Shown: positions 1 through 64,000 of the stretch, one piece after another
Layout of the letters: the number at the start of each line of letters is the position of its first letter
How positions within the stretch are numbered: position 1 is the stretch's first letter
Sequence record: LT603033.1
Direction: 5' to 3' (one strand)
DNA: 64,000 nt
The notes under the pieces: model-generated
The model's database searches: none
Seen by the model: the letters and a program-made list of their open reading frames with translations, nothing else
What the model was told of the DNA's origin: nothing
Translations under genes and position numbers: made by a program

Positions 1-189
1 GGAAAGTATATAGTAATATTTCTATGTATCTAAATGATGAATATCACTTTCAACAATCTACAATAGAAGAAGTATTGTTCAGTACTGAAGAATTAAAAGA
101 ACTATATTACTGGTATAATTATTTCACATCTTGACATTATTGTGGGTTTATCCTACAATACATGATGATGCTGCATTGAGGATAAATTT

Positions 190-600
190 ATGAGTTTAGA
201 TTTACACAATGAACTAAAATATTTTTTAGATTTGGACATATCAGAATTGAACCACCACGTCAATCATATGACTAGTACTGTATGGTGGTCTAATGATCAA
301 GACGACCCAATTATCCAACTAAGTGATGAATCGTCAATTATGCGATTTTATAAGATTAATTATAAAAAGAACATCAAGATCACATATGTACCATACAAAA
401 ACATACTACTAGTCGAAACACTTAATCCAAGTTCTTTATTAAAAATCACCGATTTAGATACATTACAAACAAGTGAATCTTTATTCCAACGTTCATTAGT
501 TGATGATCTTGGTGGTATTACTTTTGAAGATATATTACAATTGAAGAATATGTATAGTGAATTGTTGGAGATTAAAAACACTTTAGTAATGGGGAATTGA
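190..600 (+). CDS. FQ-motif family protein
   Basis: C-terminal TSESLFQRSLVDDLGG motif. Confidence 0.75.
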   Translation: MSLDLHNELKYFLDLDISELNHHVNHMTSTVWWSNDQDDPIIQLSDESSIMRFYKINYKKNIKITYVPYKNILLVETLNPSSLLKITDLDTLQTSESLFQRSLVDDLGGITFEDILQLKNMYSELLEIKNTLVMGN

Positions 601-601
601 T

Positions 602-1006
602 ATGGTAAGTTTACTAGATATTGATAATACCAGTTTAGTGCTGGTGAAAAAAGGTTTAATTCCAAATTCTAAAAAAATTGATTATGCTGTTATTGAAACA
701 AATATTGGAAATATCTGGTACGACTCTGAAAGGGATATTGTGTTTAGCTGTGTAGACAGTGATCGTTCTGAATGTTGTAGAGTCGGTCATGACGGACAAT
801 TTGTTTTTGAATTTCGTTATTGGAAGGACGCAAAATTTCACCAAGAACTGGTTGCTTTGTCAAATGAACTATATACAGAAGAATCGTTCTTCATGGCTAG
901 TACTATTAATGATTTTGGTTCAGTTACATTTGAGTACTATAAAAAAATATACGCACTATCCAGAGAAGTTATGAAAATTATCAGAACTGCTGAAGGTAAA
1001 GAATAA
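602..1006 (+). CDS. FQ-motif family protein
   Basis: TEESFFMASTINDFG; abuts previous ORF. Confidence 0.75.
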   Translation: MVSLLDIDNTSLVLVKKGLIPNSKKIDYAVIETNIGNIWYDSERDIVFSCVDSDRSECCRVGHDGQFVFEFRYWKDAKFHQELVALSNELYTEESFFMASTINDFGSVTFEYYKKIYALSREVMKIIRTAEGKE

Positions 1007-1007
1007 C

Positions 1008-1385
1008 ATGACTACTATATATGATATTTTGGGTGTTCTGAGTAGAAATATAGATGATGATTTTGTTATTGTTCAAGATACTAGAAATACATTTCAACTA
1101 CCAATAGGTTCACCAGATAGGTTAATTTTTAATAGATACTCAAATGAACTAACTTACATCCATGATGGGATTGCAATTGTATCAGTTTCTATAAACGACT
1201 ATACAATACGATATGTATATGACTTCAACGATTATTGTACAAGAATCCACAGTATTGATATTTCCGAAGAGGAACTATTCCAATTGTCATTGATTGAGAA
1301 AAATGTAATAGGAATTACAGAAATTGGTATTATTAAAAAAGCATTAAACTATACAAATATAAGAATTAATGGTGGGTGCAGATGA
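1008..1385 (+). CDS. FQ-motif family protein
   Basis: SEEELFQLSLIEKN; abuts previous ORF. Confidence 0.75.
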   Translation: MTTIYDILGVLSRNIDDDFVIVQDTRNTFQLPIGSPDRLIFNRYSNELTYIHDGIAIVSVSINDYTIRYVYDFNDYCTRIHSIDISEEELFQLSLIEKNVIGITEIGIIKKALNYTNIRINGGCR

Positions 1386-1837
1386 ATGTTGACGAAATAA
1401 AAAATCATTTTGAAATTGCAATGTCATGTGAATTTGACACACAACGTGTTCATGACCCGAAAGAACATATACGCATTTGTTGTGAATTGTCAGATGATTG
1501 TAATATTTTTATTGGAAAAACCTATGACATGATCGATCTTTCATGTATAGATCCATTGGAAAGAAAAACAAAATATTTATATCTGTACAACACAACATCA
1601 GATACGATTGCAATACAACTAATATCAACCACAACATCCCACAGTTATTATAACATAACTGAGGTTAGTAGTTTAACGTTAACCGAAGAAGGATTCTTTC
1701 AACAATCGCTTATTCGTGAAATTGGTGTTAGTTATGATGAGTTAAATGTATTAGTAGATTGTTTCGAAAAATTGAGTACTTTTGTATTATCCCTTTTTAA
1801 TATACAGTCGCAAAATCCAATGGTGGTGAAATGCTAA
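1382..1837 (+). CDS. FQ-motif family protein
   Basis: TEEGFFQQSLIREIG; ATG overlaps upstream stop (ATGA). Confidence 0.75.
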   Translation: MNVDEIKNHFEIAMSCEFDTQRVHDPKEHIRICCELSDDCNIFIGKTYDMIDLSCIDPLERKTKYLYLYNTTSDTIAIQLISTTTSHSYYNITEVSSLTLTEEGFFQQSLIREIGVSYDELNVLVDCFEKLSTFVLSLFNIQSQNPMVVKC

Positions 1838-2271
1838 ATCCAAGTAAATTTCTCCACTTACTTTCGATAACATCAATACCGGATCTTACCAGTGAAACTA
1901 ATGAATATCGTGAAGCTGGGGTGGTGTCTATGGAACTCGATACATTTGACCACAAATGCTATGTGACATATGACCCACCGCGTTATGGTAAAGAACATTC
2001 TTCTTTTATTTTTGTATTCGTATACACTGTATATGATAATACAACACTTGATGATGTTTGTATTGACACTTACGAAATTTGTGATAATATCATAACTGAT
2101 GACAACAATAACTCATTTGATATGTCACTATATAACACAGAAGAATCGTTGTTTCAACTTAGTACTGTTATTGATGCACCATCATTAGAAGATATAAAAC
2201 AATTTCAAGAACATCTTGACGCAGTTCGTGAGATGTTCTATAATCATTATCCAGAAGTAGAGTTCAATTAA
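1831..2271 (+). CDS. FQ-motif family protein
   Basis: TEESLFQLSTVIDAP. Confidence 0.75.
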   Translation: MLNPSKFLHLLSITSIPDLTSETNEYREAGVVSMELDTFDHKCYVTYDPPRYGKEHSSFIFVFVYTVYDNTTLDDVCIDTYEICDNIITDDNNNSFDMSLYNTEESLFQLSTVIDAPSLEDIKQFQEHLDAVREMFYNHYPEVEFN

Positions 2272-2285
2272 CTAAAGGTAATAAG

Positions 2286-2546
2286 ATGACTAAAGTAGTT
2301 CGTAAACGCCACATGATGAACATGGATGAATTTCGTACATTTGACAAATATCGTACTATGTTTCGTATGCTTTCACAGGGCCGTCCAATCGTCATTGTAA
2401 CAGAGAATTACATGTCACCTGAGATTATGTTTGGTAATTATGAAAAGGTCTTCATGTTGTACGTGAAGCGTGGATTACTTACAATCAAGACATTAGCTGA
2501 AGCAACTGATGAAGATATGGATGGTGATAATACCTTTACCATGTGA
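2286..2546 (+). CDS. hypothetical protein
   Basis: ATG ORF after AAGG RBS, co-directional. Confidence 0.7.
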   Translation: MTKVVRKRHMMNMDEFRTFDKYRTMFRMLSQGRPIVIVTENYMSPEIMFGNYEKVFMLYVKRGLLTIKTLAEATDEDMDGDNTFTM

Positions 2547-2554
2547 GGAAATAT

Positions 2555-2632
2555 ATGTCTGAAAAGCCAAAAGAACCATTAGATCGTGATGATGATTTTT
2601 ATGACGAACGATATGGAGATGATGATGAGTGA
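2555..2632 (+). CDS. acidic 25-aa micropeptide (MSEKPKEPLDRDDDFYDERYGDDDE)
   Basis: Read by hand; GAGGA RBS; stop overlaps start of next gene; below ORF-track cutoff. Confidence 0.55.
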   Translation: MSEKPKEPLDRDDDFYDERYGDDDE

Positions 2633-2876
2633 ACATAGTGCTGTGCTTAAAAAGATTTTAAAGGAACTTGATGGTGAGTTTAATGTCACAGAAGAAGAAT
2701 ATCAGCATTGGAAGAAAGGTTTTGAACAACTAACCGAGTATGATAAAGTGTTCAATATGATTGGTGTAATTAGCCAGTACTTACTTGGTGGAGGACGTGC
2801 AAGTGCTTCAATTCTGGCATCTGCAATCATCTGTACATCACGATGGTGTGATGAAAAAAGTTTGGAAGATTTCTAA
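2625..2876 (+). CDS. hypothetical protein
   Basis: Track ORF 2586..2876; start moved to ATG after GGAG. Confidence 0.65.
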   Translation: MSEHSAVLKKILKELDGEFNVTEEEYQHWKKGFEQLTEYDKVFNMIGVISQYLLGGGRASASILASAIICTSRWCDEKSLEDF

Positions 2877-2928
2877 ATAAGATGCTATAATATATTATAG
2901 TACCTTAACAATATAAAAAGGATTTTAT

Positions 2929-3789
2929 ATGAAACCTATCCGAGTACTTTCTCTTTTTAATGGAATGAGTGTGGGATATATGGCATTGCAAGATGCTGGT
3001 ATCCCAGTTGAAAAATATTATTCATCCGAAATTGATAAGTACGCAATAGCTGAATCTCAATCTAACTTTCCTGATATTATCCAATTGGGTGATGTAACTA
3101 AGTGGAGAGAATGGGATATTGAGTGGGACAAAATAGATTTATTAATGGGTGGTTTCCCATGCCAAGCCTGGTCAGTTGCAGGTAAACAGGGTGGTTTAAA
3201 TGATATACGTGGGCAGTTATTTTTAGTAATGGTTGAAATTTTTGATCATATCAAAAGTCTCAATCCTAACTTGAAATTTCTGTTTGAAAATGTTAAAATG
3301 AAGGAAGATTTCAAAGAATACATTAATAGTATTTTAGGAATCACGCCAGTACTGATAAACTCCCAGCATTATACGCCTCACTTCAGGCAGAGATATTACT
3401 GGTACAGTACTGATAAGCTTTTTATACCACCTGCATTATCCAATGCACCTAAACTTCAAGATATTATTGAAGATGGTTGGTACACTGACAGAACCGCTTC
3501 GTACTGTATAGATGCTAACTATTTTAAAGGTGGTGATTGTAACCAGTACTTTAATAAATCCAGACGACAATTGGTGTTTCGTGACCCAGTGATCAGTCGT
3601 CAATATCTATTAGAGAATGGCAAAAGAAATATTGACTATAGACACTTAAGTGTAGTAGAATGTTGTAAATTACAGGGTGTTCCTGAAGATTTCTTTAAAG
3701 TGTCTAGTAAGACACAAGCATACAAAATGCTTGGGAATGGATGGACTATGCCAGTTATATCACATTTACTAAGAGAGATATTCTTTTGA
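2929..3789 (+). CDS. DNA (cytosine-5) methyltransferase
   Basis: Motif I VLSLFNG, catalytic GGFPCQ, FENVK, RQRYYW, C-terminal KMLGNGW in canonical C5-MTase order. Confidence 0.92.
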   Translation: MKPIRVLSLFNGMSVGYMALQDAGIPVEKYYSSEIDKYAIAESQSNFPDIIQLGDVTKWREWDIEWDKIDLLMGGFPCQAWSVAGKQGGLNDIRGQLFLVMVEIFDHIKSLNPNLKFLFENVKMKEDFKEYINSILGITPVLINSQHYTPHFRQRYYWYSTDKLFIPPALSNAPKLQDIIEDGWYTDRTASYCIDANYFKGGDCNQYFNKSRRQLVFRDPVISRQYLLENGKRNIDYRHLSVVECCKLQGVPEDFFKVSSKTQAYKMLGNGWTMPVISHLLREIFF

Positions 3790-4271
3790 ACATAAACAAA
3801 TACCAAACTTATATAAAACGTACAGAAAGTTTCAAACGGCTGGCTGTAAAATCTGAATTAGAATTTAATTTGTATTATCCTAATATTGGTGATGAGGTAT
3901 TTTATTGCTCTCATTCAAAGAATGGAACTTTACTTAAATCGGGTAAAGGAACTATTGTTGATATGACCGCAAATTTCAGAGGTAAACTTAATGTAATGTA
4001 CAAAGTACAAGATTCAAGTACTGAGTGTATTCATGAAGTGATGCATAACATACCTGCATATCCAAAAGATTTTGTTCAGCTAATATCTCGAAGGGAGAAA
4101 CCTATGTTTTATTGTGGTTATGACAAATTAACCAAACAAATTATTCCTAATACTATGGGAAAATTTAAAAGTGATGTGAAATCTGAACTTGAAAAGAAAT
4201 TTGGCACGTCATGGGAAACTGAAAACGAGTTTATCGAAATTCGTTTAATTGAAATTACTATACTTGAATAA
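3741..4271 (+). CDS. hypothetical protein
   Basis: Fills gap between MTase and next gene; true start probably near TTG 3786. Confidence 0.6.
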   Translation: MDYASYITFTKRDILLNINKYQTYIKRTESFKRLAVKSELEFNLYYPNIGDEVFYCSHSKNGTLLKSGKGTIVDMTANFRGKLNVMYKVQDSSTECIHEVMHNIPAYPKDFVQLISRREKPMFYCGYDKLTKQIIPNTMGKFKSDVKSELEKKFGTSWETENEFIEIRLIEITILE

Positions 4272-4313
4272 TTACAAATCCACGCATTGCGTGGATTTTT
4301 CATAGGTGCATAT

Positions 4314-4829
4314 ATGCCAATTCCTTATGTTAAAATTATTAATAATATTCTCGATTCATGGGAAGATGTTATTACTGGTATAAAGCAACCATCACCAGTA
4401 CATGCTTTATCTGGGAAACTTCAATTCAGAATGTCAAACCAAACTGAAACATTTAATAATCATGATATTTGCATTACATTAAAAACACCTATTAGTATTG
4501 TAATTAAAAAAAATAAAGATGATGAATTGACATTATCTATTGGTCGTGATAAAATCATTTTAAGTAATTTGTCTGAAGAAGAATTCTTTCAAAGAAGTAC
4601 TATTATCGATATGAAAGATTTCACATATGAATCATTGGTTGAACTCAATACACGTTTTAACGATATTCAGGAACGATTGCGACCAATTCTTCGTATCGAA
4701 GAAGAAGCCTGGATTGAAAGTATTAGGAAGATGCAAGAAATGTTGAAAGAAAATATTAACAATCTGGGTAAAGCTACAATGGAATTTGGTAAAACTTTTA
4801 AACTGAACTTTTCAAAGGATCGTAAATGA
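4314..4829 (+). CDS. FQ-motif family protein
   Basis: SEEEFFQRSTIIDMK; ATG after AGGTG. Confidence 0.75.
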   Translation: MPIPYVKIINNILDSWEDVITGIKQPSPVHALSGKLQFRMSNQTETFNNHDICITLKTPISIVIKKNKDDELTLSIGRDKIILSNLSEEEFFQRSTIIDMKDFTYESLVELNTRFNDIQERLRPILRIEEEAWIESIRKMQEMLKENINNLGKATMEFGKTFKLNFSKDRK

Positions 4830-5281
4830 AAATTGATAATTTGATTCATGTTTTAGGATCTTTACATAAAATATTATCACATCTACATGAGATAAAGAAA
4901 CTGGGATATAACATCTCAAATTCAATTGAAACTACATTTAAATATCAATCAATTACTGGTGATGGTTATTACATAATCGAATATACCTATGAAACCGATC
5001 CAGACTTCTATCCTCTTACGTTGAGAATTTATCCAACAAATCCGAGAGGAATTCACGACATATCATCAATTTCACTTGATCCAGATGGTGAAACGAGTAT
5101 TGAATACAATAATGATTCAAAACCAGAATTTTACATTGATGATATTAAAATGATGTTCAACGATGAATATGTGTTCCAGCAAAGTACTGTGCATGATGTT
5201 GGAAGTACTAATGGACAATTTTGGAATACATGTTATTATCATATGATTGAAATTTGTAAATTACTAAAAGGCGATGATTAA
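4826..5281 (+). CDS. FQ-motif family protein
   Basis: NDEYVFQQSTVHDVG. Confidence 0.75.
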   Translation: MKIDNLIHVLGSLHKILSHLHEIKKLGYNISNSIETTFKYQSITGDGYYIIEYTYETDPDFYPLTLRIYPTNPRGIHDISSISLDPDGETSIEYNNDSKPEFYIDDIKMMFNDEYVFQQSTVHDVGSTNGQFWNTCYYHMIEICKLLKGDD

Positions 5282-5664
5282 TGAAATACAGCATTGAAGT
5301 ACATTATACTACAGGGGACACTGAAAATTGTTATGACGTTCTTAATACAATTGATATTCAATGGTCTTCTAAAGAGGAAGCAGTTGCTGCTTTACAGTGC
5401 CTAAAAGAGCATTGGGTGTTTTATATGAAGCAAGATAATTGCTATACTAAAGAACACGAAACTATCGTTGAAAATGCTAAACAAAAAGAGTGGTTTGACC
5501 CAATATCACCAGAATATTCATTCTTGGTTAAAGTTGGCGATGTGACAGTTCCATTACGAACACCGTGGAACGGCTACTTTGAAACTCTTCATAATGCACG
5601 AGTTGTCGCTGTTGATAATCCTGAGCAAATCGATTTCGATTCATTGGACTGGAAAAAACTATGA
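5281..5664 (+). CDS. hypothetical protein
   Basis: Translationally coupled ATG ORF. Confidence 0.7.
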   Translation: MKYSIEVHYTTGDTENCYDVLNTIDIQWSSKEEAVAALQCLKEHWVFYMKQDNCYTKEHETIVENAKQKEWFDPISPEYSFLVKVGDVTVPLRTPWNGYFETLHNARVVAVDNPEQIDFDSLDWKKL

Positions 5665-6104
5665 CAGTACTGCACCAATTGAAGAAGGTTAAGCATCCAG
5701 TTGTATACGAGGATTGGAAACGACAGAAGTTGATGGGTGATTTTTATTTCCCAAAATCTAAAGTTCTTGCGAATTCAAGATGTACATATGTCACACATAA
5801 TGATAAAGATACAGTATTTGTTGAAATGGGTTTCAATCCATCAAATACAATGTTCAGTACTAACCAGACATTTTACAAATTTCATATCCAAAAAGATTCA
5901 TTTTCTATCATGATTTTAAAACTTTTAGTTGAAGATCTGCTATACCGTGGTGAACGTGTTCCTTTATCATTAGTGGATATTCCTTATGATAATTTAGAGG
6001 AAATGTACTTCCAACAGTTGACAGTACAAGAAAACTTTGGTATGATAGGACTTCAAGAGTTAGAGATGATTAAGCAAATTCGTGATATCTACTTTAAGGA
6101 GTAA
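5661..6104 (+). CDS. FQ-motif family protein
   Basis: LEEMYFQQLTVQENFG. Confidence 0.72.
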   Translation: MTVLHQLKKVKHPVVYEDWKRQKLMGDFYFPKSKVLANSRCTYVTHNDKDTVFVEMGFNPSNTMFSTNQTFYKFHIQKDSFSIMILKLLVEDLLYRGERVPLSLVDIPYDNLEEMYFQQLTVQENFGMIGLQELEMIKQIRDIYFKE

Positions 6105-6106
6105 CT

Positions 6107-6250
6107 ATGCCAGTACGTAACAGTACTTCACGCTTTACGCTTCAACAGAAAGCAGATCTTTTGAATATGGCTAACAAAGATTCTAATTTTTACTATCTAG
6201 TACTCGGTGGGTCAGTAGAAAAGATTGACCTACGTGAGTGTATGAAATAA
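6107..6250 (+). CDS. 47-aa hypothetical protein
   Basis: AAGGAG RBS, ATG 6107, TAA 6248-6250; read by hand. Confidence 0.55.
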   Translation: MPVRNSTSRFTLQQKADLLNMANKDSNFYYLVLGGSVEKIDLRECMK

Positions 6251-6267
6251 CAAAAAGGGGACTAAAA

Positions 6268-6438
6268 ATGAGTCTACGTGAATCATGGGAACAATTTAAA
6301 GAAGAGATTGGTTATCGTGGTGTTAAGATTGAAAAAATCAATCGAACCGAAAGCATCAAAGCCAGTACTAATGGCACTACCTATGATCGTTATGATGAAA
6401 AGTATGGTTTGCATTCTAAACCGAAGGATACTGAATAA
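6268..6438 (+). CDS. small hypothetical protein
   Basis: ATG after AGGGG. Confidence 0.55.
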   Translation: MSLRESWEQFKEEIGYRGVKIEKINRTESIKASTNGTTYDRYDEKYGLHSKPKDTE

Positions 6439-6577
6439 TGGTATACACTAACATTTTTACTGGTATTATGCGTAAATTTATTAATGGTACTGGATACGTA
6501 TCTAATGACAACGGTAGTACATGGGTAAAAAATAATACGTCTGAATCTTTAGTAAAAAGTCTTCCGTATTATAAAGC

Positions 6578-6606
6578 TTGACACATGAAAATGGAGTATA
6601 TATAAT
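6578..6606 (+). promoter_or_regulatory. sigma70-type promoter
   Basis: TTGACA-N17-TATAAT; -10 lies inside inverted repeat GGAGTAT..ATACTCC. Confidence 0.8.
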
Positions 6607-6638
6607 ACTCCTATATTAATTAAACGAGGATATACGAA

Positions 6639-7211
6639 ATGGCTGGTGTTGATAAAATTTGTGAATTCAGTTCAGATTATGAAGGTTACGAGATGTACAA
6701 GTCCAAGCGTAATCACATTCAAGTACTGTCAAAGTACCGTAAAGAATTCCGAGGCCACAAAGCAACATTGTATGTTTTTGAGAATGGATATTCTGAAGTT
6801 TTCACAAGTGGTGGGTACAGTACAGCTAACATGGCACATATCAACCCAAACCCAACTGAAGATGATTGGAATAGTGGTAACGCTTTTCGTATTTCAATTT
6901 TGAATAAAATGAATCGTTACGACCGTTATTGTACATTCTTTGAAAATATTTCAGAATACAAGCAAGCATTAAAGAAATATAATCAACGCTTACTAATGAA
7001 TTATGATTACATTCTTCATGTGCCAACTGTTCCAGGTCAGGTTAATGGTCTGTATACGAATAGTACACATGATTTAACTGCGGTGAAGCGTCGCCTCAAA
7101 CGTATGTTGGGTTGTCGTAATTTAACAATCAAGGTTATGCGTAATGAATCAATGTATAACTTTTTAGATGTACTACACTACACATTGAAGGATAATAATG
7201 GAAACGATTAA
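6639..7211 (+). CDS. hypothetical protein
   Basis: GAGGA RBS, downstream of consensus promoter. Confidence 0.75.
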   Translation: MAGVDKICEFSSDYEGYEMYKSKRNHIQVLSKYRKEFRGHKATLYVFENGYSEVFTSGGYSTANMAHINPNPTEDDWNSGNAFRISILNKMNRYDRYCTFFENISEYKQALKKYNQRLLMNYDYILHVPTVPGQVNGLYTNSTHDLTAVKRRLKRMLGCRNLTIKVMRNESMYNFLDVLHYTLKDNNGND

Positions 7212-7395
7212 GTTTATGTTTGAGGTGTTTGTTGCATTCATCTTATGTGCTGTGTCTATTACTATTGCTTTAATCCCAGTAATCGTTTACCAAGTTAATG
7301 GTGGGACAGATCCAACAATTGATATTTTACTTCGTTGTTTCGGGTTTTTTATATGGTTGGCGATGTTTATGTACTACATGCATCTTGAGGATTGA
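7198..7395 (+). CDS. small membrane protein
   Basis: Two hydrophobic stretches. Confidence 0.65.
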   Translation: METIKFMFEVFVAFILCAVSITIALIPVIVYQVNGGTDPTIDILLRCFGFFIWLAMFMYYMHLED

Positions 7396-8228
7396 TTATG
7401 TCATTAGAAAAAATAATCATTTCTGAATTCCGAAAGTATATCATGGATTGTGATAGAGATGTACAGCGTAAGTTCAATGAGTACCTTGACAAATATCCGT
7501 ATTTGATGTTTAATCCGTTTGAAACTGATGATGATTTATATCTTGGTTTTTACATAGGATTTACTCAACGAATTCTTCATAAAGATGAAATGAAACAATC
7601 TGAGATTTGGGTAGAAACTGACTCATCCGAGTCTAATGTTTTTTATCTTTATACATATTATGCCGAAATTGTTAGAGATACGACACCTGATGGTTGTCTA
7701 TTTGTACAATCTTCTGATATTGAAAGAATATATATCGAACCTGTATCTTTAGATATGGTTGCACAGCTTCCAACTATCCAACAGTTAGGTGCAGACGAAT
7801 TAACTTATTCTGTATTTGAATATCTAGGTAGAGATGATTTAACTCAAGAAATTGATAAAATGGTTTCTAAATATACTTCATCACTTATTTCGAATGGTAA
7901 ACTTAAATTAGAATTAATTTTTGAAGATACTAGTATTAATCCAGTAAGAGGGGTTACAATTGGAAAAGTTACCATACGTGTTGTTTACGATAATGAAGTA
8001 CTAGGATATATTTCAAAACGTGGACATGATTTATGTATAATTAGTACATTCGTTATTTCTCGTAAAAAATGGAATGATTTAATGCAAAAAATCGTGGACG
8101 GCAGTAAAATTCGTGATATAATATGTAATGACATGGTAATTATGAATCCTGATGTTGACTGTGATGTATATTTTCCAGTTCCTGGATTTACACGAGAAAA
8201 CTTTAGTAAATTGAAGGATACGAAATGA
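7392..8228 (+). CDS. hypothetical protein
   Basis: 278-aa coupled ORF, no motif recognised. Confidence 0.75.
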   Translation: MIMSLEKIIISEFRKYIMDCDRDVQRKFNEYLDKYPYLMFNPFETDDDLYLGFYIGFTQRILHKDEMKQSEIWVETDSSESNVFYLYTYYAEIVRDTTPDGCLFVQSSDIERIYIEPVSLDMVAQLPTIQQLGADELTYSVFEYLGRDDLTQEIDKMVSKYTSSLISNGKLKLELIFEDTSINPVRGVTIGKVTIRVVYDNEVLGYISKRGHDLCIISTFVISRKKWNDLMQKIVDGSKIRDIICNDMVIMNPDVDCDVYFPVPGFTRENFSKLKDTK

Positions 8229-8515
8229 AAATTTTAGAAGTCTTGCTAGAAAAAGATGCATCTGGTACTCTTTATGTTGGTAATGAGTTCAGTCCAGATC
8301 CAATTGATATGTTACAGAGAATCCAAACACTGACTCAAAACATCTCGGTTAAAAAACCGTTTCAGAAAGAATTGGAAATCTTTTGTGATAAAGATATTGA
8401 ACAGCATGATAATGTGATTTCAGATATTAAAAGTCTATTGACAAAAAATGGTTATGTAGAGTATAATCCTCCTATCGTAATCGTTATTCCAGACTTCATG
8501 AAAGGAACAATCTAA
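8225..8515 (+). CDS. hypothetical protein
   Basis: Coupled ATG ORF. Confidence 0.7.
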   Translation: MKILEVLLEKDASGTLYVGNEFSPDPIDMLQRIQTLTQNISVKKPFQKELEIFCDKDIEQHDNVISDIKSLLTKNGYVEYNPPIVIVIPDFMKGTI

Positions 8516-8784
8516 TGACTAAAGACGAAATGAAATCTCGCTTAAGCGAACTGAAGAAAGAACGTAAACTAGTACGTTTAGACTGGGATATCCTTAACAG
8601 GAAAGATGAGCAATCATATGCTAACTGGAGTTCTGATAAAGTACGAAATGACCGTTCTAAAGAAGATGCAAAGCAATTCATGGCATTATCGAAGCGACTA
8701 TCATCTTTGAACAGTGAAATTACTGGCCTTCAGAAAGAGATCATTTCCATTCTTAAAGCGGAGATTGAATCACTCTATGAATAA
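8515..8784 (+). CDS. hypothetical coiled-coil protein
   Basis: Heptad-like, charged; coupled. Confidence 0.7.
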   Translation: MTKDEMKSRLSELKKERKLVRLDWDILNRKDEQSYANWSSDKVRNDRSKEDAKQFMALSKRLSSLNSEITGLQKEIISILKAEIESLYE

Positions 8785-9073
8785 ACATGAAGTAATTCAT
8801 TTTGATGATAAGATCTATATTCCAAATATTGATAGTACTGAAACATATTACCTAATCAATAAGATTATGGCTGAAACAAATACGTGTTGTCGTCAACAGC
8901 CAGAAAAATATGAGTTCAGTCAGACTATTGGTTATTACCGATATGATATGTTAGAATCATTTACAATTGATAAGTCTAAAGTTATTGACATTCTTGTACA
9001 GAATGGATATAATGAACAACGTGTAAATGATACGGATTTACCAGTTTCAAAAATTGTTCTTTCTAATAATTAA
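8777..9073 (+). CDS. hypothetical protein
   Basis: ATG after GGAG, overlaps upstream stop. Confidence 0.65.
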   Translation: MNKHEVIHFDDKIYIPNIDSTETYYLINKIMAETNTCCRQQPEKYEFSQTIGYYRYDMLESFTIDKSKVIDILVQNGYNEQRVNDTDLPVSKIVLSNN

Positions 9074-9188
9074 AAATTGGACAAGAACAGATATTGTGAT
9101 ATAATGTTTGTTATCGGCAGATATTAAAATGCAAACCATTCCTCAATGATGAGGGTTTTTCATAAAAAAGAAATAAAAGGGTATTAAA

Positions 9189-9398
9189 ATGGCTAAAGAA
9201 ACTAACGCACAAGTACTAGATATCACCGACTTCGACCGCACTGTGAACTACATTCAATTCCAGATTCATCAAGCAGAAGAAGCTCTAGCAGTATTCCACG
9301 GTACTGGTGCAAGGCCAATCCGTTTTGCTCACTTGATTGCATGGAAGAAAAGTCTTCAAGAAGAACTATCTGAACTGCGTAAAGCAAATCGTAAGTAA
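9189..9398 (+). CDS. hypothetical protein
   Basis: ATG after AAGGGG; followed by hairpin GCCTCATCA-TTTT-TGATGGGGC. Confidence 0.7.
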   Translation: MAKETNAQVLDITDFDRTVNYIQFQIHQAEEALAVFHGTGARPIRFAHLIAWKKSLQEELSELRKANRK

Positions 9399-9463
9399 TT
9401 TATCTTACCGCCTCATCATTTTTGATGGGGCATTTTAATCATATAAAGTAAGAGGATTTATAA

Positions 9464-9970
9464 ATGAGTGTTGAATATTGGTTTTTGTTTGTGTGTATTG
9501 GTACACTTGCATTAATCACCATTGGATTGATTTTCAATACCATGATTAGTGGAAGTAAGTACTTTAAGACATTCCAACTTTTAATGTCTGCTATGCCATA
9601 TAGTGCTGACGCCGAAAAAACAATTTCTCTAATTTTAGATAAGTTCGATGCAAATCTTTTGGTGGCTAAAATTTCAGCATGTGATACAAATATTTCATTC
9701 TACTCGGTAGACACGGATCTAGATGGAATTGATACACAATACTCAAATCCAGTAGTTGCTGAAATTTTCATTGGTTCAAAATATTATGCCTATGGATATG
9801 TAAGAAAATATTATTCAGAAGCAAAAGCTGAGTTGACGAAGAAGCGACCATCAATAAAAACTTTAAAACGCATCATTGCGTTGGAAAAATCACTTCGTGG
9901 TCAAACAAGCGTTAATGAGCCACCATCAGTGATTAAATCCAAAAAAAGTAATGTTGTGGAGTTGGAGTAA
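9464..9970 (+). CDS. membrane-anchored hypothetical protein
   Basis: N-terminal hydrophobic helix; GAGGA RBS. Confidence 0.7.
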   Translation: MSVEYWFLFVCIGTLALITIGLIFNTMISGSKYFKTFQLLMSAMPYSADAEKTISLILDKFDANLLVAKISACDTNISFYSVDTDLDGIDTQYSNPVVAEIFIGSKYYAYGYVRKYYSEAKAELTKKRPSIKTLKRIIALEKSLRGQTSVNEPPSVIKSKKSNVVELE

Positions 9971-10260
9971 TGGAACCAGAAAAATCAAGAAAAATTCTTA
10001 TTGATGTCCAAACTAAATTACTAGATATTATGGAAATCATCAATGAGTTACCACAGGGTTATCAGTACAAAGTTCGTGAAATGTTATCTTGTGCCGAAAC
10101 CGTTGTTTCTATGTACGATGATATTCAACATGGTATTATCCCTGATATTCTCAAAGATGACGTAAATATTAACACTGAGGTAAAAGAAACTAAATTAGAA
10201 TCAGAAACAGTATCTAATAAAAAAGTTCTAGACCTTAGTGGTATAAAAATTAATATCTAA
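9970..10260 (+). CDS. hypothetical protein
   Basis: Coupled ATG ORF. Confidence 0.65.
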   Translation: MEPEKSRKILIDVQTKLLDIMEIINELPQGYQYKVREMLSCAETVVSMYDDIQHGIIPDILKDDVNINTEVKETKLESETVSNKKVLDLSGIKINI

Positions 10261-10445
10261 AAAACATCCAATAGGAGAAGTAATGAGTAATCAAAAAATC
10301 GACTTAGTAGTAAAACTTCAAGAGATTCAAGCACTAGCTAAAGACCTTGATAACACACGTGCATCAGTAGTTGATTCACTATGTGCAACAATCCTGACTG
10401 TTTTTACAGATTACGAAAAGAAATCTGATTAAACGTTACTTTGTA

Positions 10446-10474
10446 AATACCCAGTCAAGTACTGGGTATTTTTT
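10446..10474 (+). terminator. intrinsic terminator
   Basis: AATACCCAGT-CAAGT-ACTGGGTATT followed by T-tract. Confidence 0.75.
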
Positions 10475-10486
10475 TAAGGAAATAAA

Positions 10487-10879
10487 ATGACTGAATCTGA
10501 ACTACGTGAAATGATAGATTTCATTTATGAAATGGTACAAGATAAAAATAACATCAATACAATTGCATCTGGTCCAAGACAAATTGGTAACCAAATAACA
10601 TATTCTTTGTCCTTATGGTTACACCCGTGCATTAAGGTTGATTGTTTGTATTTCCGTCCTGATATTGATGCTTATTATTTTGTCAATCATGATGCATTAA
10701 TGAAACCACATAATCGTCCAGTTGATGATAACTTTGTGACGCACCCATTTTACCTTGCTGATTCCGAAGAGGATGAGTTTCAAAAGAACACAACGTTAAG
10801 CCCAGGTGAAATTTGCATCCCTTACACACTAAAAGATAAAATGATTTACATCACAGAAGTTATGAAAACATGCTGGTAA
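10487..10879 (+). CDS. FQ-motif family protein (divergent)
   Basis: SEEDEFQKNTTL. Confidence 0.7.
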   Translation: MTESELREMIDFIYEMVQDKNNINTIASGPRQIGNQITYSLSLWLHPCIKVDCLYFRPDIDAYYFVNHDALMKPHNRPVDDNFVTHPFYLADSEEDEFQKNTTLSPGEICIPYTLKDKMIYITEVMKTCW

Positions 10880-10926
10880 GTGCAATGAAACTCTGATATA
10901 ATACTATGACTTACTAAGGAGAACAT

Positions 10927-11496
10927 ATGAACTTTATTAAATTCAACACATATGAGTCAGAAGCATACTTTAATACAAATAATAAATTTAATATTATTCT
11001 TAAAGACGGAACGGTTGTTATCGGAGTATCATTGCTTTCATTTGATGGCGAAAAACTCAAAACTGTTTATAAATTCACCAATCTTGATGGTGATTACTGG
11101 GATACGTCAGATGTATCTAAAATTTGCACACATTATGTATTTGAATCTATTGAAGTTGGTGATGGCTGGGCATTGACCTGTAATGGTAATAAAGTATTTT
11201 CTGGTAACATATTTGGAGTAATTTCCAGTAAAGAAATCGTAGACCATCATCTTCATGTTCTCAATAATAACGCCAACACTTATACACCTGATAATATCAA
11301 AATTCACGATATTGTAACATATACTGATTATAATGGTTTCAGACATAAAGCAATCGTAACTGAAGTTAAAAAACCAAAAAATTATTTCGACCACGGTTTA
11401 ATTGAAGTATATATGGTAGGTGGCGAAAAACAATACTTTGATCATTTCACTTATACTGGTTGGGATAGATTCCTAACCGTTATTGAGGAATACTAA
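10927..11496 (+). CDS. hypothetical protein
   Basis: AAGGAG RBS. Confidence 0.72.
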   Translation: MNFIKFNTYESEAYFNTNNKFNIILKDGTVVIGVSLLSFDGEKLKTVYKFTNLDGDYWDTSDVSKICTHYVFESIEVGDGWALTCNGNKVFSGNIFGVISSKEIVDHHLHVLNNNANTYTPDNIKIHDIVTYTDYNGFRHKAIVTEVKKPKNYFDHGLIEVYMVGGEKQYFDHFTYTGWDRFLTVIEEY

Positions 11497-11497
11497 C

Positions 11498-11986
11498 ATG
11501 CCGATTCGTGGTGTCCCAGAACCATTAATGGAAGTTATTAAGCATGTTCGCATTGGAGATCGAGAAGTTAATCTTCGCCGTAATAACATTTATTACTTTA
11601 AAACTTCAGAAATGAGTTCTGTGCAGATTGTCATTGGTACATCTATTAAGATTACTCGTGTACTTGATGGTAGTACTGACTTCGTTGAATATAATGTACT
11701 TACTAATAAAGTAACGCATATATATAAATGGAGTGGGTATAAAACTATTAAGTATGAATTTGACTTAGCTAGAACTGAAGAAGAACGATTTATGCTGAGT
11801 ACTATCAATCCAGCAAACTATCCCGATCTTGATGCATTTTTGCTAATTTTAAAATTGTATAATGAAGCAAATCAGAAAGCTAAAGAGTATGATAGAATCA
11901 TGTATGAACGCCGAAAAGAACGTGCACAAAAAAGTTATGATCTGTATGATAGCCCATACGTGAAATATAGTAAGGGGTCGAAATGA
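11498..11986 (+). CDS. FQ-motif family protein
   Basis: TEEERFMLSTINP; GAGGA RBS. Confidence 0.72.
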   Translation: MPIRGVPEPLMEVIKHVRIGDREVNLRRNNIYYFKTSEMSSVQIVIGTSIKITRVLDGSTDFVEYNVLTNKVTHIYKWSGYKTIKYEFDLARTEEERFMLSTINPANYPDLDAFLLILKLYNEANQKAKEYDRIMYERRKERAQKSYDLYDSPYVKYSKGSK

Positions 11987-12387
11987 ATAAAGAAGTTCAA
12001 ATTATCATAACTCCACCTATACAAAGTCTGGATGTATCCATTAGTGATTTTTTGGAAAAATACTATGAATGGTTTAATGAAGATTCAGTAATTTATAACC
12101 ATTCATTACCAGATGGTTTCGTGGAGCTTATCGAATTAAATTCAAAATCACTATACTTCTGTGTTGAATACAATGATTATATGACAGATGAAGCTTATCG
12201 CTTTCGTTGTACATTGTATCCGAATTATTTTTCAATAGGTTATAAAGATTACCAGTACTGTACCACTAACTATAGTGTTGAGGAAGAATTTCAGTACAAT
12301 TTACTTTATCCTGATTTAGATTATACGATTGCAGTACTGTTGACTAAAATCATGGATTTTTATAAAGATAAATATAATGCAGCCTAA
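11983..12387 (+). CDS. FQ-motif family protein (divergent)
   Basis: VEEEFQYNLLYPDL. Confidence 0.7.
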   Translation: MNKEVQIIITPPIQSLDVSISDFLEKYYEWFNEDSVIYNHSLPDGFVELIELNSKSLYFCVEYNDYMTDEAYRFRCTLYPNYFSIGYKDYQYCTTNYSVEEEFQYNLLYPDLDYTIAVLLTKIMDFYKDKYNAA

Positions 12388-12562
12388 GACATTTGATGAG
12401 TGGTTTAATCTACACTATAATATAAATGCAGCAGATATATACTATTTTAAGCTTGAATTGTATATATCATTGCGTAACCCAATTGAGTACTATAACAACA
12501 TTATCAATTGTGATGATTTTGGTACATATTTTAGTATAGCCGTTATGGATATTAAGAGATGA
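12377..12562 (+). CDS. small hypothetical protein, distantly MTHEEW-like
   Basis: N-terminal KTFDEWF; coupled both sides. Confidence 0.6.
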   Translation: MQPKTFDEWFNLHYNINAADIYYFKLELYISLRNPIEYYNNIINCDDFGTYFSIAVMDIKR

Positions 12563-12738
12563 CACATGAAGAATGGATGGCAATGATGAAAAAACGTTAT
12601 GACCAGTTTGGAAATGGATTTATTGATGGTCATTTCGATATTTTACGAGACAAATATAAGTTCGAATCATATGTACTAGATGAGAATGGAAATCGTTGGT
12701 TCATCTATGAGCTTGCGGTTAGAGACAAAAAAATATAA
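12559..12738 (+). CDS. MTHEEW-family microprotein (59 aa)
   Basis: MTHEEWMAMMKKRYDQFG...WFIYELAVRDKKI; read by hand. Confidence 0.7.
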   Translation: MTHEEWMAMMKKRYDQFGNGFIDGHFDILRDKYKFESYVLDENGNRWFIYELAVRDKKI

Positions 12739-12750
12739 TAACCTTTTCCA

Positions 12751-12816
12751 TTGTCCATTGCAATGCTTTCTTTACAGAAGAATAAATGAAACACTTAATT
12801 GAACTGGATACATAAA
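12751..12816 (+). pseudogene. relic 3' end of the 13119..13334 gene
   Basis: Near-identical to 13270-13334 but with in-frame TAA. Confidence 0.55.
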
Positions 12817-12993
12817 ATGACACACAAAGAATGGATAGAGTCACTAAAATATAAACATGATCATTTTGGATTTGGTATACGCCAAGGCCATTATGATGTT
12901 TTGAACGATAAAAAAACGTTCGAATCCTTGGTTTTGGACGAAGATTCCAACCACTGGTTCATCTACGAGCTTGCTATTAGAGATAAAAAATAG
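12817..12993 (+). CDS. MTHEEW-family microprotein
   Basis: MTHKEW...WFIYELAIRDKK. Confidence 0.7.
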   Translation: MTHKEWIESLKYKHDHFGFGIRQGHYDVLNDKKTFESLVLDEDSNHWFIYELAIRDKK

Positions 12994-12998
12994 TAAGA

Positions 12999-13334
<336 letters not shown>

Positions 13335-13335
13335 A

Positions 13336-13518
13336 ATGACACACGAAGAATGGATGTCCAAACAGCATAAAGAACATGACTGCTTTGGGAATGGCATTCG
13401 TCAGGTACATTATGATATATTAAGAGATGAAAATCTTTTCAGGTCATATGTTTTGGATACCAGAAAACCCTGGTTTATATGCGAACTGGCATTTAGAAAG
13501 TCAAATAATCAAAACTAA
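13336..13518 (+). CDS. MTHEEW-family microprotein
   Basis: MTHEEW...PWFICELAFRK. Confidence 0.7.
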   Translation: MTHEEWMSKQHKEHDCFGNGIRQVHYDILRDENLFRSYVLDTRKPWFICELAFRKSNNQN

Positions 13519-13534
13519 ACAAGGAATACAAAAA

Positions 13535-13753
13535 ATGGAAACAACTTTATTAGAAGTTATTCAATCATTAAAACCTGAAGATGAGGTTCAAGTACTACTA
13601 CATGGTTATCGTGTAAAAGGTACTGTGGTTTTAGTCAATGATACAACATTGGTTATTACAGAAACAAACCCATATGATAGTAATCAACTTGCCAATATCC
13701 ATATCGATATCACTGGAATTATTGGTGTCGGTGTATCTAAAACACTTGCATAA
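13535..13753 (+). CDS. small beta-rich hypothetical protein
   Basis: AAGGA RBS; start corrected from track 13427. Confidence 0.65.
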   Translation: METTLLEVIQSLKPEDEVQVLLHGYRVKGTVVLVNDTTLVITETNPYDSNQLANIHIDITGIIGVGVSKTLA

Positions 13754-13786
13754 ATCATTAATTCATTATATAATGGGACATAACAT

Positions 13787-13902
<116 letters not shown>

Positions 13903-13906
13903 AATA

Positions 13907-13983
13907 CGGGGTATAGCACAATTGGATAGTGCAAGAGAATTCTAATCTCTAGGTTGGGGGTTCAAGTCCCTCTACCTCGGCCA
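13907..13983 (+). tRNA. tRNA-Arg(TCT)
   Basis: CGGGGTA/TACCTCG acceptor, stem AGAGA/TCTCT, loop ATTCTAA, CCA. Confidence 0.9.
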
Positions 13984-14006
13984 ATTTTAATTAAAGGTTA
14001 AAAACC

Positions 14007-14333
<327 letters not shown>

Positions 14334-14341
14334 AAAAAAAG

Positions 14342-14755
<414 letters not shown>

Positions 14756-14812
14756 CTAAATAATTCAGTACCAAGGAGATTAATATGTTTAAAGATGAAC
14801 GTCCAGATTTGT

Positions 14813-14850
<38 letters not shown>

Positions 14851-14856
14851 GAATTC

Positions 14857-15198
14857 CACAATCAGACGTATATGGTGTAAGTTACGTCGATGCAATCCAG
14901 AACAAGATCTCTGGTACTCTAGGAAGTGGTGAATGTTAACCTAGACGGGTTTGATAATTGGACGATAGGCAATTATTACTTGACTAGCAGGTTTAAACTA
15001 GAGGTGATAGTCCTTCACCAAACTGGAAAACCGGATGGACTTTTATTTAAAAGGGTAAGGCGTGGAAATATGTTTACAGAAGTTGCTTTTAGTAGCCTGT
15101 ACGCCCCACGTCAAGGTAGCCGAAAGGCAAGTTAAAACGGGTGGTTATAAAGCTGAATTAACAGCGGCGTTTAAAAGCGTCACCATCCATTTTTTTTT
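14857..15198 (+). ncRNA. candidate structured ncRNA (about 340 nt)
   Basis: Own promoter, GC-richer, many helices, ends in structure plus T-tract; no credible RBS/ORF. Confidence 0.55.
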
Positions 15199-15214
15199 AA
15201 TTAAAGTTGGTGAT

Positions 15215-15979
<765 letters not shown>

Positions 15980-15992
15980 TTCACATGATATA

Positions 15993-16810
<818 letters not shown>

Positions 16811-16813
16811 ATA

Positions 16814-16900
<87 letters not shown>

Positions 16901-16955
16901 GACTGCCAAACAGCTTGAAGTACTTTGTAGTGCTGCACCTATGCCGACACTTGGC

Positions 16956-17056
<101 letters not shown>

Positions 17057-17068
17057 TATCTTACTTCT

Positions 17069-17158
<90 letters not shown>

Positions 17159-17164
17159 TACACT

Positions 17165-17590
17165 ATGACATACAACATTGTTAAAATGGTGAACTATGTA
17201 TTAAAAAACAACGCATGGTCACTGCATGATGTACAATTAGAAGATATTGGTGAAGTTAGAGTATTTTGCTATGATCCAGATTTGAATCAAACCACAGATT
17301 TGAGTAAATGTTTTAATATTTTTCTTGGTTATGAATTCAATAATCATTTTTATTCATTTGATGTGTATTTTGAAAAAGTTATATTCAGAAGTTATGAATG
17401 TGATAATGAAGATTATGATTATGATGATGAATCAATTGAATTGAATGTTAACGATATTGATACTGAAGAAAAATTCTTCCAGTACTGCCTCCTTAACGAC
17501 ACATTAGGATTAACATTTGAGGACATTAAAGCTATACTTAAAGTTCAAAAGTTGATTCCAGAAGAGGTACTAAATCCATTAAATGACTAG
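17165..17590 (+). CDS. FQ-motif family protein
   Basis: TEEKFFQYCLLNDTLGLTFEDI. Confidence 0.75.
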   Translation: MTYNIVKMVNYVLKNNAWSLHDVQLEDIGEVRVFCYDPDLNQTTDLSKCFNIFLGYEFNNHFYSFDVYFEKVIFRSYECDNEDYDYDDESIELNVNDIDTEEKFFQYCLLNDTLGLTFEDIKAILKVQKLIPEEVLNPLND

Positions 17591-17948
17591 TCTAATAGTA
17601 CGTATAATGCAAGATGTTTGTAATAACCTTTATACAGGCAATTTTGACGATCCGAACATAAAAATATTATGTTATGATGGTTTTACAATGGTACATCCAT
17701 CCTATTCAAATAATATCTACGTAGCATATACAGGTGAAAATCTATTGTATCAATTTGATATATATAGTACAATGACAAAGATAATTTTGGATGCCTCTAA
17801 ACCAGCAATCTTTATTGCTTCTCATGATTACCATTACACTGAAGAATCACTATTTCAGTACTCAATGATTAATGACATTGGTGGGTTGACATTGGATGAG
17901 GTTAATGCTATACTAGCTGTCTCACGTTTGGTTAAAACCCACAATTAG
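17583..17948 (+). CDS. FQ-motif family protein
   Basis: TEESLFQYSMINDIGGLTLDEV. Confidence 0.75.
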   Translation: MTSLIVRIMQDVCNNLYTGNFDDPNIKILCYDGFTMVHPSYSNNIYVAYTGENLLYQFDIYSTMTKIILDASKPAIFIASHDYHYTEESLFQYSMINDIGGLTLDEVNAILAVSRLVKTHN

Positions 17949-17957
17949 GAGATTCAT

Positions 17958-18149
17958 ATGTTCTGGAATTTATTATGCTTGTTTGGTCGTACATTGGTTC
18001 TTGCTATTATTCATACACCTGGTATTCGTAATTATGTTTCTTATGAATTTAAGAAAAATTATCACAACAATACTGAAGTTCGTACAACTAAGATGTGCAA
18101 AGACTTCAAGGTAGATGTTCCACCATTCAAGAAGTACGAGGATGAATAA
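17958..18149 (+). CDS. small hypothetical protein
   Basis: AGGAG RBS. Confidence 0.65.
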   Translation: MFWNLLCLFGRTLVLAIIHTPGIRNYVSYEFKKNYHNNTEVRTTKMCKDFKVDVPPFKKYEDE

Positions 18150-18433
18150 TGGAATTCATTGTTGCACCTGATGAACTTAAAACATTCACGTTCAGAGATA
18201 ATAACAATTATCCTTATACAAATCATTCATTGAATTCATTACATGTTATTGCAATCATTGCATCTGAATACAGGGATAATCCATGTATTGATTTTAAAAC
18301 CACTGATGGCGAATATACATGGGTGATCCCAAAAGATAAATATAGTTATCAAGGGGCAGTAGAAATTCGTGACTCGATTCTAAAACAAATCGAAGATGGA
18401 AATACTCATCCTAAACTAAACACTCAGTACTGA
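18149..18433 (+). CDS. hypothetical protein
   Basis: Coupled ATG ORF. Confidence 0.7.
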   Translation: MEFIVAPDELKTFTFRDNNNYPYTNHSLNSLHVIAIIASEYRDNPCIDFKTTDGEYTWVIPKDKYSYQGAVEIRDSILKQIEDGNTHPKLNTQY

Positions 18434-18446
18434 AATCGTTTAACCC

Positions 18447-18500
18447 GATAGCTTCTAGTCAGTACTGATTCCTCCTTATGTATAGAAGCTATCACTTTTT
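18447..18500 (+). terminator. long-stem hairpin, probable terminator
   Basis: GATAGCTTCTA/TAGAAGCTATC 11-bp inverted repeat then T-tract. Confidence 0.55.
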
Positions 18501-18658
18501 TACGTATAATGATATTACCCTCAAATTCATTATATTCGTTACCCTCTAACAGTATCTTTTTATTCCTCTTGGATGCTGTAATTTAGAAGTTGACTTTTTA
18601 ACTTCTACTGTGTTATACTTAAGGCTGATTCGATGAATCGGCCTTTTTTCTTATATAG

Positions 18659-19087
18659 GTGAATGCAATGAGTTATTTGTTTACTTTAATTGATAAGTAT
18701 GTTGACATTGTATACCGTCAAGTTTGTAGTGATACGTTTGAAACAAAAAACCCAATTAGAGATGGCATTTTTGATGTTGTCGTTGGATCATTTTTGAATG
18801 GATACACCGAGACATTATACAACAGTAATAATATTTTTATTTCAGTTCAATCCAGACATACATCAGACTATGCTGTTAGCATTGATATTTGGGAAAATAA
18901 TATAGAAATAGATATAACGGAACATACTAACATTCATGTTGATGATACATTTAATCAATTAACTGAAGAAATGTACTTGCAGTTGAATTTTGTACATAAT
19001 CTTACAAATATCAGTTATGATACATTAAGGAAAATATGTTTTCTTAGTGGGGTGATCCGTAGTAATATGAGTAAGGATGGGAAGTGA
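18659..19087 (+). CDS. FQ-motif family protein (divergent)
   Basis: TEEMYLQLNFVHNL. Confidence 0.7.
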   Translation: MNAMSYLFTLIDKYVDIVYRQVCSDTFETKNPIRDGIFDVVVGSFLNGYTETLYNSNNIFISVQSRHTSDYAVSIDIWENNIEIDITEHTNIHVDDTFNQLTEEMYLQLNFVHNLTNISYDTLRKICFLSGVIRSNMSKDGK

Positions 19088-19088
19088 A

Positions 19089-19505
19089 ATGTTAAAAATT
19101 CCACCTAAGTCGTTAACACATCTTATTGAATGTGGTGTAATATTTTCCGAAGGTGATACCTCATCATACACATTGGTCGATGAGCCTTATAATTTTTCAT
19201 ACCAATCTTATAAAAATAATTCTAAAATTTCTTGTAGATATGCTGAAAACATATTAATAGATGTTTCGTTACATAATGTTCCGAAATTTTACATTGATAT
19301 CTTTGGTGATTCTTTGACAATTCGAACATATGATTATTTTATTAATAAAGACCTCTTGAGTCTTCCAATTGAACATGATACTATAGATTCAGAGATGTTC
19401 TTTCAACTATCAACAGTTTACGATTTACAGGGTTTAACTGTTGAGCAGTTGAATGGAATATTTGAGATTTCACGAAACATACGAAGCAGGAATAAAAATG
19501 TCTAA
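19089..19505 (+). CDS. FQ-motif family protein
   Basis: DSEMFFQLSTVYDLQGLT. Confidence 0.75.
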   Translation: MLKIPPKSLTHLIECGVIFSEGDTSSYTLVDEPYNFSYQSYKNNSKISCRYAENILIDVSLHNVPKFYIDIFGDSLTIRTYDYFINKDLLSLPIEHDTIDSEMFFQLSTVYDLQGLTVEQLNGIFEISRNIRSRNKNV

Positions 19506-19908
19506 TATTTTAAATGAAAAAACAGTTGATGTTGTTATTGGTGTTCTTAACACCGCAACTTCATTTCAGAAGAAACACAGTGTTGTATACTTTGGTGAAG
19601 ATTGTTGGCTGAACTATACTAATAATTCGTTTATAATTCGTGTAGAGGCTGATGATATTGGATTAACCGTTCAGGTAGGATGTGCCAAAACTGACAAACA
19701 AATCACTGTCATTGTTGATAAACTTACGTCTTCTTTTTATGATAGTATAGATGATTGTGAACACTATAGTTCAACATTTTATGATACAGAAGAAGAACAT
19801 TTTATGGAAAGTACTGTTCAAGAGTTAGCTATTCCATATAAGCTAATGAAAGCAGTGAGTGATTTAATTTTAAAATATAAAAAAATAGGAGTTACTAATG
19901 CAATTTAA
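19498..19908 (+). CDS. FQ-motif family protein
   Basis: TEEEHFMESTVQEL; AGGA RBS. Confidence 0.72.
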   Translation: MSNILNEKTVDVVIGVLNTATSFQKKHSVVYFGEDCWLNYTNNSFIIRVEADDIGLTVQVGCAKTDKQITVIVDKLTSSFYDSIDDCEHYSSTFYDTEEEHFMESTVQELAIPYKLMKAVSDLILKYKKIGVTNAI

Positions 19909-20344
19909 TGGTAAAGTTTCCAAAGTAGGTTTGGTTTTTGAAAACTGTGAATTTGTTGATATTGATGTAAAGAATGTTTTATGGATGCATATTGCTGATG
20001 AGAAGACTCTTTGTAGCCGTTTTTCAAACGGTCTGACAATTAGTACTGTTATCGGTGAGTTCGGTATTGCATTACGCAGCAATACACCATCGGATTTCAT
20101 GGACAACTCTACACTGTTAGACCGTTTAAAAATGCGTGACGTTACACACGTTTATCTATATGATACTAACGGTGTTGAACAGCGTTATGTAGTTGAATGG
20201 GCTAATTATAACCTTAGTGATCAATATTCAGTAAACCAGCGTGTTCAAATCACCCCTGGTGGTAATATTGTGTTTGTTAGTTCAACTGGTAAATTAATCA
20301 GTGTAGATGATAAAAACATTGACCTATTCACAGCATATAACTAA
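19898..20344 (+). CDS. hypothetical protein
   Basis: AGGAG RBS, coupled. Confidence 0.72.
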   Translation: MQFNGKVSKVGLVFENCEFVDIDVKNVLWMHIADEKTLCSRFSNGLTISTVIGEFGIALRSNTPSDFMDNSTLLDRLKMRDVTHVYLYDTNGVEQRYVVEWANYNLSDQYSVNQRVQITPGGNIVFVSSTGKLISVDDKNIDLFTAYN

Positions 20345-20355
20345 TACGAGCTTCC

Positions 20356-20775
20356 ATGAAAACAATCAAAATTCATTTCAAAGACACTTGGACAGAAGTA
20401 AGTACTGGTAATATTCAGGATATTTTATATAGTACTGAAACTATTCATGTTTATGATGAAGAGACTGCTTCCGAGCAGTTAAAAGTTTTGCATCGTAGTG
20501 TTGGTGTGCACACTGAATATGGCATTAAACATACTCGTGAATTACTTAATACTAATCACATTGAAACCCGTAAAGCAAACTTATCAAAAGAAGAAATGTT
20601 CGATTTCATCCTGAACCATAAAGTTCATATTGAGCCTGATGGGTCTATATGGGAGAACACTGCTGGACAAAAAGTGCTGAAAAAATATCATGTTTCAATT
20701 GATAATGTAAAAATGTCAGGGTATGATTTGGAAGATGCAATTAATGAATATGTATCTAGGCAGAGGGCAAATTGA
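20356..20775 (+). CDS. hypothetical protein
   Basis: ATG ORF, co-directional. Confidence 0.7.
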   Translation: MKTIKIHFKDTWTEVSTGNIQDILYSTETIHVYDEETASEQLKVLHRSVGVHTEYGIKHTRELLNTNHIETRKANLSKEEMFDFILNHKVHIEPDGSIWENTAGQKVLKKYHVSIDNVKMSGYDLEDAINEYVSRQRAN

Positions 20776-21146
20776 TGAGCTTGATAACATTTACAATTAT
20801 TTGTTGCATTACTATTGTACTTTGTCGCCTGATTCATGTATACTCATATCATAAAGCGTTGCGAATCGAACAAGAGATTTACAACGAAAACCGAGAACCA
20901 GAACCAGTCAAGAAGCCACCATCACCTTATGGGTTGAAACGTGAGATGCATTCTCAAAGTAAAAAGTGGGGTTATGCAATTACTAAAAATGGCTACATCT
21001 ATACTGCAAGTAATGGTTATTTTCAAATTCACCACGAATTAGAAGTGGCAGTTCAAATTTTGTGGGAGATGGAGGACATTGGTGGTTATGAGCGTACTAA
21101 GTTTGAATTCATATCAAATGATCCAGGAACTTCACGAGAAACATGA
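20772..21146 (+). CDS. membrane-anchored hypothetical protein
   Basis: N-terminal hydrophobic helix. Confidence 0.65.
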   Translation: MMSLITFTIICCITIVLCRLIHVYSYHKALRIEQEIYNENREPEPVKKPPSPYGLKREMHSQSKKWGYAITKNGYIYTASNGYFQIHHELEVAVQILWEMEDIGGYERTKFEFISNDPGTSRET

Positions 21147-21291
21147 TATAATTGTTGATGTGGAGAAGAAGGAAGTCGTTATGAAAAAGCAAGCATATAG
21201 AATTTTAGAAGACTTCCATCTAAAAGCATTTATAATGAAGTTCTGTACAGATGAACATCTTACCGGACGAGTAATACGTAAGGAGTTGTAA

Positions 21292-21633
21292 ATGAACTTA
21301 AGTTCAACAATTCAGTACTTGAGCAGTAACTTCGAGAAAATTATTTCTCGCGGTGGGATGATTGTACACCCAGAAACAGAGGAAATGTACATCATTGGAT
21401 TTGATAAAAATTCTTATGATCAAGTACTTGTAATTTCCAAGTTAGAAAGTTATAATGAAGTTGTTCAGTTTTGCTGTACCGAATTTGGTATCTATATTAA
21501 AGACGCTGAAACTAATACAATTTCGCATTATTTTTATCACACACTGATGGGTACTAAAGATTTCGGATTGAAGTTCAATGATTTAGTACAATGTCACTAT
21601 ATGTTTAAAACCTTCCCAGCTAGTGGGCACTAA
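21292..21633 (+). CDS. hypothetical protein
   Basis: AAGGAG RBS. Confidence 0.7.
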   Translation: MNLSSTIQYLSSNFEKIISRGGMIVHPETEEMYIIGFDKNSYDQVLVISKLESYNEVVQFCCTEFGIYIKDAETNTISHYFYHTLMGTKDFGLKFNDLVQCHYMFKTFPASGH

Positions 21634-21646
21634 GGAGTATATCAAT

Positions 21647-22435
21647 ATGAGCAACATTTTCTTCAAAACTATTTCTTTCAAAAAAGCATCTTACTCCTAC
21701 GCCTACGTTGATGGTAAAGTGCTTAATATTGTACTGGATGGTGTTGATGTACCAGTTGAATTTAAAACACATGAAGAAGCAGTTGAAGGTGCTAAAGAAT
21801 TGAATTCAATTCTTAATGGTGAAGTAAGTCAAAAACAAAATGTAAAATCTGATTTAGATGTACTTTTGGAAAAAATCAAAACTGGTGAAGTATTAGAAAT
21901 TTTAGACAACTGTAATGAAAAACTTCGTAATGTAGTTAATAATGTTCGTGACCAGATTCAAGAAAAAGCACTAGAGCAAGCATTCAAACATGTATCCAAG
22001 AATGCTGAATCTCGTATTGATGGTATGGTTAAAAATCTTGATGATGTACTATCCCATCTCTTTACTAAAGAATACGAACAAGAAGTTGAAGAAGAACCAG
22101 TAAAAGAAACCAAAAAAGAAAAACGTAGCTTTGGTTCAGGTGATGATGTGTTTGGCTTTACGAATGTCCGAACAAGTGCAGATGAACCAAAAGAAATTAG
22201 TGAGATGCTCATTGGTGACATGACAACTAAGCAGCTTCGTAATGAAATTGACAAGTTTGTAACTAGTTGTATCAAATCAGAACGTGCACAAAGTATGTTT
22301 AAAAGCATTAGTGAGAACTTTGGTCCAGAAGCAACTGAGCAGGCACTAACTGCATTTAAAGAATTGATTTATAATGTAGCCATTAGCAATCCAGATAAAA
22401 CACTTGAAGAAGTTCTACGTGACAATTTCAAATAA
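21647..22435 (+). CDS. hypothetical helical/coiled-coil protein
   Basis: AAGGAG RBS; charged helical sequence. Confidence 0.78.
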   Translation: MSNIFFKTISFKKASYSYAYVDGKVLNIVLDGVDVPVEFKTHEEAVEGAKELNSILNGEVSQKQNVKSDLDVLLEKIKTGEVLEILDNCNEKLRNVVNNVRDQIQEKALEQAFKHVSKNAESRIDGMVKNLDDVLSHLFTKEYEQEVEEEPVKETKKEKRSFGSGDDVFGFTNVRTSADEPKEISEMLIGDMTTKQLRNEIDKFVTSCIKSERAQSMFKSISENFGPEATEQALTAFKELIYNVAISNPDKTLEEVLRDNFK

Positions 22436-22447
22436 TTAGATAAAATT

Positions 22448-22478
22448 AAAGCCACTACAATGTAGTGGCTTTTTTTTA
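22448..22478. terminator. bidirectional terminator at convergent junction
   Basis: AAAGCCACTACA-A-TGTAGTGGCTTT plus T-tract between convergent genes. Confidence 0.85.
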
Positions 22479-23633
22479 TTATGCGTTGTAACCAACTATT
22501 ACGACTGAGCAGTCAAGCGGTTCTACTACTTTAAGAATTACATTATCATCTTCATCCACTTGTATTTCACTATGAACTACATGATTGTCTGAAGAATATA
22601 ATTGAACTTGTGGTAGTGCTTTACCATGTTCAGTTACTGGAACTGAGATAGAGTACATAGAGTCTTCACCGAGAACCCACTCACTTAAAGTATATTCTTT
22701 ATGGAAAGGAGTAGTATGCAGTGTTTTTCCGATTATACTCAAAGAAACAGGTAAATTATCAGTTTGATACACAGTAATATTACCTTCTGCGTCTACAGAA
22801 AGATCTACACCAACTTGATATAAGTCACCACTGTATGCTTGAAGTGCCAAGTACTGTCCACGATCATGAACATCAAATGGAACAACCGCAGAAAATACAC
22901 CTTCCGAAACAGGTTCAAATTGGGATAGAAGAACTGATGTAACAAAATCAATATCCTCACCACTTTCAAGAACATCAAATTCCACCACTTTAGTGTTATA
23001 ATATGGAGAAGTGAGCGTAGCAGTACCTTTCCCTGATTGTGTGATAACATCAACTGGAATTGTAAATGCATCATTAACAAATTGGGTAGTAAAGTATTCT
23101 GTCCCGTCTGGTAATACGATTGTTATTACCATACCGTTAGTATCAATTTCTGAACCAGTGTTGAATAATTTACCACTAATTGAGTCATTACCAACAAATA
23201 CTGGTGAAATGAGAATATTATCTATATCACGATCTATAATACCACATTCAGGTGTATACATATGATACAAGGTTTGTGAACTACCTAAAATTGTTTTATG
23301 TAGCATGAATTTATATACAAATCCAGTATCAGTTTCTTGTGGCTCTTCGGAATATCCACGAACAAAGAAACAATTTTTATTAATTTCACTTAATAGTTGG
23401 TCATTAGTTTTATTGTAATTTAATAGATAACCTTTATTATCTTTAGTTGTTATTTGTACTTTACGATATATTATATTAGTTCTGGGATCAACTAAATCAT
23501 ATAATCTATGGCTTCTTTGGCGATAGATTCTAATATTTTTTAGTCTAGTTCCATCGTTGAGGATTGCACCATCAACAACATAACCACATTCACCAAACTT
23601 ATAGCGTCCAGCCGCAGCAATTGACCTTGACAT
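22479..23633 (-). CDS. putative virion structural protein with two C-terminal beta repeats
   Basis: GGAGG RBS, TAAATA upstream; repeats V-H-x-G..V-Q-x-Y..V-D-x-D/E-x-N-V; beta-rich. Confidence 0.6.
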   Translation of the reverse strand: MSRSIAAAGRYKFGECGYVVDGAILNDGTRLKNIRIYRQRSHRLYDLVDPRTNIIYRKVQITTKDNKGYLLNYNKTNDQLLSEINKNCFFVRGYSEEPQETDTGFVYKFMLHKTILGSSQTLYHMYTPECGIIDRDIDNILISPVFVGNDSISGKLFNTGSEIDTNGMVITIVLPDGTEYFTTQFVNDAFTIPVDVITQSGKGTATLTSPYYNTKVVEFDVLESGEDIDFVTSVLLSQFEPVSEGVFSAVVPFDVHDRGQYLALQAYSGDLYQVGVDLSVDAEGNITVYQTDNLPVSLSIIGKTLHTTPFHKEYTLSEWVLGEDSMYSISVPVTEHGKALPQVQLYSSDNHVVHSEIQVDEDDNVILKVVEPLDCSVVIVGYNA

Positions 23634-23693
23634 TTATCCCTCCATTGGTATAATTATTATAACGTATTTATTATGCATATCCAAAAAATGAGC

Positions 23694-23722
23694 TTGACTG
23701 GTGTATGATTTGGTGTTATCAT
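23694..23722 (+). promoter_or_regulatory. sigma70-type promoter
   Basis: TTGACT-N17-TATCAT. Confidence 0.65.
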
Positions 23723-23749
23723 GTAGTGAATGAATAATGAGGTGTTTTT

Positions 23750-24334
23750 ATGAATGTTATTGATAATAGATTAGTACTGAAAAATGGAAAAATGACTGTT
23801 AAGTTATATAAAGATGAAGCAGATTCTTTCATGGCAAAAGCGATTGAAAAATCAGAACGATATAAACTTTTGGCTCCAGCCAGTAAATCGCCATATGGTT
23901 TTAATCATGCACATAGTCATTTTGTTGGTATGGTATGTGAGCACGCATCTTTAGTACTTTTTAATGAAATTGAAAACAATACTGGTATTAAACTTAATAT
24001 CGATCCAGCATTCCAAAATGAAGCACGTGACGGTGAATGTGATATTAAGGTAAACAACCTTCGTATTGAAGTAAAAGGTATCAAGTATAAATCATGGACT
24101 GACTTTGGACCATGTGTTAGTACTCGACAGTTAAAAAATATCCAGAAAAAAGCTGACGTAATACTATGGGTATTGTATAATGAGAAAAAACAAGAGTTCA
24201 CGTTTGAGGGATTCAACTATGTAAAAGATATTAGTTCTATCCCAGTTATCCTCACTGGTGTACCAGGGCGACCAATGATTGAAAATCACCCAGTACTCGG
24301 TATTATGAAACCACTACAGGAGTTACCATTGTGA
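23750..24334 (+). CDS. putative PD-(D/E)XK nuclease
   Basis: GMVCE helix followed by CDIK...IEVKG signature. Confidence 0.6.
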   Translation: MNVIDNRLVLKNGKMTVKLYKDEADSFMAKAIEKSERYKLLAPASKSPYGFNHAHSHFVGMVCEHASLVLFNEIENNTGIKLNIDPAFQNEARDGECDIKVNNLRIEVKGIKYKSWTDFGPCVSTRQLKNIQKKADVILWVLYNEKKQEFTFEGFNYVKDISSIPVILTGVPGRPMIENHPVLGIMKPLQELPL

Positions 24335-24558
24335 TTACTGCAACTGTATATCAAGATATCAATGAAGAATTTCATTCTAAAATTGCGTTCTTATCATTTC
24401 CTGTACTCCCAGCAGTTGGGTCAACGTTGAATCTTACCATTTGTGGTTTTGAGAAATATTATAAAGTACTAGATATTGAGTACTGTGCTGATGTATATTC
24501 ATGTAATAGTGAAATTGCAATTCCAGTATCAATCGATATTATTGTAAAAGAGGTTTGA
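24331..24558 (+). CDS. small hypothetical protein
   Basis: GTG start overlapping upstream stop, AGGAG RBS. Confidence 0.6.
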   Translation: MITATVYQDINEEFHSKIAFLSFPVLPAVGSTLNLTICGFEKYYKVLDIEYCADVYSCNSEIAIPVSIDIIVKEV

Positions 24559-24560
24559 TT

Positions 24561-25016
24561 ATGTTTAAGAATTTTATGGTTATCGTAGCAGTACTGTTTG
24601 GTACATCATGTTTCATTTCCCCAGTACACGCAGAAGAACAACGTCAAACTATTAAAACTATTGGGACTGGTAAAACTCCCCCTAAACGTACTGCTGAAGA
24701 ATACATGCCTGAAATGCGTGAACGTTATCGTCAGACATACAGGGAAAAACATGCTAATGATAAACCCATCAAGAAGCATAAATGGGAAGTTGTTAAATCT
24801 CCTTCATTTTGTGCTGGATATGCTAAAGTAAAGATTGAGCAGCACAAAAACCAGTACTATAAAGATATGTATTCCTTCTATGACTCCAGAATTTCTGACA
24901 CAGATATGATGGCAGGGAAGGTTGATAAAGAAGAATTTCTACAAGGCTATGATATGATGGACGATGACAAAATCATGGAATGCGTTGAAGTGTATGAAAA
25001 ATACAGAGGCTTCTGA
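24561..25016 (+). CDS. exported protein
   Basis: Signal-peptide-like N-terminus ending VHA. Confidence 0.7.
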   Translation: MFKNFMVIVAVLFGTSCFISPVHAEEQRQTIKTIGTGKTPPKRTAEEYMPEMRERYRQTYREKHANDKPIKKHKWEVVKSPSFCAGYAKVKIEQHKNQYYKDMYSFYDSRISDTDMMAGKVDKEEFLQGYDMMDDDKIMECVEVYEKYRGF

Positions 25017-25492
25017 TGTTAACAATAGTGTTGTTGGTTAGTCCATTTGTGTATTTTGTGCTGTATAATATTTTTAGTAATGCTAATCATTTTAAATATG
25101 CACAAACAATTGCAAAGCATGAAGGTTTTTGGAATTTTTTCCCAGCATTACTATGCTCATATCTATACCATGAACGCTATTTCATTTTTCCTGAATATAA
25201 AAATTATGGTTATGATTCTAAAGTAAATGGTATAATTGAGTACTGTATAAGAAATTATATTAATAATAATGATAACGTCCAAGTAAGAATAGGAAATGGT
25301 AATATATCAAGAATAGTTTTCATACCTGATATACAAGACCCAATATACTTATATCCATATGATTATAGTATTAGTGTAGGTTGTTCGATACATGGTAGTA
25401 AATCTATGTACGATTATTTTATCTTACCACCAACACAAATTAGATTAATAGAAAAATATTTGAGGGAAAAGTTTGACAACAAAGATTCTTAG
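25016..25492 (+). CDS. membrane-anchored hypothetical protein
   Basis: N-terminal hydrophobic segment. Confidence 0.65.
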   Translation: MLTIVLLVSPFVYFVLYNIFSNANHFKYAQTIAKHEGFWNFFPALLCSYLYHERYFIFPEYKNYGYDSKVNGIIEYCIRNYINNNDNVQVRIGNGNISRIVFIPDIQDPIYLYPYDYSISVGCSIHGSKSMYDYFILPPTQIRLIEKYLREKFDNKDS

Positions 25493-25501
25493 TATTATAA
25501 T
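25473..25501 (+). promoter_or_regulatory. sigma70-type promoter
   Basis: TTGACA-N17-TATAAT. Confidence 0.8.
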
Positions 25502-25533
25502 TAACACACCAAGTAACCCAAGGGGGATGGAAA

Positions 25534-25992
25534 ATGGATGTATTAGCTACAAATTTCAAACGTAACACAGAAGAGCGTGAAGGTTATTTGAGTATTAGTG
25601 AAGTTGTCGATGACAATTTTAAACAATACATTTTTAATAGTGCAATTAAATTAAAATGCACAAAAGATTCACCTGATCGTAGCTTTACTAAATGGATTGC
25701 GTATTGGGAAGATTCACCAGTTGCAATTGAAATGACTGTGATTACAACAGTACTTGAAACAGGTTACATCAAAGCCATTATAGTTGATAAGAAAGTCCGT
25801 ACTCTTGATGAAATTAATCCATATCCAGCCCGAAATTCTAAAGTTTTTGGTGTGTTGGTTGATGGTAAATTTATGATAGAAAAAGATGCAAAGGAATATG
25901 TAATTAATAAACTTCAAACTACATCAGAAAAAAAGGAAGTAGTGGACCAAAACTCTGTTGATGCAATCAAAAAAGCATGGGGACTAAAGTAA
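25534..25992 (+). CDS. hypothetical protein
   Basis: Downstream of consensus promoter. Confidence 0.75.
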   Translation: MDVLATNFKRNTEEREGYLSISEVVDDNFKQYIFNSAIKLKCTKDSPDRSFTKWIAYWEDSPVAIEMTVITTVLETGYIKAIIVDKKVRTLDEINPYPARNSKVFGVLVDGKFMIEKDAKEYVINKLQTTSEKKEVVDQNSVDAIKKAWGLK

Positions 25993-25993
25993 T

Positions 25994-26416
25994 ATGTTCA
26001 CACTAAGTAATGCAAAATATCTTTTTCTTATTAGTATTATTGGTTGGGTTATGGCTCCAGTGCTAAATGCACTGGGGTTTTCCGATGAACATAAACTTTT
26101 AAATGTTTCAGGTTTAATTCAGGGTATTTCATGGTATACATTAATTATATTTTCAGTGTGCATCAATACATTTGCCCGTGATTATCGACGTTTGTTATAT
26201 CTGAAAGTATTTGGAACTACACGATATAGTTTTGTTTACACTTTCATTTTAGTACCGTGTATGTTATATGCATTTGTATTTGATTACTATACATATCTAT
26301 GGGTATGTGGAACTATGTTTGTTATGTTGGAATACATCAGAACTGTTCAAAACTCATATGCCGATGAGTTTCATGATCTAGAAGTTAAACGAAAATTAAC
26401 GGAGCTAAACAAATGA
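25994..26416 (+). CDS. multi-pass membrane protein
   Basis: About 4 hydrophobic segments. Confidence 0.7.
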   Translation: MFTLSNAKYLFLISIIGWVMAPVLNALGFSDEHKLLNVSGLIQGISWYTLIIFSVCINTFARDYRRLLYLKVFGTTRYSFVYTFILVPCMLYAFVFDYYTYLWVCGTMFVMLEYIRTVQNSYADEFHDLEVKRKLTELNK

Positions 26417-26838
26417 GAGGCTATAATAAGATTTGTATTTTTGTATTTTTAGTTTGTGCATTCAATTCGTTTGGTTACTACTGTACAGAAAATAATATTT
26501 CATATGGTTTAAATCCTTTGTGGTTTACAATTTCCAATGTAGCACAAATTGGTATTGCTCTTATGTCTGCACTTATGTTCTGTCCAATTGTCACTATGGA
26601 TACTGATCATGAAAGGCTTGGATTTCTCCGTGATACTGGAGACGAACCTTACAGTAGATTGATTGTGTTGTATCCATTTATTGTTATTTTAGGTACTAAC
26701 ATCCAACTTGGGTCATTATCTAATAGTGTTACATCAGCAGCTATTGCTATATTTGCATTCACATTTTTTATGGTACACAAATCAGTACTTAATTGGTATA
26801 TCACAAAAATGGCAGAAGAAGGTACTAAAAATACTTGA
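26413..26838 (+). CDS. multi-pass membrane protein
   Basis: About 4 hydrophobic segments. Confidence 0.7.
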   Translation: MRGYNKICIFVFLVCAFNSFGYYCTENNISYGLNPLWFTISNVAQIGIALMSALMFCPIVTMDTDHERLGFLRDTGDEPYSRLIVLYPFIVILGTNIQLGSLSNSVTSAAIAIFAFTFFMVHKSVLNWYITKMAEEGTKNT

Positions 26839-26863
26839 CATAATTTAGTATGTTATATATAAT
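26835..26863 (+). promoter_or_regulatory. sigma70-type promoter
   Basis: TTGACA-N17-TATAAT. Confidence 0.8.
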
Positions 26864-26897
26864 TATTTTGTTAAAAACAAATTAGAGTAAGGAACTT

Positions 26898-27149
26898 ATG
26901 AACATCGATAAGGTCAAAGAACTTAGTGCTGCACTAATTAAGAATGAAGAAGTTTGTGAAGAACTTCGCAGTACTATCAAAGTTGAGTACGCACGACTCC
27001 AAGGTATGCTTCAAGAATCAGAATGGGTAGTAACTAAATCTATCGAAGCAATCTATAAGGATATCGAATCCCTTTTCAACAAGAAAAGTAAGATTGAATC
27101 TGATTCATATAACAAACGTAAAGAGTTATCTACTGCACTTGGTATCTAA
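26898..27149 (+). CDS. coiled-coil hypothetical protein
   Basis: AAGGA RBS. Confidence 0.7.
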   Translation: MNIDKVKELSAALIKNEEVCEELRSTIKVEYARLQGMLQESEWVVTKSIEAIYKDIESLFNKKSKIESDSYNKRKELSTALGI

Positions 27150-27155
27150 AAGTAT

Positions 27156-27184
27156 TTGACATAACAAATAATATGGAGTACAAT
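27156..27184 (+). promoter_or_regulatory. sigma70-type promoter
   Basis: TTGACA-N17-TACAAT; -10 inside GGAGTAC..GTGCTCC inverted repeat. Confidence 0.7.
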
Positions 27185-27223
27185 GTGCTCCTAATTTAAT
27201 TATCAGCTAAAAAGGAAAACATT

Positions 27224-27484
27224 ATGAAATCTATTCTCGTTGCAGTTAACCTGGTTGCTTCCCCATCTTTCAACTTCAAACAAGTTGTTGCTGATAATCT
27301 GAAGAAGATCTGTCCAAACGCTGAATTGACTTTCTGTGTATTTGATTCAGAAAAAGTAACTAAAGTTGATCTAAACTATCTTTTGAACGAAGTACAAAGC
27401 GTTTCTGGTGAAAGTAACTTAAAAGTTCTTCATGAGATTGCAGAAGATTATGATGACACTCTAGTAATTTCGGAGAAATTCTAA
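27224..27484 (+). CDS. hypothetical protein
   Basis: AAGGA RBS. Confidence 0.72.
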   Translation: MKSILVAVNLVASPSFNFKQVVADNLKKICPNAELTFCVFDSEKVTKVDLNYLLNEVQSVSGESNLKVLHEIAEDYDDTLVISEKF

Positions 27485-27489
27485 ATCAA

Positions 27490-27909
27490 ATGATTACATT
27501 CATTCAGTACTTAATCATTAAATTTTTTGGCTATTATACGATTGAGGGCAAAGCTACGCTTGCACATAAAATCTTTGTAGCATTATGTACGGGTGATTAT
27601 GACGTATTGAATAAGTACTGTAAATCTAAAGAATGTATTGATATAATGGCACTTCGTATCTATGAGTGCCGATCCAATAGATACAATTTTTACCAGTACA
27701 GATTTGATAAAGAAGAATTTGATAGCATCAAAATGCTAAAGAATTTATGTAACAATAAAAAGAATATGCATATATCAGAATTTGTTGCTTTGTATTTTTA
27801 TTTAAAAAGTTCATTGTATATGAACACGATGCAAAGATTCGATACTAGAATTAATGTATTCACCGATAAAGAATTTTATATATACGATAAATTCTTAGAT
27901 AAGGTTTAA
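27490..27909 (+). CDS. hypothetical protein
   Basis: ATG ORF, co-directional. Confidence 0.65.
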   Translation: MITFIQYLIIKFFGYYTIEGKATLAHKIFVALCTGDYDVLNKYCKSKECIDIMALRIYECRSNRYNFYQYRFDKEEFDSIKMLKNLCNNKKNMHISEFVALYFYLKSSLYMNTMQRFDTRINVFTDKEFYIYDKFLDKV

Positions 27910-27910
27910 T

Positions 27911-28408
27911 ATGACAACTGTTTATATTGATAAACGATTAAATTTATTGATTACCGATTCTAGAGTTACGTCAACTATACCACGAAACTTATTTGGTTTT
28001 TTCCCACTAAGACCAAAATATCAATATGGAGTTGTTAATCAAAAAACTTTATATGTACATGACCGTTTATTCAGTGCTAGTGGGGTAGTAAGTGAAATTG
28101 ATAAAGTACTGGATTGGTTAATTAATAAAGTACCAGTTATACCTGACAGAAAGTTAAGTTGCCATTGTGTGCTTCTTTCTAAAGATTATGTCATTCATAT
28201 GATTTTAACTAAAGGAAAGTTTATTAAAAAACTTGAATATCTACATGAAGACTACACTTTCTTTATGGGAAGTGGTGGAGAATACATGCTAGATGCTGCT
28301 ATTCATGAAGAACATACAACTTTATATGATAAAGTGTTTAGTACTTTCATGGATGTGCACAACCATGATTGCTTCACAGATGATAATATTAATGTATATC
28401 GATTTTGA
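27911..28408 (+). CDS. putative Ntn-hydrolase (HslV/proteasome-beta-like) peptidase
   Basis: N-terminal MTT, DSRVT and GSGG at positions typical of the family. Confidence 0.55.
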   Translation: MTTVYIDKRLNLLITDSRVTSTIPRNLFGFFPLRPKYQYGVVNQKTLYVHDRLFSASGVVSEIDKVLDWLINKVPVIPDRKLSCHCVLLSKDYVIHMILTKGKFIKKLEYLHEDYTFFMGSGGEYMLDAAIHEEHTTLYDKVFSTFMDVHNHDCFTDDNINVYRF

Positions 28409-28429
28409 TTTCGTCATTAGGAGATGTAA

Positions 28430-29395
28430 GTGAAAAAGCTTGATTTAAATACAATTGCCGAAGAAGTTCTGGATGAATGTTTTGCTAATGAAGAAGTCAA
28501 CACACTAGAAGCCTTAGATTTCGTTGAAGATAAAGATGATAATGAAGGTAAAGTACAAAGCAGTTTCAAATATAATATTACACTTAAGCGACCACCAAAT
28601 GTTTCCAATGAAGATCTAATTCGTGATATTCAAGCTGGTATCAATGTAAAGAAAAACACTGAACTGTTAGTTCGTTACAATTATGGACTGATTATTGATG
28701 TAGCAAGTAAATGTACTTGTTATATCCCATTTGAAGATAAGATTTCATATGGTGTTGAGGGGTTCATGAGAGCACTAAAAACCTTTGATCTTAATAAGAA
28801 TGTTAAGTTCATTACCTATGCTTCTTCTAGTATTTACATGACAGTCTATAACGAAAGTTCTGACGCTAACTATATGGTACACTTCCCACGTTATATGAGT
28901 GTTCATAAGATCAAAGTAAAAAGATTCTGCCAGGAATATATGCGTAAACATGGTGTTCGCCCAACACCTGAAATAATCTCAGAGGGTACTGGGATTGAGA
29001 TTCAGCATGTTAATAATTGTTTATTATTTCAAAGCGAATACACTTCACTGGATGCACCATTAGACGGTGTTACAGATGGTACATTAGGTGACATTATTCA
29101 TTCACCTGCTTCTGATTTTAACCTCAATGTTGATAGTATCCGTGCACCTTTACGTTATGCTATCAATGAACTGACTAACGAATTGAGTACTAAAGAACGT
29201 GAGATTATCCAGCGTGTTCATGGTCTAGGTGAATATGAACCTGAAACGCTTCGTGAGATTGCTGATAATGGTTTTGTTGATGATAATGGAAAATATGTTA
29301 AATCCCGTTCATCAATACACCGAAAGTACAGTGAAGCTATGCAAAAGCTTAAGAAGTTAGTACTTGCAAAAGGGTACGAATACGAAGATTTCTAA
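28430..29395 (+). CDS. sigma70-family RNA polymerase sigma factor
   Basis: Region 2 GFMRALKTFD...KFITYA, region 3 TSLDAP, region 4 EREII...ETLREIA; GTG start after AGGAG. Confidence 0.9.
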   Translation: MKKLDLNTIAEEVLDECFANEEVNTLEALDFVEDKDDNEGKVQSSFKYNITLKRPPNVSNEDLIRDIQAGINVKKNTELLVRYNYGLIIDVASKCTCYIPFEDKISYGVEGFMRALKTFDLNKNVKFITYASSSIYMTVYNESSDANYMVHFPRYMSVHKIKVKRFCQEYMRKHGVRPTPEIISEGTGIEIQHVNNCLLFQSEYTSLDAPLDGVTDGTLGDIIHSPASDFNLNVDSIRAPLRYAINELTNELSTKEREIIQRVHGLGEYEPETLREIADNGFVDDNGKYVKSRSSIHRKYSEAMQKLKKLVLAKGYEYEDF

Positions 29396-29400
29396 AGAAC

Positions 29401-29429
29401 AAGGGTTGGCTTATGCCAACCTTTTTTTT
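29401..29429 (+). terminator. intrinsic terminator
   Basis: AGGGTTGGC-TTAT-GCCAACCT plus T-tract. Confidence 0.8.
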
Positions 29430-29462
29430 ATGGGATGAAGTAAAAGTTTGTGATATAATTAT

Positions 29463-29935
29463 CTTGTACAATTCTGTTGGCATGATATTCATGTACCTGA
29501 TCCACTCGAAAACGTAGAGGGCAGTTGAGCAGTCCGACAGTGCGAACAGCAAAAGAAACCCGTTAGATGTGGGCATAGTTTGAACCCCTCACGGCAATGC
29601 GGCTGTATAAAGAACCACGTTAGGATAGCTGGTGGTTCCTTGATAGACATATAAGGATAACACCTTACGAATTATCTAAGGGAGAGTTATCGAATTTTGT
29701 ACAGGAAAGTTGCGTCCAAAATTTGAGTACTCACATTAAGTATTTGATTGCATAGATACTTAATGAAGATACACTATGTTTAAAAGTGTAGACCGTCATA
29801 TGAAACTGAAGTAGAGAGAAACAGGATGACCCGCTTTCGCACTCGTTATGAGTAATCTTCAATGCAATAGCTCTGATACCATCAGCGTCAAATTTCCCTC
29901 CTTGTGGGGGGAAGAAAAATCCCTTCCTCAAATCC
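29463..29935 (+). ncRNA. candidate large structured ncRNA (about 470 nt)
   Basis: Starts after TG-n-TATAAT at 29451-29459; long-range and local helices; GC-richer; no + strand ORF. Confidence 0.55.
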
Positions 29936-29953
29936 CGTCAATATTAAAAGTCC

Positions 29954-29982
29954 TTGACAGTTATTAATCATTCGCGTAGAAT
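29954..29982 (+). promoter_or_regulatory. sigma70-type promoter
   Basis: TTGACA-N17-TAGAAT. Confidence 0.75.
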
Positions 29983-30046
29983 ACGTAGTATTAGAAGCGA
30001 ACAGACATCTCGAAGAGATGGATGATTAACCATTAAGGAATATCAA

Positions 30047-30256
30047 ATGAATTCAGTAATCTTTTTAGTAGTCGCTTTCTCTGTTAATTCCGGTGTACAA
30101 ATAACCCCAATGAATTCCATGAATCAATGCATAGCAGTACGTGATAGTACATACGAACAAGTAAACAAAGATATTTGGATTACAGTTAGTAAAGAACAAA
30201 TGTGGTGTTACAATAGTAATACTAACACAAAGCTTATTGTAGGACAAACTCAATGA
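30047..30256 (+). CDS. small exported or membrane protein
   Basis: Hydrophobic N-terminus, two Cys; AAGGA RBS. Confidence 0.68.
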   Translation: MNSVIFLVVAFSVNSGVQITPMNSMNQCIAVRDSTYEQVNKDIWITVSKEQMWCYNSNTNTKLIVGQTQ

Positions 30257-30483
30257 GTTATGGCGTTCGTTTTGAGATTCGTTCTATTGTCATCGATGCA
30301 GAGAAACAAGTATCGTTAGATGGTGATATACGTGAAATTTATCTATCATGTATACGTGCGAAATCTGAAGCAGATGCCTTAGTACAAATGTATAGTTTTA
30401 ACTTTTCAAATGGATTCTATTTGGTACGAGTTGTTGAAGTTAAAAAAGTAATTCTTGGTTGTTGCATAGAAGGAATAATGTAA
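30253..30483 (+). CDS. hypothetical protein
   Basis: Coupled; IRAKSEADA motif. Confidence 0.65.
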   Translation: MSYGVRFEIRSIVIDAEKQVSLDGDIREIYLSCIRAKSEADALVQMYSFNFSNGFYLVRVVEVKKVILGCCIEGIM

Positions 30484-31272
30484 ATGAGCACTATCGATGA
30501 ACTGATTCAACGGAATTCAAAATATTACCAACCATCAGAAATTGTGGATAACATTACTAAATCTGAGTTTGGACCGAACACACGCAAACTCATTCATGTA
30601 ATGTCACGTGATGGCTTTAAATGTGATTGTTGTGGTGAATCAAATGTAGTATTCACTTTACACAAGCACAGTACTAAAGATCGTTATAAATTCAGACCTT
30701 ATGTACTTAAAGGGAAACGCCTTGTACGCATGACGTTAGACCATAATGTACTGGACTGTCTTCAGGGCGGTAATGATAAAGAGAACATGACTGCACTGTG
30801 TGAAGATTGTAACGCATTACGCCAGCATAAGTTTGCTGAATACAGTGAGTTTAAACACTGGTATCATAACGCGGATCGTTCAATCGAGCCTGACGTTAAC
30901 TACTGCTTCATTGAGTACATTAAGAATGCCAAAGATACATACATTCTTAAATCAATGTCACCTATTACCGTGTTTCCTGAGAACCTATTCACTACATTAA
31001 ACAATAGTTTTATTGTAGGTGATATTGATGCATTCAAGTATTTTGACAAAGGTGCAAAACATTTTGAAATTCAATGTCTTAGTACTGCACTATGTGAACT
31101 CATTAAAATTTACATAAAAGAGTATTTGGGTATTGACAATGTACGTGTACCAGAGTATACTTTTTCTATTGAATTCGATTGTGAATCAATCAAAGAGTTT
31201 GGAATTCTTTTCAATAAACAAATAGAACTTGCAATTCAAAACGAAATCAAGTACTATACTACTAACATTTAA
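30484..31272 (+). CDS. HNH endonuclease-like protein
   Basis: RDGFKCDCCG ... MTLDH..GGNDKENMTALCEDCN. Confidence 0.72.
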   Translation: MSTIDELIQRNSKYYQPSEIVDNITKSEFGPNTRKLIHVMSRDGFKCDCCGESNVVFTLHKHSTKDRYKFRPYVLKGKRLVRMTLDHNVLDCLQGGNDKENMTALCEDCNALRQHKFAEYSEFKHWYHNADRSIEPDVNYCFIEYIKNAKDTYILKSMSPITVFPENLFTTLNNSFIVGDIDAFKYFDKGAKHFEIQCLSTALCELIKIYIKEYLGIDNVRVPEYTFSIEFDCESIKEFGILFNKQIELAIQNEIKYYTTNI

Positions 31273-31287
31273 TCAGAGGAAATTATC

Positions 31288-31470
31288 ATGCAAATTATCA
31301 TTCTTATCGTTGGCATCATGCTGGGTGTTTACGGTCACTCCTGGATGAACGAGAAGTTTCCGAATACGCGTCCTGAGTATTGCAGTTCTAATGTATTCCA
31401 GAATGGTGAGAAACCAAAGGAAAGCATTGGTAAAAAGCTGGATAAAGTACTTGATGTGATCAATGAATAA
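31288..31470 (+). CDS. small membrane-anchored protein
   Basis: GAGGA RBS, hydrophobic N-terminus. Confidence 0.68.
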   Translation: MQIIILIVGIMLGVYGHSWMNEKFPNTRPEYCSSNVFQNGEKPKESIGKKLDKVLDVINE

Positions 31471-31681
31471 GGGCCATAAAATGTTTAAACCGAATTCCAA
31501 TGTTGGTAAGAAAGTTCAATTACTTGAAGATGTATCCACCATGAGTGGAATTTTCCCAAGAGGTCACATCATGACTATTATTGCCGAAACATCCCGTGGG
31601 TGGGATTTGGAAGATGCTGATGGTAATCGCATCCTTGAGGCTGGATTCTATGGTCATCGTGAATATAAAATCGTTGATTAA
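31463..31681 (+). CDS. small SH3-like-pattern hypothetical protein
   Basis: VGKKVQLLED...GHIMTI beta pattern. Confidence 0.6.
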   Translation: MNKGHKMFKPNSNVGKKVQLLEDVSTMSGIFPRGHIMTIIAETSRGWDLEDADGNRILEAGFYGHREYKIVD

Positions 31682-31777
31682 GGATACAACATGACTTTAG
31701 AGATTGTCTTTGGTATTGTTAGCTTAGTCGTCTGTGTGGGTTGGTTTGGGTATCTGATGATTTTTAGTGATTAATAC

Positions 31778-31805
31778 TTGACATAAGATATCAGTACTGT
31801 ATAAT
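31778..31805 (+). promoter_or_regulatory. sigma70-type promoter with AGTACT in spacer
   Basis: TTGACA-taagatatcagtactg-TATAAT. Confidence 0.8.
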
Positions 31806-31850
31806 GTTTATATCAAACGAAATCCACTTTAACAAATGATAGGAAATATT

Positions 31851-32129
31851 ATGTCTTTTTCTAAAGAAGAACGTGACCTTATTAAAAAAGCAATCTGGTT
31901 TTATGCTAATGAAGGGAAGTGCGATGAAGAAAAAGCACGTGAACTGTGTAATATCTTTGAGAAGAAACAAGATCTAAAAGTGTATCGTATCCGTGATTTG
32001 GATGAAGGGGATCGTATTGTCCTAGCTGAAACAAAAGAAGAAGCAGAACAAATCTTCACTGATAAAAACGAAAATCCACATTGGATGGAAGAAGTCTGTG
32101 ATGTTAAAAAAGGTACTTATATCGATTGA
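31851..32129 (+). CDS. hypothetical protein
   Basis: AGGA RBS. Confidence 0.7.
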   Translation: MSFSKEERDLIKKAIWFYANEGKCDEEKARELCNIFEKKQDLKVYRIRDLDEGDRIVLAETKEEAEQIFTDKNENPHWMEEVCDVKKGTYID

Positions 32130-32163
32130 CAGTACTGAATAATAGCAGTATTATGTTTTATAT

Positions 32164-32228
32164 AAAAGGGAATGCAGTGAAAGGAAAGACAGCATAATCG
32201 TACTCGTCACTGCGTTCCCGCCCTTTTA
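32164..32228 (+). ncRNA. candidate 65-nt hairpin sRNA or attenuator
   Basis: GGGAATGCAGTGA/TCACTGCGTTCCC stem and T-tract just after promoter TTGACA 32126..TATTAT 32149. Confidence 0.45.
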
Positions 32229-32248
32229 AATTAAATGAGGAATTAACT

Positions 32249-32557
32249 ATGTTTCAAACTAACACTCAAGGTTTTGTAATCATCGATTTGAATCAAAACA
32301 GCGGTTATTGGATGAAACCTACTGACGCATGTATGCAGTTTGATTTTTTAGGTTACAGGATTAGTGTAAGTACTGGTGCTTCTGTACTGAGAGGTGGTTG
32401 TATCGTTGAACATCTGGTAACTGATCCAGAAGGTCGTGAGTATGAAATCGCAGGTTCAGTACAAGATGCCATTATGTTTGTATGTCAGCGTGAAATGAAT
32501 GGTTCGAATTCAAATGCACTGACTCATGCTCTTTCTCAAGAAGTGGAGGTTCGTTAA
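32249..32557 (+). CDS. hypothetical protein
   Basis: GAGGA RBS. Confidence 0.72.
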   Translation: MFQTNTQGFVIIDLNQNSGYWMKPTDACMQFDFLGYRISVSTGASVLRGGCIVEHLVTDPEGREYEIAGSVQDAIMFVCQREMNGSNSNALTHALSQEVEVR

Positions 32558-32802
32558 TGAAATACATTGTAGCAGTACTCGTCGCATTTCTACTCACTGC
32601 ATGTGATGCTTCTACCAAAGAACGTACAAGTGATTTTGTTCTACCTGCTGAATTAAAAGAAGCAGGGTGTAAGATTTATCGTATGCAACAAGATGGTGCT
32701 GGTGCAACTTTATACACTGTGTACTGTCCTAATGCAAATACAAGTACTGGATACACTAGCGGTAAAACACGAATCAACACTTCCGTAATTCATGGAGAAT
32801 AA
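32557..32802 (+). CDS. lipoprotein
   Basis: Signal peptide with lipobox LTAC. Confidence 0.75.
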   Translation: MKYIVAVLVAFLLTACDASTKERTSDFVLPAELKEAGCKIYRMQQDGAGATLYTVYCPNANTSTGYTSGKTRINTSVIHGE

Positions 32803-32804
32803 CA

Positions 32805-33173
32805 ATGAGCCTTGATACAACACGTGCAGCAGATTTATTAACTCGTCTGAATGATGAAGAATATCTTGCTGAGATAAAGTACAAGCTTGACAAACTTGTT
32901 CGAAGTGCTGAAGTAATTGAAGTTGAAGGTCACTTACCGATGGATCAATACCATAGGTTCAAGGAAGATATGGTTTATTATCCTAATGAAATTTGGATTG
33001 AGTGGCAACATTGGACTAACAAAACTCTTCGCATTGAAGGGTATTGTGTGAAGTATGAAAGTTCACCTGGTGATGTTACAAAAACTCTATCAATTTGGTG
33101 TACAAAAACAAATGAACTCGTTGAGGTGAATTTGAATTATATGAATGGATTCCGTTGGGGTGATGTTAAATGA
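32805..33173 (+). CDS. hypothetical protein
   Basis: GGAG RBS. Confidence 0.7.
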   Translation: MSLDTTRAADLLTRLNDEEYLAEIKYKLDKLVRSAEVIEVEGHLPMDQYHRFKEDMVYYPNEIWIEWQHWTNKTLRIEGYCVKYESSPGDVTKTLSIWCTKTNELVEVNLNYMNGFRWGDVK

Positions 33174-33445
33174 TTAAAAAACTCTTGACTGGAATCATTG
33201 TGTGCAGTACAATGTTTCTTACAGCATGTAATGATGACGGCAGGTTTAGTGCAAAAGACTTAGTTCGTCAGGATTGTACATTCACAGGTAAGTCTTTTAT
33301 TAACGAGTATGAAATATGTACACAATCAGGTCGTATCTGTGGTGGTTGGGAAAAACGTCAGGAGCGATTGTATGTATATGAATGCCCTGGACATCACAAC
33401 AAAGTACTAAGCACACACAAACTTGTTTATGATAAGGTTGAATAA
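33170..33445 (+). CDS. Cys-rich lipoprotein
   Basis: Lipobox LTAC; several further Cys. Confidence 0.72.
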   Translation: MIKKLLTGIIVCSTMFLTACNDDGRFSAKDLVRQDCTFTGKSFINEYEICTQSGRICGGWEKRQERLYVYECPGHHNKVLSTHKLVYDKVE

Positions 33446-33660
33446 TGACTACCAATGAAATGATGCAGGTTATTTGGGATAAAGGTTGTGATATTAAAAT
33501 CACTAGTACTGATGTTCGTGTATTCAAAACTGAATATATGGAGTACTTGGACCTTGATACTTATAATAATATTGTATCAATTGAACACAAAGGTGCAGTA
33601 CTGGAAACCATTGACGTAGTACTCAAGAAAGCTACCGACCTATTAGGAGTGGCAGTGTGA
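33445..33660 (+). CDS. hypothetical protein
   Basis: Coupled ATG ORF. Confidence 0.65.
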   Translation: MTTNEMMQVIWDKGCDIKITSTDVRVFKTEYMEYLDLDTYNNIVSIEHKGAVLETIDVVLKKATDLLGVAV

Positions 33661-33813
33661 ATAACAAAGAGTGGGAAGATTACCGCAAGAAGTGCAGGGA
33701 GTTTGATAAAGAACTTACTGGTACAGTGAATGCAGTAATGTGGGTATCTGTAATTATTGCAGTTCTTGCGTTGGGTGCTATTATTATTAATAAATTATTC
33801 TAAGGCGAATATC

Positions 33814-34014
33814 ATGTTTACTTTATATCTCGCAGTAGTTCTCACCAATGGTGAAATCACTCGTACTATTGGTGAAGGTGTATATAAAACACCAGACCAG
33901 TGCTACTCTGCCACTCATTGGCCTCGCGATAGTGGGGATGAAACTCGCACTGAATTCAAATGCATGAAAGTAAAAGGTGATTTTGTTAACCTTAAGGTTA
34001 TCGAGGCGAAATAA
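33814..34014 (+). CDS. small two-Cys hypothetical protein
   Basis: Start corrected to ATG after AAGG. Confidence 0.62.
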   Translation: MFTLYLAVVLTNGEITRTIGEGVYKTPDQCYSATHWPRDSGDETRTEFKCMKVKGDFVNLKVIEAK

Positions 34015-34532
34015 TGGATATTAATGAGTTGTTGAAATTAGTGTTTAATCGTGAACGCCGCGATACAAGACCAATTGAATATCAAGATGTGATACGCATT
34101 GAAACTGATTTCTGTTATGGTAAAACAACTCATGACCTTTTGAATCTCTCTGGAAAACGCTATGCTGATGTTTGTTTTTCAGAGAGAAGTGATGGTTCAG
34201 AAATAACGAGTACTGATATTGTTTGTTACGCACGCAGTGCTGATAAATCTTATGAAATAGAACTTATATATTCCCCTAGTTCTAAAACAAATCATCACCG
34301 CCATATTTTATATGATGTTTACACACCACCTGGTATTGCTGAATATTTTGTTATTGATTATAGTACTGAAGAAAATGTGTTTCAACAAAGTTTGATTCAT
34401 AACTTTGAGGTGAATGATCCATTAGTACCAAAGTTGTTCAAACTACTTGACACCATAGATGTTGATTTTGAATTTGTTATGTGCATTAGAACTTCTTTAT
34501 TCAATGAATTCATGGAACTTTTTAATATATGA
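34014..34532 (+). CDS. FQ-motif family protein
   Basis: TEENVFQQSLIHNF. Confidence 0.75.
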   Translation: MDINELLKLVFNRERRDTRPIEYQDVIRIETDFCYGKTTHDLLNLSGKRYADVCFSERSDGSEITSTDIVCYARSADKSYEIELIYSPSSKTNHHRHILYDVYTPPGIAEYFVIDYSTEENVFQQSLIHNFEVNDPLVPKLFKLLDTIDVDFEFVMCIRTSLFNEFMELFNI

Positions 34533-34750
34533 ATAGATACTATGTTGTGTATGAACACGTCTCTGAATTTAATAACATACGCGGGTTTTCCAGAGTAGTC
34601 ACCAAGATGGATGTATTCATTCGTGCTCTTAGTGAAGTAGATGCACTGTTTAAATTGTTTGATGAAATTACAAAGTATAACACACCCAAAACACACCGCT
34701 ATGTGGAAACTGTACATAGCATTATACTAACTGAAAGTGATGAGGAATGA
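34529..34750 (+). CDS. small hypothetical protein
   Basis: Coupled; IRALSEVDA motif. Confidence 0.65.
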   Translation: MNRYYVVYEHVSEFNNIRGFSRVVTKMDVFIRALSEVDALFKLFDEITKYNTPKTHRYVETVHSIILTESDEE

Positions 34751-34753
34751 TAA

Positions 34754-34972
34754 ATGAATTTATATCTAGTTGAAGGTTTAGTACAAGTCTATAAACCAGA
34801 AGGTGAAGGTCTACGTTTTTCACACGTAGAAGAATTTAAGTACGTTGTACAGGCTGATGGTCAGTACGATGCGGAAATTCAAGTAGATGAATCATTCCGT
34901 AAGAAAAATGAAATTGGTAAATTTCAATACCAGAACTTACAATACAAAGTATGGCCTAGTATAAATGACTAA
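34754..34972 (+). CDS. small hypothetical protein
   Basis: GAGGA RBS; VQADGQYDA motif. Confidence 0.65.
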   Translation: MNLYLVEGLVQVYKPEGEGLRFSHVEEFKYVVQADGQYDAEIQVDESFRKKNEIGKFQYQNLQYKVWPSIND

Positions 34973-35180
34973 GATGTGGTGGTGTCATGGTGTATATAAC
35001 GTGTATGTAAATGGTAGATATAAAATGTCTAGTACCTATGCAAGACGTGTTAATGCGAACAACCAAGTTGATGCTGCTTGTGAGATCATTGAGTGGTATG
35101 CTGAGTTCAATGCACCTGACTATATGTACGAAATAGTTACAATAAATGTTGTACAAATCGATACATCTTTGATACAATAA
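34965..35180 (+). CDS. small hypothetical protein
   Basis: Coupled; VNANNQVDA motif. Confidence 0.62.
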   Translation: MTKMWWCHGVYNVYVNGRYKMSSTYARRVNANNQVDAACEIIEWYAEFNAPDYMYEIVTINVVQIDTSLIQ

Positions 35181-35287
35181 CCACATCAAAAAAATTGCAT
35201 CTGAGGATACTTATGTTAGTTAATCTTAATTTCATCACTTCACCTGACTGGGCATTACGTGGAGTTTCTTTAAACTTCAAGGAAACT

Positions 35288-35875
35288 ATGTTTGACTACA
35301 TTGGTGAGTGTACATTGGTAAATGCAACTTTTGATCCAAATCATCCGTTTTGGGCTGAAATTCATGATCCAAATGTAAACAACAATACATCTGTTATGAC
35401 TATTGTCCAGACTAAACATGCAGGTATCCTTGCAGGTTATCGACCTGCACATGCAATTGAACACTTCACTGATTACGATGTCGTGGATGAATACCCAATG
35501 ATCCATGAAGATGGAAGTCTATACACATCTGAAGACTTCCGTGCTATCTTTAATAGTACTGATGATATTCTACCAAGTGGACGTCCACGTCCTGAGTCTT
35601 ATCTTATGCATTCATCTTATGGTGTAGCAGATACGCTTGAACAGATTATGAAGAAGTACAAGAACCTAATTGAAGGTCCAGAAGAAATTGTCTTGTGCTA
35701 TCACCCAGTACTGAAGTCTGAACAACCAAAGGATGGTGGATGGCGTTGGCATAAGAATGGTGAGTATATCGGTACTAAACGAAGTAAAGAACGTTTTGAG
35801 TACTTGTATGATGAGCCAGATGTTGATGTGGTTTTGTGTTATAATTTTATTAAGGTGAAAAAGAAATGTATCTAG
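35288..35875 (+). CDS. phage hypothetical protein with GWRWHKxGEYIG motif
   Basis: Motif recurrent in phage hypotheticals; start corrected to ATG after AAGGA. Confidence 0.75.
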   Translation: MFDYIGECTLVNATFDPNHPFWAEIHDPNVNNNTSVMTIVQTKHAGILAGYRPAHAIEHFTDYDVVDEYPMIHEDGSLYTSEDFRAIFNSTDDILPSGRPRPESYLMHSSYGVADTLEQIMKKYKNLIEGPEEIVLCYHPVLKSEQPKDGGWRWHKNGEYIGTKRSKERFEYLYDEPDVDVVLCYNFIKVKKKCI

Positions 35876-36108
35876 TACTAAGTTTTGTTGTTGCACTATT
35901 GTTTATGTTCTATCCTACACTAGTGGCATTAGCCACTAGGCGAACGATGGTAGATCTCACTACTGTATTCTTGCTAAACGTGGCATTAGTACTGGTGTCT
36001 ATTATCATTCCAGTGAGCTTTACAGTTATTGATATTATTTCGGTATTACTCTTCGTGTTAAGTTATCTTATGCTTATTGAAGAAACAAATGTTGACAAAC
36101 GTTCGTAG
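35866..36108 (+). CDS. small membrane protein
   Basis: Three hydrophobic segments. Confidence 0.65.
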   Translation: MYLVLSFVVALLFMFYPTLVALATRRTMVDLTTVFLLNVALVLVSIIIPVSFTVIDIISVLLFVLSYLMLIEETNVDKRS

Positions 36109-36119
36109 TACTGTATAAT
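36092..36119 (+). promoter_or_regulatory. sigma70-type promoter with AGTACT in spacer
   Basis: TTGACA-aacgttcgtagtactg-TATAAT. Confidence 0.8.
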
Positions 36120-36166
36120 GGTTCCTGTAGTCTGAAACTTAACACTTAAACTTGAGGTAAAAAAAT

Positions 36167-36493
36167 ATGCTATCAGTACTAATTTCAATTCCGTCTTTAA
36201 TTCTGATTTGGCTTCTGGTTTACGAATGCTTCATTACTGATGATAATGATAAAAAAGAGTTCTCTGAGTTGTTTATGCTTGATTCACCGATTGTGCGTAT
36301 TTTCTATGCAGTCGTTGTGGTTTCAGTAATTGTATGGGTTTTGAGTTTTATCTTCCCACTCGGTGCAGTAGTTAAAACTTTGGATTTAGTTGAGAACTTT
36401 GTTGCAATTATGTGGCTAATCAAAGCACTATTTGCAGGAAATGTTAAAATTTGGATTGATATTATCAAATTCAAGTTCACGAATAAGATGTAA
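36167..36493 (+). CDS. membrane protein
   Basis: GAGG RBS; three hydrophobic segments. Confidence 0.7.
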   Translation: MLSVLISIPSLILIWLLVYECFITDDNDKKEFSELFMLDSPIVRIFYAVVVVSVIVWVLSFIFPLGAVVKTLDLVENFVAIMWLIKALFAGNVKIWIDIIKFKFTNKM

Positions 36494-36571
36494 CAGTGAA
36501 AATATCTCTATAGTATTAAATACTTCTGTACATATATATAGTACAGAAGTATTTCTCGTTAGAGGTTTGTT

Positions 36572-36931
36572 ATGAAGAGTTATATAAAATTAATAGCACT
36601 TGTGTGTGCATTATTTTCATGTTTTAGTTATGGTGCAGCAGCAGAAACATATTGTCGTAGTACTAAGGGAACGTGGCATGTATTGACTAACGACCCTAGA
36701 AATGGTAAAAATATAGTTGTTGATGGTGTGATTTATCGTTTTAAAGTAGAAAGTATTATCGGTAATAAAAAAATCTCGACTTATAGAGATGATTCTGGTA
36801 CATTAGCAAACGTAATATTAATTGTAGACCCAAGAACTGGTAATGGTGATATCTATATAGTAATTTACTTGGACTCATCGGTACGCCGTGACCTAGATAT
36901 AGATAAATTGAACTTACACTGTGAAATATAG
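36572..36931 (+). CDS. exported two-Cys protein
   Basis: Signal peptide; ETYC ... LHC. Confidence 0.7.
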   Translation: MKSYIKLIALVCALFSCFSYGAAAETYCRSTKGTWHVLTNDPRNGKNIVVDGVIYRFKVESIIGNKKISTYRDDSGTLANVILIVDPRTGNGDIYIVIYLDSSVRRDLDIDKLNLHCEI

Positions 36932-36941
36932 GACTTAAAAA

Positions 36942-37319
36942 ATGGTAAACACTATTTTACTTTTGTTGTTGAATATTCCAATTATTCTGTCTTTTTTAAT
37001 TTCTATTTTTATGGCAGGATATTGTTTAGTTGCAGTAATTCATTTCATTTTAACAAACAAATATGTCCTAATTTCTAAGCTTGATTCTATTTTTGCTTGC
37101 GATTCGATTGCTTATAACTTGTGGTTAATTTGTTCTTGCATTATGGGAGTAACTTTCCTTCTGTATGTATTTGATGTCCTTGACCAAAAGTTCGTATACA
37201 TCAGTACTGGATTGGCTCTTTATCCTGCTACGTGGTACTTGATTTACGTTGGTGATATATGGTATAGTACTTATAAAGAATATCAGTACAAGAAATCACT
37301 TAACGTTGGAGGAAAATAA
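36942..37319 (+). CDS. multi-pass membrane protein
   Basis: Three hydrophobic segments. Confidence 0.7.
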   Translation: MVNTILLLLLNIPIILSFLISIFMAGYCLVAVIHFILTNKYVLISKLDSIFACDSIAYNLWLICSCIMGVTFLLYVFDVLDQKFVYISTGLALYPATWYLIYVGDIWYSTYKEYQYKKSLNVGGK

Positions 37320-37321
37320 TC

Positions 37322-37672
37322 ATGAAAATTATTTTATTTTTTGTATGTATGTTAATGTGTGGATTGTCATATGCTGAACCATTGGAAGGTTTAGTTTGTA
37401 CAGATGGTAATATTAAACATATCTATCAAGGTGATAGTGACAATCGAGATATTGTATATATTGATGGACAATCATATACGTTTGTTAAAGAGCATACAGT
37501 AGGCGACATTAGCTTCACTGAGTTTTCTAACGACACAGACCCTAACTTCTTAGCGTTTATTGAAGTAGATGTATATGAAGATAGTAATGGCACACAATAT
37601 GCTAAATTAGTTATGATGCGTCGTGGTGCTAAAGAAACTAGTTTTGGTGGCTTGTGTAAATATAAGGATTGA
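37322..37672 (+). CDS. exported two-Cys protein
   Basis: Signal peptide ending SYA; LVC ... GLC. Confidence 0.7.
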   Translation: MKIILFFVCMLMCGLSYAEPLEGLVCTDGNIKHIYQGDSDNRDIVYIDGQSYTFVKEHTVGDISFTEFSNDTDPNFLAFIEVDVYEDSNGTQYAKLVMMRRGAKETSFGGLCKYKD

Positions 37673-37676
37673 TATT

Positions 37677-37868
37677 ATGTTGATTTATCAAAGTGATAAT
37701 ATTCGTGTTATGCAGCATCCCTACTTACAAATCTTTGATGTGCAGCAGTATATGGAAGGTGATGACCCAAGAACCTATGGTCGTAAGTATGATTACTTCA
37801 CTGTAAAGCAGTGTAAAAATATTAACGAAGTACGACAATTAGTTCAAGAACTTCAAAACAAAGGTTGA
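37677..37868 (+). CDS. hypothetical protein
   Basis: AAGGA RBS; start corrected. Confidence 0.65.
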   Translation: MLIYQSDNIRVMQHPYLQIFDVQQYMEGDDPRTYGRKYDYFTVKQCKNINEVRQLVQELQNKG

Positions 37869-37894
37869 CTTCGGTCAGCCTTTTTTGTTATAAT
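37860..37894 (+). repeat. terminator-promoter hybrid repeat, copy 1
   Basis: AAAGGTTGAC-TTCG-GTCAGCCTTT, TTGACT-N18-TATAAT. Confidence 0.85.
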
Positions 37895-37922
37895 TCTCTT
37901 AATAAATTAGAGGATTTTAATT

Positions 37923-38363
37923 ATGTATGTATATCGTTTTGAACTTAAATTTAGTTACATTGAACCTAACTTAGATCCTGCACGAACTGTAGGTCCGTTT
38001 GCACGGTATTCAACCAGATACAGTACTAAAAATGGATTTGACCGTTTGCTTATGACTACACCTTCTCAATTCCAACCTGAACCAACTGAGGATGGGATCT
38101 ATTCAATCAAAAGTGGATGGGTATTTGGCTGTCAAAGTTTGAAAGATTTGTTCAGATTCTTCACTATGGACTTGGGTAAATTGCATCGTGCTGGGTTTGC
38201 TATATCTGTATATGAAGTTCCAGACCACCATGTAGACATTGGTCGTAATCAGGTTCAGTACTATTGCGGTAGTGCTAAATTAGTTCGTATCATGTCAGTT
38301 AAGGAAGCAAAGGATGAGTTCCGACAAAGTAAAAGAGAAACACATGAGGTAATATATGGATAA
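37923..38363 (+). CDS. phage hypothetical protein
   Basis: GAGGA RBS; WVFGCQS...GFAISVYEV...GRNQV pattern. Confidence 0.75.
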   Translation: MYVYRFELKFSYIEPNLDPARTVGPFARYSTRYSTKNGFDRLLMTTPSQFQPEPTEDGIYSIKSGWVFGCQSLKDLFRFFTMDLGKLHRAGFAISVYEVPDHHVDIGRNQVQYYCGSAKLVRIMSVKEAKDEFRQSKRETHEVIYG

Positions 38364-38700
38364 AACTCAAATAGAATTAAAGAAATTTGTTTCATTCTAT
38401 CTTCCTGATGACCCACGTAATTCACAAAAAGATATTGAATATTATAATATCCTATCTAAACAGTTAATGAGAAAGTTTCAACAGTGTTTAACTATATTCA
38501 ATACAGATGGAAGACGTAGATACCGAATCGTTTCAATGAATGATGAAAACGCAAATTTCTTTGATTACGATGTAGTTTTTAGAGCATATAATGATGATCG
38601 TATAAAATTAAATTATGATCAAATTATACTTGACCTGAATGTTATATGTGTTATAATCACTCACGTAGCCGAACTTAATGGTTTTAAAGAATGGTATTGA
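38356..38700 (+). CDS. hypothetical protein
   Basis: GAGG RBS, coupled. Confidence 0.68.
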   Translation: MDKTQIELKKFVSFYLPDDPRNSQKDIEYYNILSKQLMRKFQQCLTIFNTDGRRRYRIVSMNDENANFFDYDVVFRAYNDDRIKLNYDQIILDLNVICVIITHVAELNGFKEWY

Positions 38701-38714
38701 ATAGAGGATAACAT

Positions 38715-38981
38715 ATGAAGCTTAAATTACAATATAATGGATTTACTTTACGTAATGATACTGAATTTATTAATCGTTCTCCTGGTGCTGAACTGTTTTT
38801 ACGAGAGATGAACATTCCTTTCATCATTACTACAGTGGGCGACCGTGAAGTTTTACAATATGCAGAGCATCCGATTATTGATGTTCCTTGGTACTCTGAG
38901 CATATGTACATGGATATGGCACGTCGCTACAACTGTAAGTTCGTAGTTGAAGGTGATAAAATTACAGTCGAATTTAAATAA
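38715..38981 (+). CDS. hypothetical protein
   Basis: GAGGA RBS. Confidence 0.72.
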   Translation: MKLKLQYNGFTLRNDTEFINRSPGAELFLREMNIPFIITTVGDREVLQYAEHPIIDVPWYSEHMYMDMARRYNCKFVVEGDKITVEFK

Positions 38982-38993
38982 GGTAAATTAAAA

Positions 38994-39287
38994 ATGATCA
39001 GTACTTCAGTTAATGAAAGCATCGTCGCTGACGTAGAAATGGTTAAAGAATGTGCAGATGAAACTCTTCGTGATATGTACATTAATGATTTAATTACTGA
39101 ATACGGTAGTCGTGGTGTACACGAATTTATTCGTTTAAGTGGAGAGTTGATGAAAAATCGAATTCGTATGAAGCTTAACGTACATCCAAAAGCATGGGCA
39201 TTTACATTAAAATACGCAGAAGATATTGTGAATTTGCGTCGAACTGAAGTATATGAACGTTTGCACAATGGTATGTTAGATAAATGA
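38994..39287 (+). CDS. hypothetical protein
   Basis: AAGG RBS; followed by GGAATTC..GAATTCC-T-tract hairpin. Confidence 0.72.
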   Translation: MISTSVNESIVADVEMVKECADETLRDMYINDLITEYGSRGVHEFIRLSGELMKNRIRMKLNVHPKAWAFTLKYAEDIVNLRRTEVYERLHNGMLDK

Positions 39288-39339
39288 TTGTAAAATAGGA
39301 ATTCTTAAATGAATTCCTTTTTGTTTATAAGGTATAGTA

Positions 39340-39561
39340 ATGAAATATATAGTACTTGTACTGATATTATTCAGTACTGTTGTAAGTGCTAAACAAAAAG
39401 AATATATTAAATGTATAAATTATGAAGAGAAATATGTTGAAACATATAAAAAAAGTATAATTAAAAACGTTTCGATTACTAACAGAGCAACAATCATTGT
39501 ACTTAAAAATGGGTTAATTATGCTATATAAACCACACGTTAAATGTGAAATTATTAATTGA
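39340..39561 (+). CDS. exported two-Cys protein
   Basis: Signal peptide ending VSA; YIKC ... VKC. Confidence 0.65.
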   Translation: MKYIVLVLILFSTVVSAKQKEYIKCINYEEKYVETYKKSIIKNVSITNRATIIVLKNGLIMLYKPHVKCEIIN

Positions 39562-39568
39562 GGAAATT

Positions 39569-40141
39569 ATGAATCGTAAAGGTCGTTTTAAAGTATCAAA
39601 AAAGAACAAAAGTTCTAGGTTTAAACCTATTGTTTTAACAGTTAAATCTAACAAAGAATTAACTGCACTTAGTAAAAAGATAATTTCATCTAAGATTGAA
39701 GTATCATACGTAAATTCATTAAAATATATGAATGTCAAACCACTGGACCAACTCATTTCACTTATATTTGAACGTAATGATTTTGAGATATCAGTAGATG
39801 ATTATAGAGCCTATAATGCTGGTTTCATTAATGTTACTTGTAATAAAAAACTAACTGAGTTGGAAAATTTGTCATGTATAATAAATCTAGATAAAGGTGT
39901 TGTGAAGTACCATTTTGTACATTTCACTAATATCAATAATGGAATGGGTGTACAATCCAGACCTATAGTGCCTACGTGTGATGTTACTAAATTAGCAAAG
40001 CTCAATGATGAAGAATATTTTCAAGAAAGCATTGTAACTGAGCATTTAGATGATATAATAGCTACTTACAAAGAATGCATATGGGTGTTGAATGCTATAA
40101 AACCTAAATTGTGTTTAATGAATATTGTTCGTGATTTATGA
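39569..40141 (+). CDS. FQ-motif family protein
   Basis: DEEYFQESIVTEHL; GAGGA RBS. Confidence 0.72.
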   Translation: MNRKGRFKVSKKNKSSRFKPIVLTVKSNKELTALSKKIISSKIEVSYVNSLKYMNVKPLDQLISLIFERNDFEISVDDYRAYNAGFINVTCNKKLTELENLSCIINLDKGVVKYHFVHFTNINNGMGVQSRPIVPTCDVTKLAKLNDEEYFQESIVTEHLDDIIATYKECIWVLNAIKPKLCLMNIVRDL

Positions 40142-40154
40142 ATGGGGAATCGTA

Positions 40155-40598
40155 ATGAGTTGGGTAAATGTTAATAGTATTGAACTTAACGAACAAGATA
40201 TTTTTGCATTTGTAAATTTAACTAATAACACAGTACTAAAAGGGCGTTTGTTCAGTGCTAGTGATGGGTACAAATGGATCTCTTTGATGGATGATAGTGG
40301 TGTGATTTATAATGTAATGCAATTACCCCAATGGGTATATAGTAACACTGCTGACGATGTTCTTACCGCAGTTATGCGTGAGTTTGAAAAACTCCCAGGT
40401 GGTGATATCAAAAACAAAGTTTTTAATGCAGAACGTAAAAATTATACAGCACAGCAGTTGGAATCCCTTGCCATTGCTGCTTATCAAGCTGCTATTAAGA
40501 AGCCAGAGTGCGTTATTCTTAAGTATGTACCAGACTTAAAACTTACGTTGGAAGACATGGATGCATTCATTTTTACATCTGAACTTGGTCAGTACTAA
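40155..40598 (+). CDS. hypothetical protein
   Basis: ATG after GGGGA. Confidence 0.7.
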   Translation: MSWVNVNSIELNEQDIFAFVNLTNNTVLKGRLFSASDGYKWISLMDDSGVIYNVMQLPQWVYSNTADDVLTAVMREFEKLPGGDIKNKVFNAERKNYTAQQLESLAIAAYQAAIKKPECVILKYVPDLKLTLEDMDAFIFTSELGQY

Positions 40599-40669
40599 TT
40601 TAACTTTGGGACAACCATTCTTATTATGATATAATGTTTTATGTCATTCGATATAAATGACAACGGAAC

Positions 40670-40677
40670 TATAAATA
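40670..40677 (+). promoter_or_regulatory. T4-type late promoter candidate
   Basis: TATAAATA upstream of 40714. Confidence 0.55.
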
Positions 40678-40713
40678 TTATAGTAAAATTTATCTCTTAT
40701 AGGAGTTATAAAA

Positions 40714-41097
40714 ATGGTTGATAAATGGAATAAGAAAGATCCATCACATGATGTTGATATTTCTGGTCTAGACAATGCACATAAGCACAAGTATCTAGAT
40801 TCACTAGGTCTTCTAAAACCAGACCAAAGTCTTGCACATGATCGTCCATCCCGTGAAAAAGCATTTAGCCTAGAATCACTAGGTCATGAGCTTAATCGTG
40901 TGTTTGAGGATCACCCAATCTATGTACGTGATATTATCGAGAAACTTAAAGTAACTCCTAAAGAGCACTTTAAAGCAACAGTACACTCTGCATTCCGTGC
41001 ATTGCATGATTCTCTCAAGAAAACTCACAATCTTCGTAAAATTCATGATGAAATCGTGAATGCAATCGAAAGTGAAAAACATAAGTTCAAGAAGTAA
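40714..41097 (+). CDS. putative internal virion protein, paralog of N-terminus of 41343 protein
   Basis: DKW ... YLDSLGLL ... VF..HP..V..I...L...PKE..K shared with 41343; late-type promoter. Confidence 0.6.
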   Translation: MVDKWNKKDPSHDVDISGLDNAHKHKYLDSLGLLKPDQSLAHDRPSREKAFSLESLGHELNRVFEDHPIYVRDIIEKLKVTPKEHFKATVHSAFRALHDSLKKTHNLRKIHDEIVNAIESEKHKFKK

Positions 41098-41100
41098 TAA

Positions 41101-41137
41101 AAAGGGGTTGACTAAGGTCAGCCCTTTGTTGTATCAT
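41101..41137 (+). repeat. terminator-promoter hybrid repeat, copy 2
   Basis: GGGTTGAC-TAAG-GTCAGCCC, TTGACT-N18-TATCAT. Confidence 0.8.
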
Positions 41138-41286
41138 AACTTCTCAATATAACTGAGGTATCATATATGCAAGGTTTGAAATTTGTAGTTGCTGCACTCA
41201 TCGCCGCAGTACTGGTTGGTGGTGTATTCTATGTAGTGGATCAAAAAGTAAATCCACCTGCACAAGAACAATCTAAGTAACAAAAT

Positions 41287-41326
41287 AAGGTTGACTTCGG
41301 TCAGCCTTTTCTTTATACTATAAATA
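41287..41326 (+). repeat. terminator-promoter hybrid repeat, copy 3, with TATAAATA
   Basis: AAGGTTGAC-TTCG-GTCAGCCTT; TATACT 41314 and TATAAATA 41319-41326. Confidence 0.85.
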
Positions 41327-41342
41327 TAGACATAGAGAAAAA

Positions 41343-42896
41343 ATGAAATCTATGGAGAGAAATCAAATGCCAAGTAATTTTACTGATAAAAATGGTGGTA
41401 ACATGGCTGGTCACTCTGATAAATGGAGTGAACGCAACCGCCGTCCAAATAGTTATCAAGCAGGTCAAGGTTCACGTGGGTCACGTAATCAAGGAACTGG
41501 TCTAGCTGGTAAAGCAAACGCAGAAGCAGGTGAAGTTAAGAGTACTGAGAACATGACTGAGCTAGAAAAGCTACGTTATGTTAATTCATTGGGACTTCTT
41601 AATGCTACACAAAAACAACGCCTAGCTGATATGGAACGTGAAGAAAAAGAAAAGTCTTCTCCTGCGAAAGAAGAACCAAAACAAGAAGCACCGAAGGCGG
41701 TTAACCCTGTCAAAGAATTGTCTGATAAGTTAGGTAAGATTTTTGCTAATAAACCACAACTTATCCAAGGTATTGTGAAAGAATTGCAATCTGTACCTAA
41801 AGAAGAATTAAAAGTCAAAGCACAAGCTGTACTTGATGCAATGAGTGGAAATACCAGTACTGAACCAACTGAAGTATTCAGTACTATAATGCGTGCACTT
41901 GAAGGTAAACCACAGGGTGACGAGACTGCACAAGAGGAAGTAAGTCTTGAAAGCGTACTTAAAACATTTGATAGTATTGGTAAAGAAGACCGTGCTAATG
42001 CTCAACAAGTTAAGAATGTACTAGCTAAGTTAGAAAACCGTCTGGAAGGTAAAGACGATAAGATTAAATTAGTATCTGATGCAGTTAACGATGCACTTAA
42101 ATCTTACGTACAAGGTGAAAAGAGTCGTTTTGTAACTGCAATGGATGCTGCATTCAATACTATGAAAAAGTATGAAGCTGATCATGGTGAGAAGGTTACA
42201 CGAGATGGTTATCTGATGCGTGATGATGAAGAAGGTGCAGTTGACCAGAAAGATGCTGAAACATCTCATGATGATTTACCTGATACTGTTGATATGGATG
42301 GTTACATTCATCGTCCAGAAATGGGAGAGTTTGGTTCTGACAAAGAAGGATTTGAACATGCAATGGCAGTGTACAAAGCTCTCGTGGACAATCCAGATTA
42401 TGCCAACCGATTTGTAGATGAGTTTGATAGTGCATGGAACAACTACAAAGACAAAGGTTATGACTTCCCTGCTGAGGCAGCATTCTTTGAACTTGGTAAA
42501 CTATTAGCTAAACATGGAATTGATGTAGGTTCTAAAGATGGTACTGATACTGATGGCATGGAAGCAGAATTGGCTAAAGATCGTGAAATGAACGACAACT
42601 CCATTCATGAACTCCAAAAGCTAATGATGTGGATATCCGATATTGGTAAAAAAGCTGGTGCTGATAATAAGAGTATCAACAAAAACATTAGTTGGATTAA
42701 AAGTAATGTTGGTAAAAATGCTCGTAAACTACAAAAAGCATGGACTGATTTAGTAAATGGTGCTGATGATGTTGACATTGAATCACCTGAAGCATACGAA
42801 TATGCATTAACTACTCTTGATAATTCCTTTAAAGATTACGATAACGGTAACGTAACTCATTGGGAAAAGGACATCATGAGCAAATACGGTAAATGA
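41343..42896 (+). CDS. putative internal virion (head) protein
   Basis: Acidic helical 517-aa ORF, low-complexity N-terminus, TATAAATA upstream; true start may be 41367. Confidence 0.55.
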   Translation: MKSMERNQMPSNFTDKNGGNMAGHSDKWSERNRRPNSYQAGQGSRGSRNQGTGLAGKANAEAGEVKSTENMTELEKLRYVNSLGLLNATQKQRLADMEREEKEKSSPAKEEPKQEAPKAVNPVKELSDKLGKIFANKPQLIQGIVKELQSVPKEELKVKAQAVLDAMSGNTSTEPTEVFSTIMRALEGKPQGDETAQEEVSLESVLKTFDSIGKEDRANAQQVKNVLAKLENRLEGKDDKIKLVSDAVNDALKSYVQGEKSRFVTAMDAAFNTMKKYEADHGEKVTRDGYLMRDDEEGAVDQKDAETSHDDLPDTVDMDGYIHRPEMGEFGSDKEGFEHAMAVYKALVDNPDYANRFVDEFDSAWNNYKDKGYDFPAEAAFFELGKLLAKHGIDVGSKDGTDTDGMEAELAKDREMNDNSIHELQKLMMWISDIGKKAGADNKSINKNISWIKSNVGKNARKLQKAWTDLVNGADDVDIESPEAYEYALTTLDNSFKDYDNGNVTHWEKDIMSKYGK

Positions 42897-42903
42897 TAAA
42901 ACT

Positions 42904-42938
42904 AAAGGTTGACTTCGGTCAGCCTTTTTTTGTAAATA
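42904..42938 (+). repeat. terminator-promoter hybrid repeat, copy 4
   Basis: AAAGGTTGAC-TTCG-GTCAGCCTTT then TAAATA. Confidence 0.85.
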
Positions 42939-42966
42939 CAAAAGAGGAATTAAGAAGAGGATTACA

Positions 42967-43552
42967 ATGAAAAAATATATTATATTTGGAATTGTATTAT
43001 TTTCCAGTACTGCTTATGGTGCAGATTATCATTGCTCCGTAGCAAGGCAGGATTTCAGAAATGGGGAGTTCTATACTACCTCATACACAAAAGGAATAAT
43101 ACACGACACCGACAGAACTATTGGATTTAATGCGTTTGACAACAAAGATTCATATACTTCAGGTATACTATCTGAGCGTAAGACGGATGTACTCGGAATA
43201 GAAAAAGAGTTTCGGTGATTCCGTGGCAATGTGTAATGACATTGAAAGTACTAAAACAATTTATTATAATAATGAACGTAACTATCGTTTTCATAATTTA
43301 ACCACAAATAAAAGTTTACTATTTTACAATTGTAAAGAAGTAATACTCCCATCAGACAATAGCTGTACTCCAACTAATCAACCCCCAGCACAATGTAATA
43401 CTCCCTCTGAACCTGATAAAAATAAAAAAGACAAAGATAAAGATAAAAAAGAAGACAAAAAACCTTTAAAAGATAAAAAGAAAGATAAAAAACCTAATCC
43501 GTTTAAAAATAATAAACCAGCACAACCCGATATGACGTGTAAAATAAAATAA
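42967..43552 (+). CDS. exported two-Cys protein with K/D-rich tail, apparently frameshifted near 43202-43207
   Basis: Track ORFs 42967..43218 and 43223..43552 fuse by removing one A from the A5 run; fusion restores Cys..Cys pattern. Confidence 0.5.
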
Positions 43553-43561
43553 GGATATATA

Positions 43562-43981
43562 ATGAAAAAGATTTTTTTAAGTATTATTTTAGTACTTTTT
43601 AGTTTTAATGTATATGCAGCAGATGCTAAACAGGTTGCTAATACAGTAAAAGATGTTATAGTAGACAATGCTCCTACCTTAGAGGAAATTGGGGTAAAAA
43701 CTTGTGATATAGTAATATATAATTTAGTTAATGATGAACGAGTTATGTTGAATACGTATGAACAAGTAGTCCCATTGGTTGAATCTGGTGATGCTTTTAG
43801 CTTTACATATAAAGTTAAATTAACAGGAGGGGTTGAAGTTAATCTTGACATTGATACCGCTTCAGTACTAAAAGATAAACTAGGATATGTGTTCAATCGT
43901 ATTCGTGAAGAAGGTCATCTTAAGTATGTTTATGAAAGTAAAATACTAAAACGTGCAATAGTTATAGAAAACTGTAAATGA
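43562..43981 (+). CDS. exported two-Cys protein
   Basis: Signal peptide ending VYA; KTC ... ENC. Confidence 0.7.
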   Translation: MKKIFLSIILVLFSFNVYAADAKQVANTVKDVIVDNAPTLEEIGVKTCDIVIYNLVNDERVMLNTYEQVVPLVESGDAFSFTYKVKLTGGVEVNLDIDTASVLKDKLGYVFNRIREEGHLKYVYESKILKRAIVIENCK

Positions 43982-43985
43982 TAAT

Positions 43986-44022
43986 AAAAGGGTTGACTTC
44001 GGTCAGCCTTTTTTGTTATGAT
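43986..44022 (+). repeat. terminator-promoter hybrid repeat, copy 5
   Basis: AAAAGGGTTGAC-TTCG-GTCAGCCTTTT, TTGACT-N18-TATGAT. Confidence 0.85.
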
Positions 44023-44050
44023 GTTGATATTAACTACAGAGGATAAAGTA

Positions 44051-44692
44051 ATGACTAAGCAAGAAATATTCAAAACTTTAATTGACATTTTGCGTCCATC
44101 AAAAACTCGTTGTGCGATGGAGTTTGATATTCCTTATGCTGAACGCGTAATCTTTCCACAAGTTAAAGCTGCTGGACTTACTTTGCTTGGAATGGGGATG
44201 TACTCTGTAGTAGTTGAACATAAAAACTATCCTGGACGAGCATTTAAAGTAACCACTTCACGCTGGGATGGTTTTCGTGCTTATGCAAAGTACTGCATTG
44301 AAAACGCAGGAACCAAGTTTCTTCCAGTGATCTACAGTGCCAACGAACAAGGAAACTTTGGATGGTATGAGATGGACAAGTACTATCCTATAATTAAACA
44401 AAAAAATAATTATGATGACTTTGTTAGTACTAAAATTGGAGATTTATATTCTTATGCACATGCTGGTCAGTACGCTACTTCAGTGAATGATATGCGTGGA
44501 AATTCTGAAGAGATTGCTATTGCGACGGTCGCTGCTAACATCATGAAAGAGTTTCACGGGCGTTTTGTACCAGACATTCATTCAAGTAATGTAATGATGG
44601 ATAAAGATGGGAATGTATTCATTACTGATCCTCTTTCGTGTGATGTGCGTAGAGAAATACCAATTACTGAAGAAGATCCAGTTTTTTATTGA
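44051..44692 (+). CDS. Ser/Thr protein kinase, T7 gp0.7-like
   Basis: LLGMGMYSVV glycine loop, RAFKV, DIHSSNVM catalytic loop, ITDP. Confidence 0.78.
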   Translation: MTKQEIFKTLIDILRPSKTRCAMEFDIPYAERVIFPQVKAAGLTLLGMGMYSVVVEHKNYPGRAFKVTTSRWDGFRAYAKYCIENAGTKFLPVIYSANEQGNFGWYEMDKYYPIIKQKNNYDDFVSTKIGDLYSYAHAGQYATSVNDMRGNSEEIAIATVAANIMKEFHGRFVPDIHSSNVMMDKDGNVFITDPLSCDVRREIPITEEDPVFY

Positions 44693-44717
44693 CAGAACTG
44701 ATGTTCTGATGTATTCT
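44689..44717 (+). promoter_or_regulatory. sigma70-type promoter
   Basis: TTGACA-N17-TATTCT; inverted repeat CAGAAC/GTTCTG in spacer. Confidence 0.65.
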
Positions 44718-44753
44718 TAATAAACCATAAAAATTGCGGTAAAGGATAAAATC

Positions 44754-45035
44754 ATGCGTTCATTTGAAAACTTAATAGGTAAGCATCTTTTATCTGAAAT
44801 TGATGCAGACGTTAAAGAATTATCCAAATCAAAAAGTTACATTCATTTGGATGAACTATTTGTTAAGTACGGTGAGATTGGTTTTAAGTCATTATTTGTT
44901 TTTACTATGAAAGTACATAGTTTAAAGTACTTCGATTTGAGTGCTAAAGATGGTGAACCGAATCTATATTACATGTATTACCTTAAGAACAAAGATGAAG
45001 CTAATACATTACTCTCTGAATATATATTGGGGTAA
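44754..45035 (+). CDS. hypothetical protein
   Basis: AAGGA RBS. Confidence 0.68.
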   Translation: MRSFENLIGKHLLSEIDADVKELSKSKSYIHLDELFVKYGEIGFKSLFVFTMKVHSLKYFDLSAKDGEPNLYYMYYLKNKDEANTLLSEYILG

Positions 45036-45037
45036 AA

Positions 45038-45376
45038 ATGGAACAATATTTTGAATTAATAAACAAAGTATCATTTTATGTAGTATCTTTGGTTTGGGTG
45101 TATTATATGTTTTGCTACATTATTGCATTCTTCCGATACACTACTTTATATGAACGTATCTACTATGATGCCCCAATTTCATTCTTGATGTTTTGTGCAT
45201 GTACGTGGGGAATATTAGAAGTACTGATATGTGGGTATAGTACTGATGAATTAAATCTGGTATCGGTCTTGACTGGGTTTTCATTTGTTGTTATGATAGC
45301 TGCCGTTCCAGTATGGTTGTTCTTTGGACTAGTTCATCGCATTGATATATGGCGTTCTAATATCCCTGAAAAGTAA
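45038..45376 (+). CDS. small membrane protein family member
   Basis: About 3 TM; ends WRSNIPEK. Confidence 0.72.
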   Translation: MEQYFELINKVSFYVVSLVWVYYMFCYIIAFFRYTTLYERIYYDAPISFLMFCACTWGILEVLICGYSTDELNLVSVLTGFSFVVMIAAVPVWLFFGLVHRIDIWRSNIPEK

Positions 45377-45385
45377 GGATTTGTA

Positions 45386-45727
45386 ATGATTTATTACACT
45401 AACATGTTTGCCTATGCTGTTGCTTGCATTTACATTGTTTACTTCTTATTCGGTGGAGTACTGTGCTTCTTTAAGTACAAAACGTTGTTCAACCGAATGT
45501 ACCCAAATCATCCAATTGTAGTTGTACTTTTGATTCTTTCAGTTTCTCAAATAATCGTTGAAACTACAATGGGTATCAGTAGTGTACATTATAGTTTTGG
45601 TACTATAGTAATTATTACTATGCTTATTGCATACATTTTAGTACTTGGATATGGTATCTTTGGTAATATTGGTATGAAAATGTATCATCGAATTAAAACA
45701 TTACGTGATAATCTACCGGAGCGTTGA
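45386..45727 (+). CDS. small membrane protein family member
   Basis: About 3 TM; ends LRDNLPER. Confidence 0.72.
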   Translation: MIYYTNMFAYAVACIYIVYFLFGGVLCFFKYKTLFNRMYPNHPIVVVLLILSVSQIIVETTMGISSVHYSFGTIVIITMLIAYILVLGYGIFGNIGMKMYHRIKTLRDNLPER

Positions 45728-45728
45728 T

Positions 45729-46073
45729 ATGTATAATTTGAACCTAATCTCATATATTATAACAACACTGTTTACATTCTATGCCTTTGTTGGTATAATC
45801 CTACTGTACTTTAAATTTTATAAAGTGTTTAACCGTTTCTATCCTTCAATGGAGAATGAGTTTTTCTTTGTGTTGTACGTAGGTTACACGTTAATGGCTA
45901 CATGTTTCACTGTAGCCGATGGTGTCATCGGCATTAAAACTGATTCCCCAAATGGTAGTACGCTGGTTGCATTTATTCTTACCGGATTCCTTGCAACTTA
46001 TATTGCCTTCATTACAACATGGTCAGTTGTTGAATTTCTCTTGCGACTACGAAAGAATATGCCGAATAGATAG
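45729..46073 (+). CDS. small membrane protein family member
   Basis: About 3 TM; ends LRKNMPNR. Confidence 0.72.
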   Translation: MYNLNLISYIITTLFTFYAFVGIILLYFKFYKVFNRFYPSMENEFFFVLYVGYTLMATCFTVADGVIGIKTDSPNGSTLVAFILTGFLATYIAFITTWSVVEFLLRLRKNMPNR

Positions 46074-46082
46074 GAGACATAT

Positions 46083-46337
46083 ATGTTTGCGTTGCGTAAT
46101 AAAAACACTAAAGAATTATTATGTATTGATACCGTATGGGATTGTGCGGGGTCAACTACAGTTCTTGAAGAAGGAACTGGATATTGCGTGTTTGTTGTAC
46201 ATGATAGGAATGAACTCGAATTATTACTTGCTGAGTTCAATGCTGGTGGTAATCCTAACAGTACTGAATACCCTGAGATTATCAATCCAGCACCACCAGG
46301 CTCTTATGAAATTCTACAACTGTGGGAGTTGAAGTAA
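46083..46337 (+). CDS. hypothetical protein, paralog of 48199
   Basis: MFALRNK...YPE...GSYEI vs MYALYNK...TPE...GYEI. Confidence 0.7.
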   Translation: MFALRNKNTKELLCIDTVWDCAGSTTVLEEGTGYCVFVVHDRNELELLLAEFNAGGNPNSTEYPEIINPAPPGSYEILQLWELK

Positions 46338-46717
46338 TGCGTCAAATGCACAAAGTAACCGAGCTAAACAAGCGTCTGGTTAAACAATCAATGTTCGAGG
46401 ATAAAGAGTCTTATTATAACTTTAAACGTGCAGTAGAGGCTGCTATCCACATTCAGAAGCTTAAAGAACGTGGTTGTATTATTCTGGAAAATGGTTCGGA
46501 AGTTGTAACGGATGACTTTAGTGTAGCGTTTGATGTTTCACCTGACGGGACGCTATCAATGCCCCGCTTAGGAACTGGAAACATGACTGTTTGGGTTGGC
46601 TTCACTATGGGGAATGTACCTGGTACTGTGTACGTAGATGATGCGGAATTGAAAGACAGTTTCAAAAACTTATCTTATCTTGAACCACAATACGCACATG
46701 AAATGAATTTATTTTGA
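46337..46717 (+). CDS. hypothetical protein
   Basis: Coupled ATG, GGAG RBS. Confidence 0.7.
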   Translation: MRQMHKVTELNKRLVKQSMFEDKESYYNFKRAVEAAIHIQKLKERGCIILENGSEVVTDDFSVAFDVSPDGTLSMPRLGTGNMTVWVGFTMGNVPGTVYVDDAELKDSFKNLSYLEPQYAHEMNLF

Positions 46718-46718
46718 G

Positions 46719-46746
46719 TTGACAAACACATTCAGTACTGTATAAT
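46719..46746 (+). promoter_or_regulatory. sigma70-type promoter with AGTACT in spacer
   Basis: TTGACA-aacacattcagtactg-TATAAT. Confidence 0.8.
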
Positions 46747-46793
46747 GCTTATCAAGGGGATGAACTTCTCATCCCTACAATCGAGGAACTACC

Positions 46794-47348
46794 ATGATTA
46801 CTTTTAAGAAAACTGCTAACCACATCCATGAAATCTACATTAACGGTCACAAAGCTGGCCTTCTTCGTTTACTCGCCCATCATCCTGATGTTACCGTATC
46901 TGATAATGAACCTAAAGATTGGCGTGTATTTTTCTTTGGAAAGTACAGTGATTTTCAAGTATCAAACCTGAAGAACATTCGTTCAGTATGCACGTTAACT
47001 GAAATTAAAGAAAAGTTAGAAAAAGCATTGAAAACTAATCCAGATGGTGTTCTTCCACCTGATAACTTTGTAGAGAAAGGTTATGCATTAGCTCATTTCA
47101 AAGATGGTACTATTCAATCTATCAGTACTGAATATGAATATCAATGGACTGAGTACTTCACTTATGGATCGCGTAATACATTGATGGCTTCACGTAGTAA
47201 ATTGGAAGAAGTACTGACTCGTATGAATGAACGCGAACGTCAATTTTATGACAAACCAGAAATGTGGAGTTCAACTTACATTGACCGTATTGACTATGTT
47301 ATTATGACTCCAATCTTTGACACTGCTTACTATGATTCTTTGAAATAA
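46794..47348 (+). CDS. hypothetical protein
   Basis: GAGGA RBS. Confidence 0.75.
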   Translation: MITFKKTANHIHEIYINGHKAGLLRLLAHHPDVTVSDNEPKDWRVFFFGKYSDFQVSNLKNIRSVCTLTEIKEKLEKALKTNPDGVLPPDNFVEKGYALAHFKDGTIQSISTEYEYQWTEYFTYGSRNTLMASRSKLEEVLTRMNERERQFYDKPEMWSSTYIDRIDYVIMTPIFDTAYYDSLK

Positions 47349-47564
47349 GGATAACTTATATGAAACTACGTACTCGTAATCGACTGATGGATGCACTGTA
47401 CCATGAACAGCTTTCACTGAATGAAGTGAAGCGTCAGTTAATGTACACATATCTGTTACCCGCTCGCATTGCAAAACAACGTGCTAAAGAATTGCTGAAA
47501 GAAGCAATCGAGTACTGGGAATCTGATTCGTACTAATTGTCACGTTAATTAAGTGAGGCGATAA

Positions 47565-47816
47565 ATGAAAATTTTATTAGTTCTAATACTACTAATTGTT
47601 TTACCATTTACGTTAGTATCCCCTGAACTTGCATGGAATGTGTTTGTGTACTTACTATGTACTATTGTAGTAAATGGTATCTTGTTCTTAGTTCTATTCA
47701 TAAATGGAATAGGACACGGTGGAGGATGGACCAGTACTGCTGATATTGTACATAAAACCACTATGTCTTTATTTGTAGTGTGGAATTTATTCTGGACTTG
47801 GTTTGTGTTCTTCTAA
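47565..47816 (+). CDS. small membrane protein
   Basis: Three hydrophobic segments. Confidence 0.68.
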   Translation: MKILLVLILLIVLPFTLVSPELAWNVFVYLLCTIVVNGILFLVLFINGIGHGGGWTSTADIVHKTTMSLFVVWNLFWTWFVFF

Positions 47817-47825
47817 TTAAAAAAT

Positions 47826-48197
47826 ATGAATATAGATTTGAAAGGTGCAACCCGAACTGTTATCCTCATTGGGGAATACGCTATCAAGATTCCAACCTTT
47901 AAAAGTTGGAAGCTATTCTTAACAGGGATGATAGCTAACCTCAATGAACGTTCGTGGATGCAGTACTCCAAGCGTAGTGATACTGGTATCTGTCCTACTT
48001 TGTGGTCATCATGTACTGGACTAGTAACTGTACAGAAACGTTGTAAGCCAGTACAACATAGGGGTTTATTTTGGGTGGAGTTGTGTGCTTTAGCATTGAA
48101 TTCAGAGTTAAGTACTGACTTCTTCTATTCAGATGCGAAGCCAGAAAACTTTGGGTATCTGTGTGGTAAGTTGGTTAAACTTGATTATGGAGATTAA
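47826..48197 (+). CDS. minimal protein-kinase-like protein
   Basis: YAIKIP (beta3 Lys), DAKPENFG catalytic loop, KLDYG. Confidence 0.65.
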   Translation: MNIDLKGATRTVILIGEYAIKIPTFKSWKLFLTGMIANLNERSWMQYSKRSDTGICPTLWSSCTGLVTVQKRCKPVQHRGLFWVELCALALNSELSTDFFYSDAKPENFGYLCGKLVKLDYGD

Positions 48198-48198
48198 T

Positions 48199-48468
48199 AT
48201 GTACGCACTGTATAATAAAGAAAAGAAACGATTTGCTAAGGTTGAAATTTCGATTGATACATTTGATATGTTGGAGTACTGTATTGTAACTGACCTATAT
48301 GCTAACTTGTATTACGTTCTTGATGACGTATCAGTACTGCAACGATTGCTTGAGAATTCCAAAAGTCAATGCCAAGGCATCCATGATGGTTCATCTTATG
48401 AAACACCTGAGTGTTCCTACGGCTATCTGGACGGGTATGAGATTGTGAAGTTGGGGATTGTTGAATAA
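48199..48468 (+). CDS. hypothetical protein, paralog of 46083
   Basis: GGAG RBS; shared pattern. Confidence 0.7.
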   Translation: MYALYNKEKKRFAKVEISIDTFDMLEYCIVTDLYANLYYVLDDVSVLQRLLENSKSQCQGIHDGSSYETPECSYGYLDGYEIVKLGIVE

Positions 48469-48560
48469 ATGGATTAAACAATGAAGAAGTGTATGATTCT
48501 TTGTTCTAATCACCATCGCATGGTACATTCTGGTAGACTATGTTTGATTGAAAGAAAAAA

Positions 48561-48596
48561 AAAGGGTTGACTTCAGTCGGCCCTTTTTGCTATAAT
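48561..48596 (+). repeat. terminator-promoter hybrid repeat, copy 6
   Basis: GGGTTGAC-TTCA-GTCGGCCC, TTGACT-N18-TATAAT. Confidence 0.85.
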
Positions 48597-48624
48597 CATT
48601 TCATCGAAACGAGAGGATGAATAC

Positions 48625-49059
48625 ATGACACGCATTAACTTAGTACACGTTAAAGAACTTGCTGACCAACATCTGATGGCTGAATATCGTGAACTCCCAC
48701 GTGTATTTGGTGCTGTACAAAAACACGTTCAAGCACGTAAGCGTGTACGTGATTTCAAAATTAACAGTACTTATCTGTTAGGTTCAGGTCATGTAACATT
48801 TTTCTACGACAAGTTACTGTACTTACAGAAGCGTCATATTGATATTGTCAACGAATGTCTGCGTCGTGGTATGAAGATTCAAAACACTGAAGTAAACGAC
48901 ATTAGCGGCTTCCCTGCTGAGTTTTGTAATGACTACATACCAACGGAGTCAGAGATTAAAATGTCTCGTGAACGTTTGATTGAGAAGCTCCAGATGAAGC
49001 CTACGTGGTATAAATTTACTGATGTTGAGTTACCTGAGTATTATCGTTCTATGATCTAA
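48625..49059 (+). CDS. denV: pyrimidine dimer DNA glycosylase / endonuclease V
   Basis: [31 protein letters not shown] match T4 endonuclease V. Confidence 0.93.
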
Positions 49060-49122
49060 AAAAAACATTAACACCAGTTTTATCTTTCAGTATCATGTAA
49101 CAAAGAAAATGAGGAATACAAC

Positions 49123-49482
49123 ATGGCATCTTTAAGTGAAATCGCAGAATACAACCCACTAACAATCTCAACAATTCAACGTACAAAAACTTTTTATTTC
49201 CGTCCTGCTGATGGATGGAAACGTGGAATGAATGGTGACTATCGAGTACTGGAAGATTCGCTCATCGAGCGTATCAACTCTGAACTACAGAAGTATGAAG
49301 GTGTTAAAGTTGTGCGTTCAACTTCTCGTTATTTTGAGTACTACATTGAGTCTTCAACTGTAAATGAAAACTCATCATTCTCGGTGGACAACACTGATAT
49401 TCTTCGTAATGCAGTTGGTTTGCTATGCAACATTGCAGAAGAAATGGGATTAACTATCGCCACAATGAGTGAGTTAGAATAA
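49123..49482 (+). CDS. hypothetical protein
   Basis: GAGGA RBS. Confidence 0.72.
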   Translation: MASLSEIAEYNPLTISTIQRTKTFYFRPADGWKRGMNGDYRVLEDSLIERINSELQKYEGVKVVRSTSRYFEYYIESSTVNENSSFSVDNTDILRNAVGLLCNIAEEMGLTIATMSELE

Positions 49483-49485
49483 CAT

Positions 49486-49521
49486 AAAGGGTTGACTTCG
49501 GTCAGCCCTTTTTGCTATAAT
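49486..49521 (+). repeat. terminator-promoter hybrid repeat, copy 7
   Basis: AAAGGGTTGAC-TTCG-GTCAGCCCTTT, TTGACT-N18-TATAAT. Confidence 0.88.
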
Positions 49522-49547
49522 TATTTTATCGAAACGAGAGGTAATAC

Positions 49548-49787
49548 ATGAAACTATCTTTTATACGTTTAGCAGAATTCTTCGGTACTGATATAATTAC
49601 ATTACAACAAATTGCAGACAATACTTCATTAAGTACACAAGAAGTACTTGACTTGGATGTAATTAAGTGTGATAATACTTCCATCGATTACAAAGAAGGT
49701 CTTGTCGAAAAAGATAAGATTCAGGCTAAGATTAATGGTGCTGGACGGGTTCAGTACTGGAAAGGAGTTTTAAGTAATGCCAGCTAA
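49548..49787 (+). CDS. hypothetical protein
   Basis: GAGG RBS. Confidence 0.7.
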   Translation: MKLSFIRLAEFFGTDIITLQQIADNTSLSTQEVLDLDVIKCDNTSIDYKEGLVEKDKIQAKINGAGRVQYWKGVLSNAS

Positions 49788-51663
49788 ATTAACCCCTAAA
49801 CAAGCAAAAGAAAAATTCAACAATAAAGTATTAGAACATAACGTTCCAATTGAAGCTGATTATAGTAAGTATGAAAATGCCAAATTAAAAAACATCCAAG
49901 TAGTTTGCAATGATGTATTAAAACACAAATCAGGCATATCACAAGTATATCTTATGGATCACGCAAACCTCACACACCCATCTAAAAAATTTGGTTGTCC
50001 TGAATGTGAAGACTGGTATAATGGTCATGCTAAAAGTTTAGATATTTTAATTGTTAGGGAAAGAATTAATTCTTGGATTAGTACTTATGGTGGCATAATT
50101 GATACAGTTAGTGGTGAAGTTGAAGTTTATAAAAATAATTCAACAAAAATACCATATATTTGTAAAAATGGAACTAAAAAAACGCTTACTATTTCTACAC
50201 TGGGTGATGAAATCGGTTGTAATTGTTCTAAATGTAAATCTGAATTAATATCAGAAATCGAAGATAACAATGAATATACATCCATGACTACTGATGATGA
50301 TTGTGTTACAATTTCCCATTTTATATTTGGGGATGATGTTGCATTCTCGTGGATTTCACCATTGGAAATGAAAAAACATGGTTACGGTCTTGCCGAAAAA
50401 ATGAAAGAAAAAGCATTGTCGGTTGGTAAAAATATTATTGGATATGCAATATCATCTCTTAGTGAATGGAAAAATGAAAAAACTCCTGTAATAACGGAAC
50501 ACGAAGGAGTATTATATCGTATTTCCAGAGCATCATATTTGATCAATAATAATATAGTACATAGACCACATTATACAAAAAATAATTTTTTATATTATTT
50601 TTACAAATGTTCACCTAACAATCAACTTATTACACCAATCCTAATACCTGATGATGTTGGTACAAAAAAGAAAATTAAAGTATGTTATAAATCATGTGGG
50701 TGTGAATACGATATATCTGTGGACGTTATAATGAACAGAAATTTAAAAACTTGTGGAAACTGTAAAAATATAGATACTAAAACATTTATAGAAAAGTGCT
50801 TGGAGTTCAAATCAAGTGGAGAATATATCTATGATAGAGTAAACTATATAAATCAAAGTACACCTGTAACTATAGTTCATAAAATTTACGGAGAATTCAA
50901 AAGTACACCACAAAATCACTTAACACATTTAAAAAACAGTTTGAAATATGATACAGCTAACTTTAAAATAAAAAATCTAACTCAATTTAAAATTAAAGCA
51001 AATGAAGTTCATAATAACTTATATAATTATGATAAAGTTGATTATGTAAATTCTTCAACGAAAGTATTAATAACTCATCCAGTGTATGGAGACTTTTGGC
51101 AAACTCCAAATGGGCATTTGGCAGGTAAAGGACACCCGAAAGTCAAAGGTGGTGTTCCTTATACATGTGATGAATTTAAAATTAAAGCAAATGAAGTTCA
51201 TAATAACTTATATAATTATGATAAAGTTGATTATGTAAATTCTTCAACGAAAGTATTAATAACTCATCCAGTGTATGGAGACTTTTGGCAAACTCCAGCA
51301 AGTCACCTTTGTGGGTCTGGTCATCCACTTGCGGCTGGTCATTCTCAGCAATATGCATATATTCATAATATTTTGGATGGTGATTTATCTGTAGCATTGA
51401 AATATGGTATTGAAAAGCAGAAAGGTAAGAGGGTTATGCAGCAAAATAAAAAATCATTATTTAAAATTGAATCGTTACATACGTATTTTTTCACATCTGT
51501 GTTTGAGTGTAAGGAAGCTGAAAAAGAATGTAAAAAACTATTTGGTAAAGGCGTTTTAACTAAACAAGAAATGCCAGATGGTTATACTGAAACTACTACA
51601 CCAAACAACATAGATAAAATTATTGCAATCTATGAAAAATGGGGTGGGGTGAAAAAAAACTAA
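49777..51663 (+). CDS. homing-endonuclease-like protein with DUF723-type repeats and C-terminal GIY-YIG/T5orf172-like domain
   Basis: Repeats F..KA.EVH...Y.YDKVDY.NS.TKV.I.HP..G.F.QTP..HL; Cys pairs; C-terminal YAY..KYGI..R...DGYTE. Confidence 0.62.
   Translation: MPAKLTPKQAKEKFNNKVLEHNVPIEADYSKYENAKLKNIQVVCNDVLKHKSGISQVYLMDHANLTHPSKKFGCPECEDWYNGHAKSLDILIVRERINSWISTYGGIIDTVSGEVEVYKNNSTKIPYICKNGTKKTLTISTLGDEIGCNCSKCKSELISEIEDNNEYTSMTTDDDCVTISHFIFGDDVAFSWISPLEMKKHGYGLAEKMKEKALSVGKNIIGYAISSLSEWKNEKTPVITEHEGVLYRISRASYLINNNIVHRPHYTKNNFLYYFYKCSPNNQLITPILIPDDVGTKKKIKVCYKSCGCEYDISVDVIMNRNLKTCGNCKNIDTKTFIEKCLEFKSSGEYIYDRVNYINQSTPVTIVHKIYGEFKSTPQNHLTHLKNSLKYDTANFKIKNLTQFKIKANEVHNNLYNYDKVDYVNSSTKVLITHPVYGDFWQTPNGHLAGKGHPKVKGGVPYTCDEFKIKANEVHNNLYNYDKVDYVNSSTKVLITHPVYGDFWQTPASHLCGSGHPLAAGHSQQYAYIHNILDGDLSVALKYGIEKQKGKRVMQQNKKSLFKIESLHTYFFTSVFECKEAEKECKKLFGKGVLTKQEMPDGYTETTTPNNIDKIIAIYEKWGGVKKN
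50984..51297 (+). repeat. 125-bp perfect direct repeat, period 189 bp
   Basis: 50984-51108 identical to 51173-51297, in frame. Confidence 0.92.
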
Positions 51664-51665
51664 AC

Positions 51666-51702
51666 AAAAGGGTTGACTTCGGTCAGCCCTTTTTGTTATA
51701 AT
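51666..51702 (+). repeat. terminator-promoter hybrid repeat, copy 8
   Basis: AAAAGGGTTGAC-TTCG-GTCAGCCCTTTT, TTGACT-N18-TATAAT. Confidence 0.88.
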
Positions 51703-51730
51703 TATTTCATCAACTGATGAGGATAACGAA

Positions 51731-52501
51731 ATGACCAGAGAAGCACGTAGCATTCAAATCCAGAAAAACTTCAACTCCATGATGGTTGCTCTTGAGTGTT
51801 TGCTCGATGATAGCAGTACTGTAAAAAGTATGGTTGTCAGTGGTGCTCCTGGTGTTGGTAAGACTTACACCCTGTCTAAACGCCTCCAGAAAGCTCATGA
51901 CGCAGCAGAATGGAACGTAGCTACCATCAGTGGTAAAATGACTACTCTGGCTCTGTACGAAGTTCTGTACAAGAATCGTCATAGCACCAACGTATTAGTA
52001 CTGGATGATATGGACAGCATCTTTGATTCAGAAGACGGTATGAACCTGCTCAAAGCAGTACTGGACAGCGGTAAACGTACTGTGTCTTACATGACTAGCT
52101 CTAAGTACTTAACCACTAACGGTATCCCTAACAGCTTTGATTTTAACGGTCGTATCGTATTCATCACTAACAAAGATTTAGCATTAGATGCTAAAGCTAA
52201 AACGAAAATGTCTGCTCACTATGCTGCTCTTATGTCTCGTTCTGTATACGTTGACTTACAGATTCAGACCAAAAGCGATATCATGATTCACATTGAGAAC
52301 GTGATGAATCAGACTAACATTTTAGAATCTAAGGGTATTAACCGTAATGGTAGTAAAGCAATTCTGAACTGGATGTTGAAGCACGAAGATTCTCTTCGTT
52401 CACCTTCACTGCGTATGCCACTGTTGATTTCGGCAGTATATAACAACAACCCATACGATTGGGAAGAGCAGTGCGAAAACTTGTTCCTTGAGAAAATTTA
52501 A
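51731..52501 (+). CDS. AAA-family P-loop ATPase
   Basis: Walker A GAPGVGKT, Walker B VLVLDDMD, IVFITN. Confidence 0.88.
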   Translation: MTREARSIQIQKNFNSMMVALECLLDDSSTVKSMVVSGAPGVGKTYTLSKRLQKAHDAAEWNVATISGKMTTLALYEVLYKNRHSTNVLVLDDMDSIFDSEDGMNLLKAVLDSGKRTVSYMTSSKYLTTNGIPNSFDFNGRIVFITNKDLALDAKAKTKMSAHYAALMSRSVYVDLQIQTKSDIMIHIENVMNQTNILESKGINRNGSKAILNWMLKHEDSLRSPSLRMPLLISAVYNNNPYDWEEQCENLFLEKI

Positions 52502-52508
52502 TTCCATA

Positions 52509-52540
52509 TTGACAGTACTACCATAGTGTAGTACTATAAC
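52509..52540 (+). promoter_or_regulatory. promoter flanked by two AGTACT sites
   Basis: TTGACA at 52509, AGTACT at 52514 and 52530, -10-like TACTAT/TATAAC. Confidence 0.6.
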
Positions 52541-52566
52541 TTAATATTCACCACCGGAGATACGAT

Positions 52567-52905
52567 ATGCTTGAGTTTTTTAATTCAGATACAATGATTA
52601 GTATTACTTTGATTTATCTGTTTGGTTTTTTCTTTTATCATGCACTGGTTGTAGTACTGTGGTATTTTAAAAAGAAAATTGTTTTTAAACTGTATCCAGT
52701 AAGGAATTCATCACTAGTTCTTTACACACTAGTTCAAGGTTTGTTTGCAATTGTTGGTCTTATGGCACACTTAATTTATTGTGCCAATCCTCACTTGAAC
52801 TCAATCTCACAATATATTGTATTCTTTGGGTTGTTCATTTGGTTAGTTGTATACTTAATCCATCTCATTATTCATGGTAGAGATAAAATTCGCGGAGACT
52901 TCTAA
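52567..52905 (+). CDS. small membrane protein family member
   Basis: About 3 TM; WYFKK..F..YP; basic C-terminus. Confidence 0.72.
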   Translation: MLEFFNSDTMISITLIYLFGFFFYHALVVVLWYFKKKIVFKLYPVRNSSLVLYTLVQGLFAIVGLMAHLIYCANPHLNSISQYIVFFGLFIWLVVYLIHLIIHGRDKIRGDF

Positions 52906-53252
52906 TGTTTGAAGCTTATCTTGAGTTTTTAAAGAGTAGTTCTGTTGCACATTCAATTGCAGGGATTATTCTAACAGGTTATGTAACATTTTGGGTAGTT
53001 ATGTTTCTAGGATGGTATTTTAAACGACAATTCTATAAGCGTAATGGTGAAGATTTTATGAATTCTTTCATTAATCAATCGTTGTTTGCATCAACATTGA
53101 TAGCATGTATTGTAGCAACACTCACAGGAAAGGTACTGCCAGCATTCTCCGCAGTTTACGGTACATTGGGTATGATATGTGTAGTTTTTTACTTGACCAT
53201 TAAAATTTGTTGTGTTATGATTGAACTTCGAAATAAGATACCGGAGGAATGA
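52905..53252 (+). CDS. small membrane protein family member
   Basis: GWYFKR.FY; ends LRNKIPEE. Confidence 0.72.
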   Translation: MFEAYLEFLKSSSVAHSIAGIILTGYVTFWVVMFLGWYFKRQFYKRNGEDFMNSFINQSLFASTLIACIVATLTGKVLPAFSAVYGTLGMICVVFYLTIKICCVMIELRNKIPEE

Positions 53253-53587
53253 TGGAGTACTTTATTGATTTACTGCCGTGGTATATGAAAGTTAGTACTT
53301 TGTACTATATTATTAGTGCTGGATTCTACTTTCTGATGTGGTTCTTTAAACGACCAATTTCAGTATTCATCGCTGATAACATGCTGCAATTAAAATTACA
53401 CGCATGGTTTGGTATGGCGATGATTATGCCTATTATTCACTACTCAATGATTAGTAGAGGTTTCCGTTCTAATGGTGAACCAATTGTATTAGTATTCTAT
53501 TGGGGTTCAACTATTGCATATGTAAGTTTGTTGTTGTTCCCAGTCGTTCATAAATTACGTGCTAAAGTCCCTGATGCGAGGTACTAA
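53249..53587 (+). CDS. small membrane protein family member
   Basis: WFFKRP; ends LRAKVPDARY. Confidence 0.72.
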   Translation: MMEYFIDLLPWYMKVSTLYYIISAGFYFLMWFFKRPISVFIADNMLQLKLHAWFGMAMIMPIIHYSMISRGFRSNGEPIVLVFYWGSTIAYVSLLLFPVVHKLRAKVPDARY

Positions 53588-53901
53588 TGGATATCGTAAC
53601 ATTGATTTACACGTTGTATTCATTCTATTTCATTATGTGTTGGGTTGGATTTTTATTTGTACTCAAGATGTTTGATTATGTTGAAAAACAGATAAAAGAA
53701 TTTTGTATTCCTTTTATCGGATCAACCATTATTAGTGTTTCTTGTGTGTATTTTTTGGTTTTTGAACCACCAGATAACACTGCAATGATTGACTTGATGT
53801 TACTACCAACAACTGTTACTTTTTTATGTAGTCTGATGCCGCCGATTAGCCGTGGACTAACAGAATTTAGACGCAACCAAAAGCGTAAACGAGGGATGTA
53901 A
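53587..53901 (+). CDS. small membrane protein family member
   Basis: About 3 TM; basic tail. Confidence 0.7.
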   Translation: MDIVTLIYTLYSFYFIMCWVGFLFVLKMFDYVEKQIKEFCIPFIGSTIISVSCVYFLVFEPPDNTAMIDLMLLPTTVTFLCSLMPPISRGLTEFRRNQKRKRGM

Positions 53902-54269
53902 TGGAAATTGCTCTTATTATCTTAACTGCTATGCTGTTTATTAGTACTGTGGTTATAATTGGTAAATTCTTTTGTGTATCATTTTTAGAAACGGTATACG
54001 ATGAAATTGCTGATGATTATGAATTACAAGCCGGATTTTTCATTACGTATTGGCTTAGTTTATTTTGTCTAGTCATTGCTTGGATTTTACATATCTTTAA
54101 ATGGGGTATGGTAGACGGTGATCCTATTATGGCAATTATTGTTCTAGTGTTTGGTATCCTTGGTGGTGCAGTGCATAATCTAATGGTTATCTGGCAAACT
54201 GTTCAATATGTTTTGGTTCCCTATTTCGAAAAGATGCACAGTACAATTAAAAAACGTAAACGAGGTTAG
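53901..54269 (+). CDS. small membrane protein family member
   Basis: IGKFF...VYD; basic tail. Confidence 0.72.
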   Translation: MEIALIILTAMLFISTVVIIGKFFCVSFLETVYDEIADDYELQAGFFITYWLSLFCLVIAWILHIFKWGMVDGDPIMAIIVLVFGILGGAVHNLMVIWQTVQYVLVPYFEKMHSTIKKRKRG

Positions 54270-54270
54270 T

Positions 54271-54633
54271 ATGAACGGGATAGAATTATCTTTCGTTGGT
54301 CAATTACTAGTAATGGCGTATACATTTATCTTCTCACTGAATGCATTCGTGTGCATTGGGAAGTACTTCCATAAGCGACCATTATCAAATATATATGATG
54401 TAATCCAAAAGAGATATAGTCCAGCATATACTGTGTTGGGTACAGTATTCAATTTTGGTTTTATTGTATTAATAATTGGACTGTTCACATCCTCTTTGAA
54501 TACAATAACCTTCGGTCTTATGATATGTTCATTGGTATTAGCCGTAATTATATGTTGTTTAGTACTGCACCTTGTGGTACTATTGTATATAAAGATCTCT
54601 GAAATCCACCAACGTTTGGGTATGAGGAAATAA
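54271..54633 (+). CDS. small membrane protein family member
   Basis: IGKYFHKRP...IYD; start corrected to ATG after GAGG. Confidence 0.72.
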   Translation: MNGIELSFVGQLLVMAYTFIFSLNAFVCIGKYFHKRPLSNIYDVIQKRYSPAYTVLGTVFNFGFIVLIIGLFTSSLNTITFGLMICSLVLAVIICCLVLHLVVLLYIKISEIHQRLGMRK

Positions 54634-54634
54634 T

Positions 54635-55006
54635 ATGAGTTACCGTGAGATATTTTCCATTATTTCAATTATTATGTTCAGTACTGGAACACTGGTATGG
54701 TTATTATACTTCTTCTGTATTAATCCAGTGTATAATATGTTATGTAATATTAAATCAAGTGCCGGATATATCACTTTTATGGTCTTTATGGGATATTATT
54801 GTCTAAGCATTTTAGGTGTTGTTTTGGTTGTTATATTTGATGTGGGACCAAATAGTGATGGTATGGAAATACATGAATTAATAACCATGTTTGGATGTAT
54901 GATACCAACAGCACTACTGTTTGTAGCTACTGGTAGTGGATTGATAAAATTATATAATTATTTAAAATCCATTCATAATTCCATTCATAATAAGCGTATG
55001 TCATAA
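54635..55006 (+). CDS. small membrane protein family member
   Basis: YFFCINPVYN; basic tail. Confidence 0.72.
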   Translation: MSYREIFSIISIIMFSTGTLVWLLYFFCINPVYNMLCNIKSSAGYITFMVFMGYYCLSILGVVLVVIFDVGPNSDGMEIHELITMFGCMIPTALLFVATGSGLIKLYNYLKSIHNSIHNKRMS

Positions 55007-55008
55007 TA

Positions 55009-55038
55009 AAAATCCAGTACTATCAAGTACTGGATTAA
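55009..55038. terminator. probable terminator hairpin
   Basis: AATCCAGTAC-TATCAA-GTACTGGATT. Confidence 0.6.
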
Positions 55039-55047
55039 TAAGGAGTT

Positions 55048-55710
55048 ATGATGAAAACAAAATTAGGTTTGTTTTATAAAAATTATTTCGTTAAACAGCG
55101 TAAATTTATAAAAAAATATTTCTCTGGTGAGAAGTCTAGTCCTATAATTTTTAAAAGACCAAGTTATAATACTTACTTAGCTGATGCTAAACAGTCTAAG
55201 AAATTTATTACTCTTTTAAATAAAAACAAAATTAAAGCTTCTTATGTTGAAACGAGAAGAAACTCATCAATAACTCCTGGTGATTTTATTGAGTACGGAT
55301 GTTTCAATATTAAGTATAATGATAATACATACTTTATGGATATTGATTGTAATACATCCAATCTTTTTAACATTGTAGTAAATCCATTAAAACAATATAA
55401 TGTTTATGGTGATTCTATTATCAAATTAATCAAAAACAAAGATGGCTTTGATTTTGAAATAAATGTTTTAGATGATAATTTTGACGAAGTACCCGTAAAC
55501 CCTGAAATCTGTGATATTTTAAACAGTTTAAAAGGTAGTACCTACAATATATCATCTGATTTAATGTTTCAGTACTCATTAATCCATAAAGATATTGAAA
55601 AGTATATTGAATGTTCCAAAATTTTGAATTATCTTTACGATGAATTTAAAAAGAGTTCTAAAATAACCGCATACACTTTGTACAATATTCCTAAAATGGT
55701 GAATCTTTGA
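55048..55710 (+). CDS. FQ-motif family protein (long, divergent)
   Basis: SSDLMFQYSLIHKD; AAGGAG RBS. Confidence 0.68.
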   Translation: MMKTKLGLFYKNYFVKQRKFIKKYFSGEKSSPIIFKRPSYNTYLADAKQSKKFITLLNKNKIKASYVETRRNSSITPGDFIEYGCFNIKYNDNTYFMDIDCNTSNLFNIVVNPLKQYNVYGDSIIKLIKNKDGFDFEINVLDDNFDEVPVNPEICDILNSLKGSTYNISSDLMFQYSLIHKDIEKYIECSKILNYLYDEFKKSSKITAYTLYNIPKMVNL

Positions 55711-56843
55711 CAAATACAGTACTGGCAACTCCACCGTCTGTAATATATTGTCCAGTACTGTAAATTTGTATACCATCGGTTAAGTAAGTTCTGTATAAAG
55801 TTGCTGTAACATATACGTTATTCATATTCATCTCTATTGGTAGTACACATTTGGTATAGGCCGACACATCTGTTTGTGTACCTATACCCAATTGACCTGC
55901 GTTATCGCCTGTGTTATAACCAGTTGCGTAAACACCTAATGAAGTTATAATATGATTAGAAAAATATGAATAACCCACACTGCTTCTTATTATATCACCT
56001 GGTGCTTGTGTTGTTTGTCTTAACGAAATATATGTTTGTGATGTAGAACCATTTGCTAACTGACCAAAGTATTGTCCACCACCATGATATGCAAATAATT
56101 TATTAGTACTATTATTACTTGCTATAGCAAAAGCGAAGTAACTTGAGTTTGTTGTATAATCTTTCACCGTATAGGTATTAGTTATTTGAGAACATAACGT
56201 GTACTTTGAATATAACGTCATGTCGGTTGTACCTACGCCTGATATTGCACCAGTATAATACAATCTCCCATCGGTTCCAATAAATCCTTGCATAAGAAAA
56301 TTTGCCAGTATTTTGGATGGTGTTACTCCAGTAGGTACTGTTCCTTGTACAAATGATGAAAGTGAATCGGTACTTCTACCATTTCCCAGTTGTCCATAAC
56401 TACCATAACCCGTATTCCATATCGTGTTGTCTGTACATAATACGCTTAATGCACCTGCACTAACTGCAATTTGTTTTATTGTTTTTCCAAGTGCTGTTAT
56501 TCTATCAAACACTATCTTTGCAGAAGCCCACGTTGTTGACTTATCAGTTGATAAACCGAATGATGCACCATTTCCAGCATACCACATCGTATTATCTTTC
56601 TTTTTAATTAATGTTGACTCATACCCGAACCCATAGATCTTCTACGTTTGTATTGCACAAAACCCATTTGGTTTGTGTTATAATATTACCTATACCCATT
56701 TGCCCAAACTCTTGAGAGCCTCTACTGTACAACGTACCATCTGACATAAGGGCAAAAACTGTTGTATCAGATGAAGCTATTTTTGTTACAGAAGGTTGTA
56801 TGTTCTTTTTTGATGATGTGATAATTCTTCCAAAGGGTAGCAT
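55691..56843 (-). CDS. RCC1-like beta-propeller protein, frameshifted near 56624-56632
   Basis: MLPFGR start at 56843; RCC1 repeats GYGSYGQLGNG, GQLGIG in second frame; one extra base splits the gene. Confidence 0.7.
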
Positions 56844-56915
56844 TGTATCCTCCAAATGTAAATCGTTATTATATTTAGGACAAAAAAATGCCAGTACAAG
56901 GCACTGGCATAAAAT

Positions 56916-58085
56916 CTAAGCAGAAGGCATATCCTTCATTTTAATAAATGAAAATTGTGTACCAGTATTTGTGGTTTGATCAGTAAAATATGAATTACTA
57001 CCAGCCCAGTACAATTCATTATTAACTATACAATATATAACAGAACTCGAACTCTGTGAATACACACGACTTATATTTGATGGTTCCACTCCAGTACTGA
57101 ACTGAACCGAACCCAACTGTGAACTTGGTATCACATCAGTTGGTCTACCTAAACCATTAACACCAGCCCCACCACCACATGTATATACCCCAGTACTATC
57201 AGTTGATATATTAACATAACCATTCCCGGCATTTTCAAATAGTATTTCACTGGGAACAACACCAAATCCTGTAAGATCTATTTTCCTGAATGTAGTGTAA
57301 ACAGTAGAACCACCAACACCTCTTCCACCATAATCATTAGAACCAGCCATATAGATACTATATCCAGAACTTCCTAAACATAATAACTGTACGTTGTCAT
57401 ATAATATTTGCATAGATATAACGTTATCAGGAATACTCAATACCGTAAAAGTAGTTAAAGAAGAACTTCCAATATTACTACCAACCGATGTTCCACATCT
57501 GTAGTACTTACCGCCTTTTATATAATGGAACGATGAACCGCCTAACTTATGTGCTCCTATTGCACTTACCCCAGTATCTATAAGAATGGGAGATACAACT
57601 TTGTTATTAACACCTAACTCAGATCTACTGTTCATACCGAACCCATATAAACGACCATCTAACATCAATATTAGTGTACTACCGGAAGTACCCGCTGACG
57701 TAAATTCTATATTCTTTATTTGCGACACGTCAATACCTACAAATAATGAAGTTACTTCAGTCCAGTTAACATATGAACCACTAGCCCCAAAATATCCACC
57801 CATGTATAGACCTGCACAATATAACTTATTATCAACAGTCTTTATTAATGTACCGGATACACACGCCCAAAAATCATCAACTTCATAGGGTACATGTACC
57901 CAACCACCTAATACATCACTAGCATCCCCTGTACCTAATTTATAGTTCGAACCAGAACCACGCATGTACATATTCCCTGTACTATAAAGTAATCCGACAT
58001 GTAATTGACTACCATCCAATTTCTTTATTTCAGGAAGAGTTGGTTTAATATTTCCGTACTTTAACATTCTTCCAAAAGGTAACAT
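56916..58085 (-). CDS. RCC1-like beta-propeller protein
   Basis: MLPFGRMLKYGNI; YGFGMNSRSELG, GSNDYGGRG repeats. Confidence 0.8.
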   Translation of the reverse strand: MLPFGRMLKYGNIKPTLPEIKKLDGSQLHVGLLYSTGNMYMRGSGSNYKLGTGDASDVLGGWVHVPYEVDDFWACVSGTLIKTVDNKLYCAGLYMGGYFGASGSYVNWTEVTSLFVGIDVSQIKNIEFTSAGTSGSTLILMLDGRLYGFGMNSRSELGVNNKVVSPILIDTGVSAIGAHKLGGSSFHYIKGGKYYRCGTSVGSNIGSSSLTTFTVLSIPDNVISMQILYDNVQLLCLGSSGYSIYMAGSNDYGGRGVGGSTVYTTFRKIDLTGFGVVPSEILFENAGNGYVNISTDSTGVYTCGGGAGVNGLGRPTDVIPSSQLGSVQFSTGVEPSNISRVYSQSSSSVIYCIVNNELYWAGSNSYFTDQTTNTGTQFSFIKMKDMPSA

Positions 58086-58095
58086 ATTCCCTCCT

Positions 58096-59238
58096 TTATA
58101 TTATATTTAATTTTTGATATGTGGGATATATTTCTTGACTTGGTTTATCTAAAATATATTGTACGTTACCTGCACCATATAAACTACCATCAATAGTAGC
58201 TAATTTAACATTAGTATCACCAGCCACCCACGATGTCATTTTTGATGCACCTGGAACTAAAGTTGTATTTTTTACGCTGGTGGAAACGGAATTTACCCCC
58301 AAACTACTACTTAAGTTATATCCACTACTATAAACTTCACCATTAATTCTAAATTTAACGTATACTGGTAAGTTAACAGCATTACCATAGTTGTAGTTTG
58401 TATGCTTTATAAAACGAAACTCTGAACTTACATATGTTTCCGGTTGAGCTACACTGTATATATTGTATGACTGAAAGGTACTACCAGCCGCAGAATTTAA
58501 TAATCCAGTGTCCCCAGTATAGCCACTAAAATAAACTGAAGTAGCATCACTCCACATAAAACAAGATGTTGCAGTTAAATAAAAATCAATCACATTTGAC
58601 TTAACTACTCTTGGTGTCAGGTAACCAGTACCGCCCACAGTTGTGAAGCAGTTGAATCTGTTCTCACCCCACGCAACAACGTCGCCATTCGATCTTATTC
58701 CACATGCGTTCAGATGACCAAATTGCATTTTAGAAACACCAGTAAGGTTTGTATTTTGTGTCCATGTAGGGGCGTATGTTGTAGTACTTGCTAACCCAAT
58801 CATACCATATAAATTAGAACCTAAAACCCAAACTGAACCATCGGCGTTTACAATAACAGTTGCATGATCACGTGCAACATATATTTCGCTCGCATTGTCA
58901 AATTTGTCTTTGATTAAACTATCAATGTTAATAAAAACATTACCACTATCTCCATATGCATATGCTGCTCCACTAAACCAATATGAACTATCATTTTTTA
59001 AAATAGTTAATCCAGACTGACTAAACCAAAAATTAACCACATTTTCGGCTATTAATGTACGTACTGTAAGTGTTGTTCTATTTCCTAATCCAAATTGACC
59101 TGCTGATTGAGTCCCACTTGCATATAATTTACCATCACTTGTAAGTATTATACAACCATTTATTGTTAAATCTACTTTTTTTATATCAAGTGGGATTATC
59201 ATATTCCCGTACTGAATCATTCTTGCAAAAGGTAACAT
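58096..59238 (-). CDS. RCC1-like beta-propeller protein
   Basis: MLPFARMIQYGNM; GSNLYGMIG, WGENRFN repeats. Confidence 0.82.
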   Translation of the reverse strand: MLPFARMIQYGNMIIPLDIKKVDLTINGCIILTSDGKLYASGTQSAGQFGLGNRTTLTVRTLIAENVVNFWFSQSGLTILKNDSSYWFSGAAYAYGDSGNVFINIDSLIKDKFDNASEIYVARDHATVIVNADGSVWVLGSNLYGMIGLASTTTYAPTWTQNTNLTGVSKMQFGHLNACGIRSNGDVVAWGENRFNCFTTVGGTGYLTPRVVKSNVIDFYLTATSCFMWSDATSVYFSGYTGDTGLLNSAAGSTFQSYNIYSVAQPETYVSSEFRFIKHTNYNYGNAVNLPVYVKFRINGEVYSSGYNLSSSLGVNSVSTSVKNTTLVPGASKMTSWVAGDTNVKLATIDGSLYGAGNVQYILDKPSQEIYPTYQKLNII

Positions 59239-59240
59239 AA

Positions 59241-59306
59241 TTCCCTCCTTTATTCATTATACTATATTTAATACAAATAAGAAAGCCAGTACTCTGTACT
59301 GGCATA
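59241..59306 (-). repeat. intergenic terminator / late-promoter / RBS cassette
   Basis: GCCAGTAC..GTACTGGC-TTTC, TATTAAATA, AAGGAGGGAATT before ATG. Confidence 0.85.
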
Positions 59307-59309
59307 ATG

Positions 59310-60452
59310 TCAATAAGCATCCCAAGGTAATGGTGTCTTTCTAAACCCATACCTAGTTGCGTTCTGCCCATCTCCGGCAATGTATCTACCGGTCCCACAC
59401 TGATATAATTCAGTACTGCTACATATCGCACCACCAATAGTCCCACTACACCACTGTGTTATATTAGAATATAATATTGGTAAATCACTACATTTGGTAT
59501 ATACTGCAACCGTGGCAGTCCCGCTCGGACCACCAAACACACTTCGGTTCGAACCCGTGTAATATATGCCATCTGGACTCATAAATGCAGATGTATAAGT
59601 TGTACTGCAATCCACTGGACTTCTTATATTATTAAGATCGCTTGGGTATGCTCTAGCACCATATGTGTATACATTACCAGCAGTAGTAATACCATTACCT
59701 AACTGACCATCATTTTGTCCACCACATGTAACCAACGATGCAGAACCAGAAACAATTGCAGTAGCATTATACGAAGTACCCATTGCAATAGAAGCACCAG
59801 ACAATAGTTTTGGTGTAACGATAGCTGTTGTATTACCCTGGCCTAATTCACCATTTGTGTTTCGTCCCCATGCGTATATAGAAGTCGTATCCAATCGACA
59901 TAGTACTGAACCATAACTAAACGTATATCGCATGTCATTTACAGCAGAAGGCAAATTAACCTTAGTTGCAACACTAATAACACCACCAGTAACACCACTG
60001 TTTGCGTTCATATTACGTCCATATGCGTATAAAGAACCATCAGCAGTTTTAATATGCATCATGCCATCTGTGCAATATAATGCATCGATGCTATCCACTG
60101 CAACTGGACCCATACTGGCAGTTATATCGGTCCACCCAAGCGTGGTAGTACTAGAAATTAAGTTATTTCCTGCGTATAGTATTCTATTATTATTAGTAAC
60201 TACAACTGTATATCTGGCAGTAACACCAATTAATCGAACATCAGTATATATCTTCGACCACGCACCTAGTGAATTGGTATTTGCATCCAAAAAGCCTAAC
60301 TGCCCATCTGTATTGTATCCAATACCCCATGCATCACCTGCACTGTCCAATAACACTTCATGTGAAAAGCCAATCTTAAAATCTTTTATTGTAGGAACTA
60401 CCGGAACTGGTGCAATATTCCCGTACTTAACCATTCTTCCAAAAGGTAACAT
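59310..60452 (-). CDS. RCC1-like beta-propeller protein
   Basis: MLPFGRMVKYGNI at 60452; GYNTDGQLG, WGRNTNGELGQG, GGQNDGQLGNG. Confidence 0.85.
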   Translation of the reverse strand: MLPFGRMVKYGNIAPVPVVPTIKDFKIGFSHEVLLDSAGDAWGIGYNTDGQLGFLDANTNSLGAWSKIYTDVRLIGVTARYTVVVTNNNRILYAGNNLISSTTTLGWTDITASMGPVAVDSIDALYCTDGMMHIKTADGSLYAYGRNMNANSGVTGGVISVATKVNLPSAVNDMRYTFSYGSVLCRLDTTSIYAWGRNTNGELGQGNTTAIVTPKLLSGASIAMGTSYNATAIVSGSASLVTCGGQNDGQLGNGITTAGNVYTYGARAYPSDLNNIRSPVDCSTTYTSAFMSPDGIYYTGSNRSVFGGPSGTATVAVYTKCSDLPILYSNITQWCSGTIGGAICSSTELYQCGTGRYIAGDGQNATRYGFRKTPLPWDAY

Positions 60453-60519
60453 AATTCCCTCCTTATTCATTATACTATATTTAATACAAATAAGAAAGCC
60501 AGTATCAAGTACTGGCATT
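60453..60519 (-). repeat. intergenic terminator / late-promoter / RBS cassette
   Basis: Near-identical to 59241-59306. Confidence 0.85.
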
Positions 60520-60523
60520 GTGT

Positions 60524-61703
60524 TTATCTAAAAGGAATGCACTTTTTGAATTTATATATATATCCAGTCTCACCTTGTTCAGTAAAATACCCAGGGTTTC
60601 CAGTCCAGTATAAATCCTCACCTATACTAACTACCGATACTGAACCATTACCAATCGTACCAAACCACTCAACATGTGATAAGTCAACACTATCATCAAA
60701 GAATTCTATTGGTAATATTGAACCATAATTCCCAGAGAATGCGTTGCGGCCTAATCCAGCACCATTAGAATTATATCCCTTACCATTCGTATTAATAATG
60801 TTAGTACTGGATTTTATTGCATTAACATAGGATACTGGTGAAAGTTTATCGAATGAATTTGCTGTTATATCGGTATAGGGATTTGTAGTAAATGATGACC
60901 TTATTATAGCAGTATTTTCAGAACCACCTATAGTCAACTGTGTGTTCCAACCAGCCGCCATTAAAGACAAAGCAGATGTACTACTTTGAACAATCAAACG
61001 TGTTACCCATCGTGTAGCTTGTACTGCAATTACATGAGAACTACCAAGATTCAATGCAGTAAAAGTAGTAATAGGATTATTATCACCGGTTCCTAATTGA
61101 TAAAAAGTATTCTCACCACAACGATAATATATACCATCTTTTATATAGTGAAAGTTTCTGCTCATTTCACTAGATGCAATTGCAGATACACTAGTGTCTA
61201 TTAAGAGTGGAGATGTAATTGGTGTAGTTGCTGTACCCAATTCACTTGCACCATTCATGCCTATACCATATAACTGACCGTCACTTGTTAGTATTAACAT
61301 GGAATTGTTAGTACTGGTTGATGATGTTATTTTTATATCTTTTATTGAACTCGGAGAAATAGATCCAAAATATGATTCACAACGAGTCCATGTTGAAACA
61401 GAAGATGATATACCAAAAACTGAGTTAGTTCCACTATAGTACAATTCCCCTTGTTTTGTTCTAATTATAGTACAATATAAAGAACTCCAGAAATCATCAA
61501 CACTATAAGGACATAAAACCCATCTATCTAAAAAAGATGAACCAGTAACTCCCATTTTTGATAATTGGTTTCCGTCCACGCATATATAATGACCCATCAC
61601 TGTATAATACGCTTATTGAATTTTCATCACTATTAATTTTAACAACAGTATCTTTGCCAGGGGCAATATTCCCATAATTCATCATTCTTCCAAAAGGTAA
61701 CAT
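60524..61703 (-). CDS. RCC1-like beta-propeller protein, frameshifted near 61569-61575
   Basis: MLPFGRMMNYGNI starts at 61703 (read by hand), stops early; body continues in track ORF 60524..61600. Confidence 0.72.
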
Positions 61704-61770
61704 AATTCCCTCCTTTATTTGTTATACTATATTTAATACAAAAAGAAAAGCCAGTACTGAGTACTGGCTA
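61704..61770 (-). repeat. intergenic terminator / late-promoter / RBS cassette
   Basis: GCCAGTACT-C-AGTACTGGC hairpin, TATTAAATA, AAGGAGGG. Confidence 0.85.
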
Positions 61771-61775
61771 TTATA

Positions 61776-62966
61776 TTATAATTGTCGGGGTGTATCTAGT
61801 ACATATCTAGTTGTACTAGGACCACCATCATCATAAGTTCCGGTTGAATATATATTTTTCATATCAGCAGTTAGAAAAGTACGATACGAACCGCGATATA
61901 TTTTTATTTTATCATACATAGAATATGTTATTTGTGTAGGCATTGGACATGCAGTAAACTTACCAACAGTTGCACTAGTACCAATACCCAATGAACCAGC
62001 ATAACTACTGGCATTTAAACCAGTTGCATATACACCAGTACTCGTAACTAGTATACTAGATTGTGTTGGGTATCCTGTATGAATTGAATACAAAGTTCCA
62101 GTTGGTAATGTCGTACTATTGCTCCCTAATACAGCAAGTGCCGAACTGGTTGTGGTATTGTTACCCCATGCACCATTACTCGCTAAACCACCAACTAGAA
62201 ACTGACGTGCACCAGAACTTGGATTCTCAACCAAAGCACTGACTGCACCACTTGAGCATCCAGTGTATTGTAACGTTTTTGTGTATGTTGTACTTGGTTT
62301 ATATAAAGTATATTCATTAAATGGTGTCCATGTGGTACTGGTACTTATACCTGACGTACCACCACCAATATATAAATTATTTTGTGTATCAAAAAACATT
62401 ACACAGTTATTTGTTGACTGTATTTGTGCAATATCAACATTAGGCGTGACAGCTTTTACAAATGATCCATCTGTTATTTGTTGAGTACTACCAGTACCAT
62501 CAGCGAATTGTCTAGCCCCACTCCAACCAGTACTCCATATTGTATTATTATCCATTAATACCGTAAACCACGTAGTACCTCCATACATCTGTTTAATTGA
62601 AGTACTTGAACTTTGCGTGTACAAATTTTCAATATATTGGTTATAACTTAAAAACGTAGTAGTACTAGTTGGTAAACCAACATGATCACCATATCCACAA
62701 TAAAAATAATTTGAGTCATTGTCTTTTACTAATAAAGTTCCTTGTGTAAGCCAGCAATCGTTAACGTTTTCTCTAATTAATGTCCATGATTTTAATGCAG
62801 TGTTGTTTCCTCTACCGAATTTCCCAAAACTATTATTCCCACGTGCATATAGTTGACCATCCGTATACAGAACCACAACATCTAAATCAGTTGGGATTAT
62901 TTTCTTAATTTGAAGTGGTACTGGGGCAATATTCCCATAATTCATCATTCTTGCAAAAGGTAACAT
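61776..62966 (-). CDS. RCC1-like beta-propeller protein
   Basis: MLPFARMMNYGNI; RGNNSFGKFG, GSLGIG repeats. Confidence 0.82.
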   Translation of the reverse strand: MLPFARMMNYGNIAPVPLQIKKIIPTDLDVVVLYTDGQLYARGNNSFGKFGRGNNTALKSWTLIRENVNDCWLTQGTLLVKDNDSNYFYCGYGDHVGLPTSTTTFLSYNQYIENLYTQSSSTSIKQMYGGTTWFTVLMDNNTIWSTGWSGARQFADGTGSTQQITDGSFVKAVTPNVDIAQIQSTNNCVMFFDTQNNLYIGGGTSGISTSTTWTPFNEYTLYKPSTTYTKTLQYTGCSSGAVSALVENPSSGARQFLVGGLASNGAWGNNTTTSSALAVLGSNSTTLPTGTLYSIHTGYPTQSSILVTSTGVYATGLNASSYAGSLGIGTSATVGKFTACPMPTQITYSMYDKIKIYRGSYRTFLTADMKNIYSTGTYDDGGPSTTRYVLDTPRQL

Positions 62967-63033
62967 AAATTCCTCCTTTATTCATTATACTATATTTAAT
63001 ACAAATAAGAAAGCCAGTACAGTGTACTGGCAT
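62967..63033 (-). repeat. intergenic terminator / late-promoter / RBS cassette
   Basis: Near-identical to 59241-59306. Confidence 0.85.
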
Positions 63034-63037
63034 TAAA

Positions 63038-64000
63038 TCATTGTATAAATGACATATCAACTTCTGTATAACTAAGAATGTTTTGTCCAGCAATTCCCCC
63101 CATTACTACCATAGCATACCCACAATAATATAATTGCTCAGTGTCCGTAAGTATAAGTGAACCAGATGGAGTGCGTACCAAATTACACGAACTATTAAAC
63201 GAAGTATACGAAGGAGTATATGAGTACTGATTAATATTATTACCAACACCTAATTGACCAAATCCATTCGACCCAGATGCGTATAGAACTTCATCACCTT
63301 TAGCTATATGTGATGCCATGTTACTAACACACGTATATAGAGTATAAACTCCTGAACTCAATAATGTCGGAGTTTTGTATTGTATATCGGTAGATGAAGA
63401 AGTACCACCTGTGCCAAATTCGTTCCCGTATTGTGCACCGAACTGTTTACCACAAGCGTACAAATTATTATCCGATTTAATAAAAAATGTACTCTGATAA
63501 CTTACATCAAAATCTATAACATCTGAAGCAATCATCGTCACCCCAGTAATAGAAGTTTGATTACCTGTACCTAACTGATAGTAATAGTTAAAACCACAAC
63601 CCCATAAAGTATTATCTTCTTTTAGGTATATGTTACCAACTGCCTTTTTAACCGAAGTTATAGTATCTACCCTTTTGAATGTGTTAAAAGAATTAATGTT
63701 TGTACCATCACCAAATGATGATAGGTTCGAGTTATTGTTAACTCCACAACAATACAACGTACCATCGTTTGTTATCAAATTCACCTTCATATCATTAAAA
63801 CTACTCATGTATTTTATATCAGAAACATTAATACCACCTGATGTTATCCACGTAGTACAGTCCGTCCACAAAGTTTTTGTATCAGTTACACCAGTGAATG
63901 CCTTCGTGTTACCAGTGATAAAAACTTTTCCAGTACCTTTCTCTTCATACAATTGACAACTACTACTGTTATCTTCCAATAGAACTCGTTTAACATTCTC
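63038..64000 (-). CDS. RCC1-like beta-propeller protein (5'-truncated by window edge)
   Basis: GFNYYYQLGTG, GSNGFGQLGVG; frame stays open to position 64000. Confidence 0.82.
   Translation of the reverse strand, partial: ENVKRVLLEDNSSSCQLYEEKGTGKVFITGNTKAFTGVTDTKTLWTDCTTWITSGGINVSDIKYMSSFNDMKVNLITNDGTLYCCGVNNNSNLSSFGDGTNINSFNTFKRVDTITSVKKAVGNIYLKEDNTLWGCGFNYYYQLGTGNQTSITGVTMIASDVIDFDVSYQSTFFIKSDNNLYACGKQFGAQYGNEFGTGGTSSSTDIQYKTPTLLSSGVYTLYTCVSNMASHIAKGDEVLYASGSNGFGQLGVGNNINQYSYTPSYTSFNSSCNLVRTPSGSLILTDTEQLYYCGYAMVVMGGIAGQNILSYTEVDMSFIQ

Follow-up and report, generated by a model that had tools for sequence, protein, structure and literature searches.

Over-representation of AGTACT in the window

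Why does a phage accumulate a short palindrome of the kind that phages normally lose to avoid restriction? The hexamer AGTACT is identical to the 6-bp target of ScaI/Eco255I-type restriction enzymes, which is normally avoided by phages but is ~10-fold enriched in a clade of jumbo phages. We analyzed bases 1–64000 of Escherichia phage vB_Eco_slurp01 (Asteriusvirus, a Rak2-like jumbo phage); this 64,000-nt stretch, with a G+C content of 33.7%, is called the window below.

AGTACT was found 183 times in the window, compared with 19.1 ± 4.3 sites (largest value 31) in 100 dinucleotide-preserving shuffles. The enrichment is 9.7-fold, i.e. the opposite of the depletion that characterizes restriction-site avoidance. 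An earlier note on this DNA had claimed an approximately ten-fold excess with a similar density across the window, and both claims were borne out (183 vs 19 ± 4; 6–16 sites per 4 kb). The 20 coordinates that it listed within the first 6.4 kb all proved exact, and its expectation of about two sites in that stretch is the right number, although the G+C content is not 30%, as had been assumed. The count also exceeds the expectations of Markov models of order 1 (18.9), order 2 (36.4), and order 3 (71.1). Among all 4096 hexamers, AGTACT ranks first for over-representation; it is the only strongly enriched palindrome, and GAATTC follows at 1.7-fold. Of the one-base variants, NGTACT and AGTACN, which differ at an outer position, are ~2-fold up, inner variants are at ~1-fold or lower, and the GTAC core is 2.3-fold up. 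The sites are distributed as follows.

81–63228, no strand assigned: 183 scattered AGTACT sites, 157 genic and 26 outside annotated genes

Reading frames, codons, and peptides

As had been claimed, the sites occur in coding as well as in non-coding DNA, and the density is higher in the latter (4.1 vs 2.7 per kb). The 157 genic sites are found in all three reading frames, i.e. 73 as AGT-ACT, 36 as xAG-TAC-Txx, and 48 as xxA-GTA-CTx. Shuffling of synonymous codons within each gene yielded 73 ± 6 sites (largest value 91) instead of 183, and therefore the excess outlasts a correction for codon and amino-acid usage. A disappearance of the enrichment after this correction, which the earlier note had regarded as decisive against its claim, was not observed.

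Codon pairs that generate AGTACT are used 3.5–7-fold more often than expected from codon usage. Ser-Thr pairs are written AGT-ACT in 73 of 137 cases (20.7 expected), and the opportunities for xAG-TAC-Txx and xxA-GTA-CTx are used in 33 of 72 (4.6 expected) and 48 of 123 cases (10.7 expected), respectively. ACTAGT, which combines the same two codons in swapped order, is at chance (20 vs 18.9). Ser-Thr dipeptides are ~1.5-fold more frequent than expected (137 vs 88; 94 for the control Thr-Ser), and the force behind AGTACT is strong enough to move the amino-acid sequence. The realized fraction of codon-compatible positions is 0.46 for early genes and 0.40 for replication and structural genes, compared with 0.07 and 0.01 in outgroup phages. 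Avoidance of GGTACC and CGTACG, considered as a source of the excess, explains only ~10 sites.

Distribution among phages and hosts

The DNA polymerase was used as the clade marker for the distribution, and several loci were covered by motif counts alone. A 628-aa protein was discarded as a marker because its gene is mobile.

49777–51663, + strand: homing-endonuclease-like mobile gene (628 aa), 1 AGTACT vs 5.4 expected (Poisson P = 0.03)

This gene is a recent arrival that has yet to gain AGTACT. The enrichment is common to the genera Asterius-, Alcyoneus-, Mimas-, and Eneladusvirus and to the phages Munch and XaC1, and AGTACT is 5–10-fold over chance in every sampled region of nine related phages. 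The nearest outgroup phages and E. coli have values at chance or lower, and the number per kb in E. coli is ~36-fold below that of the phage. The hosts of enriched phages are Enterobacterales, or the phages were isolated on Xanthomonas; relatives infecting Vibrio, Pseudomonas, and Agrobacterium are not enriched. Early-gene regions are denser than other regions (2.9 vs 1.65 sites per kb in Asteriusvirus, 5.1 vs 2.1 in GAP32), but the difference disappears when codon opportunities are counted (0.46 vs 0.40, see above).

GCGC is missing, as are 16 GC-rich hexamer palindromes. GCGC does not occur once in ~435 kb sampled across the clade, compared with ~7 occurrences per kb in E. coli, and its absence coincides perfectly with AGTACT enrichment in the sampled genomes. 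The clade has purged many other palindromes, yet AGTACT is enriched ~10-fold.

Conservation and turnover of sites

In a comparison with WPEC3 (87% identity), AGTACT is retained at 44 of 52 sites (85%), vs 54–55% for background hexamers (binomial P = 7 × 10−6). Third-codon positions are 96.3% identical within AGTACT and 77.2% identical elsewhere (P = 3 × 10−6). The absence of conservation at synonymous positions, which the earlier note had named as evidence against its claim, is not what we found, and purifying constraint maintains AGTACT at silent positions. Gains and losses are balanced (eight each). Across genera, the shared sites number 18 of 41/58, 10 of 34/31, and 8 of 34/41 (background 14–19%), which is 1.5–2.3 times the background, and the density is still 6–9-fold enriched. 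Very-short-patch-type repair would be expected to deplete a precursor among the one-base neighbors of AGTACT, and no such depletion was seen.

Flanks and spacing

Two extended forms of the palindrome had been described as frequent. This holds for CAGTACTG (39 of 183 sites) but not for TTCAGTACTGAA (just three sites). C precedes 40% and G follows 51% of the sites in the window, and the two preferences are independent (both at 39 sites, 37 expected). The flank preferences are mirror-symmetric and alike in four genomes from three genera, yielding a weak pattern t-C-AGTACT-G-a. The form G-AGTACT-C is disfavored; in all four genomes, no flanking base is rarer than G at −1 or C at +1 (4–10%, background ~17%). 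Beyond ±1, no position carries more than 0.07 bits of information, and no 12-mer is found more than three times. A dispersed repeat element (REP or MITE-like) was rejected on these grounds.

The earlier note had suggested a check for spacing periodicity. In the 64-kb window, the spacing is near-Poisson and slightly under-dispersed, and the sites are spread uniformly along genes; periodicity, clustering, and a position bias within genes were not detected in it except for a few pairs ~20 bp apart.

Promoters, terminators, and tRNAs

Six of the 33 sigma-70-like promoters in the window, and three promoters of GAP32, have AGTACT at a fixed position of the spacer.

14343–14370, + strand: early promoter TTGACT-N9-AGTACTG-TATAAT, AGTACT in the spacer, adjoining the −10 box
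14822–14850, + strand: sigma-70-like promoter AGTACTGA-TATAAT
15595–15623, + strand: sigma-70-like promoter AGTACTGA-TATAAT, upstream of a tRNA-Ser(ACT)/Met/Asn cluster
31778–31805, + strand: consensus promoter TTGACA-N9-AGTACTG-TATAAT
36092–36119, + strand: consensus promoter TTGACA-N9-AGTACTG-TATAAT
46719–46746, + strand: consensus promoter TTGACA-N9-AGTACTG-TATAAT

In total, nine of the 33 promoters (~27%) contain AGTACT, compared with ~2.3 expected by our estimate from the mean site density. A sigma-70 promoter element or operator would be fixed in position relative to the −35 and −10 boxes and restricted to promoters; 157 of the 183 sites are intragenic and have no promoter context, and promoters and terminators together account for just ~15 of 183. 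The variant of the earlier proposal in which AGTACT is bound by a transcription factor is in line with the fixed spacer site in some early promoters of two genera. A LexA box was rejected, since AGTACTGTATAA fits just one half-site and the promoters that were read lack the other.

Several terminator-like hairpins and a phage tRNA also involve the word or its codons.

10445–10471, + strand: terminator-like hairpin, AGTACT in apex and stem, followed by a U run (−13.7 kcal/mol, z −3.7)
55011–55036, − strand: terminator-like hairpin, two AGTACT copies that pair with each other (AUCCAGUACU/AGUACUGGAU; −15.8 kcal/mol, z −5.1)
61749–61769, − strand: terminator-like hairpin GCCAGUACU/AGUACUGGC with U run, after an RCC1-like paralogue
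15634–15725, + strand: phage tRNA-Ser, anticodon ACT, decoding AGT, the codon with which in-frame AGT-ACT starts

Hairpins resembling the one at 61749–61769 are present at 59285–59303 and 60498–60516. The phage tRNA set includes tRNA-Thr(TGT) in addition to tRNA-Ser(ACT).

Candidate readers and methyltransferases

All 137 window proteins were scanned against Pfam and PHROGs, and no DNA-binding family emerged as a candidate reader of AGTACT; the families listed are limited to RCC1-like repeats, a sigma factor, DenV, an AAA ATPase, and a methyltransferase. The last was considered as a writer, and no link to AGTACT was found.

2929–3789, + strand: C5-cytosine DNA methyltransferase

Published bisulfite results for RaK2 indicate CpG methylation for the m5C enzyme. 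The distribution of this enzyme has no clean link to the enrichment, and it was set aside as a candidate partner; phi92-like phages share it at 51% identity. In the ORF that overlaps the end of its gene, no Vsr-like signal was detected. A Dam-family enzyme is syntenic in GAP32 and PBECO4, and it was set aside as a candidate writer on account of a Lactococcus phage that has a 48%-identical homologue and zero AGTACT. Other methyltransferases have been reported for the phages CBB and Sharanji. The deamination neighbors AGTATT and AATACT are not depleted (together 80 observed, 76 expected).

Comparison with known systems

Phage-encoded proteins such as TF1 of SPO1 and p6 of phi29 bind the whole phage genome, prefer phage over host DNA, and repress early promoters. 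Their genome coating is the working model that we propose for a reader of AGTACT. TF1 recognizes hydroxymethyluracil-containing DNA and p6 recognizes the bendability of DNA; both do so without a discrete hexamer word, unlike the model for AGTACT, and no homologue was detected among the window proteins (Pfam, PHROGs). Chi, KOPS, and DNA uptake sequences exist as many weakly selected, interchangeable, and dense copies that are read by one protein machine and tell own from foreign DNA. They are asymmetric and strand-polar. In contrast, AGTACT is its own reverse complement and therefore unable to carry orientation, so that a reading as a strand-polar word was rejected.

The closest parallel is HIP1 of cyanobacteria (GCGATCGC), a group in which alternate highly iterated palindromes are also found (PMC4390886, PMC5861425). 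Both are short palindromes that are at least 10-fold over-represented genome-wide (for AGTACT, 183 vs 19 in the window), in all frames and between genes. Both are conserved in relatives over background or control words, go beyond what codon and peptide usage can account for, share the outer-position bias of one-base variants, and occur about once per gene. AGTACT differs from HIP1 in being 6 bp long and AT-rich instead of 8 bp and GC-rich, in residing in virulent jumbo phages instead of cellular chromosomes, and in occurring also at a fixed promoter-spacer position. A periodicity of 10–90 kb has been reported for HIP1. Furthermore, no methyltransferase could be tied to AGTACT; the clade encodes several, and indirect tests of a link were negative.

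Possible explanations

The clade purges palindromes yet keeps AGTACT, which is conserved even at silent positions, and AGTACT therefore appears to be a genome-wide recognition word. Specifically, AGTACT may be a word on double-stranded DNA that is read by a putative two-fold symmetric protein, a reading that we favor tentatively, at somewhat less than an even chance. The existence of this reader, its encoding by the phage, and its function are inferred by us from the patterns described. The proposal of a genome-wide, protein-read word had already been made in the earlier note; the excess in all frames and between genes, the silent-site constraint, the clade specificity, and the symmetric flanks agree with it, and the scans of the window proteins yielded no reader. 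The putative symmetric reader would probably have entered at the root of one T4-related jumbo-phage clade (Asterius-, Alcyoneus-, Mimas-, Eneladusvirus, Munch, XaC1). The data are best read as a weakly selected word with interchangeable copies: single sites would be of little weight and selection would act on density, so that sites would turn over between genera, and ~40–46% of the protein-permitted positions would carry AGTACT despite this turnover. Extrapolation yields ~600–1000 copies per genome. As the phages depend on restriction-site avoidance and not on modified bases, the putative reader could coat or mark phage DNA as “self” by a word ~36-fold denser than in E. coli, and packaging and nucleoid functions may be considered along with such a self-mark. 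The same putative protein could regulate early transcription as an operator-binder at the AGTACT in sigma-70 promoter spacers. Several points count against this reading: the protein scans gave no candidate, AGTACT is present in only ~27% of the promoter-like sites, the mostly intragenic, near-Poisson, pattern-free scatter is expected under any genome-wide force, and the conservation would equally follow from a site-restoring repair system.

Such a repair system is part of one alternative, a HIP1-type methylation word, which we regard as rather doubtful. A phage methyltransferase would modify AGTACT or its GTAC core, and the word would be kept because methylation serves strand discrimination in repair, the timing of replication or transcription, or protection; or methylation-dependent mismatch repair would make and restore it, as Elhai proposed for HIP1. 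The hyper-abundance within and between genes and the conservation over background are HIP1-like (PMC5861425), the variants are enriched chiefly at the outer positions, as Elhai found for HIP1 (PMC4390886), GTAC is elevated, methyltransferases are available in the clade (m5C, Dam-family, others in CBB and Sharanji), and ~1 site per 350 bp is near the 4.8 GATC per kb counted for a sample of E. coli DNA. Nevertheless, none of the enzymes could be tied to AGTACT, and the CpG result for RaK2, the Lactococcus phage, the undepleted deamination neighbors, and the missing Vsr-like signal all argue against it. A non-adaptive molecular drive, i.e. clade-specific biased repair, gene conversion, or recombination that makes functionless AGTACT from near-cognates, is improbable. 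In its favor are the uniform realized fraction, the near-Poisson scatter, the low density in the mobile gene, and the balanced gains and losses; against it are the lack of a depleted precursor, the retention of positions within and between genera, the fixed spacer position in early promoters of two genera, and the shifted amino-acid sequence. It is unlikely, though slightly less so than such a drive, that self and non-self are distinguished by two sequence words, with AGTACT as “self”, protected, organized, or licensed by a putative phage protein, and GCGC as the purged target of a putative phage nuclease that destroys host DNA.

We consider it very unlikely that a protein of the Enterobacterales host, e.g. 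a nucleoid-associated or division-control factor, reads AGTACT. The host range of the enriched phages and the reported filamentation of Sharanji-infected cells would fit, and the binding core of SlmA (GTGAGTACTCAC) includes AGTACT. However, the SlmA site presumably needs GAG/CTC flanks around a central TA-containing core, and the bases that it requires next to AGTACT (G at −1, C at +1) rank last among the flanks in all four genomes, so that SlmA was rejected; in addition, AGTACT is only at chance in the host genome. The chances are poorer still for an action at the RNA level, with AGUACU cleaved or bound by a phage ribonuclease or regulator, or forming self-pairing stems. The density in early-gene regions and the paired copies in terminator stems point in this direction, but an RNA signal needs neither palindromy nor mirror-symmetric flanks, and the early/late gap vanishes per codon opportunity. 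A by-product of favored codons (AGT, ACT, GTA, TAC, perhaps via phage tRNAs), or of the elements from which promoters and terminators are built, has a negligible probability. tRNA-Ser(ACT) and tRNA-Thr(TGT) are indeed present and some sites lie in promoters and terminator stems, but these contexts hold few sites, and the use of all frames, the higher intergenic density, the synonymous shuffle, the codon-pair use, and the chance-level ACTAGT refute it as the main cause.

Significance

A full-text literature search of papers on slurp01-related phages, RaK2, PA5oct, Sharanji, and CBB and of comparative papers on jumbo phages found no mention of AGTACT enrichment. These phages have genomes of ~350 kb with genes of mostly unknown function. 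Loss of short palindromes is the expectation for phages, and this clade has carried it very far, yet AGTACT was gained ten-fold, with a bias at silent sites in every frame and a shift in protein sequence; this therefore points to an unrecognized genome-wide DNA-reading system. The density of AGTACT together with the absence of GCGC is a simple signature of the clade in metagenomes. For HIP1, a problem that has stood unsolved for 30 years, AGTACT offers an equivalent that is accessible to experiments in a laboratory E. coli host. If AGTACT marks “self”, it would show how a phage that has neither modified bases nor a phage nucleus can discriminate between own and host DNA.

AGTACT in the early-gene region of phage slurp01

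Escherichia phage vB_Eco_slurp01 is a Rak2-like jumbo myovirus with a 348-kb genome; it belongs to the species Asteriusvirus PBECO4, and its isolation host was E. coli MG1655. Window bases 1-20000 are 100% identical to positions 1-20000 of its record LT603033.1, and window and record coordinates coincide. The window is an early-gene region of this phage and contains about 137 genes, most of them small, on the plus strand and of unknown function, as well as seven tRNA genes and sigma-70-like promoters. The equivalent region of a relative is the early, host-takeover region according to the CBB paper.

Features of the window
2929-3789, C5-cytosine methyltransferase
28430-29395, sigma-70-family factor
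55691-64000, minus strand, block of RCC1-like paralogues

In the RCC1-like block, 7-8 tandem paralogues code for beta-propeller repeat proteins of about 300-400 aa each. The spacers between these genes are almost identical and close with terminator hairpins whose stems read (G)CCAGUACU. At its 3′ end, the methyltransferase gene shares 49 nt with an ORF at 3741-4271, a layout that recalls dcm-vsr. A search of this ORF for a Vsr-like signal found none, the weak matches being immunoglobulin-like chains; its counterpart in the relative WPEC3 is annotated with a shorter start.

The window contains 183 copies of the palindrome AGTACT, compared with 19.1 ± 4.3 (maximum 31) in dinucleotide-preserving shuffles and with Markov expectations of 18.9, 36.4 and 71.1 at orders 1, 2 and 3, respectively. 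AGTACT ranks first in over-representation among all 4096 hexamers, and no other palindrome of the window exceeds 1.7-fold. The ten-fold excess that an earlier note had read from the sequence by eye was thus reproduced, and all 20 sites it had listed by position were exact. Its claim of a similar density across most of the window also holds, with 6-16 sites per 4 kb. Sites occur within genes (2.7 per kb) and more densely outside them (4.1 per kb).

The spacing of sites is near Poisson and slightly under-dispersed (variance/mean 0.66-0.85; Kolmogorov-Smirnov P = 0.58). No positional preference was found within the genes of the window, and 46 of 138 genes lack the word (about 53 expected). Outside full AGTACT sites, CCAGTA and TACTGG are about 3-fold over-represented (33 and 30 copies versus 11-13 expected); their source may be the decay of former sites, the stems of terminators or a wider half-site preference.

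Codon and dipeptide usage

Shuffling synonymous codons within genes left 73 ± 6 copies, versus the 183 observed. All three reading frames contribute (73 sites as AGT-ACT, 36 as xAG-TAC-Txx and 48 as xxA-GTA-CTx), and the word is strongly preferred in each of them. AGT-ACT encodes 73 of the 137 Ser-Thr pairs, with 20.7 expected from codon usage; AGTACT occupies 33 of 72 opportunities in xAG-TAC-Txx and 48 of 123 in xxA-GTA-CTx, with 4.6 and 10.7 expected. The dipeptide itself is enriched in the window (137 Ser-Thr versus 88 expected; 94 for the reversed Thr-Ser), and ACTAGT, the palindrome with both codons reversed, is at chance level (20 versus 18.9).

AGTACT is present at 46% of codon-compatible positions in the early window and at 40% in the replication and structural region of PBECO4, so that the lower density in late genes reflects fewer opportunities rather than a weaker force. 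In two outgroup phages, the values are 7% and 1%, and Ser-Thr occurs exactly as often as expected. The excess is therefore not a codon or peptide effect.

AGT makes up 33% of the serine codons and ACT 46% of the threonine codons. The window encodes a tRNA-Ser (15634-15725) whose anticodon, ACT, is unusual and pairs directly with AGT, and a tRNA-Thr(TGT) (17075-17148). The two tRNAs could be an adaptation to an AGT/ACT usage inflated by the word.

Conservation and turnover of sites

The comparison with WPEC3 extended over 19 kb at 87% nucleotide identity. AGTACT is intact at 44 of 52 aligned sites (binomial P = 7e-6), compared with 54% for all hexamers and 55% for hexamers of the same composition; 8 losses are balanced by 8 gains. 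Third codon positions are 96.3% identical inside sites and 77.2% elsewhere (Fisher P = 3e-6). The earlier note had held that its reading would fail if the excess vanished after codon and amino-acid correction, or if synonymous positions were not conserved among relatives; since the excess survives and the silent positions are kept, neither result speaks against it.

Between genera, 17-23 core genes with 66-71% nucleotide identity were compared. PBECO4 and RaK2 have 18 sites in common (of 41 and 58), GAP32 and PBECO4 10 (of 34 and 31), and GAP32 and RaK2 8 (of 34 and 41), against a background hexamer identity of 14-19%. Across genera, the density is thus held while most sites turn over, as expected of numerous sites that can replace one another and are each under weak selection. 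From a realised-fraction odds ratio of about 10, we estimate that the scaled advantage would be roughly 2 per site.

A mobile homing-endonuclease-like gene (49777-51663; 628 aa; PHROG "HNH endonuclease") contains one AGTACT versus 5.4 expected. Full-length copies of it occur in only four phage records, and its C-terminal domain is common to many unrelated phages.

Symmetry of the word and its regulatory contexts

Flanking information is confined to the positions -1 and +1 (0.27-0.42 bits). Position -1 is preferentially C and position +1 preferentially G (40-48%); G before the word and C after it are rare (4-10%, with a background of about 17%). This mirror-symmetric pattern recurs unchanged in slurp01, PBECO4, RaK2 and GAP32, and the preferences on the two sides are mutually independent. 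One-base variants are about 2-fold enriched when the change is at an outer position, but not at an inner one. Palindromy together with symmetric flanks suggests that a symmetric protein, probably a dimer, would read the word as double-stranded DNA.

Among the 33 sigma-70-like promoters called in the window at ≤1 mismatch to the consensus, nine contain AGTACT, compared with about 2.3 by our own estimate from the mean site density. In six of these it has one position in the spacer, TTGACA-N9-AGTACTG(A)-TATAAT, three of them with unrelated spacer sequence. GAP32, of another genus, has three promoters of identical layout, two of which were annotated by its authors. The word is also found in the stems of several rho-independent-type terminators, where sometimes two copies pair with each other. 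Of the 183 sites, only about 15 lie in promoters or terminators.

Two sites are associated with tRNA genes, one at 13048 in the anticodon stem-loop of tRNA-Gly(TCC) and one at 13807, directly after a TATAAT box and 6 nt upstream of tRNA-Ser(TGA). A second promoter class lacks AGTACT, has the form TTGACTTCGGTCAGCC(C/T)TTTTTG(C/T)TATAAT with a short inverted repeat in the spacer, and is present in four near-identical copies.

Promoter-like copies of the second class
37865-37894
48567-48596
49492-49521
51673-51702

Phylogenetic distribution and palindrome avoidance

The slurp01 data comprise 64 kb and those for relatives are samples of 23-100 kb, so that genome-wide totals are extrapolations.

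AGTACT counts in relatives, outgroups and host (sample; count; expected where calculated)
WPEC3, 22.6 kb; 61
PBECO4, core region, 43 kb; 71; 12
RaK2, bases 1-50000, 50 kb; 119
RaK2, core region, 42.5 kb; 87; 9.6
GAP32, early region, 50 kb; 253
GAP32, core region, 50 kb; 105; 15
XaC1, 43 kb; 128
Munch, 23 kb; 34; 6.7
Yen9-04, 23 kb; 42
pEa_SNUABM_12, 23 kb; 42
Vibrio phage 2.275.O (outgroup), 43 and 50 kb; 8 and 10; 15.6 (50-kb sample)
Agrobacterium phage Atu_ph07 (outgroup), 23 kb; 1
Pseudomonas phage PA5oct (outgroup), 50 kb; 3; 14
E. coli K-12 (host), 50 kb each; 3 and 5; at chance

The enriched phages are those of the genera Asterius-, Alcyoneus-, Mimas- and Eneladusvirus, together with Munch and XaC1. 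When relatives are ordered by DNA polymerase identity, XaC1 (64.6%) still has the trait and the Vibrio phage branch, at 50.5% identity to GAP32, lacks it; the enrichment has a single origin. In 100 kb of host DNA, the density per kb is about 36-fold below that of the window.

None of the AGTACT-rich phage regions sampled (nine phages, about 435 kb in total) contains GCGC, with 28 copies expected in the window alone. The tetramer was found in every AGTACT-poor genome: 47 per 50 kb in PA5oct, 57 and 81 in Vibrio phage 2.275.O, 39 per 23 kb in Atu_ph07, 26 in Lactococcus phage PhiL.18 and 342 per 50 kb in E. coli. Among the genomes sampled, the two traits co-distribute perfectly. The absence could stem from a GCGC-specific nuclease that the phages encode, or from restriction avoidance carried to an extreme. 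In addition, sixteen GC-containing 6-bp palindromes have no copy in the window, each being expected 3-9 times (CCATGG, TGGCCA, GGTACC, GCATGC, CAGCTG, CTGCAG, GGATCC, GTCGAC, TGCGCA, TCCGGA, CCTAGG, AGGCCT, CGTACG, GAGCTC, CTCGAG and CGATCG), and GATC is at half of its expectation (99 versus 186).

Palindrome avoidance is likewise seen in GAP32 and RaK2, but not in the outgroups. RaK2 has been described as lacking hydroxymethylcytosine genes, and the phages of the clade appear to use site avoidance rather than base modification. The closest AGTACT-poor relative, Vibrio phage 2.275.O, encodes a queuosine/7-deazaguanine cluster (QueF-like, QueC-like, GTP cyclohydrolase I and QueD; positions 27470-38988 of the locus sampled). 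Such a cluster fits the missing avoidance and suggests that this phage counters restriction by modifying its bases.

Possible functions of the word

In the best-supported reading, AGTACT is a recognition word particular to this clade; the phage would supply the symmetric protein that reads it, and weak selection at each site would keep the density high. The genome-wide binding code proposed in the earlier note holds up as far as a clade-specific, constrained and symmetrically flanked word is concerned; its protein reader is what we infer. Our favoured, though tentative, version is that a binding protein would mark or coat the DNA of the phage and also regulate transcription at early promoters, because the promoter placement is fixed in two genera, phage and host DNA differ in AGTACT content, and the phages appear to use avoidance instead of modified bases.

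The main rival, a methylation-linked system of the type of the cyanobacterial highly iterated palindrome HIP1, seems rather unlikely: the phenomenology matches HIP1 closely and methyltransferases are present, but none of them could be tied to AGTACT and indirect tests were negative. The other explanations are less likely still. A repair drive devoid of function would be distinctly improbable, and a host protein reading the word somewhat more so. A role at the RNA level is very improbable, and a by-product of codon usage or regulation, given the codon and peptide results, hardly credible.

Full-text literature searches, the genome papers on RaK2, PA5oct, Sharanji, CBB and relatives of slurp01, and a comparative study of jumbo phages yielded no mention of the enrichment. 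A hyper-abundant, selected palindrome is already known from cyanobacteria; unlike there, the word described here is an AT-rich, restriction-type hexamer with an operator-like promoter position. What is new is a hyper-abundant palindrome in virulent phages amid an extreme avoidance of palindromes.

Follow-up and report, generated by a model that had tools for sequence, protein, structure and literature searches.

In this study, we show that a set of open reading frames (ORFs) in the first 64 kb of the genome of Escherichia phage vB_Eco_slurp01 (Asteriusvirus, 348 kb; here slurp01) belongs to one large, undescribed paralogous family. This 64 kb stretch, the whole of the DNA that was analysed first and called the window below, holds 21-22 of the approximately 60 copies in slurp01. 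An earlier note, made from the letters of the window, had proposed that about 21 divergent proteins share a C-terminal motif, EExxFQxSxV/I, as a constant module on variable bodies and hence a docking or targeting tag. The shared motif was borne out for 16 strong and four divergent members, ORF 55048 being doubtful (Table 1); the tag was not, as the motif forms helix 2 within one compact predicted domain whose layout is nearly fixed.

Membership and size of the family

A loose regular expression for the motif matched 14 of the 151 + strand ORFs and none of the 94 - strand ORFs of the window. In 500 shuffles of the same proteins, the control that the earlier note had named, the mean was 0.14 matches and the maximum 2, and the motif is therefore present beyond chance. 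The 16 strong members were separated cleanly by a module HMM together with a full-length HMM. When the profile was built without the tested ORF and its orthologue cluster (leave-own-cluster-out test), all 16 were regained at E values of 9e-7 to 5e-16, and every one of them outranked all non-member ORFs. With the full-length profile, no other non-seed ORF of the window scores as well as the four divergent members, whose alignments cover the entire protein; with the module profile alone, they do not stand out among the window ORFs. Their motifs are degenerate, so that the statement that all of the proteins carry the strict pattern was too strong; the count of about 21 was fair.

Among 109 sequences, the motif columns hold E (94%), E (98%), F (98%), Q (85%), S (92%), T or L (95%), V, I or L (99%) and D, E or N (95%), and two positions in between are variable. 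The distance from the motif start to the C-terminus is 33-53 residues in most window members, where 25-45 residues had been given previously, and 68 and 83 residues in two members with C-terminal extensions. Searching the whole slurp01 record with the profile, at a copy-number cut-off of E<=0.01, gave 60 family ORFs, 60/60 on the + strand, and no match among the - strand ORFs. With at least 60 duplicates, the family accounts for about 10% of the genes and 8% of the genome. The genes do form tandem arrays, as had been noted, and 34 copies lie at 100-132 kb, nearly all of them in a second, contiguous array at 103-132 kb. The family in slurp01 is about three times as large as first counted; a start-cut member at 3-134 and about 40 copies outside the window had been overlooked.

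Table 1. Family members and putative promoters in the window. E values are from the leave-own-cluster-out test for strong members and from the full-length profile for divergent and doubtful members
Position	Strand	Feature	Length (aa)	E value	Remarks
3..134	+	Further member, start-cut; C-terminal 43 codons			Translation carries the motif; orthologue of phAPEC6 gp132c, whose ORF extends upstream; fEgEco12 counterpart has family profile E 4e-10
131..159	+	Putative sigma-70-type promoter, 11/12			Before first gene block; consensus match only
190..600	+	Strong member	136	1.6e-13	Own PHROG 24941, with cross-matches to other members' PHROGs
602..1006	+	Strong member	134	3.6e-13	PHROG 24510
1008..1385	+	Strong member	125	3.8e-8	PHROG 36084
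1382..1837	+	Strong member	151	8.1e-14	PHROG 30841
1831..2271	+	Strong member	146	3.7e-12	Most acidic member, net charge -21, pI 4.1
4314..4829	+	Strong member	171	2.6e-10	Extra C-terminal helical tail of ~45 aa; 180-aa ORF from first start 4287; motif start 83 residues from C-terminus
4826..5281	+	Strong member	151	1.4e-9	
5661..6104	+	Strong member	147	1.3e-10	
10487..10879	+	Probable divergent member, degenerate motif	130	0.075	Fourth-best non-seed ORF; noise level with module profile alone; own PHROG without cross-matches
11498..11986	+	Strong member, basic C-terminal extension	162	5.2e-9	pI 9.3
11983..12387	+	Probable divergent member, motif one residue shorter	134	3e-3	Match over residues 20-130
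14343..14370	+	Putative sigma-70-type promoter, 11/12			Before ORF 14402; consensus match only
14402..14755	+	Strong member	117	1.3e-14	
15215..15604	+	Probable divergent member	129	1e-2	Record annotates longer ORF from 15062; PHROG and phAPEC6 gene lengths fit 15215 start; EJP2 orthologue 60% identical, with more canonical motif (module E 8e-3)
16755..16782	+	Putative sigma-70-type promoter, 12/12			Before tRNA-Thr, 17165 and 17583; consensus match only
17165..17590	+	Strong member	141	4.6e-14	Sole member with N-terminus detectably like its neighbour's (17583); N-terminal hhalign probability 71%
17583..17948	+	Strong member	121	4.6e-16	The modelled member
18668..19087	+	Strong member	139	8.2e-10	L for near-invariant F
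19089..19505	+	Strong member	138	8.5e-15	Residues 32-137 match PHROG of 17583
19498..19908	+	Strong member	136	6.6e-14	
34014..34532	+	Strong member, apart from arrays	172	9.1e-7	Model pLDDT 41
39569..40141	+	Probable divergent member, basic, N-terminal extension	190	9e-4	Best non-seed ORF; module E 1e-3 to 1e-2
55048..55710	+	Doubtful member, basic	220	0.68	Module E 0.01-0.04; faint colinear likeness to 39569 (26% identity, E 0.07)

The motif as part of a predicted domain

An AlphaFold2 model of the 17583 protein (pLDDT 88.9, pTM 0.83) has the form of a compact alpha-beta5-alpha-alpha domain. According to this one high-confidence model, an N-terminal helix (residues 4-15) is followed by a five-strand antiparallel meander (26-32, 44-51, 54-61, 64-68 and 76-79) and two C-terminal helices (87-96, with the motif, and 104-114). 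In the predicted structure, the motif supplies both the N-cap and the body of helix 2, in the core of a small domain, and is thus part of the fold; its residues have a pLDDT of 84-94 and lie inside the compact domain and not in a linker or tail. A second, weaker box, [T/S]-x-E-[D/E], starts helix 3. As an objection to its own reading, the earlier note had considered that the motif could be the core of a known domain, and this is largely what was found, except that the domain itself is an unknown one. Models in BFVD, which are themselves predictions, gave TM scores against the 17583 model of 0.54-0.77 for Asteriusvirus proteins that are 18-33% identical to it and of about 0.5 for CBB and PBECO4 proteins that are about 15% identical. 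These matches (15-30% identical), which we assume to be paralogues, run along most of the length of the model. The confident model is that of one member, the model of 34014 being poor, and a fold common to all members is therefore an extrapolation.

It has been suggested that the N-terminal regions cannot be aligned by eye, and this was confirmed: the N-termini of 146 relatives fall into 73 BLAST clusters, and pairwise profile-profile scores are no better than those of reversed decoys, with the exception of 17165 and 17583. Such N-termini would be expected of a portable C-terminal docking or targeting module that joins unrelated bodies to one hub, be it a host machine or a phage complex. This would also fit with a motif conserved far above all else, with conserved polar residues (E-E, Q, S, D) that exceed what fold packing needs, and with a dN that is lower in the C-terminal than in the N-terminal part in 13 of 17 pairs (p=0.001). 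However, the proteins vary little in size or in where the motif lies. In a set of 1.84 billion representative proteins, the module occurred on no other architecture, only on small free-standing proteins with this layout; the 76 representatives matched at E<1e-3 are all 62-185 aa long, nearly all have the motif at about residue 80-135 (two fragments have it further forward), and their profile alignments mostly cover the whole protein. In addition, the full-length profile gains signal over the module and outdoes it for the divergent window members and for RaK2 proteins. Together with the position of the motif helix inside the modelled domain and the extended structural matches at low identity, this makes a portable tag unlikely. 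While pairwise comparison fails, a common signal is left in the N-termini, as 11 of 16 rank inside the top 10 of 128 in a leave-one-out test and real N-termini outscore reversed ones in the profile-profile comparison (p=0.008). We conclude that divergence has taken the N-terminal helix and sheet out of reach of pairwise comparison and that the motif is the only part still recognisable. The near-invariance of E-E, Q and S nonetheless exceeds what helix capping needs, and it is therefore possible that these residues form a shared functional site. Two options of the earlier note, a common partner bound by the invariant helix and an anti-defence arsenal, may each apply.

Distribution among phages

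No match for the family was found in Pfam, NCBIfam, PADLOC or the PDB, in agreement with the earlier note, which had not recognised it as a named family, and it is not singled out in the jumbo-phage literature examined. PHROGs 24941, 24510, 17453, 21500 and at least 16 more hold the same proteins: every window member has a PHROG of its own that it matches over the full length, together with weak cross-matches centred on the motif. PHROGs thus splits the family into many groups, all annotated as 'unknown function', and the superfamily link is absent there. In the searches so far, the family is confined to RaK2-like jumbo myoviruses of Enterobacterales, namely the genera Asteriusvirus, Alcyoneusvirus and Mimasvirus, RaK2 and CBB-type phages included, and to uncultured relatives. 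There are about 20 members within 40 kb of EJP2, at least 14 in the 49 kb examined of RaK2 and at least five in 49 kb of CBB, and a stretch of 20 kb from a metagenomic relative has at least 11. In a pattern scan of IMG/VR, the only contigs with true arrays were of low GC and 109-378 kb long.

Genomic setting, selection and the virion

The window contains 31 near-consensus matches to host sigma-70 promoters on the + strand and one on the - strand, with 2.4 expected. The early-type promoters invoked before are supported insofar as the region is dense in such matches, but they do not mark the family specifically, since sigma-70-like promoters are common on the + strand across most of slurp01. Members are free-standing, mostly acidic proteins of 100-230 aa, with a median pI of 4.7 compared with 6.9 for other ORFs. 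Their genes and tRNA genes are intermingled in slurp01, RaK2 and CBB; all five CBB members found sit within the tRNA cluster. This could indicate a role together with the tRNAs of the phage, for instance in shielding or modulating tRNA or ribosome functions. However, the largest array (103-132 kb) is without annotated tRNA genes, no resemblance to RNA-binding domains was seen in either sequence or fold, acidic proteins bind RNA poorly, and the co-location may reflect nothing but a shared early region, so that we consider such a role highly improbable.

The median dN/dS of members is 0.28 compared with 0.12 for their neighbours (p=8e-4), and with a range of 0.03-0.53 it stays below 1 throughout; members are under purifying selection, and their rate of evolution is about double that of their neighbours. 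The higher ratio, the extreme N-terminal divergence and repertoires that vary strongly among related phages (few of the EJP2 members could be paired with an orthologue in slurp01) are what might be seen if the arrays were a residue of tandem duplication, decaying or selfish copies of little present function in which the motif is kept for folding. Such decay is very unlikely, since all 60 slurp01 matches are ORFs of 101-229 aa that run from start codon to stop, selection is purifying, a large part of the genome is given over to the family, and it has been kept in three genera with no more than 35-44% identity between their sigma factors.

Packaging had been another option; the motif would then be a packaging or capsid-targeting signal on proteins that are injected with the DNA. 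Many proteins are packaged by jumbo phages. An inner body is present in phAPEC6 (PMC7247149). However, the phAPEC6 proteins gp083c-gp132c and gp404c-gp466c are the orthologues of the two slurp01 arrays, and none of them is among the 62 proteins of the phAPEC6 virion table obtained by mass spectrometry (PMC7247149). Moreover, the genes lie in promoter-rich, early-like regions away from structural genes. Virion cargo is therefore disfavoured and, of the explanations considered, the least probable.

Comparison with known systems and proposed function

A similar expansion has been described in Bacillus phage G, where approximately 35 zinc-ribbon copies represent a lineage-specific expansion in a jumbo phage (Iyer et al.). 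In both cases, one small domain of unknown function is massively expanded in a single jumbo phage genome, but the slurp01 family is a different domain without zinc ligands and, with about 60 copies, is larger. Small, acidic proteins with an antiparallel sheet flanked by terminal helices are also known from the helix-sheet-helix-helix group p32/gC1qBP (MAM33-like); membership in this group is not supported, as the Foldseek match in the PDB was not significant (E 0.5, TM 0.25) and there was no sequence match. Among large eukaryotic DNA viruses, the ASFV MGF families and the poxvirus ankyrin/PRANC (F-box-like) family consist of paralogues that diverge fast and lie in tandem in variable parts of the genome, and PRANC proteins have a variable N-terminal part followed by a short conserved C-terminal helical motif. 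The slurp01 family is likewise arrayed and fast-diverging, a likeness of logic only, as no sequence or fold relationship was found and the conserved slurp01 helix is predicted to lie within one compact domain and not in a separate docking box. For the acidic members, small acidic phage inhibitors such as the DNA mimics Ocr, Arn and Ugi offer a further comparison, again with no support for membership.

Our best explanation, which we hold with guarded preference, is that one duplicated compact-domain family supplies a varied set of intracellular binders that serve host takeover or counter-defence. The functional part of this reading is by analogy with other small, acidic, early-region, fast-evolving and expanded proteins, and on these grounds the members are probably binders of this kind. 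Tandem duplication has led to the approximately 60 copies in the slurp01 genome, and according to this model the proteins would act within the infected cell, where as a diversified set they would bind or inhibit host proteins. Specificity would come from the variable sheet and the N-terminal face. The helical hairpin, which is invariant, would stabilise the fold and might also offer a shared acidic or polar contact through E-E, Q, S and D.

The motif and the proteins that carry it

In the proteins considered here, which are named by the start coordinates of their ORFs in the window, the shared C-terminal motif reads [T/S]-E-E-x-x-F-[Q/M]-x-S-[T/L]-[V/I/L]-x-[D/E/N] and is followed about six residues on by an amphipathic helix. 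Among 109 non-redundant relatives, the successive columns are T 72% (S 17%), E 94%, E 98%, variable, aromatic or L, F 98%, Q 85% (M 15%), variable, S 92%, T/L 95%, V/I/L 99%, variable and D/E/N 95%; downstream of the motif these relatives have a weaker [T/S]-x-E-[D/E] box and an i/i+3/i+4 hydrophobic pattern. The MazG-like EExxE metal motif was considered and dropped, as its spacing and residues do not match.

A loose regular expression for the motif was found in 14 of the 151 plus-strand ORFs of the window and in none of the 94 minus-strand ORFs, while 500 shuffles of the same proteins gave a mean of 0.14 matches and a maximum of 2. The shuffles and the lack of minus-strand matches rule out chance or an AT-rich composition artefact, and with 14 matches observed, the concern voiced in the earlier note that the alignment might be no better than one of shuffled AT-rich phage proteins can be put aside. 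Some 21 window ORFs had been assigned to the family in that note, all of them annotated 'hypothetical protein' in LT603033.1; the motif is present as such in 16 of them and only in degenerate form in the other five. Profile HMMs set the 16 strong members apart from all other ORFs: when the full-length profile, an HMM of the whole family protein, was rebuilt without the tested member and without its orthologues, the E values ranged from 9e-7 to 5e-16 and each left-out member ranked within the top 16 of 245 ORFs. Four of the ORFs with degenerate motifs (39569, 11983, 15215 and 10487) score at or near noise with the module profile, an HMM of the motif segment only, and are exactly the four best non-seed window ORFs with a full-length profile built without any of them (E 9e-4 to 0.075), in alignments that cover nearly the whole proteins. 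The membership of the fifth, 55048, is doubtful.

One family with one architecture

The motif had been described in the earlier note as a constant module on variable bodies. While this description of the sequences was right, the idea of a tag on unrelated bodies is probably wrong, since the proteins have a single architecture and the motif helix of the modelled member is predicted to lie within the fold. Five lines of evidence favour one family over a portable module, and a family with one architecture is strongly supported. The motif starts at residue 84-119 and lies 33-53 residues from the C-terminus in 19 of the 21 window ORFs, and two window members have C-terminal extensions. The members are free-standing proteins of about 100-230 aa in which 80-140 residues precede the motif, and a scan of 20 of them revealed no Pfam domain. 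The HMM search proposed in the earlier note, carried out against 1.84 billion representative proteins, gave 76 matches at E<1e-3, all of 62-185 aa; the motif lies at a comparable position in nearly all of them, the alignments mostly cover the whole profile, and none of the 76 is a larger or different protein carrying the motif. This single architecture speaks against a portable C-terminal docking motif of the PRANC/F-box-like kind or like the adaptor tails of the SspB type.

The full-length profile also outperforms the module profile for divergent window members and for proteins of the Klebsiella phage RaK2, the E value of one RaK2 protein going from 2e-5 to 8e-13. For the N-terminal regions, real sequences score above reversed ones in profile-profile comparison (Wilcoxon p=0.008), and a leave-one-out test with these regions only, which is weakly positive family-wide, placed 11 of 16 members within the top 10 of 128. 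With hhalign, 66 pairs of N-terminal-only subfamily alignments gave a median probability of 0.2%, the same as for reversed decoys, and pairwise N-terminal homology therefore cannot be claimed. Pairwise likeness is significant only for the adjacent ORFs 17165 and 17583, which agrees with the earlier observation that the N-termini could not be aligned.

Structure prediction, which had also been suggested, gave a confident AlphaFold2 model for the 121-aa member 17583 (pLDDT 88.9, pTM 0.83, from a 37-sequence family alignment), with a helix at residues 4-15, strands at 26-32, 44-51, 54-61, 64-68 and 76-79, and helices at 87-96 and 104-114. Because the helix at 87-96 lies within this model, the motif is predicted, with strong support, to be the N-cap and body of the second helix in a compact domain and not a tail; this location within a domain predicted at high confidence is the second argument against a portable docking tail. 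On a helical wheel, the two variable positions would share one face and the conserved positions would take up the rest. Used as a Foldseek query against predicted viral structures (BFVD), the 17583 model gave full-length matches: TM 0.54-0.77 at 18-33% identity for Asteriusvirus proteins, which we take to be paralogues, and TM of about 0.5 for proteins of Pectobacterium phage CBB and PBECO4 that are about 15% identical. Matches in Yersinia phage fHe-Yen9-04, Erwinia phage pEa_SNUABM_47 and RaK2 were weaker (probability 0.72-0.98), as was that in Cronobacter phage GAP32 (probability 0.23). The fold comparison rests on this one confident model, that of 34014, the most isolated strong member, having a pLDDT of only 41.

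The earlier note had not recognized a named family, and this is confirmed by the database searches. There was no match above cut-off in Pfam (20 members scanned), no family match in NCBIfam or PADLOC, and a profile search of PDB sequences reached a best E of 1.8. A Foldseek search of PDB folds with the 17583 model gave a best E of 0.16 and a TM of at most 0.33; the matches to GFO/IDH/MocA C-domains, p32 and other PDB folds are insignificant, all having E of at least 0.16. Membership in the SUKH or immunity-protein families was dropped given that there is no Pfam match. In PHROGs, each member is placed in its own group labelled unknown function, with weak cross-matches between groups. The motif is probably the core of one domain, as had been considered in the earlier note, but this domain matches no known family in the databases searched.

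Number and distribution of the members

The window agrees without a difference with bases 1-64000 of LT603033.1, the record of Escherichia phage vB_Eco_slurp01, a 348-kb myovirus of the genus Asteriusvirus (PBECO4/121Q group). The G+C content of the window is 32-36% and nearly every gene in its first 55 kb is on the plus strand. Tandem blocks of family genes, as noted earlier, are borne out, adjoining genes abutting or overlapping by a few bases.

Six-frame translation of the whole record gave 1,235 ORFs with a length of 50 aa or more. The family profile matched 60 of them at E<=0.01, compared with 50 at the stricter limit of 1e-3 and 66 at the looser one of 0.1. All matches are on the plus strand and none is among the minus-strand ORFs of the record, which thereby serve as a built-in false-positive control. 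Of the 60 ORFs at E<=0.01, which exclude 10487 and 55048, 15 lie in the first 20 kb and 2 between 30 and 40 kb, and a single one is found at 73 kb. The largest group, 34 ORFs at 100-132 kb, falls almost entirely within a contiguous array of about 29 kb (102.9-131.8 kb). Three ORFs at 143-149 kb, four at 183-198 kb and one at 346.6 kb, immediately upstream of the window, complete the set. About 40 members lie outside the window, and with about 28 kb of coding sequence the family accounts for some 10% of the 595 annotated genes and about 8% of the DNA. A tandem expansion to about 60 copies in this phage is strongly supported.

Among relatives, stretches of 40 kb from EJP2 and fEgEco12 contain about 20 and 19 members, respectively. 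In stretches of 49 kb there are at least 14 members in RaK2 and at least 5 in CBB, and 20 kb of a metagenomic relative has at least 11. In an IMG/VR scan with a degenerate DNA pattern, which itself matches only 2 window members, all true arrays were on low-GC contigs of 109-378 kb; three pattern matches on GC-rich contigs are without profile match and were put down to chance. A word-indexed protein search returned proteins from Asteriusvirus-like contigs only. There is strong support for a restriction of the family to the RaK2-like clade.

Several other features of the window were recorded (see the table). Seven tRNA genes are interleaved with family members, as is also seen in RaK2 and CBB, and include a tRNA-Ser whose anticodon, ACT, is unusual. 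A small local duplication consists of two clearly related ORFs, each about 65 aa long, which flank tRNA-Gly and one small ORF. A second paralogous set consists of ten multi-pass membrane ORFs (104-141 aa) in two tandem arrays; they are weakly interrelated and several have a terminal basic R-x-x-[IVLM]-P-[EDN] tail. No Pfam match was obtained for a 628-aa ORF, which contains Cys-rich segments and a pair of nearly identical internal direct repeats (each about 45 aa).

Features of LT603033.1 recorded in this analysis
Feature	Coordinates	Strand	Remarks
Further family member	3-134	+	C-terminal 43 residues including the motif, cut by window start; absent from the earlier list, which starts at 190
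Sigma-70-type sites directly ahead of family blocks	131-159; 14343-14370; 16755-16782	+	Consensus match
Pair of ~65-aa ORFs	12799-12993; 13318-13518	+
Seven tRNA genes	13021-17148	+
tRNA-Ser (ACT)	15634-15725	+	One of the seven
Promoter-like site	18590-18619		10/12 match
Terminator-like hairpin	18621-18645	+	11 pairs, then T run
Family block	18668-19908
ORF with HslV-like orthologue	27911-28408
Phage sigma factor	28430-29395
Ten membrane ORFs	45038-46073; 52567-55006	+
628-aa ORF	49777-51663	+
RCC1-like repeat ORFs	55691-63979	−	Run continues to 71,425
Nearly contiguous 29-kb family array	102,883-131,775	+	Family profile
Scattered members	73,344; 142,853-144,117; 183,573; 196,396-197,806; 346,587	+	Family profile
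ClpP	156,958-157,653		66-70% identical in RaK2, CBB, Erwinia and Yersinia relatives

Promoters, virion content and selection

The window members are mostly acidic, with a median pI of 4.7 compared with 6.9 for other ORFs of similar size, and genome-wide 78% of the members are below pI 5.5. By eye, none of the translations shows a hydrophobic segment like those of signal peptides or membrane spans.

Early-type promoters had been noted ahead of the blocks, and near-consensus sigma-70-type sites (at least 11 of 12 consensus matches) do precede several of them. However, such sites are not family-specific, as they are common along the plus strand of much of the genome: there are 31 on the plus strand and 1 on the minus strand of the window, with about 2.4 expected, and 107 versus 10 genome-wide. 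No terminator-like hairpin in the first 20 kb is stronger than the one between a promoter-like site and the start of a family block.

Packaging of the proteins, one of the options put forward earlier, is made unlikely by the virion data available. Mass spectrometry of phAPEC6 virions identified 62 proteins (PMC7247149), and in this one study of limited depth none of gp083c-gp132c and gp404c-gp466c, the orthologues of both arrays, is among them. This strongly supports, within the depth of that study, the view that the members are not in virions. The RCC1-like repeat ORFs of the window (about 300-400 aa; they match the Pfam RCC1-like domain at E 1e-15, which does not reach the curated cut-off) appear by position and size to match phAPEC6 gp003-gp010, gp549 and gp551, which are listed as virion proteins (PMC7247149).

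In comparison with fEgEco12, the median dN/dS is 0.28 in 17 orthologous family pairs versus 0.12 in 48 neighbouring genes (p=8e-4), and dN/dS is below 1 throughout. The N-terminal dN exceeds the C-terminal dN in 13 of the 17 pairs (p=0.001). Faster-than-average evolution under purifying selection is thus strongly supported. With respect to the more distant EJP2, recognizable orthologues are present for few members, and much of the whole region has turned over too.

Discussion

Giant viruses are known to have lineage-specific expansions of small proteins. For the family described here, including its fold, its invariant helix and its extent of about 10% of the genes, we found no description in the literature and databases searched, and it is not described in the genome papers on CBB, RaK2, Sharanji and fEgEco12 or in a jumbo-phage survey. 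It has been reported that about 10% of the RaK2 gene products are paralogues, with nothing more said (PMC3622015). Most genes of jumbo phages are 'hypothetical', the share in phAPEC6 being 83%.

We suggest that the members may be diversified binders or inhibitors of host proteins, acting in the infected cell. Their specificity would come from the variable sheet and the N-terminal face, and the helical hairpin would provide the fold core and possibly a shared contact. Four rival readings, namely a portable tag, virion cargo, duplicates in decay and a role connected with tRNA, are considered less likely. A more far-reaching proposal, to which we give little credence, is that the near-invariant E-E, Q, S and D of the helix hairpin form a shared docking surface, which would plug about 60 binding domains into one hub. 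The conservation of these polar residues does exceed folding needs; on the other hand, in the predicted structure of 17583 the motif packs inside the domain. A candidate hub would be the clade's own protease set, consisting of ClpP, ClpA, which is annotated in LT603033.1, and an HslV-like gene, so annotated in the fEgEco12 orthologue of a window ORF that has no Pfam match. Conservation of this set extends across the clade, and a conserved ClpP accompanies the family wherever members were detected, as do many other genes. Were this docking proposal true, the family would be a phage-encoded adaptor library that sends host proteins to a common fate, and the bacterial-virus counterpart of the poxvirus ankyrin/F-box families.

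Whichever the function, one orphan domain is encoded by roughly one gene in ten, and by some 8% of the DNA, in a 348-kb coliphage, its copies are not linked by any database, and in the Klebsiella and Pectobacterium relatives the arrays are filled by the same family. Uniting about 60 hypothetical genes of each genome in a single family that has a single predicted fold is a gain in annotation and narrows the matter to a single tractable question, the binding partner of the scaffold. If the members are merely structural or redundant, this is still a striking expansion of a phage gene family. If, as we favour, they are a diversified host-interaction set, the family would rank with the largest known multigene families of bacterial viruses and would provide many small protein binders.

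Follow-up and report, generated by a model that had tools for sequence, protein, structure and literature searches.

Two neighbouring non-coding RNA genes within the tRNA region of a jumbo phage

Does the structured stretch of about 340 nucleotides (nt) in the tRNA region of Escherichia phage vB_Eco_slurp01 encode a single large RNA, as an earlier note proposed, or something else? We addressed this question in a window of 64,000 nt of record LT603033.1, which matches the slurp01 genome (LT603033, genus Asteriusvirus, a 348-kb RaK2-like jumbo phage) at 100% identity and with identical coordinates. The stretch lies in a region with seven tRNA genes between 13.0 and 17.1 kb. We find that the stretch is non-coding and structured, but that it is a composite of two neighbouring RNA genes, RNA-A and RNA-B.

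The sequence features described in the earlier note, a promoter, paired helices, a T-tract and a rise in G+C content, are all present in the DNA, and its observation is confirmed. The promoter at 14822-14850 (TTGACT, a 17-nt spacer and TATAAT with a TG extension) scores 11/12 in a promoter scan and is a perfect copy of a phage-specific promoter class, CAGTACTG-N-TATAAT, which occurs at 21 sites in the window against 1.4 expected. The promoter of the next tRNA operon, at 15595-15623, has the same extended -10 element. A run of nine T residues at 15190-15198 follows a GC-containing stem, GGGTGGT/ACCATCC, and the G+C content is 0.37-0.415 across 14800-15199, as opposed to 0.255-0.33 in the flanks. 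Every helix that the note listed is present, and all are kept in relatives except GCC-GAAA-GGC, which is present but never varies and is thus neither supported nor refuted. Single-sequence folding energy is only weakly better than that of shuffled sequences (z-scores of -1.70 for the whole stretch, -0.92 for RNA-A alone and -2.75 for RNA-B), so the case for structure rests on comparative data.

No Rfam 15 family accounts for the stretch. Apart from tRNAs, nothing in the window matches at a gathering score, and no family reaches even E = 1 inside the element, where the best matches are 12.5-17.3 bits at E = 6.5-9.9. Scans of six homolog loci returned only tRNAs and chance hits, and ARAGORN finds neither a tmRNA nor a tRNA in the element.

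Similarity searches split the stretch in two. Bases 14852-15040 match, at 85-91% identity, an unannotated gap of ~190 nt between tRNA-Gly and tRNA-Asp in the T4-like Bragavirus phages of Proteus, Morganella and Shigella. The same segment lies between tRNA-Leu and tRNA-Ser in a T5-like Proteus Novosibvirus, and a diverged copy lies between tRNA-Pro and tRNA-Thr in the T4-like Aeromonas phages 65, avDM6, CC2, P19, AP1, AS-zj and ZPAH1. In these phages the element starts on the base after the CCA of the upstream tRNA, a position with which the start predicted from the slurp01 promoter coincides. It ends 10-15 nt before the next tRNA in the Bragavirus and Novosibvirus copies, whereas in the Aeromonas phages a further conserved element of ~85 nt lies before tRNA-Thr. 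In RaK2, the two halves are separated by a 41-nt insert carrying a promoter (TTGAAC, 17 nt, TATAAT). In L022, a metagenome contig, the halves lie about 470 nt apart, and the order is promoter and RNA-A, promoter and another RNA of 158 nt, promoter and tRNA-Arg, promoter and RNA-B, and then an open reading frame (ORF). A second contig, L025, has two diverged RNA-A copies on either side of a tRNA-Arg. The position within a phage tRNA cluster holds in five lineages. In slurp01 the internal promoter is deleted, and the two RNAs are probably co-transcribed, such that a 340-nt precursor may exist. The features, all on the plus strand, are as follows.

14822-14850 (+), sigma-70-type promoter of RNA-A, with an inferred transcription start at about 14852.
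14852-15040 (+), RNA-A, a structured RNA gene of ~189 nt, with helices H1 14865-14870/14883-14888 (extended by 14862-14863/14889-14890), H2 14897-14901/14910-14914, H3 14918-14923/14940-14945, H4 14953-14960/14970-14977, H6 15003-15007/15015-15019 with a 7-nt loop, and H7 15023-15026/15031-15034, and an invariant UGG in the 3' tail at 15035-15040.
14856-14929 (+), pseudoknot PK-A, in which the 5' tail CCAC (14856-14859) pairs with GUGG in the H3 loop (14926-14929).
14978-15001 (+), pseudoknot PK-B, a compact H-type knot in which S1 is ACUUG (14978-14982) with CAGGU (14988-14992), S2 is CUAG (14984-14987) with CUAG (14998-15001), and the A-rich loop 3 is UUAAA.
15040-15053 (+), A/U-only hairpin linker (CUUUU-AUU-AAAAG) between RNA-A and RNA-B, without a promoter or T-tract and possibly, by inference, a processing site; RaK2 has a similar A/U hairpin, followed by the 41-nt insert that slurp01 lacks.
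15055-15198 (+), RNA-B.
15055-15112 (+), RNA-B 5' domain, in which GGCGUGG (15059-15065) can pair with ACGCC (15101-15105) or with CCACGUC (15106-15112), enclosing the hairpin 15076-15100.
15119-15128 (+), GAAA-tetraloop hairpin GCC-GAAA-GGC.
15139-15198 (+), Y-shaped intrinsic-terminator module, with the stem GGGUGGU/ACCAUCC (15139-15145/15182-15188), arms at 15152-15165 and 15166-15181, and a U-tract at 15190-15198.
15215-15604 (+), downstream protein gene (129 aa, phrog_38341), which is not part of the RNAs.

To evaluate the fold of RNA-A, we built a covariance model, R1, from seven close copies and a hand-drawn structure. The model recovers 17 full-length copies at 68-236 bits. On the resulting alignment, 96.0% of paired cells form standard pairs, against 26-39% when partners are slid by 1-3 columns, and 33 of 49 pairs show changes on both sides. 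The covariation score is 0.469, against at most 0.075 in slid controls, and none of 500 shuffles reaches the observed values. The nested helices were aligned with the model, and many copies are 85-99% identical, which looks like recent transfer, so that the number of independent lineages is about six rather than 17. Helix H7 is poorly kept in the Aeromonas copies. In contrast to the nested helices, the two pseudoknots were left out of the model, so the alignment could not have been fitted to them, and both hold. In PK-A, 95.5% of cells pair, and C-G switches to G-C in the Aeromonas phages (GCAC/GUGC); an IMG/VR contig has, by eye, CUAC/GUAG. In PK-B, S1 has four Watson-Crick variants at its two outer pairs, and S2 is 100% paired and shows a U-A to A-U exchange in five sequences (CAAG/CUUG). 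Invariant unpaired blocks cluster in the 3' half of RNA-A (CGGGWUUG, GACGAUA, CUUGAC, AGAGGU, CCAAAC and the 3' UGG), whereas three bases of the 7-nt H6 loop differ in almost every lineage.

Several other pairings and identities were considered for RNA-A and rejected. An acceptor-stem-like pairing of the 5' UUCCA with the 3' UGGA holds in the enteric copies (7 bp in one L025 copy), but it fails in the Aeromonas copies and competes with PK-A, which does covary. An RNase P-like P4 pairing between GAGGUGAUAGUCC and ACAGAAGUUGCUU is ruled out because the first segment forms the covarying hairpin H6. The H6 loop is not a tRNA-like anticodon loop, since position 33 is mostly A and position 37 is C.

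The part specific to RNA-B is its first 58 nt. Among the sequences examined there are three variants of the alternative pairings: GGCGUGG, ACGCC and CCACGUC in slurp01 and RaK2; GGUGUGG, ACACC and CCACAUC in L022; and GCUGUGG, ACGGC and CCUCAGC in Kuravirus, where a similar segment lies inside a long non-coding region. The first alternative is 100% paired and the second 92.9%, and each has two pairs with changes on both sides, which supports the hint of a switch in the earlier note. However, this evidence rests on six sequences from about three lineages, and in Kuravirus the second partner could instead pair downstream (CUCAG/CUGAG). The GAAA hairpin is invariant in the jumbo-phage copies and offers no covariation evidence. 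The last 60 nt form a 7-bp stem that closes two hairpins and is followed by U9 in slurp01, and the same three-way fold is predicted for six copies with different stem sequences (GGAUAGU/ACUAUCC, GGAUGAU/AUUAUCC). The module recurs after tRNA-Ser in RaK2, after tRNA-Arg in the relative L023, after tRNA-Ser in EJP2 (there preceded by the GAAA hairpin), and upstream of RNA-A in RaK2, and we read it as the terminator type that these phages use, with termination itself inferred from sequence. The U-tract is interrupted in RaK2 and L022, and a simple terminator scan did not call the module because its fold is branched.

Neither RNA shows evidence of coding capacity. Absence of covariation, or conservation of the ORF at 14926-15135 as protein, had been named beforehand as grounds for abandoning an RNA; covariation is present, and this 69-codon ORF is cut to 16, 5, 2 and 2 codons in RaK2, L022, PM2 and SdyM_006, although a 77-aa frame is open in the T5-like copy. 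The ORF has no Pfam or PHROG match. The GenBank "hypothetical protein" CDS at 15062-15604 is over-extended across RNA-B: the phrog_38341 profile aligns from residue 1 of the product that starts at ATG 15215, and the 51-aa extension matches nothing.

The RNA-A family appears to be small, with about 65 phage isolates, five metagenome contigs (two of them close slurp01 relatives and one RaK2-like) and one uncultivated IMG/VR contig; wider searches with looser patterns turned up no new lineages. The core motif is absent from 185,579 bacterial genomes, one per species, and the whole stretch has no match in 5,426 complete E. coli genomes, which argues against a host or prophage origin. In an all-against-all comparison of neighbouring ORFs across lineages, no protein family was shared, the only matches being spurious frames over RNA-A and the tRNAs. 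Both RNAs are accessory: in phAPEC6, another Asteriusvirus, the promoter and the first ~36 nt of RNA-A are fused directly to the downstream gene, and the rest of RNA-A and all of RNA-B are deleted in a viable phage.

What the analysis establishes, and what we hold with high confidence, is the anatomy. The 342-nt stretch holds two separate non-coding RNA genes, probably read in slurp01 from one promoter. The evidence for the structure of RNA-A is unusually good. RNA-A belongs to a previously undescribed family of ~185-200-nt RNAs that occurs only inside the tRNA gene clusters of virulent phages of Enterobacterales and Aeromonas (RaK2-like jumbo phages, two groups of T4-like phages, T5-like Novosibvirus and a few metagenome contigs), and it folds into six or seven hairpins tied together by two pseudoknots kept by selection. 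It has spread across unrelated phages and is dispensable. The remainder is inference from sequence alone, including transcript ends, stability, processing and function. In this view, RNA-A would be made early together with the phage tRNAs, with whose operon it shares its promoter class, and, where it lies between tRNAs, would be released by the tRNA-processing enzymes, RNase P at the downstream tRNA and endo- or exonucleases after the upstream CCA, to accumulate as a stable RNA acting in trans. Because it moves between phages that share no neighbouring protein gene, infects only gamma-proteobacterial hosts and is dispensable, we think that it most likely binds or sequesters a conserved host factor, probably one linked to tRNA or translation, such as a tRNA-directed defence nuclease or an RNA-processing enzyme, which would make it an accessory takeover or counter-defence RNA; alternatively, it may be self-sufficient. 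This mechanism is tentative, and the explanation as a whole is held with moderate confidence. RNA-B most likely acts as a separate small RNA whose bistable 5' domain is its working part.

The interpretation in the earlier note is therefore only partly supported: the stretch is non-coding, structured, equipped with its own promoter and terminator, and outside the Rfam families (including RNase P, tmRNA, group I introns, GOLLD, ROOL, 6S, riboswitches and ribozymes), but its reading as one ornate RNA of ~340 nt is not supported. In slurp01 and its closest relatives there is one promoter and one strong terminator, making a 340-nt primary transcript likely, but the separate promoters in RaK2, the wide spacing in L022, the occurrence of RNA-A without RNA-B in T4-like and T5-like phages, the reuse of the terminator module and the absence of any covarying pair linking the halves render a single functional unit very unlikely. 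A protein-coding reading can draw on the ORFs open in slurp01 and on the GenBank annotation, but it is already contradicted by the truncated ORFs, the compensatory substitutions in stems and the lack of profile matches. It is also unlikely, though less so, that RNA-B is a cis-acting leader (a riboswitch, thermosensor or attenuator) whose alternative helices decide between termination and read-through. Both helices are kept by compensatory change, a terminator follows directly, an ORF starts 17-30 nt later in slurp01, RaK2 and L022, and the T-tract is weak in RaK2 and L022, making read-through plausible. However, the downstream genes are unrelated, encoding the 129-aa phrog_38341 protein in slurp01 and a basic protein of 47-50 aa in RaK2 and L022; the switching strands do not overlap the terminator stem, with which they can form at most 4 bp; the terminator module is generic and also follows tRNAs; and the 5' domain occurs in a different context in Kuravirus.

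For RNA-A, a ribozyme or a small-molecule aptamer, for example a sponge for a signalling nucleotide, is possible but unlikely. The double-pseudoknot core, the invariant unpaired bases clustered in junctions, the absence of a conserved protein neighbour and a 5' end that abuts the CCA of the upstream tRNA favour such a role, but RNA-A matches no ribozyme or riboswitch family in Rfam, its promoter-driven copies need no self-cleavage to define their 5' end, and no gene association suggests a ligand or reaction. A base-pairing regulator also remains possible. That RNA-A is merely a cis-acting spacer that helps to fold or process the tRNA precursor is very unlikely: it always lies in tRNA clusters and fills the gap between two tRNAs exactly in T4-like and T5-like phages, but in the jumbo phages it is a stand-alone unit with its own promoter and no adjacent tRNA, the flanking tRNAs differ in every lineage, and its conservation is far above what a spacer needs. 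A more speculative and rather unlikely possibility is that RNA-A is the first recognised member of a class of mobile, self-contained phage RNAs that travel with tRNA genes between unrelated virulent phages and neutralise a host factor through RNA structure alone, as a decoy for a tRNA-directed defence nuclease or an aptamer that soaks up a defence signal. This would give a function to the stable RNAs of phage tRNA clusters, unexplained since the 1970s, and the hypervariable three bases in the anticodon-arm-sized H6 loop, set in an otherwise invariant 3' domain, would then mark an arms race.

Literature searches for the family or its conserved sequence strings found no description, although a 2023 catalogue of about 10,000 candidate phage RNA structures (PMC10690425) may contain it. 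Among known systems, PK-B has the geometry of compact H-type pseudoknots with an A-rich third loop, as in preQ1-I or SAM-II aptamers and viral frameshift knots (a 5-bp S1, a 1-nt loop 1, a 4-bp S2 and a 5-nt loop 3), but it is only a sub-domain of RNA-A, matches no family model, and has no gene downstream to regulate and no reading frame to shift. GOLLD and ROOL are likewise complex-folded RNAs of unknown function that often lie next to tRNA genes in phages and prophages, but they are three to four times larger and are known mainly from Firmicutes and environmental sequences, whereas RNA-A was not found in any bacterial genome searched; no match to them was found at E up to 10 for the element or E up to 1 for the homolog loci.

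The closest known systems are the stable RNAs of unknown function in the tRNA regions of T4 and T5. The T4 species 1 and species 2 RNAs (rnaC, rnaD) are small stable non-tRNA RNAs encoded directly after a tRNA inside the cluster, co-transcribed and cut out with the tRNAs, and like RNA-A they begin with AAU right after the preceding CCA. There is no sequence or structure similarity, however: model R1 finds nothing in the T4 tRNA region, rnaC carries a tRNA-like T-arm and acceptor end that RNA-A lacks, and RNA-A is longer and has two pseudoknots. In T5, eight annotated "stable RNAs with unknown functions" (RNAI, RNAIII, RNAIV, RNA1, RNA2, RNA2H, RNA3 and RNAX) are interspersed with tRNA genes and early promoters, and RNA-A occupies the equivalent region in the T5-like Novosibvirus. 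Several of the T5 RNAs are tRNA-like, which RNA-A is not; R1 with filters off scores at most 9.7 bits in the T5 tRNA region, in a match that lacks the core, and blastn with RNA-A finds no Tequintavirus. Stable non-tRNA RNAs have been known in the T4 and T5 clusters for about fifty years, but none has a known function and each is confined to its own phage group, which has made comparative analysis hard. In contrast, the same RNA-A occurs in jumbo, T4-like and T5-like phages, which gives enough variation to define a double-pseudoknot fold from sequence alone and shows that the RNA works independently of any particular phage proteome. A natural deletion mutant (phAPEC6) and carriers easily grown on laboratory E. 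coli (including slurp01, 121Q and PBECO4) make the question of its function testable.

In the window, there are at least five paralogous small ORFs of 54 to 66 aa (12559-12738, 12799-12993, 13318-13518, 14007-14171, and 14168-14332), which begin MTHEEWM and are interspersed with the tRNA genes. The tRNA-Ser at 15634-15725 has the unusual anticodon ACT (A34), whereas the equivalent gene in a metagenome relative (L021) that is ~98% identical has GCT, and the difference may reflect either a sequencing error or a real anticodon change. At 14752-14814, a degenerate second copy of the −35 region of the RNA-A promoter (TTGACTAAATAATTCAGTAC) runs into a strong Shine-Dalgarno site and a mini-ORF of 9 codons, which extends from ATG 14785 to TAA 14814 (MFKDERPDL).

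This segment of ~70 nt is absent from phAPEC6, in which a natural deletion (locus L031, 3032-3117) removes RNA-A from about nt 37 onwards and all of RNA-B. The deletion places the RNA-A promoter directly in front of the phrog_38341 gene, which then starts with GTG. In the window, the GenBank CDS PSLUR01_00042 (15062-15604) is over-extended by 51 codons across RNA-B, as the profile of the protein family starts at ATG 15215.

The Y-shaped terminator module recurs after tRNA genes; copies lie at 1939-1990 and 3592-3643 in locus L002, at ~1753-1821 in L023, and at ~1530-1583 in L026. In RaK2, a copy just upstream of RNA-A overlaps a promoter-like site (TTGACA, 17 nt, TATTAT), and the terminator and the next promoter may therefore be interleaved.

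In L022, a metagenomic RaK2-like phage, a promoter-driven RNA of 158 nt (604-761, minus strand), closed by a 19-bp stem (−48.5 kcal/mol), lies between RNA-A and tRNA-Arg; it has no homolog in the other loci, and a further stem-closed element follows tRNA-Leu. The T4-like phages of Aeromonas carry a further conserved element of ~85 nt between RNA-A and tRNA-Thr (2582-2667 in locus L004 and the equivalent in L012 to L017), which contains a CCUUCCUC motif and may be another small RNA.

The segment resembling the RNA-B 5′ domain is contained in a noncoding, highly structured region of ~650 nt in Kuravirus XT18 (locus L005, 2135-2800) and phage 1-6af (locus L027, 150-800). This region ends in a tRNA-like T-arm plus ACCTGTAACCA, with its 5′ partner TTACAGGT situated about 150 nt upstream. 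Neither ARAGORN nor Rfam calls anything in this region, but parts of it match N4-like phages, where they are annotated as tRNA-Cys or tRNA-Undet.

In several lineages, homing endonuclease genes (segD-like and HNH) sit next to the tRNA and RNA-A segments, occurring at 2335-2940 in locus L003, at 3799-4390 in L002, and as hegA to hegF in phage T5 (L030), and these genes offer a plausible route for moving RNA-A between phages.

Follow-up and report, generated by a model that had tools for sequence, protein, structure and literature searches.

Large, intricate and covarying RNAs are rare in bacteria and their phages, examples being rRNA, RNase P, group I and group II introns, tmRNA, OLE, ROOL, GOLLD and raiA, and each of these has repaid study. 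ROOL is a large RNA with many helices and multiple pseudoknots that is encoded by phages and prophages and has neither a partner protein gene nor a known function (PMC12286853; PMC5737381). In GOLLD, for which no function is known either, the 3' part is strongly conserved, and the rest varies more and can contain optional insertions (PMC12286853).

The window that we analyzed, 64,000 nucleotides of sequence record LT603033.1, is from Escherichia phage vB_Eco_slurp01, an Asteriusvirus (Rak2-like jumbo phage). Positions 29466-29941 on its plus strand very likely represent a self-contained gene for a structured non-coding RNA (ncRNA) of about 475 nt, whose stability is inferred as there are no expression data. 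Our confidence is high for the existence, strand, extent and fold of this gene. The initial annotation had proposed that an ORF-free gap at 29463-29935 holds a large, ornate and unassignable ncRNA of about 470 nt, resembling ROOL and GOLLD in size and complexity. This proposal held, supported by covariation, a promoter, the lack of a conserved ORF and the lack of an Rfam match, and the limits were correct to within about 5 nt, as judged from 39 homologues in which conservation begins a few bases past the -10 element and ends at CGTCAA (29937-29941). The gap was also confirmed to be bounded, as had been claimed, by a terminator and an extended -10 element (29451-29459) on one side and a promoter at 29954 on the other (Table 1). 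The upstream gene (28430-29395) encodes a sigma factor according to its annotation in UE-S1 and G17, and downstream of the ncRNA are small ORFs (30047-30483) followed by an HNH gene (30484-31272). The tRNA genes of the window, identified using ARAGORN, are at 13021-17148, about 12 kb from the ncRNA. Several GenBank records have three to four "hypothetical proteins" annotated over the ncRNA locus, and we consider these annotations likely to be spurious.

The slurp01 genome has four paralogues of the ncRNA, all on the plus strand and all in CDS-free gaps; the window contains only copy 1, the three others being outside it. Those three are between protein-coding genes and none is near tRNAs. Rak2-like jumbo phage genomes have three to six paralogues each. 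Matches were found in 62-71 jumbo-phage GenBank records, at one to five places in each, and two pattern scans of IMG/VR identified 44 and 66 true loci. The copies identified in pattern scans numbered five each in CBB, GAP32, Yen9-04 and BF, and two in RaK2. The RNAs of the family are 480-570 nt long. In the CBB/GAP32/Yen9-04 group the copies form five or six paralogue clades, with one copy per genome in each clade, showing that the paralogy is ancient.

Evidence for the fold was obtained from 39 non-redundant copies (<95% identity) in a plain MAFFT alignment, which is conservative in that it is not structure-aware. The structure model was curated by hand and comprises 16 helices with a total of 93 pairs, and includes two pseudoknots. 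In this model 92.3% of cells were paired, compared to 76.0% in shuffles (none of 500 reached the observed value) and 37-47% when the partners were slid. Changes on both sides were found for 64 of the 93 pairs, and there were 540 compensatory cells versus 61-86 in the slid controls. As curation and counting used the same alignment, the percentage of paired cells is somewhat inflated, an effect that is smaller for the two-sided changes and the slid controls. The local helices were recovered independently by RNAalifold, and an unbiased scan of column pairs returned the same helices, including pseudoknot PK1. Helices B, C, H, I and J were paired in 100% of cells across the 39 copies, and helix A has eight aligned pairs, seven of them changed on both sides, with 96.7% paired. 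The evidence for the strand is provided by the promoter motif that most copies have upstream on the same strand (see below) and by G.U pairs, although the ratio of G.U to A.C cells (153 versus 86) is only about 1.8: 23 of the 39 copies have G.U as the middle pair of helix J, and in stem M the partner of the invariant G-run varies from C to U only, so that G.U is kept on the plus strand. The folding energy of copy 1 alone was unremarkable (z = -1.5 on either strand), and the case for structure is therefore comparative and not thermodynamic.

Together these data define a 5' domain composed of a three-way junction and nested helices, and a 3' domain that is built around two pseudoknots and in which many of the unpaired nucleotides are invariant. 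This core is decorated by variable peripheral hairpins and optional apical modules (Table 1).

Table 1. Coordinates of the ncRNA gene, its flanking signals and its structural elements (window positions except where genome positions are indicated)
Feature	Position	Strand	Evidence or remarks
Intrinsic terminator of upstream sigma-70-family gene	29401..29424	+	Terminator scan: 10-bp stem, then T run
-35-like box TGGGAT	29431..29436	+	Read from sequence; 17 nt upstream of -10 hexamer
Extended -10 element TGATATAAT	29451..29459	+	Read from sequence; matches TGnTATAAT seen in homologues
Structured ncRNA gene (very likely), copy 1 of four in slurp01	29466..29941	+	Conservation limits in alignments, covariation
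5' three-way junction	29474..29540	+	Helix A (29474-80/29534-40) encloses hairpins H1 and H2
Hairpin H1 (CATGA/TCATG)	29481-93	+	Hairpin of at least 4 bp in 38/39 copies, unrelated sequences, often GAAA tetraloop
Hairpin H2	29497-29507/29517-29524	+	Conserved loop GAAAAYGUA; 7/8 pairs change on both sides
Helix B enclosing helix C and variable apical extension	29546..29606	+	Flanked by invariant AAAGAAAC and GGCAAUGCGGC
Helix B	29546-50/29602-06	+	100% paired; 3/5 pairs change on both sides
Helix C	29560-63/29591-94	+	Invariant
Hairpin D (GAACCAC/GTGGTTC)	29612..29638	+	Two-sided changes in 7/7 pairs; as many as 4 pair types at one position
Joiner GAUAGAYAUAU, hairpin E and single-stranded UAAGGGAG	29642..29684	+	Joiner and UAAGGGAG (29677-84) invariant
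Hairpin E (TAAGG/CCTTA)	29652-56/29663-67	+	4/5 pairs change on both sides
Stem K	29684-87/29729-32 within 29684..29732	+	Stem in 39/39 copies, unrelated sequences
Optional module AAUUUUG-UACAGGAAAGUUGCGUC-CAAAAUU capping stem K	29693-29723	+	Missing in some copies; caps stem L in others
Hairpin F (CATTAAGTAT/ATACTTAATG)	29734-43/29756-65	+	6/6 counted pairs change on both sides; loop forms PK1
Pseudoknot PK1: F loop AUUGCAU (29747-53) with AUGCAAU (29862-68)	29747..29868	+	7 pairs, 6 two-sided, 94.6% paired
Hairpin G (TACACT/AGTGTA)	29770..29790	+	5/5 pairs change on both sides
Pseudoknotted core, helix H crossing helices I and J	29791..29861	+	Invariant unpaired GACCG, AUAG, AAACAG, CCCG
Helix H (GTCAT/ATGAC)	29795-99/29826-30	+	100% paired; 3 pairs changed on both sides
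Helix I	29807-11/29857-61	+	100% paired; 4 pairs changed on both sides
Helix J	29814-18/29834-38	+	100% paired; 4 pairs changed on both sides
Hairpin L (ACTC/GAGT)	29841-44/29850-53	+	Part of pseudoknotted core
Hairpin N region, ends in first CGUCAA motif	29872..29891	+	Tentative: register varies by copy; 72.5% paired, one-sided changes only
3' hairpin M, C-run with invariant GGGGGG (CCCTCC..GGGGGG, 29896-29911)	29896..29941	+	Tail included
Conserved tail CAAAUCCCGUCAA	29929-41	+	Conservation ends here
Sigma-70-type promoter TTGACA-17-TAGAAT for downstream genes	29954..29982	+	11/12 consensus; outside ncRNA
Other slurp01 paralogues	genome 135427-135898, 188047-188448, 266748-267308	+	

Most of the stems that the initial annotation had predicted were upheld by comparison: CATGA/TCATG, GAACCAC/GTGGTTC and TAAGG/CCTTA correspond to H1, D and E, and CATTAAGTAT/ATACTTAATG, TACACT/AGTGTA, GTCAT/ATGAC and ACTC/GAGT to F, G, H and L. 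Two predictions failed. A domain of about 240 nt was said to be closed by long-range pairing of TTGTACAA; this pairing (29463-74 with 29692-705) exists in copy 1 but is not conserved, as the homologous columns were 49% paired, which is the level of chance, and several copies have no partner segment. A 3' stem GGGGGAAG/CTTCCTC had also been predicted, and the conserved pairing in that region is instead between the C-run and the G-run at 29896-29911. The checks put forward with that annotation included an Rfam search and a covariation analysis, with a conserved minus-strand ORF as a ground for refutation; the search gave no match, covariation was strong as judged from counts of compensatory changes, and no such ORF was found.

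Two additional pairings were considered. The GAUAG joiner and the CUAUC of the N loop are 93% paired with no covariation, and a tertiary pair between them is possible but no more than a candidate. Pairing of the 3' strand of helix E with a downstream UAAGG was rejected, as covariation was seen for the upstream partner whereas the downstream UAAGG does not vary, and helix E stands.

The comparative data all but exclude the possibility that the locus is a DNA-level repeat (a recombination or packaging site, a protein-binding array or a mobile-element remnant) in which RNA structure is incidental. In favor of a repeat, the copies are dispersed, part of one is labeled as a repeat_region in UE-S1, and copies in bacteria are beside integrase genes. 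However, compensatory changes preserve at least 12 helices and two pseudoknots, and pseudoknots and strand-specific G.U pairs would be meaningless in duplex DNA. In addition, a promoter is conserved just upstream, and the ends of the copies showed neither target duplications nor terminal repeats, whether inverted or direct. The UE-S1 record is the one in which we noted the repeat_region label, which covers only part of the ncRNA repeat.

No ORF was conserved in position and frame among the 39 copies on either strand. The longest ORFs in these copies were 31-85 aa, with differing positions and strands; the minus-strand ORF in the window (66 aa) is only 43 aa long in the UE-S1 copy, which is 91% identical, and the alignment gaps among the copies are not multiples of three. 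A mini-ORF following the SD-like UAAGGGAG was rejected by inspection, as only a few copies have an ATG there, with no conservation of frame or length.

Searches of the whole window against Rfam 15 at gathering score identified tRNAs only, and at E values of up to 10 the region 29350-30060 had only weak chance matches, such as SraG and PrrB, mostly on the terminator. A gathering search with 12 diverse members of the family identified only an ffs gene. There was no Rfam match at the ncRNA region to ROOL, GOLLD, OLE, HEARO, 6S, RNase P, tmRNA or group I/II introns, and ARAGORN found no tmRNA at the locus, only tRNAs. A resemblance to the hammerhead in short motifs was dropped as it had no support in Rfam or in helix order. 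No published description of the family was found in the open-access literature that we searched, and we cannot exclude that it was described earlier elsewhere; based on this and the lack of an Rfam 15 match, the family is probably undescribed.

Another possibility is that the ncRNA is a very divergent RNase P RNA, tmRNA, group I/II intron, 6S, ROOL or GOLLD, and short motifs (CAGUGCGAACAG...AAACC and ACAG..ACCCGCUUUCG) do recall RNase P. We regard this explanation as all but excluded given the absence of any Rfam match at E values of up to 10 on the region or at gathering score on the 12 members, the absence of a tmRNA by ARAGORN and the absence of flanking exons. The helix order also differs from the architectures of RNase P and group I introns.

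A perfect TGnTATAAT was present within 60 nt upstream of helix A, on the same strand, in 36 of the 39 non-redundant copies, and the homologues have TGGGACA, TGAAAC(G) or TGGAACG at the equivalent -35 spacing. These -35 boxes match the "divergent RpoD-like" promoter with a TGAAACG -35 element that has been described for phages CBB and GAP32 (PMC5259590). We infer from the sequence that transcription starts near 29466, although this has not been measured. In this reading, a sigma-70-type RNA polymerase holoenzyme would transcribe the ncRNA using the gene's own extended -10 promoter, as it would the tRNA genes of the phage. TGnTATAAT was found 31 times in the window, versus 9.2 expected, with 27 of the occurrences on the plus strand. 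Some of these motifs directly precede tRNA genes.

The 3' end is less clear. Copy 1 of slurp01 has no recognizable terminator of its own, while 22 of the 39 copies have a terminator-like hairpin and U run after the hairpin N region, ahead of the hairpin and tail that are conserved at the 3' side, and the true 3' end of the ncRNA is therefore ambiguous. As we found no transcriptome of a Rak2-like enterobacterial phage in the literature searched, and no family member has expression data, both ends of the transcript are only inferred.

The position of copy 1 upstream of plus-strand genes, and the possibility of read-through in the absence of a terminator, raised the alternative that the ncRNA is a cis-acting leader or regulator of the downstream small ORFs and the HNH gene. 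We consider this very unlikely. A strong separate promoter lies between the ncRNA and these genes, copy 3 is flanked by genes on the minus strand, the genes downstream of the different copies are unrelated, the ncRNA converges on a repressor gene in three bacterial loci, and most other copies have a terminator-like hairpin. The ncRNA is thus not predicted to be a leader for neighboring genes.

Neighboring genes differ among the copies, and no conserved flanking protein partner was found for the four slurp01 copies. A 6S-like or ribonucleoprotein role, which had been suggested by the adjacent sigma factor gene, is unsupported: since the other copies in slurp01 and in other genomes do not adjoin a sigma gene, this adjacency is incidental. 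6S RNA, about 180 nt long, is a rod-like, interrupted hairpin with a central bubble; it resembles an open promoter and binds the sigma-70 holoenzyme. The slurp01 ncRNA differs from it in being about 475 nt long, multi-branched and pseudoknotted, and in having no Rfam match. A proposed link to the HNH gene was likewise unsupported, as that gene is not a conserved neighbor; its sole trace elsewhere is a weak similarity (28%) between the HNH ORF downstream of copy 1 and an ORF upstream of copy 4.

Full-length single copies of the ncRNA were also found in integrated elements of Enterobacteriaceae, while a plasmid search gave no match to the family. At eight bacterial loci, an integrase gene is adjacent in six and a CI-type repressor gene in four; in three loci the ncRNA lies between the two, and in three it converges on the repressor gene. 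Comparison of the 8-kb neighborhoods of the bacterial copies with the phage genome identified no protein in common, and no protein gene travels with the ncRNA. We infer that the ncRNA acts in trans in the enterobacterial cell, alone or with a conserved host component, because copy 3 is located between two minus-strand genes, the downstream genes have their own promoter, the neighbors differ, and the neighborhoods of the bacterial copies, in integrated elements, share no protein with the phage genome.

The bacterial loci also bear on a further alternative, in which each copy marks a replication origin. In this model an RNA from a middle-type promoter would form a persistent RNA-DNA hybrid near the G-run/CGUCAR end and then be processed into a primer for DNA synthesis, similar to what happens at T4 oriF and oriG or with ColE1 RNA II. 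Like those primers, the ncRNA is promoter-driven and several hundred nt long, and the family has a G-rich element near the 3' end and dispersed copies. Several observations favor such a model: four to six copies are dispersed in one orientation around a genome of about 350 kb; the promoter class with the TGAAACG -35 element was reported mostly ahead of DNA-synthesis genes in CBB (PMC5259590); the GGGGGG run does not vary among the copies, and conservation ends abruptly at CGUCAR; and the phage has genes for RNase HI and a Pol I-like protein. However, the bacterial copies are beside integrase genes (6/8), and between integrase and repressor genes in three cases, which would be an unusual place for the origin of a temperate phage and where there is no obvious replication gene. 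Moreover, the two pseudoknots with covariation, along with dozens of unpaired bases that do not vary, far exceed the needs of known primer RNAs; a pseudoknotted, deeply conserved core is, to our knowledge, not present in the ColE1 RNA II or T4 oriF/oriG primers. No conserved AT-rich unwinding element or iteron set was found downstream of the copies. On balance, origin priming is very unlikely, and an RNA that acts in trans remains our preferred reading.

By analogy, the closest counterparts of the family are ROOL and GOLLD, as large ornate RNAs of phages and prophages. Several features expected of an RNA of this kind are present: the ncRNA is longer than 400 nt, it has many helices and more than one covariation-supported pseudoknot, and it is encoded by phages and prophage-like elements without a protein gene dedicated to it. 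The frequent location of such RNAs beside tRNA islands is not shared. As with ROOL, the slurp01 ncRNA is large, has many helices and multiple pseudoknots and is without an associated protein gene; it differs in having no match to the Rfam model, in not being near tRNA islands, where ROOL is often found, and in that its family has three to six paralogues per genome and is hosted by Enterobacteriaceae and their jumbo phages. The likeness to GOLLD is in the conserved 3' part and the variable remainder with optional insertions. However, GOLLD is often longer than 800 nt, versus 480-570 nt in the slurp01 family, there is again no Rfam match, and the slurp01 ncRNA has no tRNA embedded or adjacent.

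Based on this analogy, the ncRNA might act as a ribozyme or might self-assemble into an RNA particle of the ROOL/GOLLD kind, although both catalysis and assembly are inferred only. That an RNA-only particle or ribozyme acts on host machinery is a guess which we lean against; nothing that we computed bears directly on function. A bolder reading, which we offer as a possibility, is that the family represents a novel class of large RNA, catalytic or self-assembling, and is an enterobacterial counterpart of ROOL and GOLLD, whose three to six paralogues form an RNA-only particle or ribozyme, perhaps as hetero-oligomers, that targets a conserved host machine, for example the ribosome, RNA decay or RNA-sensing defense. 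If correct, this would explain why a protein-free RNA gene is kept by lytic jumbo phages and integrated elements alike. The presence of ancient paralogues in multiple copies in the jumbo phages, and of a single copy in the integrated elements, suggests a function that is protein-independent and directed at the host.

Within the Rak2-like clade, the only RNA of comparable size that is supported by RNA-seq is ncRNA002 of PA5oct, a distant relative that is a Pseudomonas phage. This "putative lncRNA" is about 450 nt long, is located on the plus strand in an ORF-free gap and accounts for 1.2-5% of phage RNA-seq reads (PMC7318152). It was rejected as a homologue, as we found no similarity and no invariant motif of the family in it, based on reading of the sequence only and without a covariance model.

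The family of RNAs of about 500 nt described here, with two pseudoknots, has unusually strong comparative support. Since it is found in E. coli phages it is, unlike ROOL and GOLLD, open to direct genetics and biochemistry in a laboratory strain of E. coli; the recorded host of Sharanji, one of the phages that carry the ncRNA, is E. coli K-12 MG1655.

Comparison of 39 copies of the family, all below 95% identity and with near-duplicates taken out, demonstrated that the RNA structure is real. Collection of jumbo phage homologues had been proposed in the initial annotation and, once done, it revealed covariation in these copies. When every pair of columns was scanned blindly for stacks of variable, mainly canonical pairs, a dozen helices emerged, including the pairing of a loop with a distal segment, and local helices were recovered by RNAalifold. 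The model (93 pairs, 16 helices), which was curated and counted on the MAFFT alignment A3, had standard pairs in 92.3% of cells, compared to 76.0 ± 0.4% after shuffling (0/500 reached the observed value) and 37–47% when partners were slid by 1–3 columns. Pairs changed on both sides numbered 64 of 93 (46.9 shuffled, 22–32 slid), compensatory cells 540 (152.3 and 61–86) and the covariation score was 0.439 (0.161 and 0.06–0.09). Helices B, C, H, I and J paired in 39/39 sequences, and hairpin H1 and stem K, present in 38/39 and 39/39 copies, respectively, were of unrelated sequence. The window copy lies on a long branch in the tree of copies, but it has double compensatory changes of its own, such as GUCAU/AUGAC in helix H versus GUUGC/GCAAC in most copies, and its fold is therefore under selection. 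Seven of the nine stems in the initial annotation were confirmed; its closure of a 240-nt domain failed (49% paired in homologues), as did its 3' stem, whose register was not conserved.

Features of the RNA locus, the RNA fold and the slurp01 paralogues (window coordinates unless stated; L-numbers label sequence pieces carrying other copies)
Feature	Position	Remarks
Seven tRNA genes	13021-17148	Gly, Ser, Arg, Ser, Met, Asn, Thr
Sigma-70-family gene	28430-29395	directly upstream of RNA locus
Intrinsic terminator	29401-29424	of sigma-70-family gene
Extended -10, TGATATAAT	29451-29459	upstream of RNA
Helix A	29474-80 with 29534-40	opens 5' domain; closes three-way junction with H1 and H2
Helix B	29546-50 with 29602-06	encloses helix C and variable extension
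Hairpins D, E		after helix B; linked by invariant GAUAGAYAUAU, then invariant UAAGGGAG
Stem K		3' domain; carries optional apical module
Optional module, AAUUUUG-UACAAUAUAGAUCCGUC-CAAAAUU	29693-29723	~30 nt
Hairpin F		after stem K
Pseudoknot 1	29747-53 with 29862-68	first strand is loop of hairpin F
Hairpin G		after hairpin F
Helix H	29795-99 with 29826-30	crosses helices I and J (pseudoknot 2)
Hairpins L, N, M		3' elements; N less certain; M a C-run/G-run hairpin
Conserved tail	to 29941	ends CGUCAA
Sigma-70-type promoter, TTGACA-17-TAGAAT	29954-29982	next promoter downstream of RNA
HNH-family ORF	30484-31272	downstream of RNA
Paralogue	genome 135427-135898 (L005:21427-21898)	+; CDS-free gap
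Paralogue	genome 188047-188448 (L006:24047-24448)	+; CDS-free gap
Paralogue	genome 266748-267308 (L008:2748-3308)	+; CDS-free gap

The variation was also asymmetric between strands. There were 153 G.U cells versus 86 A.C cells, the middle pair of helix J was G.U in 23/39 copies, and stem M varied solely from C to U, facing an invariant G-run, all of which is consistent with a + strand RNA. The possibility that these are repeats acting at the DNA level is very unlikely, as it is contradicted by the G.U asymmetry and the pseudoknot covariation.

A perfect TGnTATAAT was located within 60 nt upstream of helix A in 36 of the 39 copies, with a -35-like box (TGGGACA, TGAAAC(G) or TGGAACG) ~17 nt further upstream, which corresponds to the "divergent RpoD-like promoter" of phages CBB and GAP32 (PMC5259590). 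The extended -10 motif TGNTATAAT occurred 31 times in the window versus 9.2 expected (three-fold), 27 of these on the + strand, and two tRNA genes, at 13794 and 15615, have TGATATAAT ~11 nt upstream, the same promoter type as that of the RNA gene. Judged from sequence alone, this motif is probably the main early or middle promoter element of slurp01. Sequence comparison established that the locus is a gene with its own promoter, encoding a large RNA with pseudoknots. Its start near 29466 and its 3' end are inferred without expression data, and no transcriptome of Rak2-like enterobacterial phages was found in the literature searched. The 3' end is ambiguous because 22/39 copies have a terminator-like hairpin and U run between hairpins N and M that the window copy lacks.

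By BLAST, the intergenic region 29396-30046 (651 nt) was 100% identical to vB_Eco_slurp01 (LT603033.1), an Asteriusvirus among the Rak2-like jumbo phages, at equal coordinates. Matches of ~70% identity were found in phages of Erwinia, Serratia, Pectobacterium, Cronobacter, Yersinia, Salmonella, Klebsiella and Xanthomonas, with 4–5 matching places per jumbo phage genome. The three slurp01 paralogues were 70–80% identical to the window copy, in gaps of 680–840 nt; no second copy was found inside the 64,000-nt window. All slurp01 copies are in + orientation in gaps without annotated CDS, and one is flanked on both sides by minus-strand genes. Two IMG/VR scans with patterns made from invariant motifs yielded 44 and 66 true loci, with five copies each in CBB, GAP32, Yen9-04 and BF and two in RaK2. 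In a scan of a phage collection the family was confined to Rak2-like jumbo phages, which have kept several ancient paralogues.

The four slurp01 copies had no common neighboring gene, except for a weak likeness between two HNH-like ORFs, the one downstream of the RNA and a 203-aa ORF ~1.1 kb upstream of copy 4 (28% over 127 aa, E 1e-6), which are likely just two homing-endonuclease-like genes of slurp01. The initial annotation had placed a candidate at 29463-29935, and this position and its flanking signals held; its suggested links to the sigma factor and the HNH gene failed, these associations being incidental. A cis-acting leader of the downstream genes is very unlikely considering the separate downstream promoter, the minus-strand neighbors of copy 3 and the unrelated downstream genes.

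Only short ORFs (34–75 aa) lie between the extended -10 and the 29954 promoter, and across the 39 copies the longest ORFs (31–85 aa) vary in place and strand. Across the orthologous locus of PP886230, PQ330092, OR699282, PQ390715, OR699188 and others, 3–4 "hypothetical proteins" are annotated, calls which are likely spurious, and in phage UE-S1 a "repeat_region" covers the 5' domain. The Rfam check suggested initially was run: Rfam 15 gave no family matching the RNA in the whole window at the gathering score, nothing relevant for the locus at E up to 10, and no matching family for 12 diverse members. These results contradict a divergent member of a known RNA class, which we consider very improbable. 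ARAGORN found tRNAs only and no tmRNA. We found no description of the family in the literature searched, whose coverage was incomplete. Comparative support is strong for a real, apparently undescribed, large structured RNA family of unknown function.

A bacterial scan with a 3' core pattern, using one genome per species, identified eight true full-length members and ~82 chance matches. The members were from Serratia fonticola (complete chromosome, L156), Serratia sp. 2723, Enterobacter chinensis (L170), Silvania hatchlandensis, Enterobacteriaceae RIT714 and three metagenome-assembled contigs. Each copy was single, full-length and inside an integrated element of Enterobacteriaceae. An integrase gene adjoins the RNA gene in 6/8 loci (four large serine recombinases, two tyrosine integrases) and a CI/LexA-type repressor gene in 4/8, three of these in the order integrase-RNA-repressor. 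The S. fonticola and S. hatchlandensis copies, the only loci whose promoter region was seen, have their own extended -10-like element. Among complete E. coli genomes, only 2/5426 carried a relative, in an island adjoining ffs; this island (LR-29-1, L181) also encodes DUF4326, DUF488 and dual-OB-domain genes. No family member was found in the plasmids searched, and no protein was common to the bacterial 8-kb neighborhoods and the slurp01 genome. The RNA gene alone, with no accompanying protein, has passed between the jumbo phages, which are lytic, and elements integrated in the same family of hosts.

Several features would suit each copy being an origin-priming transcript, namely the class of the promoter, the dispersal of the copies, the invariance of the G-run and the sharpness of the 3' boundary. 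However, the bacterial copies beside integrase or repressor genes and the elaborate core make this very unlikely. We infer that the RNA would act in trans in the enterobacterial cell, either alone or together with a host component that is conserved. Around the two pseudoknots, many unpaired nucleotides are invariant, which suggests, by analogy, a precise tertiary core as in ribozymes, ligand-binding RNAs or the self-assembling ROOL and GOLLD. Like this family, ROOL and GOLLD are encoded by phages or prophages, contain multiple pseudoknots and lack both a protein partner and a known function (PMC12286853). The Pseudomonas phage PA5oct, a distant relative in the clade, has a highly expressed, RNA-seq-supported 451-nt "lncRNA" (L061:952-1402), a possible analogue without evident sequence similarity to the family.

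Peripheral elements varied among copies. The AAUUUUG module (window copy; also L006, L019, L035, L042 and others) caps stem K in most copies, stem L in others and both in some, and is missing in a few; its behavior resembles that of a transposable peripheral element, as inferred from the sequences. One paralogue clade (L005:21330-21400, L014, L016, L018, L029, L033, L034, L041) has a GC-rich hairpin and U run between the promoter and helix A, which could be a stem-loop protecting the 5' end or else an attenuator.
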